Below, piece after piece: positions 1-33,297 of a DNA stretch of 33,297 bases. Location: contig VGXJ01000001.1 in assembly GCA_016873375.1 (NCBI GenBank), positions 1 through 33,297 of the forward strand, read 5' to 3'. Numbering within the stretch: the first letter of the stretch is position 1; every line of letters starts with the position of its first letter. The position numbers and the translations under genes are program-made. The notes beneath the pieces were generated by a model. It worked only from the letters and a program-made list of their open reading frames with translations. It was not told the origin of the DNA and did no database searches. The stretch is from Phycisphaerae bacterium (GTDB taxonomy: Bacteria; Planctomycetota; Phycisphaerae; Phycisphaerales; SM1A02).

Positions 1-192
1 GGCGGCGAACCGAGCCACACCGAACCGGCCAACGCGAGCCAGTGCACCGTCGCGCCTGTCGATGCAGGCAATGGCCGCACGCACGCGGCGATCCTGCTGC
101 GCTGCGTGATCGGCAGCAAGCGCGCCCAGCAAGCCGTGCACGAGCCGTTCGTGAGCTCCGGGCCGGTCCGGATGGTCATCATTCGGCGTCAT
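1..192 (-). CDS. Possible anti-sigma factor, N-terminal part only (runs off the left edge of the window)
   Basis: The minus strand is open from ATG at 192-190 down to position 1 with no stop. Hand translation: MTPNDDHPDRPGAHERLVHGLLGALAADHAAQQDRRVRAAIACIDRRDGALARVGRF... Its ATG overlaps the sigma-factor TGA (ATGA at 189-192), the usual ECF sigma/anti-sigma coupling. No family motif recognised, so the call rests on position only. Confidence 0.4.
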   Translation of the reverse strand, partial: MTPNDDHPDRPGAHERLVHGLLGALAADHAAQQDRRVRAAIACIDRRDGALARVGRFGVARFAA

Positions 193-728
193 GCTGGTAC
201 TCCGTCGAGGAATCCCTTGATGCGCAGGCACTCGGCGAGCTGCAGTCGCGCGCGGTAGAGGCGCTTGCGGAAGGTCTCGTCGTTGGTCCCGGCGGTCGAT
301 GCGGCCACGCGCGGGTCGAGCGACTGAGCGTAGACCAACTCGATGGCCTCGCGCTGCTCGGGTGCCAAGTGCTGCATGCAGTCCATGAGTGGTTGCAATC
401 GATCGTTGAAGTGGTCGGCGGGCCGTTGCTCAATGCGGGCGAACTGCTGCTCGATGTGCAGTGTTGCCGCATCACCGGCGATCTCATGGCGGCGCTGCTG
501 CTTGCGCGCGAGGCCAAGCAGCGTGTTGCGCGCGATCCCTCGCAGCCAAGGCGCGAAGGGTCGACTGCGGTCGAAGTCAGGAAGGCGCCGCCAGGCGACG
601 ATGTTCGTCTCCTGGAAGGCGTCCTCGACCAGCGTGCTGCTCCAAGCCGTGGCCCGGAGGTACGCCATCAGCATGTCGGCGTGCTCCCGCATGAGGATCT
701 CGAAGGCTTGGCTGTTTCGGCGGTCCAT
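189..728 (-). CDS. ECF-type RNA polymerase sigma-70 family factor
   Basis: 179-aa ORF starting at ATG 728-726. Region-2-like segment: DAFQETNIVAWRRLPDFDRSRPFAPWLRGIARN. Region-4 HTH-like segment: EQREAIELVYAQSL...ETFRKRLYRARLQLAECL. Size and layout are typical of ECF sigma factors. Confidence 0.85.
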   Translation of the reverse strand: MDRRNSQAFEILMREHADMLMAYLRATAWSSTLVEDAFQETNIVAWRRLPDFDRSRPFAPWLRGIARNTLLGLARKQQRRHEIAGDAATLHIEQQFARIEQRPADHFNDRLQPLMDCMQHLAPEQREAIELVYAQSLDPRVAASTAGTNDETFRKRLYRARLQLAECLRIKGFLDGVPA

Positions 729-793
729 CGCAGGTCATTGTCGCACGCACCCCCGCCTGGGACATGCGGCCGGATAGAGTTCGGCCCTTTCCC

Positions 794-1966
794 ATGCTGC
801 GGATCGCGATCAAGATGCTCTTTGGCGACGGAGCCCGGTTCTACGGGATCCTGCTTGGCCTTGCGTTCGCCAGCCTGCTGATCGCCCAGCAGTCCAGCAT
901 CTTCGTCGGCTTGATGAGCCGGACGAGCGCCTTCATCCGCGACACCCCGCAGGCCGACATCTGGGTCACCGATCCCGACCTGCTCTCGGTCGACGATGCC
1001 AAGGCGCTTCGTGACACCGATCTCCAGCGGGTGCGCGGGGTGCCCGGCGTGGCGTGGGCCGTGCCGCTCTTCAAGGGCCTGCTTGGGGTGAAGCTCGGCG
1101 ACGGGCGGCGCACGGTCTGCGAGGTCGTGGGCATCGATGATGCCACGCTCATCGGCGGACCGCACACCATGCTCGACGGCCAGGTCGCCGATTTGCGTCA
1201 GGCCGATGCCGTCATCGTCGACAATCGTCGGCTCGCGCGAGAACTGCGCATGGATACCGGTGAACGGGGCCCCGATGGCCGCCCGATCTACCGACCGATG
1301 AGGATCGGCGACGAGATGGAGCTCAACGAGCGACGCGCTGTGGTCGTGGGCATCTGCGACAACAACGAGAGTTTCCAGTACGCGCCGCAGGTCTACACGA
1401 CCTACTCGCGCGCACTGCAGTTTCAGCCCGCGGTGCGGCGGGTGATGAGCATGGTGCTCGTCAGGGCGGAGCCGGGTAAGGATCCGACGGAACTGGCGCG
1501 ACAGATTCAGGCGCGCACGGGGCTGAGCGCGCTGCCCGCATCGCCCTTCGAGTGGAAGACGATCGGCTTCTGGATGCGAGAGACCGGCATTCCCATCAAC
1601 TTCGGGATCGCGATCGCCCTGGGCTTCTTCGTCGGTGTCGCGATCGCCGGCCAGATGTTCTACAACTTCACGCTGGAGAACCTCAAGTACTTCGGCGCGA
1701 TGAAGGCGATGGGCGCGAGCTCATGGCTGCTGCTGCGGATGGTCGCGCTGCAGGGGGTGGTCGCCGGTGCGATCGGCCTGGGCCTCGGGCTCGGCCTGGC
1801 CAGTGCGTTCGGGCTGTCGAACAATCCGGATCGCCTTGCGTTCGTCATGACCTGGCACATCCCCGTCATCACGGCCGGCGCCGTGCTGGTCATCGTGGTG
1901 GGGGCGAGCCTCATCAGCATGATCCGCGTAATCCGGCTCGACCCCAAGAGCGTGTTCGAGGGATGA
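794..1966 (+). CDS. FtsX/MacB-type ABC exporter permease, DevC-like
   Basis: ORF track gives 764..1966. I prefer ATG 794 (MLRIAIKMLFGDGARFYGILLGLAFASLLIAQQ...), which leaves a 65-nt divergent spacer to the sigma gene. Layout: one N-terminal TM helix, a large extracytoplasmic segment, then three C-terminal TM helices (INFGIAIALGFFVGVAIAG, LLRMVALQGVVAGAIGLGLGLGLA, VITAGAVLVIVVGASLISMI). The N-terminus resembles DevC-family permeases as I recall them. The stop overlaps the next ATG (1963-1966). Confidence 0.8.
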   Translation: MLRIAIKMLFGDGARFYGILLGLAFASLLIAQQSSIFVGLMSRTSAFIRDTPQADIWVTDPDLLSVDDAKALRDTDLQRVRGVPGVAWAVPLFKGLLGVKLGDGRRTVCEVVGIDDATLIGGPHTMLDGQVADLRQADAVIVDNRRLARELRMDTGERGPDGRPIYRPMRIGDEMELNERRAVVVGICDNNESFQYAPQVYTTYSRALQFQPAVRRVMSMVLVRAEPGKDPTELARQIQARTGLSALPASPFEWKTIGFWMRETGIPINFGIAIALGFFVGVAIAGQMFYNFTLENLKYFGAMKAMGASSWLLLRMVALQGVVAGAIGLGLGLGLASAFGLSNNPDRLAFVMTWHIPVITAGAVLVIVVGASLISMIRVIRLDPKSVFEG

Positions 1967-2679
1967 CGGCGGTGGCCAACAACCTCGCGATCGATGCCAC
2001 CGGCGTGACCAAGGCCTACGGCAAGGGCGAGAATCGTGTGGTTGCACTCGCTGGCGCCGATTTGCGCGTGCCGTACGGCGAGCTGGTGATGCTCGTGGGC
2101 CCATCGGGCTGCGGCAAGACCACGCTCATTTCGATCCTGGCCGGTTTGCTGACGCGCGATGGTGGCTCGTGCAGCGTGCTGGGCGTGGATCCCCAGGCGC
2201 TGCGCAACGGGCCTCGGACCACCTGGCGCGGGCGCAACGTGGGCTTCGTGTTCCAGCAGTTCAACCTCGTGCCCACGGTCACGGCGCAGGAGAATGTGGC
2301 GATACCGCTCCTCATCCAAGGCACGCCGCGCGCCGAGGCGATGGGCCGCGCCGGTGACATGCTCCGCAAGGTCGGGCTCTGCGGTCGCGAGCGCAGCTTG
2401 CCGCCCCAGATGTCAGGTGGCCAGCAGCAGCGCGTGGCGATTGCGCGGGCGCTCGCGCCCAATCCACGGCTGCTCGTGTGCGACGAACCCACGAGCGCGC
2501 TCGATGGTGCCACCGGCCAGAGCGTGATGGAACTTGTCGCCCGCGCCGCCCGCGAGAATGGGCACGCCGTGGTGGTGATCACGCATGATGAACGCATCTT
2601 TCGGTTCGCGAACCGCATCGTCCACATGGACGATGGCCGGGTCACGCGCACCGATGAACCACTGAAGGAGCCCGCATGA
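1963..2679 (+). CDS. ABC transporter ATP-binding protein (DevA/MacB-NBD/LolD type)
   Basis: 238 aa from ATG 1963, in frame inside ORF-track 1552..2679. Walker A GPSGCGKTT, Q-loop FQQFNL, ABC signature SGGQQQR, Walker B LLVCDEPTSALD, H-loop ITHD. Confidence 0.9.
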   Translation: MTAVANNLAIDATGVTKAYGKGENRVVALAGADLRVPYGELVMLVGPSGCGKTTLISILAGLLTRDGGSCSVLGVDPQALRNGPRTTWRGRNVGFVFQQFNLVPTVTAQENVAIPLLIQGTPRAEAMGRAGDMLRKVGLCGRERSLPPQMSGGQQQRVAIARALAPNPRLLVCDEPTSALDGATGQSVMELVARAARENGHAVVVITHDERIFRFANRIVHMDDGRVTRTDEPLKEPA

Positions 2680-3569
2680 ACCTGCGCTCGGTCGTCCTGC
2701 CCATCCTCGCCGTTGCCGGCCTCGTTGCCACCGTCGCTGCCGTCAAGAAGATGGAGTTCCGCACGCTCGATGTGCCGGTGCTCCTCACGCCCGCGCCAAG
2801 CCCCTTCGAGAGCCGCATCGCGGCCACGGGCCTCGTCGAGCCGCTCGGTGGAGTGATCTATGCGGATGCTGCCGATGCCGGCGTGGTCGGTCGGGTGGCG
2901 GTCGCGGAGGGCGATGCAGTCAAGGTCGGCGACATCCTGTGGGAACTCGATCACACTCGCACCAAGGCGGAGCTCGGCCTGGCCGAGGCCGAGCGGATGG
3001 TGGCCGAGGCACAGCTCGTGGACGAGGAGGTCCGGCTCAGGGCACTCATGGAGAGCGGTGCGTCCGAAGTCCTCCCGCAGGTCGAGCGGGTCGCGCGTGA
3101 ACAGTCCGTCAAGGTTGCGGTGGCGCGGCTGCAGCGCGCCACGGCGCAGGTCGATGCATCACGGGCGCAATTGCAACGCGAAACCGTGCACAGCCCGATC
3201 GACGGCACGGTGCTCTTCGTCGATGTCCGGGCGGGGGAATACGCACCTCCCGGTGGGCGCCGCATGGCGATCGGATCGATCGATCCCATGCAGGTTCGCG
3301 TGGACATCGATGAGGTGGAGTTTGCGCGATTCGCGCAGGGTGGCAAGGCGCAGGCGAGCCTCCGTGGCGTGCCTCGAAGTTCCCTTCCGCTCACGTTCCT
3401 GCGCGTGGTGCCGCTCGTGCAACCCAAGCGCACGCTGACGGGGGAGGCCGCCGAACGCATCGACACCCGCGTGGTCCAGGTCATCTATGAACTGGGCCAG
3501 GGCACGCATCGCGTGCAGCCCGGCCAGGTCGTCGACGTCTACATCGAGGTTCCCGATACCGCGCAGTGA
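2676..3569 (+). CDS. HlyD/DevB-type membrane-fusion (periplasmic adaptor) protein
   Basis: 297 aa. N-terminal TM anchor (VVLPILAVAGLVATVAAV). Lipoyl-like hairpin GRVAVAEGDAVKVGDILWELD. Coiled-coil stretch (AELGLAEAERMVAEAQLVDEE...RLQRATAQVDASRAQLQRE), then SPIDGTVLFVDVRAGE. ATGA overlap with the ATPase gene (2676-2679). Confidence 0.8.
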   Translation: MNLRSVVLPILAVAGLVATVAAVKKMEFRTLDVPVLLTPAPSPFESRIAATGLVEPLGGVIYADAADAGVVGRVAVAEGDAVKVGDILWELDHTRTKAELGLAEAERMVAEAQLVDEEVRLRALMESGASEVLPQVERVAREQSVKVAVARLQRATAQVDASRAQLQRETVHSPIDGTVLFVDVRAGEYAPPGGRRMAIGSIDPMQVRVDIDEVEFARFAQGGKAQASLRGVPRSSLPLTFLRVVPLVQPKRTLTGEAAERIDTRVVQVIYELGQGTHRVQPGQVVDVYIEVPDTAQ

Positions 3570-3578
3570 TCGCTGCGC
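3561..3578. terminator. Weak candidate bidirectional hairpin between convergent genes
   Basis: GCGCAG-TGATCG-CTGCGC (6-bp stem) spans the adaptor-gene stop codon, followed by GTTTGG. It lies in the 18-nt gap before the fumC stop (3588). Short stem and poor U-tract. Confidence 0.2.
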
Positions 3579-3587
3579 GTTTGGCCA

Positions 3588-4985
3588 TCAGGCCGGCCGC
3601 ACCATGTCCTTGGGCTGCACCACACGGTCGTAGGTCGCCGCATCGACATGGCCGAGAGCCAGCGCCGCCTCCTTCAGCGTCGTGCCGTCATGGTGCGCCT
3701 TCTTGGCGATCGCACTGGCCTTGTCGTAGCCGATGTGCGGCGCGAGCGCGGTGACCAGCATGAGCGAGCGTTCGACCAGTTCGGCCACGCGCTTCTCGTC
3801 GACGGTGATCCCCTCGGCACAGAATTCGCGGAACGCATCGCAGGTTCCCGTGATGAGTTCGCAGCTCTGCAGGAAGTTGTGGGCGATCACCGGCTTGAAG
3901 ACATTCAGCTCGAAGTTGCCCTGGCTCGCGGCGGTGAGGATCGCCTGGTTGTTGGCCATGACCTGCACGCAGACCATGGTCATGCTCTCGGCCTGCGTCG
4001 GATTGACCTTGCCCGGCATGATGCTGCTGCCCGGTTCGTTCTCGGGGATGACCAGCTCGCCGATGCCGCAGCGGGGTCCGCTGGAGAGCCAACGAACATC
4101 GTTGGCGATCTTCATGAGTCCGGCAGCGAGTGCGGCGAGGCAACCGTGCGCAACCGCCACGTTCTCGTGGCCGGCAAGCGCCTGGAACTTGTTGGGAGCG
4201 CCCACGAACGGGACGCCGGTCGCCTTCGCCAGTTCCGCGCTGACCTTCTCGCTGAAGCCCTTGGGCGCGTTCAGGCCGGTGCCGACGGCCGTGCCGCCGA
4301 TCGCGAGTCGATGCATCAAGGGCAGCGTCGCGCGGATCGACTCGACGGCGATGTCGAGTTGTGCGACCCATCCGCTCATCGCTTGGCCGACCGTCAGCGG
4401 CACCGCATCCTGCAGGTGGGTGCGGCCGATCTTCACGATGCCATCGAACGCCTTGGCCTTGGCAGCGAAGGCATCGCGGAGTCGGATCACCGCGGGGATC
4501 ACCTCGCGCTCGACCTCGAGCGCGCAGGCGACATGCAGCGCGGTCGGGAAGGTGTCGTTCGAGGACTGGCCCATGTTCACGTCGTCGTTGGGGTGGATGG
4601 GCTTCTTGCTGCCCATCGTGCCGCCCGCCAGCTCAATCGCGCGATTCGAGATCACCTCGTTCACGTTCATGTTGGTCTGCGTGCCCGAGCCGGTCTGCCA
4701 GACCTTGAGCGGAAAGTGGTCGTGGAGCTTGCCGGCGATGACCTCGTCGGCCGCGCGCACGATCAGGTCCATCTTCTCCTTGGACAGACCGCCCGCACCA
4801 TGGTTGGCGATGGCGCAGGCCTTCTTGAGCATGGCCATCGCGGTGATGATCTGCCGCGGCATGGTGTCGCCGAAGGGAAAGTGGTGGTGGCTGCGCTCGG
4901 TCTGCGCGCCCCAGTAGCGGTCGCAGGCGACCTGGATGGGGCCGAAGGCGTCGGTCTCGGTACGGGTGGCGGTGTTCTGGTTCAT
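3588..4985 (-). CDS. fumC: Class II fumarate hydratase
   Basis: Fumarase/aspartase signature [16 protein letters not shown], plus [14 protein letters not shown] and [15 protein letters not shown]-terminus [28 protein letters not shown] is class II fumarase-like. The ORF-track start at 5000 is a TTG; ATG 4985 is preferred. Confidence 0.95.
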
Positions 4986-4996
4986 GGTTGTCGTCT

Positions 4997-5554
4997 TCAA
5001 TCGTTCGGCGTTGGAAGGACAGCGGCACGAAGCAGCGGGGCGGCGGCATCCTTCGCCGAGAGCAGCGCGGCATCAGGCAAGGGCCAGGAGATGCCGAGTT
5101 CGGGATCGTTCCACCGTACGGATCGCTCGTGTTCCTTGCTCCAAGGGGCTGTCACCTTGTACGCGATCTCAGTGCAGTCCTCAAGGGCCATCAGGCCGTG
5201 GGCAAGGCCCTCGGGGATCCACAGCTGCCGCGGTATCACCGTGTCCAGTTCGATGGTGGCATGCCGGCCGAAGGTGGGGCTGTCGCACCGAAGATCCACC
5301 ACCGCGTGGAAGGACCGGCCTCGGAGCAGCCGCACGAGCTTTCCCTGCGCGAAGGGCGGGATCTGGTAATGCAGTCCTCGGACCACGCCGCGCGCACTCA
5401 TCGAGTGGTTGTCCTGCACGAAGCGCAGATCGGTGCCGATGGCTGCAGCGAAGCCGGCATCCGAATGAGTCTCCATGAACCAGCCCCGTGCATCGTGGTG
5501 CATCGACGGCTCCAGCGTGAGCACGCCGGGCAGGATCGTGGTGCGGACGATCAT
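4997..5554 (-). CDS. rfbC: dTDP-4-dehydrorhamnose 3,5-epimerase
   Basis: 185 aa. [28 protein letters not shown] and [20 protein letters not shown] are RmlC cupin motifs. ATGA overlap with rfbA (5551-5554). Confidence 0.9.
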
Positions 5555-6435
5555 GGATGAAGCGTCTCGGCGGCGATGCGCATCAGGTAGCGCCCGTACT
5601 CGGTGGTCGCCATCGGCTTGGCCAGCCGCTCGACTTCAGTGCGGTTGATCCAGCCTTGCCGAAACGCGATCTCTTCCGGGCAGGCCACCTTCAGGCCCTG
5701 CCGACGCTCAAGGGTGGCGATGAACTGGCCTGCCTCGAGCAGGGATTCGTGGGTTCCTGTGTCGAGCCAGGCGAAGCCGCGCCCCATCACTTCCACATGA
5801 AGCGTTCCGGCCTCGAGGTAAGCACGATTGACGTCGGTGATCTCGAGTTCTCCCCGTGCACTGGGCCTGAGCTTGCGCACCACATCGACCACGGAGGCAT
5901 CATGGAAGTAGAGACCGGTCACGGCGAGATTCGACCGAGGTGCGGCCGGCTTTTCCTCGATGGAGGCGGCGCGCCCGTCATTGGTGAGTTCCACGACCCC
6001 GTACCGCTCGGGATCATTCACCGCATGCGCCATCACCGTCGCGCCTTGCTCCCGGGCCGCGGCCCTGCGCAGCAGCCCTTGCAGATCGTGTCCATGGAAC
6101 AGGTTGTCACCGAGCACCAATGCTGATGGGCATCCGTCGAGGAAGCGCTCGCCGATGAGGTACGCCTGTGCAATACCCTCCGGCCGAGGCTGCACCTCGT
6201 AGCGGATCGAGAGTCCAAGGCGTGAACCATCGCCGAGCAGCCGCTCGAAGCGTGGCGTGTCATCCGGAGTCGAGATGACCAGGATGTCCCGGATCCCCGC
6301 GAGCATCAGCGTGCTCAACGGGTAGTAGATCATCGGCTTGTCATAGATCGGGAGCAATTGCTTGCTGACCACGAGCGTTGCAGGGTGGAGCCGTGACCCC
6401 GATCCGCCCGCGAGGATGATGCCGCGTCGATTCAT
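5551..6435 (-). CDS. rfbA: Glucose-1-phosphate thymidylyltransferase
   Basis: Start taken at ATG 6435 ([57 protein letters not shown]), the canonical RmlA N-terminus. The ORF-track extension to 6486 would overlap rfbD. ATGA overlaps at both ends. Confidence 0.95.
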
Positions 6436-7319
6436 GGCTGCATCTGCACGATCTGCCGAACCGTCGCCTCGACGCCCTCGTGCCACGACGGACGCGGCTG
6501 CACGAGCAAGGAGTCAAGGCTGCGCGCATCCAATCGCGAATTCTGCGGTCTCATGGCCTTGAGAGGGTAGTCGGCCGAGGTGACGGCAGTGATGGCCTCG
6601 GCCGAGCACTGCAGGGCCATGCCGAGCGAGGCAGCAGTGCGGACTGCGTGGCACGCCACCGCATGCCACGAGGCATGGCCGACGGGCACGGCGTGCAGGA
6701 TCGGGGGCAGTCCGCCATGGGCGGCACCACGCTCCGTGATCGACACGATCGTGGCAGCAAGCCAGTCCGCCTGCGTGGGCGCGCCGATCTGGTCATCTAC
6801 GACGCGCAGCGATGTTCGCTCACAGGCGTGTCGCAGGATCGTCCGGATGAAGTTGCGGCCATGACCCGAGTGAAGCCAGCTCGTCCGGACGACGCATGCC
6901 CGACCGTGGCCTTGACAGGCTCGCTCACCGACCAGCTTGCCCCGTCCGTAGGCATTCAACGGAGCGGGTTCACTCTCCTCGGTCCACGGGGCGTGTCCGC
7001 TTCCATCGAAGACATAGTCCGTTGAGACCTGGAGCAGGGATGCACCGACCCTGCTGCATGCCTCGGCCACTTCCCCAACGGCGACTCCATTGATGCGCGT
7101 GACCAGCGGTTCGTGCTCTTCAGCACGGTCGACATCGGTCCATGCTGCTGCGTTGATGACGGCGTGCGGCTTCGCAGCAGCGATCGATCCGGCGGCATGT
7201 CCCGGCACAGCCAGGTCAGCCATGGAACGATCGGCCATGATGAGGTCCCATGAGGCCGGAGCGGCACGCTCGATCGCTGCACCGAGCTGCCCTCGTGCTC
7301 CGAGCACCAGCACCTTCAT
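6432..7319 (-). CDS. rfbD: dTDP-4-dehydrorhamnose reductase
   Basis: Start taken at ATG 7319 ([13 protein letters not shown] Rossmann motif). Also [22 protein letters not shown] and YGRGKL (YxxxK). ATGA overlap with rfbB (7316-7319). Confidence 0.9.
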
Positions 7320-8371
7320 GGACCGTATTGCTCCTTCACCCACGCCGCGTAGGCGCCGCTGCGGATCCGCTCTATCCAGTTTGGATGGTCGAGGTACCAG
7401 CGCACCGTCGCTCGCAGCCCATCGAGCAACGCATGCCTTGGCGACCATCCAAGCTCATCGCGGGTGGATGATGCGTCGATGGCGTAGCGACGGTCATGCC
7501 CGGGACGATCCTCCACGAAACGGATGAGGCGCGCATGCGGAGCACCATCGGGTCGTGCCTCATCGAGGGCGGTACAGAGCGCGTGGACGAGATCGAGGTT
7601 CCGGCACTCGCCGTGCCCTCCGATCAGGTAGGTCGCTCCGGGGGTGCCGCGCTCAAGCACTGCACGCAGTGCAGCGCAGTGGTCCTCGACATGAAGCCAA
7701 TCCCGGACCTGCAGGCCATCCCCGTACACCGGGATCGTTTCGCCCGCGATGGCGCGTGCGATGCACAGGGGAATCAGCTTCTCGGGGAACTGGCGTGGGC
7801 CGTAGTTGTTCGAGCAGTGGGTCGTGAGGGTCGCCAGTCCGTGCGTGACATGCCATGCCCGCACGAGATGATCGGCCGCCGCCTTGCTTGCTGCGTAGGG
7901 ACTGTTGGGTCGATAGGGGCTTGCGCGATGGAAGGCCGCTTCCTGCGGACCAAGCGATCCGAAGACCTCGTCGGTCGAGACGTGAAGGAACCGGAACCCT
8001 GTGCGAGCGTTTCGTCCGCTCGTGGCCAGATGCTCTGAACAGGCCTCGAGCAGGGCGGCCGTCCCCGCCACATTGGTCGAGACGAATGCATCGGCTGACT
8101 TGATCGAACGATCGACATGCGTCTCGGCGGCAAAGTGCACGAGTGCACGCGGCCTGTGTTCCTCGAGCAACGCACGAACGAGCCCGCCATCCCGGATGTC
8201 TCCGTGGACGAACCGATGCTTCGCATCGGCAGGCAAGGTGGAAAGGTTGTCGAGATTCCCCGCGTATGTCAGCAGGTCGAGCGTGACGATGGGTTCATCG
8301 GTCCGCGAGCACCACGCGTGCACGAAGGCACTGCCAATGAAGCCTGCTCCACCAGTGACCAGAACTGCCAC
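7316..8371 (-). CDS. rfbB: dTDP-glucose 4,6-dehydratase
   Basis: 351 aa with GTG start at 8371. MAVLVTGGAGFIGS, HFAAETHVDRS, VSTDEVFG, YAASKAAADHLVRAW (YxxxK), SNNYGPRQFPEKLIP. Confidence 0.95.
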   Translation of the reverse strand: MAVLVTGGAGFIGSAFVHAWCSRTDEPIVTLDLLTYAGNLDNLSTLPADAKHRFVHGDIRDGGLVRALLEEHRPRALVHFAAETHVDRSIKSADAFVSTNVAGTAALLEACSEHLATSGRNARTGFRFLHVSTDEVFGSLGPQEAAFHRASPYRPNSPYAASKAAADHLVRAWHVTHGLATLTTHCSNNYGPRQFPEKLIPLCIARAIAGETIPVYGDGLQVRDWLHVEDHCAALRAVLERGTPGATYLIGGHGECRNLDLVHALCTALDEARPDGAPHARLIRFVEDRPGHDRRYAIDASSTRDELGWSPRHALLDGLRATVRWYLDHPNWIERIRSGAYAAWVKEQYGP

Positions 8372-8400
8372 GGGAGGTAGCGTAAGCGAGAAGTCAGTTC

Positions 8401-8430
8401 GTGCCCGGGCCGCAAGGCCGGTCGGGGCAC
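8401..8430 (-). terminator. GC-rich hairpin between the dockerin mini-gene and rfbB (possible terminator or attenuator)
   Basis: GTGCCC (8401-8406) pairs perfectly with GGGCAC (8425-8430). An inner GGCC-GCAA-GGCC stem-loop carries a GNRA-type tetraloop. It sits 5 nt past the stop of the 8435..8773 gene and 30 nt before the rfbB start. There is no clear U-tract in the minus-strand sense. Confidence 0.3.
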
Positions 8431-8434
8431 CGCG

Positions 8435-8773
8435 TCATACGGGGCAGGGACCCCAAGCGCTGAGCATGATGCCCAGGTCTTCGCCGTTGGTGGTGTTGTC
8501 TCCGTTGACGTCGCCGGCGGCCGAGTTCCAGCCGGAGAGGAGAAGGCCAAGATCGGCACCTCCGACCACGCCGTCGCCGTCGAGGTCGGCCGGGCAGGCA
8601 GGTGCACCGGAGCCTGAACCTGAGCCCATGACCAAGTTCCCGCTCGAAAAGTCATCGTTCTTCGGAGCCTGAAGGCTGCCTTGGTCGCGATCGCGAGGCG
8701 CCGGAAGGGCGGCCGGAATGAGAGCCGCAAGACCGATTGAACAGACGGCAAGAGTGGCGACAGCCTGAGTCAT
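8435..8773 (-). CDS. Small secreted protein consisting only of signal peptide, linker and a Cys-framed dockerin-like module
   Basis: ATG 8773 (the ORF-track start at 8809 is a TTG). Signal-peptide-like MTQAVATLAVCSIGLAALIPAALPAP, then a GSGSGSG linker. The module is CPADLDGDGVVGGADLGLLLSGWNSAAGDVNGDNTTNGEDLGIMLSAWGPCP: two DxDGDG/DxNGDN Ca-loop-plus-helix halves bracketed by Cys. The same module ends the genes at 26267..28351 and 29706..>33297. Confidence 0.7.
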   Translation of the reverse strand: MTQAVATLAVCSIGLAALIPAALPAPRDRDQGSLQAPKNDDFSSGNLVMGSGSGSGAPACPADLDGDGVVGGADLGLLLSGWNSAAGDVNGDNTTNGEDLGIMLSAWGPCPV

Positions 8774-8823
8774 GGTGTGGAACCATACCTCTCCCTGCGT
8801 GCAGGGCAAAACCTACTTGTCGC

Positions 8824-8838
8824 AATTTCTGGAATTTC
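8824..8838. promoter_or_regulatory. Copy 1 of shared pseudo-palindromic motif (AATTTCTGGAATTTC), upstream of the dockerin mini-gene
   Basis: Core TTTCTGGAA at 8826-8834, in the 84-nt spacer between the DUF2304-like stop (8858) and ATG 8773. It is 51-65 nt upstream of that ATG. In gene orientation it reads GAAATTCCAGAAATTGCG. Confidence 0.35.
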
Positions 8839-8857
8839 ACCGGGCGTGCTTGGTCCG

Positions 8858-9208
8858 TCAGGGACGCCGAGGGGTTTGGTCCCGCTCTGCCTCGTCCAGG
8901 GCCATCCTGCGAACCAAGAGGGTCATGTCCCGGCGGACCGCTCGGACGCGCATGTACATGCTGAGAAACCCCCACGAGGTGCCGAGGACCAGCACATACA
9001 GGACCAGATCGGCTCCACGCCCGATCCCGAGGAACCGTGCCAGCTGGGTGGTCCAATCGGGCTCGACCACGAACACTGCGCCAAGGCAGGCGCCCCCAAC
9101 CAGGAGCCCAGCAAGGATCTTCGGAAGCGCTCCCCGGCTTGCCATGACGAGGCCAAGCACCACGGTGGCGACAAGGGCAGCCAGCAGGACAACTTGGAAC
9201 ACGCTCAT
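8858..9208 (-). CDS. Small integral membrane protein, DUF2304-like
   Basis: 116 aa with three or more hydrophobic helices (VVLLAALVATVVLGLVMA, ILAGLLVGGACLGAVFVV, DLVLYVLVLGTSWGFLSMYM) and a basic tail. Its ATG overlaps the stop of the upstream GT2 (9205-9208). Size, topology and GT2 pairing match DUF2304 as I remember it. Confidence 0.6.
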   Translation of the reverse strand: MSVFQVVLLAALVATVVLGLVMASRGALPKILAGLLVGGACLGAVFVVEPDWTTQLARFLGIGRGADLVLYVLVLGTSWGFLSMYMRVRAVRRDMTLLVRRMALDEAERDQTPRRP

Positions 9209-9921
9209 CGAAACACTCTCCCTACGGCGTAGTGAAGCAGGATGCGGGCGCTCGCCGAGGCGCGCTGACCCTTGGCCATCGAATAGGCCGTGTACTCGAT
9301 GGTGGTCGGGAACTGCTTGACGCGCATGCCGGATCGGGCGATGAGGTCAATGAGTTCGCTCGCATGTGCCATGCGATCAGAGCGGAGCTCGCACCGACGT
9401 GCCGCCTCGTCGGTCAGCACGCGCAGTCCGTTGTGCACATCGTTGAGCCCGATGCCGCTGGTCACCCGGTGCATGAGTGCAGCCAGCCGGATGAGCGCTG
9501 CCCTCATGGGCGGAATGCGTGAGTTGCCGGCGAATCGATCGCCGAGCGCGATGTCACAGTCACCCTTGGCCACGGCAAGCGCCATGGCGACCAGATCATC
9601 CACGCGATGCTGGCCATCTGCGTCGAAGTGCGCGATCCTTCGCGCGCCCCGAGCGAGCGCGAAGTCGGTGCCGGTCTGCAGGGCGGCCCCCTGGCCTCGA
9701 TTGACTGCGTGGCGCAGGGCATGGGCAGCGGTCTTGCGGATGGCATCCCACGAAGCGTCGGAGGATCCATCGTCGACGGCCACCACATTCCTGAATCTGG
9801 ACCGCAGTGCATCAAGCACCTTGCCGACCGCAGCACACTCGTTGAAGACAGGAACGACCACCCAGGTCCCTTCAAGGAGTCCTTCGGCCGTGCTGTCGCT
9901 TGGTGCCGATTGGGGTAACAC
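9205..9921 (-). CDS. Family 2 glycosyltransferase, polyprenyl-phosphate sugar synthase-like (DPM1/GtrB-like), soluble form
   Basis: 238 aa with GTG start. GT-A motifs: VVVPVFNE, VVAVDDGSSD, AHFDADGQH (DxD), NGLRV. There are no C-terminal TM helices. Confidence 0.8.
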   Translation of the reverse strand: MLPQSAPSDSTAEGLLEGTWVVVPVFNECAAVGKVLDALRSRFRNVVAVDDGSSDASWDAIRKTAAHALRHAVNRGQGAALQTGTDFALARGARRIAHFDADGQHRVDDLVAMALAVAKGDCDIALGDRFAGNSRIPPMRAALIRLAALMHRVTSGIGLNDVHNGLRVLTDEAARRCELRSDRMAHASELIDLIARSGMRVKQFPTTIEYTAYSMAKGQRASASARILLHYAVGRVFR

Positions 9922-9974
9922 TCTCGGAAACTACCATCGGCAGGATCGATCGCAAGGAACAGTCCACCATCACC

Positions 9975-11744
9975 ATGACAGCACCGGCCACAGGTTCCAG
10001 GTCCATGATGTTGGCAGCTTCGGTCCTTTGGCTGATCGTCATCCTGGTGTGGCGCCCCACGGTGGCAGCACCGTTCGTGCACGATGATGTGGTGCACATC
10101 ATCGACCGTGAGAATCAGATCGATGCGCCATGGGCATCATGGGGCCAGCTCGCGATCGGTCAGCGTCCCCTGGTGCAGGTGACGCTCGGAGTCAATCATG
10201 CGCTCGGCGGCATCGATCCCCGCGGCTACCACGCACTCAACATCGGCCTGCACGGACTTGCATCGGCCCTCTGCCTGATCGTGCTCTGTCGCGCTGCTGC
10301 ATTGCTGATCGAGCGAGGTGCGATCGCCATGCATCCATCGCTCGCCTTCGCGGTGTGCTGCGGGGCAGCCACGCTGTGGGCGCTCCACCCCGTGCAGACG
10401 GCCAGCGTGAGCTATGTCATCCAGCGTGCGGAAGTCCTCGTGGGGCTCTGCACCTTCGTTGCCATCCTCGGACTGATGCGGTTCGCGCTGCCCGGGTCCT
10501 CGATCGCCTGGGGCGTAATCGCTCCCGTAGGGTGCGCTCTGGCCCTTCTCTCCAAGCCATCTGCGGTGTCGGTGCCGTGCATCGTGCTTGCCGTCGATGC
10601 AGCCATCTGCTCAGGGTCGATCGTCGCGGCATGGCGCAATCGCTGGCCCATGCACCTCGCCTGCTTCCTTCCGCTGCTGCTGCTGATTCCCCTGGGCGTC
10701 ATCGGTCCGCTGCTTTCGGGCGATGGCATGCCCCGCGCAGCGGGACTCGGGCTCCCCGGCATCGGGCCCCTCGCCTATGCCTGGGCTGAAGTGGGTGCCA
10801 TCGGGATCTATGCAGCGGAGGTGGTGGCGCCGACACTGCTCAGCATCGATCACGGCTGGACCATCATCGAGGGCGCAGCATGGCCGAGGCCGCTGGGAAT
10901 CGTCGCCATCGTTGCCGCGTTCGGGACCATCGTCGTCGGTCTGCGGCGCAATGCGTGGTGGTGGATCGTGCCGGCCCTGTCCGTGCTCGCGCTGCTTCCC
11001 TCATCAAGCGTCATGCCGCTGCGGGATCCCGTGGCGGACCACCGGCTCTACCTCGCACTGCTTGGGCCAGTCATCGCCTTCGTGACGGTCGTCGCATGGT
11101 GGGGATGGACCCGTCCCGGCATGGCGAGGATCGCTGCCGTTGGCGTCATCGCCCTGTCGATCGTGGGGGCGGCGATCTCGACGATCCGTCGAAATGATGA
11201 CTGGTGCCATCCGGCCCGGCTGTGGGACGGTGTGCTGGCGCTTCGGCCGGATGACTCCGGCGCGCTCATGAATCGTTCGCTCTGTGCGCTGGCTGCCGGC
11301 GATGACGCTGCTGCGCGGGCCGACGCGTTGGCCGCCCTTTCGATCCGTCCGGCAGACGGGCCAGCCATGGCCATGATCGGCCTGCTCGATGTTCGTGCGG
11401 GTCGTCACGAGGAGGCGCTTGTCTCGCTCATCCGGGCTGAAGAGCTCGGCATCCGCACTGCCAGCGTGCGTGGTGCCAAGGGCGATGCCTACCGCGCGCT
11501 CGGTCGGTACGAGGAAGCCGCGGATGCCTATGCGCGTGCATCACGGCGCTCGCCTTCGTCCGACCAGTTGATGCTGCTGCACGGGCTGACGCTGGCCGAG
11601 TGCGGTCGCGATGCCGAGGCGATGGATGTGCTGGTCGCGCTTGCAGCTCGATCCGATGACGAGCGAATCACGGGACGGGCACGGGAAGCGATCGAGCAGT
11701 GCACGAAGCGACGCAATTCGTCCATCGACGGAGTCCGGCCATGA
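9975..11744 (+). CDS. Polytopic membrane glycosyltransferase-like protein (PMT_2/TMTC-like GT-C) with C-terminal TPR repeats
   Basis: ATG 9975 is preferred over the TTG at 9900, which would overlap the divergent GT2 gene. N-terminal pattern FVHDDVVHIIDRENQI ... RPLVQVTLGVNHALGGIDPRGYHALNIGLHGLASAL is followed by many hydrophobic helices. The C-terminal ~170 aa are TPR-like (SLCALAAGDDAAARADALAALSIRPADGPA, GDAYRALGRYEEAADAYARASRRSP). Confidence 0.65.
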   Translation: MTAPATGSRSMMLAASVLWLIVILVWRPTVAAPFVHDDVVHIIDRENQIDAPWASWGQLAIGQRPLVQVTLGVNHALGGIDPRGYHALNIGLHGLASALCLIVLCRAAALLIERGAIAMHPSLAFAVCCGAATLWALHPVQTASVSYVIQRAEVLVGLCTFVAILGLMRFALPGSSIAWGVIAPVGCALALLSKPSAVSVPCIVLAVDAAICSGSIVAAWRNRWPMHLACFLPLLLLIPLGVIGPLLSGDGMPRAAGLGLPGIGPLAYAWAEVGAIGIYAAEVVAPTLLSIDHGWTIIEGAAWPRPLGIVAIVAAFGTIVVGLRRNAWWWIVPALSVLALLPSSSVMPLRDPVADHRLYLALLGPVIAFVTVVAWWGWTRPGMARIAAVGVIALSIVGAAISTIRRNDDWCHPARLWDGVLALRPDDSGALMNRSLCALAAGDDAAARADALAALSIRPADGPAMAMIGLLDVRAGRHEEALVSLIRAEELGIRTASVRGAKGDAYRALGRYEEAADAYARASRRSPSSDQLMLLHGLTLAECGRDAEAMDVLVALAARSDDERITGRAREAIEQCTKRRNSSIDGVRP

Positions 11745-12745
11745 TGGCTCCGTCAACAATCCGGGATGTGACGATGGTGATCCCCGCACGCGATGCCATG
11801 CGGACGATCGGCATGTGCCTCGATGCAGCACTGGTCGTCCGCGACCGGCCCGGATCGCGGCTGGACCGGATCGTGCTCGTCGATGACGGCTCTCGCGACG
11901 GCACCGCACAAGCAGCCACGAGCCGGGGGATTGAAGTCGCGTCGGGTCAGGGCGGGGGGCCTGCCGCGGCCCGCAACCTCGGTTGGCGCGTCGCGAGCAC
12001 GGACCTCGTCTGGTTCGTCGATGCGGATTGTGTCGCCGCGCCCGATGCGCTGGAGCGATTGCTGCCTGCGTTCGATGATGGTGCAGTCGCCGGCGTCGGT
12101 GGGACCTATGGGATTGCTCCGGACGCCACGCTGCTGGAGCGTCTGATCCACGAGGAGATCATGGTGCGGCATGCGCGCATGCCGGCAGAGGTGGATTTCC
12201 TCGCGACCTTCGATGTGGTGTACCGGCGCACCGTGCTGGAAGGGCTGAAGGGATTCGATGAGCGCTATCTGAAGGCGCAGGATGCCGAGTTTGCCTTCCG
12301 TGTCATCGAGGCTGGCCACCGGCTTCGCTTCGTGCGATCGTCCGTCGTGCAGCATTTCCATGCCGATCGCCTCTCGCGCTACCTGAAGGTGCAATGTGCC
12401 CAGGGGCGCTGGCGGGTCGCGCTTCACCTTGAGCACCGAGGCCGTGGCCGGCGCAATTCCTACAGTTCCGCGCTGGACCATCTGCAGCCATTCGTGCCCA
12501 TGGCCATGGTCCCTGCGCTGGCGGCTCCGTGGCTTGGGACGCCGTGGTGGGTGGCCGTACTGCCGGTGGTCGTGCTGTTCCTGCTGCAGCTTCCGATGGC
12601 TGCGGCGATGTGCAGTCTCGCGGGCCCATCGATGATCGCCTTCGTGCCGCTTGGCGTGGTCCGGACCTTCGCCCGTTGTCTTGGGCTCTGTCTGGGCGTC
12701 TGCGATCGGCTGCTTGGGCGCAGCATGCCGGGACGTGCATCATGA
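11741..12745 (+). CDS. Family 2 glycosyltransferase with C-terminal TM helices
   Basis: ATG 11741 overlaps the previous stop (ATGA). Motifs: VTMVIPARDA, IVLVDDGSRDGT, GPAAARNLG, VWFVDADC (DxD). C-terminal hydrophobic segments: WWVAVLPVVVLFLLQLPMAAAM and MIAFVPLGVV. Confidence 0.85.
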   Translation: MMAPSTIRDVTMVIPARDAMRTIGMCLDAALVVRDRPGSRLDRIVLVDDGSRDGTAQAATSRGIEVASGQGGGPAAARNLGWRVASTDLVWFVDADCVAAPDALERLLPAFDDGAVAGVGGTYGIAPDATLLERLIHEEIMVRHARMPAEVDFLATFDVVYRRTVLEGLKGFDERYLKAQDAEFAFRVIEAGHRLRFVRSSVVQHFHADRLSRYLKVQCAQGRWRVALHLEHRGRGRRNSYSSALDHLQPFVPMAMVPALAAPWLGTPWWVAVLPVVVLFLLQLPMAAAMCSLAGPSMIAFVPLGVVRTFARCLGLCLGVCDRLLGRSMPGRAS

Positions 12746-15264
12746 GCGTGCTGCCGATGCTGTGCTGGCTCGCCTTGGTCGCCCCGGGCGTTGCCGTCGT
12801 TCGGCGATGTGCACCGGCCGCTCTGGGAGGCGGCGCTGCCGCTGCGCTTGGCGTGGGATGGTTGGCAGCCTTTGCTGTGCTCGCGCCGTGCCTGGTGCTG
12901 GCCTATCTCCTGCACGCACCGACACCCCTGGTGGCGATCCTCGTGACGCTCGTGGTGGTCTGGGGTGTGTTCGACGCGCTGCGACATGCGTCGTGGAAGG
13001 GCGTGGTCCGCAGCGTGCCGCCGGTGATGCTGCTGGCTGCAGCCGTCGTGGTGCTTGACGCGGTCCTCGCCGAGCGAGTCGGTGCCATCCTCGACAACGA
13101 CGCTCGCGTCCATGTGGCCAGGATCCGCTTCATCCTCGATCACGGATTCTCCAACAGCGATCCATTCGTCCGCGCGACCGGTGAGTTCCCCTATCCGCTC
13201 TATCACACGAACCTGCTCCATGCACTGCATGCATGCATCGCATGGATCACCGGGCTGGATCCCCTGGAGGTGTGGTTCGGTTCGCTCGGAGCGTCACGGC
13301 TGATGATTGCAGGCGCTGCTGCCTGGACGGCGTGGTCCCTCGTCGGTGGCAGGTGGGCTCCATGGGTGGCGGCGGTCCTTGCCGTGCTGTCACGATCCGT
13401 GGTGGACTTCACCCTCTATCCAAACCAGCTGGCACCCTGGTTTGCCGTCTTGATGACCGTGGGTGTGGTCGCCATGGTGCTGGCGTGGGATCTCCCCGCA
13501 CGCCGTGCGATCGTCGTCTGCATGCTGGCCAACCTGGTGGTGGCCATGATGCACCCGCTCTATGCCGGCTTCGTGCTCGTGATGCTCGTGCCTGTGCTCG
13601 GTGCAGTGGCCGCCGTGCGCTCGCTGCGCTGTGTCGGCAAGCGCTCGACGCCCGTTGCCTGCGCGGTCGGCCTCGTCCTTGCCGCAGCACCCATGCTCGT
13701 TGCGGTGAAGGCGATGACCGCGGGCCCCGGGCGCGCCGCGGATGTCGCCTCACCCTCGGCTTGGGAGTGGAACCACTGGAAGACGCAGGCAACGGCCTCT
13801 CCCGCACCTTCAGCCGGGGCGGGGACCCCCGATGCACTCGGTCGGGCCCGTCGCACGGCGATCCACCGCCAGGATGGATTCACGCTGACTCGGCAGGACG
13901 ACCATCTCTTCATCGCGCGCAATTGGGGACGCGGCTTCACAGGCGGCTGGGGCGGCGTGGTCGGCTGGCGCCTCTGGACGGCGATGGCGGCCACGCTCCT
14001 CGCCCTTGCCGTGCTCGGAAGACCCCAGACGCTCGTTGCTTTCGGCGCGATCGTGGTGGTGCTCACCGTGATGACGGTGCCGATCCTCTGCACCACGGCC
14101 ATTGGCTTCCTTGGTGCGCAGTGGATGATCCTCCGATTCGAGGCACTGGCCGCGATCGTGTGGGGCGCGCTGGCCCTTCCGGGGATGGCGGCAGTGTGCG
14201 AACGCTGCATCGGGTCACGACGGTTCGTGGCGGTGCCTGTCGGGCTCGGCGTGACAGCCTTGTCGATCTGGGTCGGCGCCGCGAATGCAGGGCAGGACAC
14301 GTGGGATCGCGTGGGCCGTTGGTGGGACCGTGCCATGGCCTCGGAGGGTGCGCGACAGGGCGCAGCCTTCGATGGCCTGATGGCGAACCAAGCGTGGATG
14401 GAGGGCTGCATGCCCAAGGACGCCGTGGTGGCCTGTGGGCGCCTGACCGGCACATGGGCCGCGATGCTCCGGGGGCCCCGTTTGGTGTGCAGCGAGCGCA
14501 GCTCGACGGGTGTTCCCTCGGCAACGACACGCGTGCTTCATGTGACCGAGATGCTCGATGATCGAACGGATGAGGAACGCCGTGCCGAACTCTTCCGGCA
14601 CTATGGTGTCACGCATGCGCTCCTTGGCGGCAGTGCGCCCGGCTGGATCGACTACTGGGCGGATGACATCAAATCGGGTCAAGGGCATCGGCTGATCCGG
14701 CTTCGTTCCCAGCCTCATCCAATGAAACTGTGGGAACGGAAGGTTGCCGACGCGTCGCGTCTGGTGCTGAAGGGCTGCGCCGATCTGGCCGAGGTCGAAC
14801 TGCTGGATCTGGTCGATGAGCGTCCGCAGGCGTGGCGCGGCTGGTTTGTGCTGGGCAACGCCAAGTGGGAGCTGGGCCAGATCGAGGCGGCGGAGTCGTG
14901 CTACGAGATGGCCCGTCGCCAGGATCCCACGGAACCGATGCCGGACTTGATGCTCGGCAATTGTGCGGAGCGGCTGGGCCGGCCGGACGAGGCCAGCATG
15001 TACTTCGAGTCTGCCGAAGCCCGTGCACTCAAGAGGTCTGATCGAACGACGGCAGCATCGGCGAACTTCAACCGGGCGAATGGCCTGCGGCGGCAGGGTC
15101 GACTCGTCGAGGCCGAGTCGGCGTATCGTCAGGCCGTGGTCCTCGATCCATCGCATCCTGGTGCGAGGCGTGAGCTGGAGCAGGCATCGCTCTGGATGGC
15201 GCCCGTTCCGCTCATGGATGACGCTGGCGCCGACGCTCTCGATGGGGGCGAGGTCAAGCCGTGA
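12742..15264 (+). CDS. 841-aa polytopic membrane protein with C-terminal soluble and TPR region; function unknown (possibly GT-C-like or glycan-handling)
   Basis: ATG 12742 overlaps the previous stop (ATGA); the ORF-track start at 12529 lies inside the upstream gene. Roughly 12 or more hydrophobic helices over ~560 aa, with an early loop ILDNDARVHVARIRFILDHGFSNSDPF. C-terminal TPR-like repeats: WFVLGNAKWELGQIEAAESCYEMARRQDP, GNCAERLGRPDEASMYFESA, NGLRRQGRLVEAESAYRQAVVLDPSHP. No family recognised. Confidence 0.55.
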   Translation: MSVLPMLCWLALVAPGVAVVRRCAPAALGGGAAAALGVGWLAAFAVLAPCLVLAYLLHAPTPLVAILVTLVVVWGVFDALRHASWKGVVRSVPPVMLLAAAVVVLDAVLAERVGAILDNDARVHVARIRFILDHGFSNSDPFVRATGEFPYPLYHTNLLHALHACIAWITGLDPLEVWFGSLGASRLMIAGAAAWTAWSLVGGRWAPWVAAVLAVLSRSVVDFTLYPNQLAPWFAVLMTVGVVAMVLAWDLPARRAIVVCMLANLVVAMMHPLYAGFVLVMLVPVLGAVAAVRSLRCVGKRSTPVACAVGLVLAAAPMLVAVKAMTAGPGRAADVASPSAWEWNHWKTQATASPAPSAGAGTPDALGRARRTAIHRQDGFTLTRQDDHLFIARNWGRGFTGGWGGVVGWRLWTAMAATLLALAVLGRPQTLVAFGAIVVVLTVMTVPILCTTAIGFLGAQWMILRFEALAAIVWGALALPGMAAVCERCIGSRRFVAVPVGLGVTALSIWVGAANAGQDTWDRVGRWWDRAMASEGARQGAAFDGLMANQAWMEGCMPKDAVVACGRLTGTWAAMLRGPRLVCSERSSTGVPSATTRVLHVTEMLDDRTDEERRAELFRHYGVTHALLGGSAPGWIDYWADDIKSGQGHRLIRLRSQPHPMKLWERKVADASRLVLKGCADLAEVELLDLVDERPQAWRGWFVLGNAKWELGQIEAAESCYEMARRQDPTEPMPDLMLGNCAERLGRPDEASMYFESAEARALKRSDRTTAASANFNRANGLRRQGRLVEAESAYRQAVVLDPSHPGARRELEQASLWMAPVPLMDDAGADALDGGEVKP

Positions 15265-16220
15265 CCGCGACCGATCTTGATGTCTCCATCGTGATCGTGA
15301 GTTACAACACGGTCGGGCTCCTTCGCAACTGCCTTCAATCGATCGAGGCCTCCGTTGCACCGTTCTCGCACGAGACCATCGTGGTGGACAATCAGTCTCG
15401 GGACGGCAGCGCTGACATGGTCGAGCGCGAGTTTCCGTCGGTCCGCCTGATCCGCGCCGAACGCAATCTCGGATTCGCGGGCGGGAACAATGCCGCGTTC
15501 CGTGGAGCGCGCGGCCGGCTCGTCTACTGCCTGAATCCCGACACGGTCAGCCATCCGGGATCGCTGGCCACCCTCATCAGGGTCATGGACGCGGATCCAT
15601 CGATCGGATACCTGGGGCCGAAGCTCCTGAATCACGATGGCAGCCACCAGTGGAGCGCGTACCGATTCCACACCGTGCTGTCGAGTTTCGTGAGCTGGTC
15701 GATGCTTGGGCTCGATCGCCGATTCCCGCAGTCACGCCACTGCCAGACGCTGCACTACCAGCACGGGCACGACACTGCCTTCGACGCGGATTGGCTGACG
15801 GGTGCGGCCATTCTCACACGCCGCATCGTCATTGATCAGGTGGGCGGCTACGACGAAAGCTACTTCCTCTATGCCGAGGAGATCGAGTGGTGCTGGCGCA
15901 TGCATCGGGCAGGTTGGCGCGGTCGTTACGAGCCGAGCGCGGTGGTCACGCACATCCGTGCTGCAAGCACGTCGCATCTTGACGACTCGCACGCCTTCCA
16001 CGGCCACGATCCATCGCTCCTGATCGAGAGCCATCGGCGACTGGCGCGCCAGACGCTCGGGCCGTTGGGTGCGCTGGCCACGCACGCGCTCCACCTGTCA
16101 GGCGTCACGCTTGCATGGATGCGCAACCTTCCGCCGATGCCCCGTCGCAATCCAGCGACGCGTCGCAAGGCATGGCTGTGGATGCGCTATCTCGCCCGTC
16201 GATCGCCAAGCCGACGCTGA
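15261..16220 (+). CDS. Family 2 glycosyltransferase (resembles the rhamnosyltransferase-type GT2 subgroup)
   Basis: GTG 15261 overlaps the previous stop (GTGA). Motifs: VSIVIVSYNTVGLLRNCLQSI, IVVDNQSRDGS, NLGFAGGNNAA, CLNPDT, YAEEIEWCWR. Confidence 0.85.
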   Translation: MTATDLDVSIVIVSYNTVGLLRNCLQSIEASVAPFSHETIVVDNQSRDGSADMVEREFPSVRLIRAERNLGFAGGNNAAFRGARGRLVYCLNPDTVSHPGSLATLIRVMDADPSIGYLGPKLLNHDGSHQWSAYRFHTVLSSFVSWSMLGLDRRFPQSRHCQTLHYQHGHDTAFDADWLTGAAILTRRIVIDQVGGYDESYFLYAEEIEWCWRMHRAGWRGRYEPSAVVTHIRAASTSHLDDSHAFHGHDPSLLIESHRRLARQTLGPLGALATHALHLSGVTLAWMRNLPPMPRRNPATRRKAWLWMRYLARRSPSRR

Positions 16221-16226
16221 GCACGC

Positions 16227-16871
16227 ATGCCGATCTCACACCACCATCGATGCCTGTTCGTGCATGTGCCCAAGTGCGGCGGCACGAGCATCGAAGCCGC
16301 ACTGGGGATGCACGGCGACTGGCGGCACGAGGATCGCCATCGCATGTTCGGGCGCATCACCTCCTCGGACCTGATCGCGCGGCGGTTCCGATCGAGGTAC
16401 CTCCAGCATCTCACCTGGGACGAGGCGCTCCGAGCCGTGCCCGAGCAGGACCGATCCGGCTACCGATCCTTCGCTTTCGTCCGCCATCCGCTCACGCGGT
16501 TGGAGTCCGCCTGGTCGAGGCCCGACCGTGACTTGATCGAGGAAGCACGCTGGCAGGGCATCCGGCTGGAGGGGGTCGGCTTCCCGCGGTTTGTCGAGGG
16601 AGCGCTCCGGCTCGATCATCCTCATGTCCGGCCGCAGGTGGAGTACGTCACGGATGCCGCCGGTCGCATCGCCGTCGATCGGCTGTTCCGCTACGAGCGG
16701 TTCGCCGAAGATGCCCGCGACCTCTTCGCCTGGCTCGGTGCGCAGTGCGTGCTGGAGCATCGGAATCCGCGCCTGCGGGACAGGGAGGGAATCGTCTGGC
16801 CCGAGGACCTCCGTCGTCGTGCGATCGACCGCTACCACCGGGACTTCACGGTGCTGGGCTACGAGCCATGA
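16227..16871 (+). CDS. Carbohydrate sulfotransferase (Sulfotransfer_2-like)
   Basis: 214 aa. 5'-phosphosulfate-binding loop FVHVPKCGGTSIEAAL. 3'-phosphate-binding motif FAFVRHPLTRLESAW. Length and motif spacing are typical of PAPS-dependent family-2 sulfotransferases. Confidence 0.75.
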   Translation: MPISHHHRCLFVHVPKCGGTSIEAALGMHGDWRHEDRHRMFGRITSSDLIARRFRSRYLQHLTWDEALRAVPEQDRSGYRSFAFVRHPLTRLESAWSRPDRDLIEEARWQGIRLEGVGFPRFVEGALRLDHPHVRPQVEYVTDAAGRIAVDRLFRYERFAEDARDLFAWLGAQCVLEHRNPRLRDREGIVWPEDLRRRAIDRYHRDFTVLGYEP

Positions 16872-17713
16872 AACTCGTGATGACCCTTCTGGTCCGGGAC
16901 GAGGAGGACATCCTCGAGGCGAATCTCGCCTTCCATCGCTCCCGGGGGGTCGATCACTTCATCGTCACCGACAACCTCTCGGAGGATGCGACTCCCGCGA
17001 TCCTGCGCCGCTGGAGCGAGCGAGGGCTTGTGACGGTCATCGAGGAGCGAGAGGACAACTATGCGCAGCATGCCTGGGTCACGCGCATGGCGCGCATGGC
17101 GGCGAGGGACTACGGTGCGGACTGGGTGATCAACAACGACGCAGACGAGTTCTGGTGGCCGCAGTGCGGTGATCTCAAGTCAGCGCTCCAGGCGCTGCCG
17201 ATGACGGCGATGGCTGCCTCGGTCGAGCGAGCCAACTTTCCCGCCGTGGATGGCGATGGCCCGTTCTGGGATCGCCTGGTCTGGCGCGATGTCCGATCGG
17301 TCAATCCGCTTGGCGGAGCGCTGAAGCCCAAGGTTGCGCATCGGGCCGATCCGGAGATCGAGGTCGAGCAGGGCAACCACGCGGTCCGCCGGGGCGGTGC
17401 ACGGGTCGATGCCGAACCTGCAGCAATCGACATCCTTCACTTTCCCTGTCGCTCGTGGAGCCAGTTCGAGCGCAAGATCCGGCTCGGCGGAGCGGCCTAT
17501 GCGCGCAACCGCACCTTGTCGAAATGGATCGGCATGACCTGGCGTGAGATGCACCAGCGCCTCATCGAGGGTTCGCTTCGCCAGGAGTACGAGCGGCAGA
17601 ATCCGCCCGCCGCCGAGCGTGCGCAGCAGATCGCCTCGGGAAGGCTCGTTCAAGATGTCCGCCTCGCCGAGGCGATGCGCTCCATCGCGCAAGGGGGGCA
17701 GGAGCGCCCATGA
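16868..17713 (+). CDS. Glycosyltransferase family 2-like protein (Glyco_tranf_2_4-type)
   Basis: ATG 16868 overlaps the sulfotransferase stop (ATGA). N-terminus MKLVMTLLVRDEEDILEANLAFHRSRGVDHFIVTDNLSEDAT ... WVINNDADEFWWP follows the vkNEadiL..wl.hh...Gvd.fii.Dn.S.D pattern with a DxD-like DADE. Confidence 0.65.
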   Translation: MKLVMTLLVRDEEDILEANLAFHRSRGVDHFIVTDNLSEDATPAILRRWSERGLVTVIEEREDNYAQHAWVTRMARMAARDYGADWVINNDADEFWWPQCGDLKSALQALPMTAMAASVERANFPAVDGDGPFWDRLVWRDVRSVNPLGGALKPKVAHRADPEIEVEQGNHAVRRGGARVDAEPAAIDILHFPCRSWSQFERKIRLGGAAYARNRTLSKWIGMTWREMHQRLIEGSLRQEYERQNPPAAERAQQIASGRLVQDVRLAEAMRSIAQGGQERP

Positions 17714-19431
17714 TGCACACGATCCGCACGGCATGGAGAGTGCTCACCGCACGCGATCGCAGTACCGCGCGTTGGCTCTTCGCAGCCATGCTCGTGTCTG
17801 CGTTCCTCGAGTGCGTTGGGCTTGGCCTGGTGCTTCCGGTGCTCGCACTGCTCGCCGACGGCGGTACGTCGTCCTTGGATCTTCCTGCGTGGCTGCTTGG
17901 TGCGGTGGAGGGGATTCCCCACGGTCGGCTCGTCATTCTGTGCATGGCGGGGCTGCTTGCGGTCTATGCCTTCAAGGCCGCCTTCCGCTGGATGCTGATC
18001 GTGCGGGTGAACGGTTTCGGCTTCAGGCTCCAGCGGGAACTCTCGACACGACTGTTCTCGAACTTCATCTCACGGCCATGGTCGTTCCATCTGTCGCGCA
18101 ATTCCACCACGATCCTTCATGGTTTGACCCATGATGCCGACCAGCTCGTGTTCGGCGTGGTGGTGCCCTCGCTCTCGGCAGCAAGCGAGCTGATGGTCAT
18201 CATCGGCGTGACGACGCTGCTGCTGGCCATTGAGCCGCTCGGCGGTGCTGCCTGCCTTGGCTTGGTCGGGCTCAGCGGCTGGTGGTTCCATCGGATGACG
18301 GAGGCACGTGCCGCCGGACTCGGGGCGCAGCGGCGTGAGCTCGACCGGGCTCGCTTCCGCTTGTTCCGCCAGGCCCTTGAGGGCGTGAAGGAGATCCGAG
18401 CGCTCGGCCGCGAGCAGGGGTTCACGGCGCTTGCCGATGCTGCCTCGGCCCGCAGCGGCGCACTTGGATCGCGTGTGCAGTCGCTGAGGGATGTGCCGCG
18501 AAGCTGGTTGGAGGTGCTGGCCGTCCTGGGCTTGACCACGCTGGTGACGATCATGTTGCTTCAAGGCCGTGAGGCTTCGTCGGTGCTCGGCGTGGCGGGC
18601 CTCTTCGCTCTGGCGGTGTTCCGGCTCGTGCCGTCGGGTACGCGACTCATGACGAGCGTGCACGCCATCGTGCTTGGAGCACCCGGTGTCCAAGCGGTGG
18701 TCGATGCACTCGCAGAGCCGCAGGCATCCGGATCCGGCGCCGTGGGTGATGCAGCTTGGACCGCCATCGAGTTCCGCGGCGTGGGATTTGGCTACGGCGG
18801 TGACCGTCCATCGGTGCTTGACGGCCTCGAGATGCGCATCGCCAGAGGCGAGTCGGTCGGCATCGTCGGAGCGAGTGGATCGGGCAAGTCGACCGTGGTG
18901 GATCTGGCGCTGGGCCTGCTGCAACCGACCACCGGGACGATCACGATCGGAGGCATGGATCTTGCAGCATGCAACCGGTGGTGGCAGTCGCAGGTGGGCT
19001 ATGTGCCGCAGTCGATCTACCTCCTGGATGACTCGATCACAAGGAATGTCGCCTTTGGAGTGCTCGAGGGCCAGATCGATCAGGCAGCCGTAGCGAGGGC
19101 GTTGCGCCTGGCGCAACTGGACGAGTTCGTGTCCTCCCTGCCGCAGGGGGCATCGACGGTCGTTGGTGAGCGCGGCGTGCGATTGAGCGGTGGGCAGCGT
19201 CAGCGCATCGGCATCGCTCGGGCGCTGTACGGCAATCCCACCGTGCTGATTCTTGATGAAGCGACGAGTGCGCTCGACCCCGAGACCGAGGAGGGGCTGC
19301 TCGGTGCGATCCACGCCCTCCACGGCACCGTCACCATGCTCGTGGTCGCGCACCGTGAAGCGACCGTCGAGCGATGCGATCGGCTCTTGCGACTCGAGGG
19401 CGGGCGCTTCAGCGAGGTTGATCGTGCCTGA
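17710..19431 (+). CDS. Fused TMD-NBD ABC exporter (MsbA/PglK-like half transporter)
   Basis: 573 aa. Six hydrophobic helices in the N-terminal ~300 aa. Walker A GASGSGKST, signature LSGGQRQRIGIARAL, Walker B LILDEATSALD, H-loop VVAHR. ATGA overlap with the upstream gene. Confidence 0.9.
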   Translation: MMHTIRTAWRVLTARDRSTARWLFAAMLVSAFLECVGLGLVLPVLALLADGGTSSLDLPAWLLGAVEGIPHGRLVILCMAGLLAVYAFKAAFRWMLIVRVNGFGFRLQRELSTRLFSNFISRPWSFHLSRNSTTILHGLTHDADQLVFGVVVPSLSAASELMVIIGVTTLLLAIEPLGGAACLGLVGLSGWWFHRMTEARAAGLGAQRRELDRARFRLFRQALEGVKEIRALGREQGFTALADAASARSGALGSRVQSLRDVPRSWLEVLAVLGLTTLVTIMLLQGREASSVLGVAGLFALAVFRLVPSGTRLMTSVHAIVLGAPGVQAVVDALAEPQASGSGAVGDAAWTAIEFRGVGFGYGGDRPSVLDGLEMRIARGESVGIVGASGSGKSTVVDLALGLLQPTTGTITIGGMDLAACNRWWQSQVGYVPQSIYLLDDSITRNVAFGVLEGQIDQAAVARALRLAQLDEFVSSLPQGASTVVGERGVRLSGGQRQRIGIARALYGNPTVLILDEATSALDPETEEGLLGAIHALHGTVTMLVVAHREATVERCDRLLRLEGGRFSEVDRA

Positions 19432-20263
19432 ACGCGCGCGGGAGTGCGGCATCGTGACGCTGGCCGATGCCAAGTACGCACCAGGCGTGGACATGCTCTG
19501 CCGTTCCGTGCGCGAGAGCCTGGACCTGCCGGTGGCGTGCTTTGACCTCGGTCTGGGCGAGCGCATGGCGGCCTGGCTGTGCGAGCGCCATCCATCGCTG
19601 CGCATCCTCCCGATGCCCGATCACGACGATCTCCGATCCGTCCGCTCTGCATTCGAATCGGCTGGGCCGCTTGCCAAGCCCGGCAAGCGCGTGTGGCCCA
19701 TCTGGGCGTGCCCGTTTCTCATTCAGGCGAGCCCCTTTGCACGCACGCTCTGGATTGATGCAGACATCGTGGTGCTGCGCGACCTTGCCGGTCTCGTGGC
19801 CCATTTGGAGGATGGGCCGATCCTGACTCCCGAGAATTTCGCGCCCAAGGTGACCCCGAACAAGCCTGAGCTCTACAGGCTCCTGCCGATACAGCGCCCG
19901 TTCGATCCGCTGGAGCCTCGACTGAACGCGGGGGTCTCGGGATGGGACCACGCCCGCGCGGAGGATCGCGGCCTGCTCGAGGCCTACTGCCACGCGGTTC
20001 GCGCCGCGTGCCGCGATCGCCGAGTCGCGGATGCCATCTCGTGGTGGGACCAAGGAGCGCTGATCTGGGCCGTCCAGCAGTGCGGCCTCGAGCACCGCAT
20101 GCTGCGTACCACAGCCTGGAATCTCTGCATCCGCAACACGCGCGCCATGGGTGCGGCGATCGGCTGGGACGACTCGACGCTTGGCCGCTTGCGCGAGCTG
20201 GTGCCCGAGGGAAACCTGCTCCACTGGAACGGCACCGCACCACCGTGGCCCATCCAGCCATGA
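19424..20263 (+). CDS. Nucleotide-diphospho-sugar transferase-like protein (GT8-like)
   Basis: In frame with ORF-track 19253..20263. The first plausible start past the ABC gene body is GTG 19424 (VPERARECGIVTLADAKYAPGVDMLCRSV); TTG 19418 is an alternative. It overlaps the ABC stop by 8 nt. GIVTLADxxY plus LWIDADIVVLRD (DxD) resemble GT8/GT-A enzymes. The family assignment is tentative. Confidence 0.5.
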   Translation: MPERARECGIVTLADAKYAPGVDMLCRSVRESLDLPVACFDLGLGERMAAWLCERHPSLRILPMPDHDDLRSVRSAFESAGPLAKPGKRVWPIWACPFLIQASPFARTLWIDADIVVLRDLAGLVAHLEDGPILTPENFAPKVTPNKPELYRLLPIQRPFDPLEPRLNAGVSGWDHARAEDRGLLEAYCHAVRAACRDRRVADAISWWDQGALIWAVQQCGLEHRMLRTTAWNLCIRNTRAMGAAIGWDDSTLGRLRELVPEGNLLHWNGTAPPWPIQP

Positions 20264-21009
20264 CCGTGCTGCGATCATTTCGGTGGCTCGCCGATCGGAT
20301 TCGACGCCTTGGGTCGAGTGGGCGCGATGCAGCGCTCCAAAGCGAGGAATCCTTCTGGAACGGCTGGCTTGCCAAGCAGGACCGTCCGGGGTTCGCCTTC
20401 CGCATGAATGCCCACGCACCGCTGCAGCCGTGGATCTGGTGCCACCTCGATTCAAGTCAGCCGGTCCACCGCGTGCTTGATGTGGGATGCGGACCGCTGT
20501 CGGTGGTGGGCAGGGTCGTTCCGGCTGGACGACTCGATCTGACCTGCTGTGATCCGCTGGCCGAGCGGTACATGACGCTGCTCAGGCATCATGGGATCGA
20601 ACCCGTGCACGCCATCGATGATGTGGCTGGCGAGGACTTGTCCCGGCGATACGGCACCGCGTCCTTCGACATGGCGTTCTCGAACAATGCCGTCGACCAC
20701 GCTGCGGATCCGCTCGAGGTGCTGCGCCAGATGGCCCTGGTGGTGCGTGGTGATGGCACGGTCCTTGTGCAGGTTGGCGAGCATGAAGGCCGCCACGGCG
20801 GCTACCGCGGCCTGCATCAGTGGGACTTCAGGGAACACGATGGGCGGCTCAGGCTTGCCTCCAAGACAGGCGAGGCCCTGGATGTGACCGAGGCGCTCTC
20901 TCCATGGCTGGTCCAGCGATCCATCGAGCGCGTCGACATCAATCCGGCGGGGCTGCGCTGGGAGCACACGCACCTGCGCATCGTCTGGACCCGCCGCGTG
21001 GACTCCTAG
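20260..21009 (+). CDS. Class I SAM-dependent methyltransferase
   Basis: ATG 20260 overlaps the previous stop (ATGA). Motif I VLDVGCGP, an acidic post-I residue (LTCCDPL), motif II-like FDMAFSNNAVDH, and LRQMALVVRGDGTVLV. Confidence 0.75.
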   Translation: MTVLRSFRWLADRIRRLGSSGRDAALQSEESFWNGWLAKQDRPGFAFRMNAHAPLQPWIWCHLDSSQPVHRVLDVGCGPLSVVGRVVPAGRLDLTCCDPLAERYMTLLRHHGIEPVHAIDDVAGEDLSRRYGTASFDMAFSNNAVDHAADPLEVLRQMALVVRGDGTVLVQVGEHEGRHGGYRGLHQWDFREHDGRLRLASKTGEALDVTEALSPWLVQRSIERVDINPAGLRWEHTHLRIVWTRRVDS

Positions 21010-21962
21010 TCCTTCACGGCCACGGGGCACCGTGCAAGGTTCGGTCGCCACGCACCCTCGAGCAGGCCAAGGCCCCACGCGTACTGCATGCGCGCCCTGA
21101 CGGAGGCTGAGGTCCGTCGAGCCAGCATCTGCCGGATGGAGGCCAACACGATCCACACCACGCCCTTGGCGGTGCAGCTCATCATCGACCACGCGGCGCC
21201 CCGGACATCTCGCTCGATCGGCGCCACGCATCGACCAGCGCTCCGTTGCCTGCTCACCAGCCACGCTGCGCTCACGCGGTCGGGCGGGATGGATTCGACG
21301 ACGCGGGCTTCCGCGACCCAGCGGATGGGAACGCCCGCCTGTGCCAGTCTCTGGAAGAAGTGACGGTCCTCGCCCACGCGGACGAACTCGGTTTGGAAGC
21401 GTGGGCCCGCCTCATCGATGAGCGATGCATCGAGGAGCACATTGTTGGTGAACGCCCACGGTCGTCGCGTTCCTGTCGGGAGCAGGGTCGCATCGAAGAA
21501 GCCGCCTTCGATGACCCAATCCGGCGGCGGGTGCTGGAACGAAGGATCGACCGGGCCAGTGACGATGCCCGGGCCGAAGCGCTCACGCGCCGCAAGCAGG
21601 GCAGCGAGCCAGCCATCGGTCGCGATCTCGTCATCATCGATGAAGACGATGGCCCCACCGGCCCCGACGGTCCGCCGGGCGATCTCGAGGGCGCGGTTGC
21701 GAGGGAACGCCACGCCCCGTCGCGGTTCAGCATCGAGGATCACCTCAAGCCCAGTCTGCGCACGGACCTGGGCCACGATCCCTGCGGGCCGGACATCCGC
21801 CGGATCATTGCTCACGACGATGGCGATCAGCCGTGTCGCGGTGGGCAAGGATGCACGCTGGGCAGCCACGCTCGCCAGCGTGGCCGCAAGCCCCTCGGCG
21901 CGGTGCAGCGTCGAGATGCAGCAGGCGATTGCGCGCGTCTCAGGATCCATGGTGGGTTGCAT
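21006..21962 (-). CDS. Family 2 glycosyltransferase (tandem paralogue B)
   Basis: In frame with ORF-track 21006..22193. Start at ATG 21962 (MQPTMDPETRAIACCISTLHRAEGL) or ATG 21950; both overlap the upstream gene's end (21940). Motifs: IVVSNDPAD, FPRNRALE, VFIDDDEIATDGW (DxD), GEDRHFFQRL. Confidence 0.75.
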   Translation of the reverse strand: MQPTMDPETRAIACCISTLHRAEGLAATLASVAAQRASLPTATRLIAIVVSNDPADVRPAGIVAQVRAQTGLEVILDAEPRRGVAFPRNRALEIARRTVGAGGAIVFIDDDEIATDGWLAALLAARERFGPGIVTGPVDPSFQHPPPDWVIEGGFFDATLLPTGTRRPWAFTNNVLLDASLIDEAGPRFQTEFVRVGEDRHFFQRLAQAGVPIRWVAEARVVESIPPDRVSAAWLVSRQRSAGRCVAPIERDVRGAAWSMMSCTAKGVVWIVLASIRQMLARRTSASVRARMQYAWGLGLLEGAWRPNLARCPVAVKD

Positions 21963-22860
21963 ACTCCTCGAAGCGGTCGAGGCCGGTCGCACCGAGCGCC
22001 AGTCCCAGCGCCTTGGCACCATCGAGTACGAGGTGCATCGCGGCGGCATCCACCATGCCGTGCACGAGGCTGGTCGTGCACCGGACGAGGCCACGCGCCA
22101 TGAAGCGCACCGCAAGCGCGAGGCATCCCAATCGTGTCCTCTCGCGCAGATCGAGCATGATCCACGCATTGGTGGCACCGACCCGGTAGGCACGCCGCGC
22201 GGCCCAGCGTCGTGTCAGGCGCGAGTGTGGATAGTGCTCCATCGTGACCGCCTCGGCGCACCACTGGATCCGATGGCCCTTTCGTGCCAGCGAGCGGAAG
22301 AGGTGCGTATCGCTGCCGCCGGTCATCAGGAGGCGCTCGTCGAACCGACATGAGCTGTTGCCAAGCAGCGATGCGCGCACGGCCACATTGTTGGTGTAGG
22401 CCTCGTGGAGGATGCTGCCGTCAGGGTGCGACGGCTGGTCGTAGGCATGCGTCTGCAGCGCCCATCGCGGGACAGGTTCGGGCAGCACGGGTCGCGCGGG
22501 GCCCGTCAGGATGTCGGCGTGTGATTCGGCTGCAGCGCGCGCGAGTGCGATGAGCCACGACGGGTCCACGGTCTCGTCGTCATCCACGAACGCGACCCAG
22601 TCTGCCGCGGGATCGAGCGCCCGAGCCTCGTCGATCGCGCGGTTGCGCGCCACGGGAATGCCCTGACGGGGCTCCAGGACATGCCGAGAGGGCCAGCGGC
22701 AGGCCGGCATCGCCGAGGCCGTGTCATCGTTCTCGATCACGATGATGCTGAGATCGATGGCGCCTCGAGGGCCGATCGTCTCGAGGCGGTCGATGGAGGC
22801 AAGCAGCCGTGCGAGCCCATCGGGCCTGCGTCTGGTGATGACGGCGACGGCGAATCGCAT
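21940..22860 (-). CDS. Family 2 glycosyltransferase (tandem paralogue A)
   Basis: 306 aa starting at ATG 22860. Motifs: FAVAVITRRRPDGLARLLASI, IVIENDD, VARNRAIDE, AFVDDDETVDPSW (DxD), GGSDTHLFRSL. Clearly similar along its length to the downstream GT2. Confidence 0.8.
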   Translation of the reverse strand: MRFAVAVITRRRPDGLARLLASIDRLETIGPRGAIDLSIIVIENDDTASAMPACRWPSRHVLEPRQGIPVARNRAIDEARALDPAADWVAFVDDDETVDPSWLIALARAAAESHADILTGPARPVLPEPVPRWALQTHAYDQPSHPDGSILHEAYTNNVAVRASLLGNSSCRFDERLLMTGGSDTHLFRSLARKGHRIQWCAEAVTMEHYPHSRLTRRWAARRAYRVGATNAWIMLDLRERTRLGCLALAVRFMARGLVRCTTSLVHGMVDAAAMHLVLDGAKALGLALGATGLDRFEEYATHHGS

Positions 22861-22920
22861 GATGCCGGGCCGAGTCTAGCCGTGCGTGCCTCGCCAAGGA
22901 TTCAGGGGGGCCGTACGCTC

Positions 22921-24045
22921 ATGACGATGCCCACGGCTGCCACCGCGACTGATGCGACGACCCATGCACCGTCTGGCGTATCCGTCGTGGTACCGACCTG
23001 CAATCGCCGTGACCAGATCCTGCGGTGCGTCAAGTCGCTTCTGGCCCAGACCCTGCCACCGACGCAAGTCATCGTGGTGGATGATGGCTCGACGGATGGA
23101 ACGGTGGAGGCTGTCCAAGCGCTTGCGTCTTCGGCCGGCGCCACCAGCCTGATCGTGATCCGCAATGAGCGAAACCTTGGTGCCAACGCGAGCCGGAATG
23201 TCGGGATCCAGTCCGCCACAGGCTCGCTCGTGGCATTCCTCGACTCGGATTGCATCGCGGATCCACACTGGATCGAGCGGTTGCGCGCGCCCTTCGTCGA
23301 CGCATCCGTGGGCGCAGCATCCGGACTCGTCGAGGACACCATGCGATCCACCATCTGGGAGCGTGCGTTCGCGGGAACGCACCGGCTGCCGCGCAGGGGA
23401 CCCATCTCGCGGTTCACCTCATGCAATCTGATGGTCCGCAGGACCCTGCTTGCCATGCATCGTTGGGAGGAGGACTTCTCCGATGCCACACGCCAAGGCG
23501 TCCAACCCGACACGACCTTCTCGGGTCGTTGTGACGAGGAGGGGCTCTACCTGGCGATCCGTGAAGCGGGTTGGAGCGTGGTGGCAGAGCCGGCGGCGCG
23601 GGTGGATCACGAACACGCCTATGGCTGGTCCAGTTTCTGCCGCCAGGCGTGGCACGGCGGTCGTGCCGCAGCAGAGCTCGTCTGGAAGTTCCGTCTGCGT
23701 GATCGTCTCGATCTTGCACCGTTCCTTCTCGCGGTCATCACGCTCGCCGTCACGCTGGCGGTGGCGTCGCTGATCGATGCTGCGTGGCGATGGTGGCTCC
23801 CTGCATTGGCGCTGGTCCCTCTCGCGGCGGGGTGTGCGGCGGTGTCGTGGAACGAAACCGCCAACAAGGGCAAGACCATGCTGGGCCTGGTGTCGACACT
23901 CCCGGCCCTCACCGTGTACTACGCCCTGCGCACCTCTGGCTACGGTTTGCGGAGGGTGCAACTCTGGCTTGGCATCGGAGCGGTCGCCCGCATCGAGCCA
24001 GGGTCGCTCGGCCGATCGCTCCCCAAGCCCGGGAGCGGATCGTGA
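22921..24045 (+). CDS. Family 2 glycosyltransferase with C-terminal TM helices
   Basis: ATG 22921 (MTMPTAATATD...), in frame within ORF-track 22681..24045. Motifs: VSVVVPTCNRRDQILRCVKSLLAQT, VIVVDDGSTDGT, NLGANASRNVG, AFLDSDC (DxD). C-terminal hydrophobic segments: LAPFLLAVITLAVTLAVASLI and WWLPALALVPLAAGCAAV. Confidence 0.85.
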   Translation: MTMPTAATATDATTHAPSGVSVVVPTCNRRDQILRCVKSLLAQTLPPTQVIVVDDGSTDGTVEAVQALASSAGATSLIVIRNERNLGANASRNVGIQSATGSLVAFLDSDCIADPHWIERLRAPFVDASVGAASGLVEDTMRSTIWERAFAGTHRLPRRGPISRFTSCNLMVRRTLLAMHRWEEDFSDATRQGVQPDTTFSGRCDEEGLYLAIREAGWSVVAEPAARVDHEHAYGWSSFCRQAWHGGRAAAELVWKFRLRDRLDLAPFLLAVITLAVTLAVASLIDAAWRWWLPALALVPLAAGCAAVSWNETANKGKTMLGLVSTLPALTVYYALRTSGYGLRRVQLWLGIGAVARIEPGSLGRSLPKPGSGS

Positions 24046-25280
24046 AGGCACCTCGCATCCTCGTGGTGACCGGTGGTTTCCCGGTGCGCAGCGAGACCTT
24101 CATCAGGGATCATGTCACCGGATTGCTCGATGCGGGCGCCGAGGTGACGGTGCTCGCCTTGCACGATGGCGATGGCTCCGCCTGGGATGAGGACGAGTTG
24201 CGGCTCGGTCTTTCCGACCGAGTGCGTCGGGCCCGCATCGATGCACCGCTGCGGCACAGGCTGTTCCGGATGCCAGCACGCTTCTTGGCCCATGCGTCGT
24301 ACGCGCTCGGCCCAGCGTGGCGGCTGGTCACACCCAAGCAGGGTTGGCGCGGCCCCTCAGGGATCCTGCTGGAGGCTGCCTCGGCGCTTGGGGCAGCAGG
24401 CGCGCCTCATCAGTTCGACAGGATCCACGCGGAGTTCGGGCCAAGCGGTGTCGTGGCTGCCAAGCTGCGAAGGGCAGGGTGCATCGCGGGGCCGCTCTCG
24501 TGCGCCTTCTACGGCTATGACGCCACTCGCGCGATCATGCAATCCGGTCCCGGCCTCTACCGTGAACTCTTCGAGGATGCGGACCTTGTCTTGCCCAACT
24601 CCGAGTTCCTTGCCCAGAAGCTCAGACAGGCCGGAGCACCGACGAGCAAGGTGATCGTCCATCGGCTCGGTGTCAGGACCGATCGCTTCGCGCCTGCCGA
24701 GCGGCCGGCGCCTCGACCCGGTCCGTGGCGCGCGACCGCGATCGGACGCTTCGTTCCCAAGAAGGGCTTCACGACGCTCTTGCATGCACTTGCTCGCGCA
24801 GGCGAGGCCGCACCCGAGCTGACGCTCATTGGTGACGGGCCCATGTCCGATGAACTCCGGGCACTCACGACATCGCTCGGTCTCGAGCGCAGCGTGCGCT
24901 TCGCGGGCTGGCTCGGGCGGCAGGATGTCCTTGCGCACCTTGCGGCAACCGATGCCTTGATCGCACCGAGCGAGACCGCCGAGGATGGAGACATCGAGGG
25001 CATGCCTGTGGTGGTGATGGAGGCAATGGCCAGCGGCATACCGATCATCGGCACCGACCACAGCGGCATTCCCGAGATCGTGCGCGATGGCATCAACGGC
25101 GTGATCGTTCCGGAGCGGGATCCCGCCGGGCTCGCCCAAGCCATGTTGCGGCTGTCGGATCCGGGCTTCCGCCGGGCATGCGGGGCGCAATCGCGTTCCA
25201 TCGCGGTCAGCGAGCTCGACCACGCCATGCTCATGCGTCGATTGATTGGTCTTCTCTTCCGGCAACCTGTAGCCTCCTGA
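24042..25280 (+). CDS. Family 4 (GT-B, group 1) glycosyltransferase
   Basis: GTG 24042 overlaps the previous stop (GTGA). N-terminus: KAPRILVVTGGFPVRSETFI. C-terminal EX7E region: EGMPVVVMEAMASGIPIIGTDHSGIPEIVRDGINGVIVPERD. Confidence 0.9.
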   Translation: MKAPRILVVTGGFPVRSETFIRDHVTGLLDAGAEVTVLALHDGDGSAWDEDELRLGLSDRVRRARIDAPLRHRLFRMPARFLAHASYALGPAWRLVTPKQGWRGPSGILLEAASALGAAGAPHQFDRIHAEFGPSGVVAAKLRRAGCIAGPLSCAFYGYDATRAIMQSGPGLYRELFEDADLVLPNSEFLAQKLRQAGAPTSKVIVHRLGVRTDRFAPAERPAPRPGPWRATAIGRFVPKKGFTTLLHALARAGEAAPELTLIGDGPMSDELRALTTSLGLERSVRFAGWLGRQDVLAHLAATDALIAPSETAEDGDIEGMPVVVMEAMASGIPIIGTDHSGIPEIVRDGINGVIVPERDPAGLAQAMLRLSDPGFRRACGAQSRSIAVSELDHAMLMRRLIGLLFRQPVAS

Positions 25281-25286
25281 GAGAGC

Positions 25287-26180
25287 ATGCCTTCGCCCCT
25301 GCACCGGCACCTCCGGGACTTCACCTACGCCGCACGCACGGCGTGGCGCAGCTTCGGCAGCCGTCGCTGCCCCGGTCCGTGGGAGCCTGGCAGCCAGCAT
25401 CGGGAGTCGCTGCTCCTGATCACGCTTGACTCGTGTCGGTGGGACACCTTCGAGAGCACTCCCACGCCAAACATCGATGCAGTGGGCACGGCACACCGTG
25501 TGATGGCGCCATCCCACTTCACCTTCGGCTCGCATGCCGCCATGTTCGTGGGCTTCACCCCCGGCGATGGGTTGCGCAGCGAGCCCATCGTGAACCCGAA
25601 GTTCGGCAAGCTGGTCAGGCTCCACGGCGGGGGAACCCCTTCAACCAGCCGCGATCGATTCCTGCTCCGGGGCCGGTCCATCGTGGATGGGTTCAATCGC
25701 ATTGGGTACATCACGGCTGGTACGGGTGCCGTCAAGTGGTTCGATGATGGCTCCTTGGCGGGAGCTGGGTTGGTGCGCGACTTCCAGCATTACATGTATG
25801 CGCGCAACTGCTGGTCGCTCAGGCGGCAACTCGGGTTCCTCGCTGACAAGGTCGGGGGAGCCCGCCAGCCGGTCTTCTGCTTTTTGAATGTGGGTGAGAC
25901 TCATGTTCCCTACTGGCACGAGGGGGCGGCGTGGGATCGTGGGACCGTGACTTGCCGCGCCTTCGCGGAGGGGAACGATCGCACCGAGAGCGCACGACGG
26001 CAGGGTGAGTGCCTGCAGTTCATCGATCGGGCGCTCGGACCGATGCTTGCGGCCTTCGCCAACGCCAACATCATGGTGTGCGGCGATCATGGCGATGCAT
26101 GGGGCGAGGACGGTGCCTGGGAACACGGCTTTCATCACTCCAAAGTGATGGAGGTGCCGATGACCTTCCGCATCTCCTAG
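25287..26180 (+). CDS. Alkaline-phosphatase-superfamily metalloenzyme (type I phosphodiesterase/NPP-like or sulfatase-like), no signal peptide
   Basis: 297 aa. Metal-site-like LLLITLDSCRWD. Nucleophile region APSHFTFGSHAAMFVGFTP resembles the NPP motif T-F-P-N-H...TG..P. Distal metal site VCGDHGDAWGE. I see no C/S-x-P-x-R formylglycine motif. The subfamily is uncertain. Confidence 0.5.
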   Translation: MPSPLHRHLRDFTYAARTAWRSFGSRRCPGPWEPGSQHRESLLLITLDSCRWDTFESTPTPNIDAVGTAHRVMAPSHFTFGSHAAMFVGFTPGDGLRSEPIVNPKFGKLVRLHGGGTPSTSRDRFLLRGRSIVDGFNRIGYITAGTGAVKWFDDGSLAGAGLVRDFQHYMYARNCWSLRRQLGFLADKVGGARQPVFCFLNVGETHVPYWHEGAAWDRGTVTCRAFAEGNDRTESARRQGECLQFIDRALGPMLAAFANANIMVCGDHGDAWGEDGAWEHGFHHSKVMEVPMTFRIS

Positions 26181-26183
26181 TCG

Positions 26184-26197
26184 TTTTCCGGAAAATT
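26184..26197. promoter_or_regulatory. Copy 2 of shared motif: perfect 12-nt palindrome TTTTCCGGAAAA (+TT), upstream of the triple-PA14 gene
   Basis: Starts 4 nt after the TAG at 26178-26180. Its centre is about 77 nt upstream of ATG 26267. TTGCAA follows at 26202-26207. It lies within the AT-richest stretch of this part of the window. Confidence 0.35.
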
Positions 26198-26266
26198 CTG
26201 CTTGCAAAGGACAGCCGTGGCTCCACACTCCACCATTCAGTTCCCATGGATCTCCAGGGTCACGCC

Positions 26267-28351
26267 ATGAACCGCACCACCATATCGATCCTCTCCCTTG
26301 CGCTTCTCTTCGGCGCACCCGTGCTGGCACAGGACTGCAACCTCGATGGATTGCCTGACTCGCAGCAGGTCAATGTGCAGGGATTGACCGCGCAGTACTT
26401 CGCCAACAGGACATGGAGCGGTCCTCCGGCGGCTGTGCGTGTCGACCTGGGCGGTGCGGGCAGTTTCGAGCTCTCCAACTGGTCGCTTCCAGCCGGGGTG
26501 CCGAGCGACGAATTCAGCGTGCGCTGGATGGGGGGCCTGCAGTTCAACCAGACTGCGGCTTTCCAGTTCCGCATCAGCGCTGACGACGCGTACCGCCTCT
26601 ATCTCGATGGCGTTCTCCTGGGCAGTTCCAACGGCGTGGTCGGCAACCAGATCGTGCCCCAAACGCCCATCACTGTGACGGCGGGGATCCATCACTTCCG
26701 CATCGAGTTTCGTGAGGACTACGGCGAAGCCAAGATCAAGGTCGAGCGCAAGATCTCCACGGCGACCACCTGGAGCGTGATCGCGAACACGAATTTCAAG
26801 GCTGGGGTGGATGCGAATGCCAACAACGTCCTCGATCTGTGCGATTCAGGCGACTGCAACAGCAACTTCCTGCCCGATGCCATCGACATCGCTCAAGATC
26901 CCTCGCTTGACTGCAACTCCAACGCGATCCTCGACACCTGCGAGACGACCGCAAACGATTGCGACCAGAATGGCGTCCCCGACACCTGTGAGGCCTCGGC
27001 ATTGGGTCTTGTTGGGTACTACTTCGGCACCAACAACTTCACCGGACCGGTCATTGCGAAGCGCTTGGACGGCAGTGGACCACTGGGTATCGACTTCAAC
27101 GTGACCGATGGGAACAACAATGCGTGGATTCCTTCGAATGTGCCCACAGATAACTTCTCCGTGCGCTGGGGTGGGGCCCTGGTCGTGGAGACGAGCGGTT
27201 ACTACGACTTCCAGATGCAGTCGGATGACCTCGGAAGCCTGTTCATCGACGGGGTGCTCCTCTTCAGTTCCAACACCGGAACGGAGGAACGCGGGCCCTT
27301 CTATCTCGAGGCCGGTCGGCGGCTGATGTCGCTGACGCTTCGTGAGTTCGGTGGTGACCAGCGCATGCGACTCCGTTGGCGCCAAAGCGGAACGGCAGAT
27401 TGGTTCCCGCTGCCGGGAACGATGTATCGCCCCTCCTACGACGGTAACGGCGACGGCGTCGCCGATGTCTGCCAGTCTGGCGACTGCAACGCCGACGGCA
27501 CTCCCGATGGATTCGAGTTGGCCAACGGCCTGGCGACCGATTGCGATGCAGACAACCTGCTCGACTCCTGTGAAGTGGCGTCAGGCGCCACAGACTGCAA
27601 CGCCAACGGCATCCCTGACTCCTGCGAGTCGACATCGACTGGACTGTTCGGGCGCTACTTCGCGCGTCTTGGTTCAAGCAACCCTGCAGATCCGTACCGA
27701 CCGGGCCAGAGGCTGGCGGTCCGCCGGGATGCGCGTGTGGCCTTCGCGGATGGGGCGTGGCTGCCCCAGGGGATACCCACCGACAACATCATCGTGATCT
27801 GGACCGGCTCCATCACCACCGGTCCAGAGTCCGGGCTGTGGACCTTCCGGACCGACTCCGATGACGGAGCGCGATTGACCATCGATGGGGCCACCGTCAT
27901 CGATGGATGGCTCGGCAATGCAGGAGTCCGAACTGGCTCGATCACGCTGCAGGGCAACACGACCTACGACTTCAAGCTTGAACTCCACGAGGGCAACGGC
28001 GGGCAGCAGTGCTTCCTCGACTGGTCGCCCCCGTCCTCGGGTGGTTCTGCGTTCAGCATCGTCCCAACCACGGCATTCCGCATGGCCACGCCCGATTGCA
28101 ACAGCAACAACATCCCTGATGATTGCGACATCGCCTCAGGTACGCTGCCCGATCCCGGGTTCGGCATCCCCGATCCCTGCGCATCGAGTGCATGCCCGGC
28201 GGATCTCGACCTCGATGGACTGATCGGTGGCGGTGATCTCGGCATCCTGATTGCCAATTGGGGGACAAGCGGTGGCGACATCGATGGTGACGGCACATCC
28301 AACGGGCAGGATCTCGGTGTCATGCTGTCTGCATGGGGGCCTTGCCCCTGA
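26267..28351 (+). CDS. Secreted protein with three PA14 domains, Cys-framed TSP3-like repeats and a C-terminal dockerin-like module
   Basis: ATG 26267 gives a signal peptide MNRTTISILSLALLFGAPVLAQ. PA14-like units start at GLTAQYFANRTW (26381), GLVGYYFGTNNF (27005) and GLFGRYFARLG (27641). Each unit has the FSVRW.G / DD..rL.iDG pattern (DEFSVRWMGG..ADDAYRLYLDG; DNFSVRWGGA..SDDLGSLFIDG; IIVIWTGS..SDDGARLTIDG). The units are separated by C[DN]xNGxPDxC-type repeats (26840-26992, 27470-27628). The C-terminus is CPADLDLDGLIGGGDLGILIANWGTSGGDIDGDGTSNGQDLGVMLSAWGPCP (28193-28348). Confidence 0.85.
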   Translation: MNRTTISILSLALLFGAPVLAQDCNLDGLPDSQQVNVQGLTAQYFANRTWSGPPAAVRVDLGGAGSFELSNWSLPAGVPSDEFSVRWMGGLQFNQTAAFQFRISADDAYRLYLDGVLLGSSNGVVGNQIVPQTPITVTAGIHHFRIEFREDYGEAKIKVERKISTATTWSVIANTNFKAGVDANANNVLDLCDSGDCNSNFLPDAIDIAQDPSLDCNSNAILDTCETTANDCDQNGVPDTCEASALGLVGYYFGTNNFTGPVIAKRLDGSGPLGIDFNVTDGNNNAWIPSNVPTDNFSVRWGGALVVETSGYYDFQMQSDDLGSLFIDGVLLFSSNTGTEERGPFYLEAGRRLMSLTLREFGGDQRMRLRWRQSGTADWFPLPGTMYRPSYDGNGDGVADVCQSGDCNADGTPDGFELANGLATDCDADNLLDSCEVASGATDCNANGIPDSCESTSTGLFGRYFARLGSSNPADPYRPGQRLAVRRDARVAFADGAWLPQGIPTDNIIVIWTGSITTGPESGLWTFRTDSDDGARLTIDGATVIDGWLGNAGVRTGSITLQGNTTYDFKLELHEGNGGQQCFLDWSPPSSGGSAFSIVPTTAFRMATPDCNSNNIPDDCDIASGTLPDPGFGIPDPCASSACPADLDLDGLIGGGDLGILIANWGTSGGDIDGDGTSNGQDLGVMLSAWGPCP

Positions 28352-28391
28352 TGGTGCTGCCCGGTTGCATGGACACCGATAGACTCTTTCC

Positions 28392-29609
28392 ATGGGCTCG
28401 TCCCGCGTCACTCCGGCCTCTGTTGGTGCGTCGGATGTCCGCGTCGCCTTGCTCGATCTCAAGGCTTCGACGCAGGATGTGCTCGCGGCCGTCCCGGGCC
28501 TGACGGGGTTCCGCCCTGTCGACATCGAGGGCGCGCTCGGCATCGACCTCAAGTTGGCGTGGAAGCTCTCGCACCTCGCCCACGCCGGTGACCCCTTTGA
28601 TGCCGTGCGCCACCTCCCCGGCGAACTTGCAGCCAAGATTGCGGCCCAGGCAGCAGCCAAGAAGGGTGTCCCGGCCGCCAAGACCGAGGCCATGATGGCT
28701 GCACTGTTTCGCGTGCAGTCGCTTGGGATCGCCTGGTCGGGGGGCAAGCGTGCCTTCGGCCTGCTGAGCGCGAACATGGCCACCAACGCCGATGGCCGAT
28801 TCGCTGTGGATCGGCGCAAGGAGCTCTTCAGCGGAGGCATGCATGTCTGGGGGATGCGCGCTGCGAACGCCTTCCGCGTCGATGTGCTGCATCCGGCTGC
28901 ACGGGGGAAGATGATCGACTGCCTCACGCTTCGGGGCTTCGCGGATCTGGAGCGGCTTCGCTTTGACGCGGCCTGGCGATTCGATGCCCCGGTGGTGGTC
29001 GATGACCGAGGCCGAGCCAGCCGCCGGGCAAGGCTGGAGCGCCCCGCCGGGACCGCCTCTTCATCGGCTCCTTTCATCATCGATGAACTGTGCAGTGGCG
29101 CGAGCAAGACTCTCAAGCGCGTGGCCGAGGATGGATGCCTGCACCTGATGCCCGGCGAGGTCGGCCGCGCCAGCGCCGGCACACTGGTCCAGGGCGCCGT
29201 GATGCGCCATGTGCAGCCGCAAGGCTTGAGCAGGGATCACTCGGGGCTGTTTCAGGTCTTTCGCGCGCGGACGCCCTGCGTGATGCAGGAGTTCGTGGTC
29301 GGCGTTCATCGCAGCCTCGTGCCCGAGGGCGTGCAGCCGGATGCGGTGGTGTACGGAGATCTTTATGGCGCGCCCGAACGCCGCATGCCGTACCACTTGG
29401 GTGACCGGTTGCACTGTGGCGCCACCGTCCAAGTACTCGCGGCCAGGTCACGATGGCGCATCGAGGGTGTCGTGGGAGTCGAGGGTTGGATCGACCGGCA
29501 GCTTGACGCACTCGGATGGGATCGGGACGACATGCTCTGGTTCCGCGCAGCCGTGGCCTATCCACCAATCCCGAGCACGCTGGTGGTGCAGTTGCCGCAA
29601 GCGGATTGA
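28392..29609 (+). CDS. Hypothetical protein, 405 aa, no signal peptide or TM helix, no recognised domain
   Basis: Long ORF with the strong third-position G/C codon bias of the neighbouring genes. It starts 40 nt after the PA14 gene stop. The sequence (MGSSRVTPASVGASDVRVALLDLKASTQDVL...) matches nothing I recognise. Confidence 0.6.
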   Translation: MGSSRVTPASVGASDVRVALLDLKASTQDVLAAVPGLTGFRPVDIEGALGIDLKLAWKLSHLAHAGDPFDAVRHLPGELAAKIAAQAAAKKGVPAAKTEAMMAALFRVQSLGIAWSGGKRAFGLLSANMATNADGRFAVDRRKELFSGGMHVWGMRAANAFRVDVLHPAARGKMIDCLTLRGFADLERLRFDAAWRFDAPVVVDDRGRASRRARLERPAGTASSSAPFIIDELCSGASKTLKRVAEDGCLHLMPGEVGRASAGTLVQGAVMRHVQPQGLSRDHSGLFQVFRARTPCVMQEFVVGVHRSLVPEGVQPDAVVYGDLYGAPERRMPYHLGDRLHCGATVQVLAARSRWRIEGVVGVEGWIDRQLDALGWDRDDMLWFRAAVAYPPIPSTLVVQLPQAD

Positions 29610-29627
29610 CGGCTGCATCACGCCTCG

Positions 29628-29641
29628 CTTTCTGGAAATTG
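29628..29641. promoter_or_regulatory. Copy 3 of shared motif (CTTTCTGGAAATTG), upstream of the large PA14/LamG gene
   Basis: Core TTTCTGGAA at 29629-29637, in the 96-nt spacer between TGA 29607-29609 and ATG 29706. Its centre is about 72 nt upstream of the ATG. TTGCCC follows immediately (a -35-like TTGC, as in copy 1). Confidence 0.35.
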
Positions 29642-29705
29642 CCCTGCATCCGGCCTGATTGTCGGGCATACTTCAACGGCTTCCTCCCAAGGATCGCAAG
29701 CACCC

Positions 29706-32700
29706 ATGATCATCACGACCCTTCTTGCTGCTCTGACCCTCATCCCTCCGGACTGCAACGGCAATGGCGTGCAGGATTGGCAGGACATCGCCGATGCGAC
29801 CTCTCTCGATGTCGGCAATGACGGCGTGCCGGACGAGTGCCAGGATTGTGCGGATGGCAACAACAACGGCCTGCCCGATGCCGACGAGGTCGGGAACGGT
29901 CTGGTGGGGGAGTACTGGAGCGACCAGTCCAACTCGTCCGGAACCTACAGGCGCCGCGTCCTGAGCCGTATCGATCCGACCGTGAGCTTCGACTGGGGCA
30001 ACGGCTCGCCTGATCCGTCGGTGCCCCAAGACTCCTTTTCAGTGCGCTGGACCGGCACACTCATCGCGCCCACGACCGGGCCATGCACCTTCTTCTCGCG
30101 CAGCGATGATGGCTTCCGGCTGTGGATCGACGGCCTGCCCGTGATCGATGCGTGGGTGGCGCAGTCCGCCTCGGTTTGGTATTCCGGATCCGTCAATCTC
30201 GTCGCCGGGCAGCGCTATGCCTTCCGCGTCGACTATTACGAGGGTGGCGGGGATGCGAGGGCGTTTTTCGAGTGGCGTCCGAGCGGGCTCGACCGCAGCG
30301 TCGTACCCACCAGTGCCCTTTTGGCGATGACCGATGTCGATGCCGACGGCGTGCCTGATACCGCGCGGGATTGCGACGGCGATGGCATCTCGGATGGGGC
30401 CGAACTTGAGGCCGGTACCGCGACGGACTGCAATGACAACTGCCTCGTCGATGACTGTGAACCGGATGTTGCCGAAGTCCTCGGCTACTGGCGTTTCGAG
30501 AATGACGGGCAGTCCGTGCTCGACAGCGGCCCGTACCGTCTGGATGGCCAGGGCGTTTCGCTCTTGGCCGGCAGCGGAGTCCCTCTAGGCATCGTTCCCG
30601 CCACAGCAGCCCGGAATGACCGCAGTACATCCATTTCACCCTCTGGTGGAACGCCCGGCCAGGCCCTGATCCCGGATCCGCAGGGAGTCCTCGCCTCGGG
30701 AGGCGACAGTTTCACCGTGGAAGCCTGGGTCAAGCTTGATGTGCTGGCCTCGGGTGCGGCTGCGGATCAACGCCAGGTGCTTGTGCAGCGCAAGCCGACC
30801 AATCAAGGCGACAAGTTCGCAGACTTCATCTTCTGCGTGCAAGCGGGGGACTATCCCGGCCAGGCCATTCGAAACTTCGGCAATTTCGGCGGCAGCCGTC
30901 ACCTCACCATGCTGTTCGGGAATGGCGGTGCAGCGAGTGCGAGCTTCTGGACGGTGACGAGCGATCTGTCCATCAGCGACAACAACTGGCATTATGTGGC
31001 GGCCATCGTCGATGCCGAACAGAGCAGGGTGACCTTCATCATCGACCAGCGCATCGATGTGGTGACCTACCTCGACCTCGGGCGGGTCGCCGTGGCCGCG
31101 CCGCTGTTGGTTGGTGCCCACACCAATTCGACTGGCCAGTTCAACCAGCACCTTCGGGGCAGCGTGGACGAGCTTCGCATCAGTGCAGGCACGGTGCCCG
31201 TGGCGGCGCTCCTGAATCGAGCGGGTACCAGCGATTGCGATGGAACCGGGCTCCCCGACAGCTGCGACATCGCGCAGGGTGCCATCGACTGCGACGAGAA
31301 TGGCATTCCCGACGATTGCCAGCCTGACTGCGACCGCAACGGCATCGCGGATGTCTGTGACATCGAAAATGGCGCGCCCGATTGCAACGACGACGACATC
31401 CTGGACGCATGCCAGCTGGCAGGCAACGACTGTGACGCCAATGGCGTGCCTGACGACTGCCAAGCCGCGCAGGGTGACTGCGACGACAACGGCAAGCTCG
31501 ATGTCTGTGAGGTTGCGGATGACCCATCCATCGACTGCGACGACAGCGGCACCCCGGACATCTGCCAGATCGAGCAGGAGTTCATCTATGGCATCAGCGA
31601 CACCGGCGCCGAGTTCGGCGTCCGCGCCGACGGCAGCCACATGGCGTGGCTCACCAGTTTCAGGGTGTTGGGCGATGCAAGTTCGATTGATGCGATCGAC
31701 ATCATGTTCGTGTTCCTGCCCGATGACCACCCTGTCAAGGTCTGCCTCTGGTCCGACCCCAACAACGACGGGGATCCAACCGATGCCCAGCTCCTCGCGT
31801 CGGCCAATGGCGTGGCGGGCCCCCTGAGCCAGTTCAGGCGCTTCGAACTCCCCGAGACCGTCATCGGACCGAACGGAACCAACTTCTTCGTGGGGGCGAT
31901 CACCACCACCGCCTCGTCGTACTTCCCGGCTCCGCTGGACAGCAGCGGCAATGCAGTCAACCGTCGTTCCTGGATCGTCGGGAGCAACTCGCCGATCGAC
32001 CCCAATGACTTGAGTGCCAATGCGATCGAGTTCGAACCCATCGAGGAGGCGCTCCCGTTCCCCGGCAAGTGGCTGATCCGTGGCGTGGCCGTTGCCCGAA
32101 ACGGGGATTGCAACGAGAACGAGGTCCTCGATGTGTGCGACATCAGTGCCGGAACGAGCAGCGATGTGGACAACTCCGGGCGCCCCGACGAGTGCGAGGA
32201 TTGCAACGAGAACGACATCCTCGACTCGGTCGACATCGCCGCAGGAACCAGCGACGACTGCCAGGACGACCTTGTGCCTGATGAGTGCCAAGTCACTGGG
32301 TTCGCCGGTGATTGCAATGATGATCTTGTTCCGGACGAGTGCCAACTGGATGGCAATGACTGCAACGGCAACGCCCAGCTCGATTCCTGCGATCTTGCCC
32401 TCGGGACCAGCAGTGATGCGAATGGGTCAGGCATCCCCGATGAGTGCGAGGACTGCAACGGCAACGGCACGCTCGACAGCGCGGACATCGCCACCGGATT
32501 CAGCCTCGACTGCCAGCCCGACGGCGTCCCTGACGAGTGCCAGCTCGGTACGCCTCCCACATCGGTCCAGTACAAGGTCGATGATGGATCCCGTGAGGGC
32601 AACTACGGGGTCTCCGGCCAGTCGGACATGGTTTGGCTGAACGCCTTCACCGTGGAACCCGGCGGTGAGTGGATCGGCAGCATCTCGGTGGTCATCGGCA

Positions 32701-33297
32701 ATGGTTTCGCCGGCATGCCGTACGAGGTGATCCTGTGGAACGACCCCAACTCGGATGGACTCCCGGATGACGCGCAGGTCATCGCCCGGGCACCGGCGCG
32801 TGTAAGCGATGGCAACACCAGCATCTTCAACGATGCCCAGATCGAGCCGACGCTCGTCGGTCCGGTGGGCACCCGGTTCTTTGCCGGAGTGCTCTACCAG
32901 GATTCCTACGGCAACCAAGCGGTCATCCCGGCTGACCTCAGCGGCTCGTTGAATCGCAGCTGGATCGCGATCGACGGCATCAACTCGGTCAACCTCAACG
33001 ACCTGTCGGCTGCCGCCATCTACGGGTACCTGACCCAGGCGAACACGCTGTTGCGTGCCAACGGCTTCGATGGAGTGCTGCCGCTCGATTGCAACGGCAA
33101 TGAGATTCCCGACTCGTGCGATCTCGCCAATGGCCAGGGGACCGATGGCAACGGCGATGGCATTCCAGACCAGTGCCAGAGCTGCCCCGCCGACCTCAAC
33201 GGCAATGGGCAGGTCGACGGTGCCGATCTCGGCATCATCCTCGTCAACTGGGGCGGATCCTCGGGTCAAGCCGACTTGAACGGCGACGGCCAGATCG
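29706..33297 (+). CDS. Large secreted multidomain protein (5' partial; more than 1197 aa in window): PA14 + LamG/ConA-like + 2x unassigned domain + Cys-framed TSP3-like repeats + dockerin-like C-terminus
   Basis: This gene is absent from the ORF track because it has no stop inside the window. My hand translation from ATG 29706 stays open to 33297, and I checked the frame at 30483, 31563, 32520 and 33240. N-terminus: [15 protein letters not shown]. PA14 (29898 to about 30330): [57 protein letters not shown]. LamG-like (about 30477-31220): [42 protein letters not shown]. Repeat arrays at 31233-31568 and 32106-32543. Paralogous domains at 31581-32099 and 32565-33086. The dockerin-like module [38 protein letters not shown] starts at 33183 and is cut by the window end. 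Confidence 0.85.
   Translation, partial: [1197 protein letters not shown]
31233..31568 (+). repeat. Array of 7 tandem protein-level repeats, DC[DN]xxGxxDxC[DEQ] (TSP type-3-like Ca-loop framed by two Cys)
   Basis: [84 protein letters not shown], spaced by 1-7 residue linkers. At DNA level this shows as recurring gactgcgac/gattgcaac...cccgac...tgc. Confidence 0.8.
32106..32543 (+). repeat. Second array of about 9 related repeats (some lack one Cys)
   Basis: [106 protein letters not shown]. Confidence 0.75.

Follow-up and report, generated by a model that had tools for sequence, protein, structure and literature searches.

The locus described here raises the question of whether a glycan-biosynthesis island and the dockerin-tagged secreted proteins encoded at its edges form one system or are neighbors by coincidence. 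The window, that is, the whole stretch of DNA that was analyzed, is 33,297 nt long. The host is an uncultured freshwater planctomycete of the class Phycisphaerae with a high GC content. A first-pass annotation of this DNA had proposed that the island either builds the glycan to which the dockerin modules bind or glycosylates the proteins that carry them. In that general form the link between dockerins and glycan genes was not upheld, and a narrower link, that of the families of two proteins (A and C), was. The reading that we tentatively favor, giving it slightly less than an even chance, is a glycosylation module in the island with protein A as its dedicated partner, plus a small regulon of the genes for proteins A, B, and C.

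The question bears on two groups of proteins. Prokaryotic TMTC-like GT-C/TPR proteins are widespread, and to our knowledge a substrate is known for none of them; a conserved small secreted neighbor such as protein A would be a concrete acceptor candidate. Likewise, hundreds of surface proteins in Phycisphaerae end in a GC-type dockerin, and we know of no partner for this module. A cargo-less dockerin protein tied to a glycan island would offer a route into the surface construction of these abundant lake bacteria.

Dockerin-Tagged Proteins of the Window

Protein A (positions 8435-8773, minus strand; 112 aa) consists of a signal peptide, a conserved P-x-NDD[F/Y] motif, a Gly/Ser linker, and a Cys-framed dockerin, and has no domain besides the dockerin. 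Protein B (26267-28351, plus strand; 694 aa) has a signal peptide, three PA14 domains (1.4e-39) separated by Cys/Asp repeats, and a C-terminal dockerin. Protein C (29706 to beyond 33297, plus strand), the gene of which is cut by the window end, combines PA14, LamG, Cys/Asp TSP3-like repeats, and a dockerin, and its full length on locus L001 is 1213 aa. The common dockerin-like end that had been noticed in these three secreted proteins is confirmed: they share one C-terminal, Cys-framed, two-loop module with 25 columns invariant across the three, in which each of two DxDxDG-type loops is followed by a DLxxLLxxW helix and the end is WGPC plus one or two residues.

Judged from its profile matches, this module is the known GC-type dockerin domain (NCBIfam NF041540) and is not new. 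Protein C scores 31.0 bits and passes the cutoff of 29, whereas A (21.8) and B (14.2) remain below it, their modules aligning to positions 1-63 of the 67 in the profile. With Pfam Dockerin_1 (cutoff 22.9), C passes at 25.1 and A (18.0) and B (10.8) do not. The likeness to NF041540 lies in a C-terminal Ca-binding dockerin of about 55 residues, with two loops, between Cys residues; apart from the two scores under the cutoff, the difference is that the family model is silent on partners, glycan clusters, and regulation. A literature search found no paper under the name "GC-type dockerin domain-anchored protein."

The family is abundant, with at least 598 pattern matches and at least 418 confirmed GC-type dockerins in species-representative genomes. 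A search of proteins with the dockerin profile returned only proteins of up to 100 aa and was therefore not used for family size. Across 80 Phycisphaerae/Planctomycetota loci, 134 of 145 dockerin modules lie no more than six residues from the stop codon. The density of further dockerin ORFs near any dockerin gene of these related loci is 2.05 per 33.3 kb, and 40 of the 80 loci contain two or more dockerin genes; three in 33 kb is an ordinary density and is not above chance for these genomes. GT-like ORFs are absent from 78 of the 80 loci, a GT cluster being present in one only. Dockerin genes as a class are thus not enriched near glycan clusters, an outcome that the first-pass annotation had itself named as telling against its general claim. 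A different, dockerin-only small family (82 aa) adjoins lipA and not an island.

Dockerins known so far bind protein cohesins. Domain searches found no cohesin in any protein of the window, in keeping with what had been reported from the sequence. The duplicated Ca-binding loop-helix and the Dockerin_1 match of protein C recall the type I dockerins of clostridial cellulosomes, but the window has neither cohesin nor CAZyme cargo, its modules are Cys-framed, and its host belongs to another phylum. PA14, LamG, and Cys/Asp repeats make up the cargo where there is any, and none of A, B, and C includes a carbohydrate-active enzyme. The "Planctosome" hypothesis on cohesin and dockerin proteins in freshwater Phycisphaerae (Andrei et al., 2019, PMC6461901) likewise concerns non-cellulosomal secreted proteins of lake Phycisphaerae that bear a dockerin tag and TSP3-type repeats. 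The Planctosome has cohesin-bearing scaffolds and peptidase cargo, whereas the window has no cohesin, PA14/LamG cargo or none, and glycan genes as neighbors.

The Glycan Island

The gene map was drawn from Pfam, NCBIfam, and ORF analysis, and its boundaries were compared with JGI gene calls on identical contigs. Positions 8858-26180 are an island for envelope glycan or glycoprotein biosynthesis, which confirms the glycan block described earlier. The dTDP-L-rhamnose synthesis genes rfbC, rfbA, rfbD, and rfbB lie to its left, also as described (4997-8371, minus strand), with Pfam matches to dTDP_sugar_isom (9e-62), NTP_transferase (3e-70), RmlD_sub_bind (3e-80), and GDP_Man_Dehyd/Epimerase (7e-78). 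In the relative L099, no rfb genes are found at the corresponding position, and fumC directly follows gene A. Gene A had been placed on the flank of the block; it was found inside the glycan region, between the DUF2304/GtrB pair and rfbBDAC, on the same strand.

The left part of the island encodes a DUF2304 small membrane protein (8858-9208, minus strand; Pfam DUF2304, 5.6e-18), its partner, a GtrB-like GT2 that is probably of the polyprenyl-phosphate sugar synthase type (9205-9921, minus strand; Pfam Glycos_transf_2, 8.9e-17), and a TMTC/PMT_2-like polytopic membrane protein with C-terminal TPR (9975-11744, plus strand), identified by TPR matches, an AF2 model, and motifs. On the plus strand, these are joined by a membrane-anchored GT2 (Glyco_tranf_2_3/GT21-like; 11699-12745) and a second large polytopic membrane protein with C-terminal TPR (12742-15264; weak DUF6541 match), whose orthologues in L099 and L100 have 840-845 aa.

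Positions 15261-25280 hold a mixed GT/sulfotransferase/ABC/methyltransferase block of assembly and decoration genes, predicted to be cytoplasmic, that includes a 279-aa protein without a family. Encoded here on the plus strand are a GT2 (15261-16220), a Sulfotransfer_2 sulfotransferase (16227-16871), a GT2-type Glyco_tranf_2_4 protein (16868-17713), a fused ABC_membrane/ABC_tran exporter of 573 aa (17710-19431), a methyltransferase (20260-21009), a further GT2 (22882-24045), and a GT4 (24042-25280); two more GT2 genes lie on the minus strand (21006-21950 and 21940-22860). A hydrolase of the STM4013/SEN3800 family in the alkaline-phosphatase superfamily (25287-26180, plus strand) matches NCBIfam NF038075 at 5.6e-33, under the cutoff, and Pfam Sulfatase weakly. 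By Pfam there are seven GT2-type genes and not the eight first counted, and the "GT8-like" label given to 19424-20263 is unsupported, with a match to Glyco_transf_8 at E = 0.043 alone. No initiating phosphoglycosyltransferase is recognizable within the island. The exporter, a single fused ABC_membrane and ABC_tran protein, has an MsbA/PglK-type architecture and differs in this from the Wzm/Wzt O-antigen pathway, in which permease and ATPase are separate.

A GtrB/DUF2304/TMTC-Like Core

The label TMTC/PMT-like, which the membrane-TPR protein had received from its sequence, is supported by architecture, conserved motifs, and homologues, and not by a direct Pfam match, the window protein matching neither PMT_2 (PF13231) nor TMTC_DUF1736 (PF08409). 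Its AF2 model (pLDDT 91.6) has an all-helical membrane domain followed by TPR, and Pfam TPR matches fall at residues 420-590. The acidic DD motif of the first extracytoplasmic loop and the RP and K motifs are all present. In 41 TMTC-like homologues FVxDD, RP, and LSK (residues D37, D38, P65, and K194) are near-invariant; eight of these 41 aligned proteins match PMT_2 (best 7e-10), one homologue carries PF08409, and JGI names some protein O-mannosyl-transferase. FVxDD, RP, and LSK correspond to the TMTC motifs M1, M2, and M4, and full-length prokaryotic TMTC homologues exist, as yet uncharacterized (PMC7801869). The metazoan protein O-mannosyltransferases TMTC1-4 likewise have a polytopic GT-C-type membrane domain, then TPR (luminal in these enzymes), and the DD, RP, and K motifs, but their substrates are cadherins and not dockerin proteins, and the activity of the window protein is a prediction from sequence and model. 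With the model as query, the best 50 Foldseek matches were all TPR proteins and the membrane domain was unranked; a metagenome scan with the protein gave near-identical contigs only (91-99%).

The GT2 synthase, its small membrane partner, and the membrane-TPR protein are encoded together as a Gtr/PpgS-type trio, the set known from three-component extracytoplasmic glycosylation, and the DUF2304-GtrB pair with the divergent TMTC-like gene is present in the window, L099, L100, L101, and L106. In the PpgS system, the small protein Rv3632 presumably belongs to DUF2304 as well. In mycobacteria, PpgS (Rv3631) is the GT2 that makes the polyprenyl-phosphate sugar, Rv3632 the small membrane protein co-transcribed with it, and Rv3779 the GT-C transferase (PMC3485146). 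The trio of GT2 synthase, small membrane protein, and putative GT-C is conserved in the window locus; the known acceptors of the Gtr and PpgS systems, however, are O-antigen or arabinogalactan and not proteins, and the putative GT-C of the window bears TPR.

Synteny in Related Genomes

In every lineage where the A family was found, it borders the GtrB-DUF2304/TMTC-like/GT4 core. Orthologues of A stand at the island edge in the window clade, L096/L098, L099, L101, L059, and L106; they adjoin DUF2304 in the window locus and in L099, and directly follow GT4 in L101, L059, and L106 (with a gap of 33 nt in L106). Over this range the gene order is rearranged, and identity of the TMTC-like protein to that of the window is 54% in L099, 41% in L101, and 34% in L106. 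A segment rich in Gly, Ser, and Thr immediately precedes the dockerin in every A orthologue, and the remaining 79 dockerin loci contain no protein of the A type. Homologues of protein C adjoin the island in L059 (1e-128) and L106 (7e-107). In the closest relatives the region is fully collinear, out into unrelated genes (4HBT, LCM, PBP, and DUF4340), so that much of the synteny is inherited, and a single family-level clade may contain every lineage in which A adjoins the island. Synteny with the island, which had been suggested as a check for orthologues of the dockerin-tagged genes, holds for the A and C families and not for dockerin genes as a class.

A Palindrome Upstream of the Dockerin Genes

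The rare motif that had been noted before each of the three dockerin genes was recovered. TTCYRGAAAWT has exactly three copies in the window, each located 50-72 nt upstream of a dockerin gene's ATG, against 0.02 expected by chance for a pattern that was composed after the sites had been seen. The copies are TTCCAGAAATT upstream of A (8824-8834, minus strand), TTCCGGAAAAT upstream of B (26186-26196, plus strand), and TTCTGGAAATT upstream of C (29630-29640, plus strand). The first is kept as ATTCCGGAAAT in L099, the second is kept in L007, L009, L014, and L071 while neighboring intergenic DNA diverges, and the third is kept in L007, L009, and L014; at the level of sequence, this conservation at orthologous loci is independent support for the motif. 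Putative -35 and -10 elements lie downstream of the palindromes of A (TTGCCC and TATGGT) and B (TTGCAA and CACACT), and a -10-like CATACT follows that of C by about 33 nt. Around A, a scan of 8300-10050 for consensus sigma-70 promoters and terminators gave nothing useful. The palindrome is absent from the island's own promoter regions, and so co-regulation of the island with A, B, and C is not visible.

Other roles for the palindrome were considered and rejected. As a general mark of dockerin genes it fails: the other dockerin loci, 1.05 Mb with 145 dockerin ORFs, have a single copy (0.71 expected), which precedes a B orthologue. GG-N10-GC spacing, as in a sigma-54 promoter, is seen at site C and not at A or B. 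Against an ECF -35 element stand the lack of a shared -10 at 16-17 nt and a second conserved block about 33 nt away. The palindrome resembles what we take to be the CodY box, AATTTTCWGAAAATT; CodY is a Firmicutes protein.

Between B and C lies the gene for a 405-aa protein (28392-29609, plus strand), a candidate regulator by context, which belongs to a large unnamed family of at least 2,103 representative clusters at E<=1e-3. It has no Pfam, NCBIfam, or PDB-sequence match even at E = 10, and no DNA-binding family or structural match was detected. A role as the missing cohesin is not supported, with no signal peptide evident from its sequence and weak Foldseek matches to beta-sandwiches (aminopeptidase N-terminal domains, TM ~0.25). 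A recognizable HTH regulator was set aside for want of a family match, and the case for a regulator is a contextual one. The family adjoins dockerin genes in L011, L022, L029, L048, L049, and L093. Of the five dockerin contexts of the family further to that of the window, four have a related palindrome before the dockerin gene, in the form TTTCCCTAGGGAA(A), then TTGCAG, 16 nt, and TATnnT. If confirmed, the 405-aa family and the palindrome would constitute a new regulatory module.

Proposed Mechanism and Alternatives

Building on gene content, module identity, motif conservation, and synteny, we infer a course of biochemical steps, an acceptor, promoters, and a regulator. The GtrB-like GT2, helped by the small DUF2304 membrane protein, would load a sugar onto polyprenyl phosphate, and the PMT_2/TMTC-like GT-C with its periplasmic TPR would hand this sugar on to an extracytoplasmic acceptor. 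Assembly and export of a lipid-linked glycan may fall to the cytoplasmic GT2 and GT4 enzymes, the fused ABC half-transporter, and the second membrane-TPR protein; sulfo-, methyl-, and phospho-type transferases would decorate this glycan, and in the window lineage the neighboring rfb genes would feed it. Cargo-less A would be the dedicated partner of the island and most likely the acceptor, its Gly/Ser linker being glycosylated by the TPR-bearing GT-C. A, B, and C are probably all members of the large group of Phycisphaerae surface proteins that end in a GC-type dockerin, and B and C bear lectin-type PA14/LamG cargo. The three genes may form a small regulon, marked by a palindrome of about 10-14 bp, (GA)TTTCYRGAAA(TC), just upstream of a putative sigma-70-type promoter, with the 405-aa protein as the candidate regulator and GATTTCCGGAAATC as its putative target. 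A more far-reaching version, in which TMTC-type O-glycosylation is dedicated to the dockerin-tagged proteins, the glycan is the cargo that the dockerin of A plugs onto the surface, and the 405-aa family, as a new family of regulators that bind the palindrome, co-regulates it with the PA14/LamG lectins, is unlikely; its product would be a dockerin-anchored glycoconjugate.

Alternative readings assign the dockerins and the glycan different roles. It is improbable that the dockerins bind the sulfated, methylated surface glycan directly through Ca, with no need for a cohesin. Such binding agrees with the lack of a cohesin in the window and with the conserved placement of A-type and C-type dockerin genes beside the island, and Ca2+ could in principle bridge to an anionic (sulfated) glycan. 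Yet in hundreds of cases a dockerin gene has no such island anywhere near it, so that a dedicated genomic link would be unnecessary for a glycan receptor; known dockerins have protein partners, and cargo-less A would have no obvious role as a displayed protein. Little probability also attaches to the idea that B and C bind the island's own polysaccharide through their PA14 and LamG domains, for instance in cell-cell cohesion or the organization of a sheath, and that the dockerins attach elsewhere. This would suit the presence of these domains and the adjacency of C homologues to the island in three lineages, but it leaves the conserved cargo-less A unexplained, and PA14-dockerin proteins also occur away from islands (e.g., the DockB-like ORFs in L029 and L048).

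The main alternative to protein A as a dedicated partner of the island is that the glycan genes are a cluster of an ordinary kind, for LPS, O-antigen, or exopolysaccharide, that the dockerin proteins, as ordinary members of a very abundant surface-protein family, are anchored by a cohesin-like partner encoded elsewhere, and that their adjacency is coincidental or inherited. We consider this doubtful; if true, the locus would be an ordinary polysaccharide cluster beside ordinary surface-protein genes. The abundance and local density of dockerin genes speak for it, as do the 78 loci without GT genes, the collinearity of the nearest relatives into unrelated genes, the dockerin-only family at lipA, and the cohesin/dockerin pairs reported from freshwater Phycisphaerae (PMC6461901). 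Against it, gene A is seen at the island edge and in none of the other dockerin loci, staying there despite rearrangement in lineages where identity of the TMTC-like protein has fallen to 41 and 34%, and homologues of C recur beside the island in both L059 and L106.

Gene Content of the Window

Because raw ORF lists are untrustworthy at the G+C content of the window (66%), genes were set by Pfam and NCBIfam matches together with JGI gene calls on identical contigs. Such identical copies of the window are found on the JGI lake-metagenome contigs Ga0194133, Ga0194118, Ga0194117, and Ga0194130, as well as in Logan assemblies. Judged by the classification of all its relatives, the source organism belongs to Planctomycetota and most probably to Phycisphaerae. 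At the left end (192-3569), an ECF sigma factor gene of the Rhodopirellula/Verrucomicrobium family (192-734, minus strand) adjoins a MacB-type ABC export system (FtsX permease, ATPase, and HlyD), and no connection between this region and the dockerin genes was found. It is followed by fumC, rfbC/A/D/B (4997-8371), dockerin gene A (8435-8773, minus strand), and the glycan island (8858-26180), which opens with DUF2304 and a GtrB-like GT2. On the strand opposite to GtrB lie a membrane-TPR protein, a GT2, a second membrane-TPR protein, a GT2, a sulfotransferase, and a GT2_4. These are followed by a fused ABC exporter, a 279-aa protein of unknown family, a methyltransferase, two GT2 genes on the minus strand, and then a GT2, a GT4, and an STM4013-family hydrolase of the alkaline phosphatase superfamily, which precede dockerin gene B (26267-28351, plus strand). 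A gene for a 405-aa protein separates B from dockerin gene C (29706 to beyond 33297, plus strand), which overruns the window. On locus L001 gene C is entire, encodes 1213 aa, and has a 4HBT thioesterase gene next to it on the 3' side. Protein C holds two copies of a domain of about 200 residues (31300-33100; residues about 560-1130) that has no Pfam match, the copies being separated by Cys/Asp TSP3-like repeats.

The gene description of the first-pass annotation holds in general and needs correction on four points, one of which, the TMTC label, is taken up below. Pfam supports seven GT2 genes where eight had been claimed, and the gene called GT8-like matches at E=0.043 only. Gene A, described as a flank of the glycan block, actually falls within the glycan region, with DUF2304/GtrB on one side and rfbBDAC on the other.

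The TMTC-Like Core

The TMTC label of the membrane-TPR protein at 9975-11744 has an indirect basis. Its high-confidence model (pLDDT 91.6) places TPR repeats after a helical membrane domain, and FVxDD, RP, and K positions are near-invariant among 41 aligned homologues. These positions correspond to the DD, SYRP, and KE(T/Q)xxT motifs of TMTC1-4. The paper that describes these motifs also notes full-length, uncharacterised prokaryotic homologues (PMC7801869). Pfam PMT_2 is matched by 8 of the 41 homologues, and some homologues match TMTC_DUF1736 or bear the JGI name protein O-mannosyl-transferase. A fold search with the model returned TPR matches only, with no structural confirmation of a GT-C fold. 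In joining a GtrB-like GT2 to a small membrane protein and a putative GT-C, the core resembles Gtr systems as well as the mycobacterial PpgS/Rv3632/Rv3779 trio (PMC3485146). Unlike the Wzm/Wzt pair, the exporter encoded here is a fused half-transporter.

Dockerin Modules in Planctomycetota

That A, B, and C end in the same C-terminal module is borne out by 25 invariant columns common to all three. The module of C passes the cutoffs of NCBIfam NF041540, the GC-type dockerin domain-anchored protein family (31.0 bits against 29), and of Pfam Dockerin_1 (25.1 against 22.9), while those of A and B align over the full profiles with scores under both cutoffs. A scan of one genome per species gave at least 598 matches to the module pattern. 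Confirmation was obtained for 418, and nearly all come from Phycisphaerae/Planctomycetota MAGs. The best 80 loci (1.05 Mb) contain 145 ORFs with the module; it is Cys-framed in at least 104 and lies no more than six residues from the stop codon in 134. The tag is thus already known, as a C-terminal module that abounds in the phylum. No paper was found under the NCBIfam name of the NF041540 family, the nearest literature being the "planctosome" cohesin/dockerin hypothesis for lake Phycisphaerae (PMC6461901).

Three dockerin genes in the window is a typical density, as an index dockerin gene is accompanied by 2.05 further dockerin ORFs per 33.3 kb, and 40 of the 80 loci contain at least two. The proposed link of dockerin genes as a class to glycan clusters fails: a phmmer search with the window's own GT proteins found no GT-like ORF in 78 of the 80 loci. 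Matches were confined to L059 (four ORFs) and L064 (one) for a GT2-domain HMM, and to L038, L053, and L059 for a GT4 query; these searches are less sensitive than Pfam and recover all expected GTs in positive-control loci. For dockerin genes in general, co-localisation with glycan genes is thus no more than chance.

Association of A- and C-Type Proteins With the Core

A narrower association survives the failure of the general claim, as seen in the synteny of distant loci. In L099, where the TMTC-like protein is 54% identical, a 112-aa A orthologue occupies the same position and its palindrome is kept. The rfbBDAC genes that part A from fumC in the window (4997-8371) are missing at this site (L099 1-320), where fumC directly follows A, which looks like a lineage-specific insertion or loss. 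In L101 (41% identity), the island is reordered to GtrB-DUF2304-GT2-GT4, and GT4 is followed by a 120-aa A-type protein with a signal peptide, P-x-NDDF, a Gly/Ser stretch, and a dockerin. Between this gene and another dockerin protein lies a Sel1-like repeat protein with a signal peptide (L101 1928-2809). L106 (34% identity) encodes a 129-aa protein of the same build 33 nt 3' of GT4, with a dockerin-bearing C homologue (7e-107) close by. In L059, three GT2 genes and a GT4 are followed by a small A-type dockerin protein and two C homologues (1e-128 and 1e-38). In one set of 169 dockerin ORFs, small A-type (NDD[F/Y]) proteins occur only in the window and L059, the sole other regex match being within an 861-aa ORF of L047. 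An association with the GtrB-DUF2304/TMTC-like/GT4 core therefore persists through rearrangement and divergence for the A family and, less strongly, for the C-type proteins, and only to this extent does the synteny proposed for dockerin genes stand.

A separate 82-aa dockerin-only family (signal peptide and dockerin, without NDDF) is found next to lipA, where a single GT4 may or may not be present, and has no island alongside. Its place just 3' of lipoyl synthase is conserved in lake Phycisphaerae (L103 3956-4204; L104 and L105, both 10001-10249).

Three kinds of system already known come together at the locus: a glycan island of the Gtr-type/GT-C kind, surface proteins with GC-type dockerins, and a small regulon putatively controlled by the palindrome. 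The new feature is that a cargo-less dockerin protein, along with C-type PA14 proteins, is conserved beside a TMTC-like glycosylation core in bacteria. The main alternative to a functional link, and one of substantial probability, is that two ordinary systems stand side by side through inherited adjacency. In L007, L009, and L014, whose 405-aa proteins are 61-67% identical, gene order is intact all the way from the ABC exporter to C, with B and the 405-aa gene in their places between; this collinearity extends into unrelated downstream genes, and the order kept there mostly reflects inheritance. However, the A family stays with the core in the rearranged, divergent L101 and L106. On balance, a functional link between the dockerin proteins and the island is somewhat favored. 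A plausible mechanism under such a link is that protein A would serve as an O-glycosylation acceptor.

The Shared Palindrome and Putative Promoters

The claim that the same rare motif precedes each dockerin gene is upheld: within 33 kb, three matches to TTCYRGAAAWT stand against a chance expectation of 0.02, with a pattern drawn up after the sites were seen and independently supported by conservation. All three copies lie 50-72 nt 5' of the ATGs and are oriented as the gene. The palindrome TTTCCGGAAA, frequently lengthened to GATTTCCGGAAATC, is kept 5' of B and C orthologues (L007, L009, L014, and L071) and of A (L099), while the remaining intergenic DNA diverges. About 33 nt 3' of the palindrome is a second conserved block, CATACT or CACACT, with a TTGC-type hexamer 16 nt 5' of it. 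These would represent the -10 and -35 elements, placing the palindrome just 5' of the -35. A consensus scan around gene A called no promoter. Neither the other dockerin loci nor the promoter regions of the island itself contain the palindrome.

The putative -10 of gene A (TATGGT, window 8774-8800; TAACTT in L099, 653-690) ends 6-8 nt before the annotated ATG, and thus the mRNA may be leaderless or the real start codon may be further 3'. Palindrome variants with other half-site spacing (TTTCC-N0/1/2/4/6-GGAAA) are found at L048 8175-8190, L029 5996, L049 2079, L045 462, and L093 5531, and also at L048 1248, L058 4063, and L091 8356. Several are followed by TTGCAG or TTGACT, which are -35-like hexamers. 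For one dimeric regulator, spacing that varies in this way is unusual.

A Candidate Regulator Family

No signal peptide is evident in the 405-aa protein (28392-29609, plus strand). Searches of Pfam, NCBIfam, and PDB sequences gave no match to it, and ten diverse members of its family likewise gave no family match. Its AF2 model (pLDDT 81) combines a helical N-domain with a C-domain rich in beta structure, and its structural matches are all weak. A family profile search retrieved 2,103 representative clusters at E<=1e-3, of which 701 reach E<=1e-30; nearly all have lengths of about 400-430 aa. The most conserved part is an N-terminal helix-turn-helix-like segment (residues 42-64). In every context looked at, a dockerin-tagged gene lies directly beside the family member, including L011 (4786-6078), L022 (6201-7643), L029/L048/L049 (L048 6702-7997), and L093 (4067-5407); these loci all lack a GT island. 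In L029, L045, L048, L049, and L093, the adjoining dockerin gene has a related palindrome 5' of it, TTTCCCTAGGGAA(A), after which come TTGCAG, 16 nt, and TATnnT; the L011 palindrome is TTTTCTGGAAAAA. Given this adjacency and the related palindromes, the family is a candidate for regulating the dockerin genes beside it, with DNA binding as a prediction only. In L011, a 1058-aa PAS/HisKA/response-regulator hybrid kinase (6223-9399) comes next after the distant 405-aa homologue, a hint that signalling may feed into the dockerin-gene neighbourhood.
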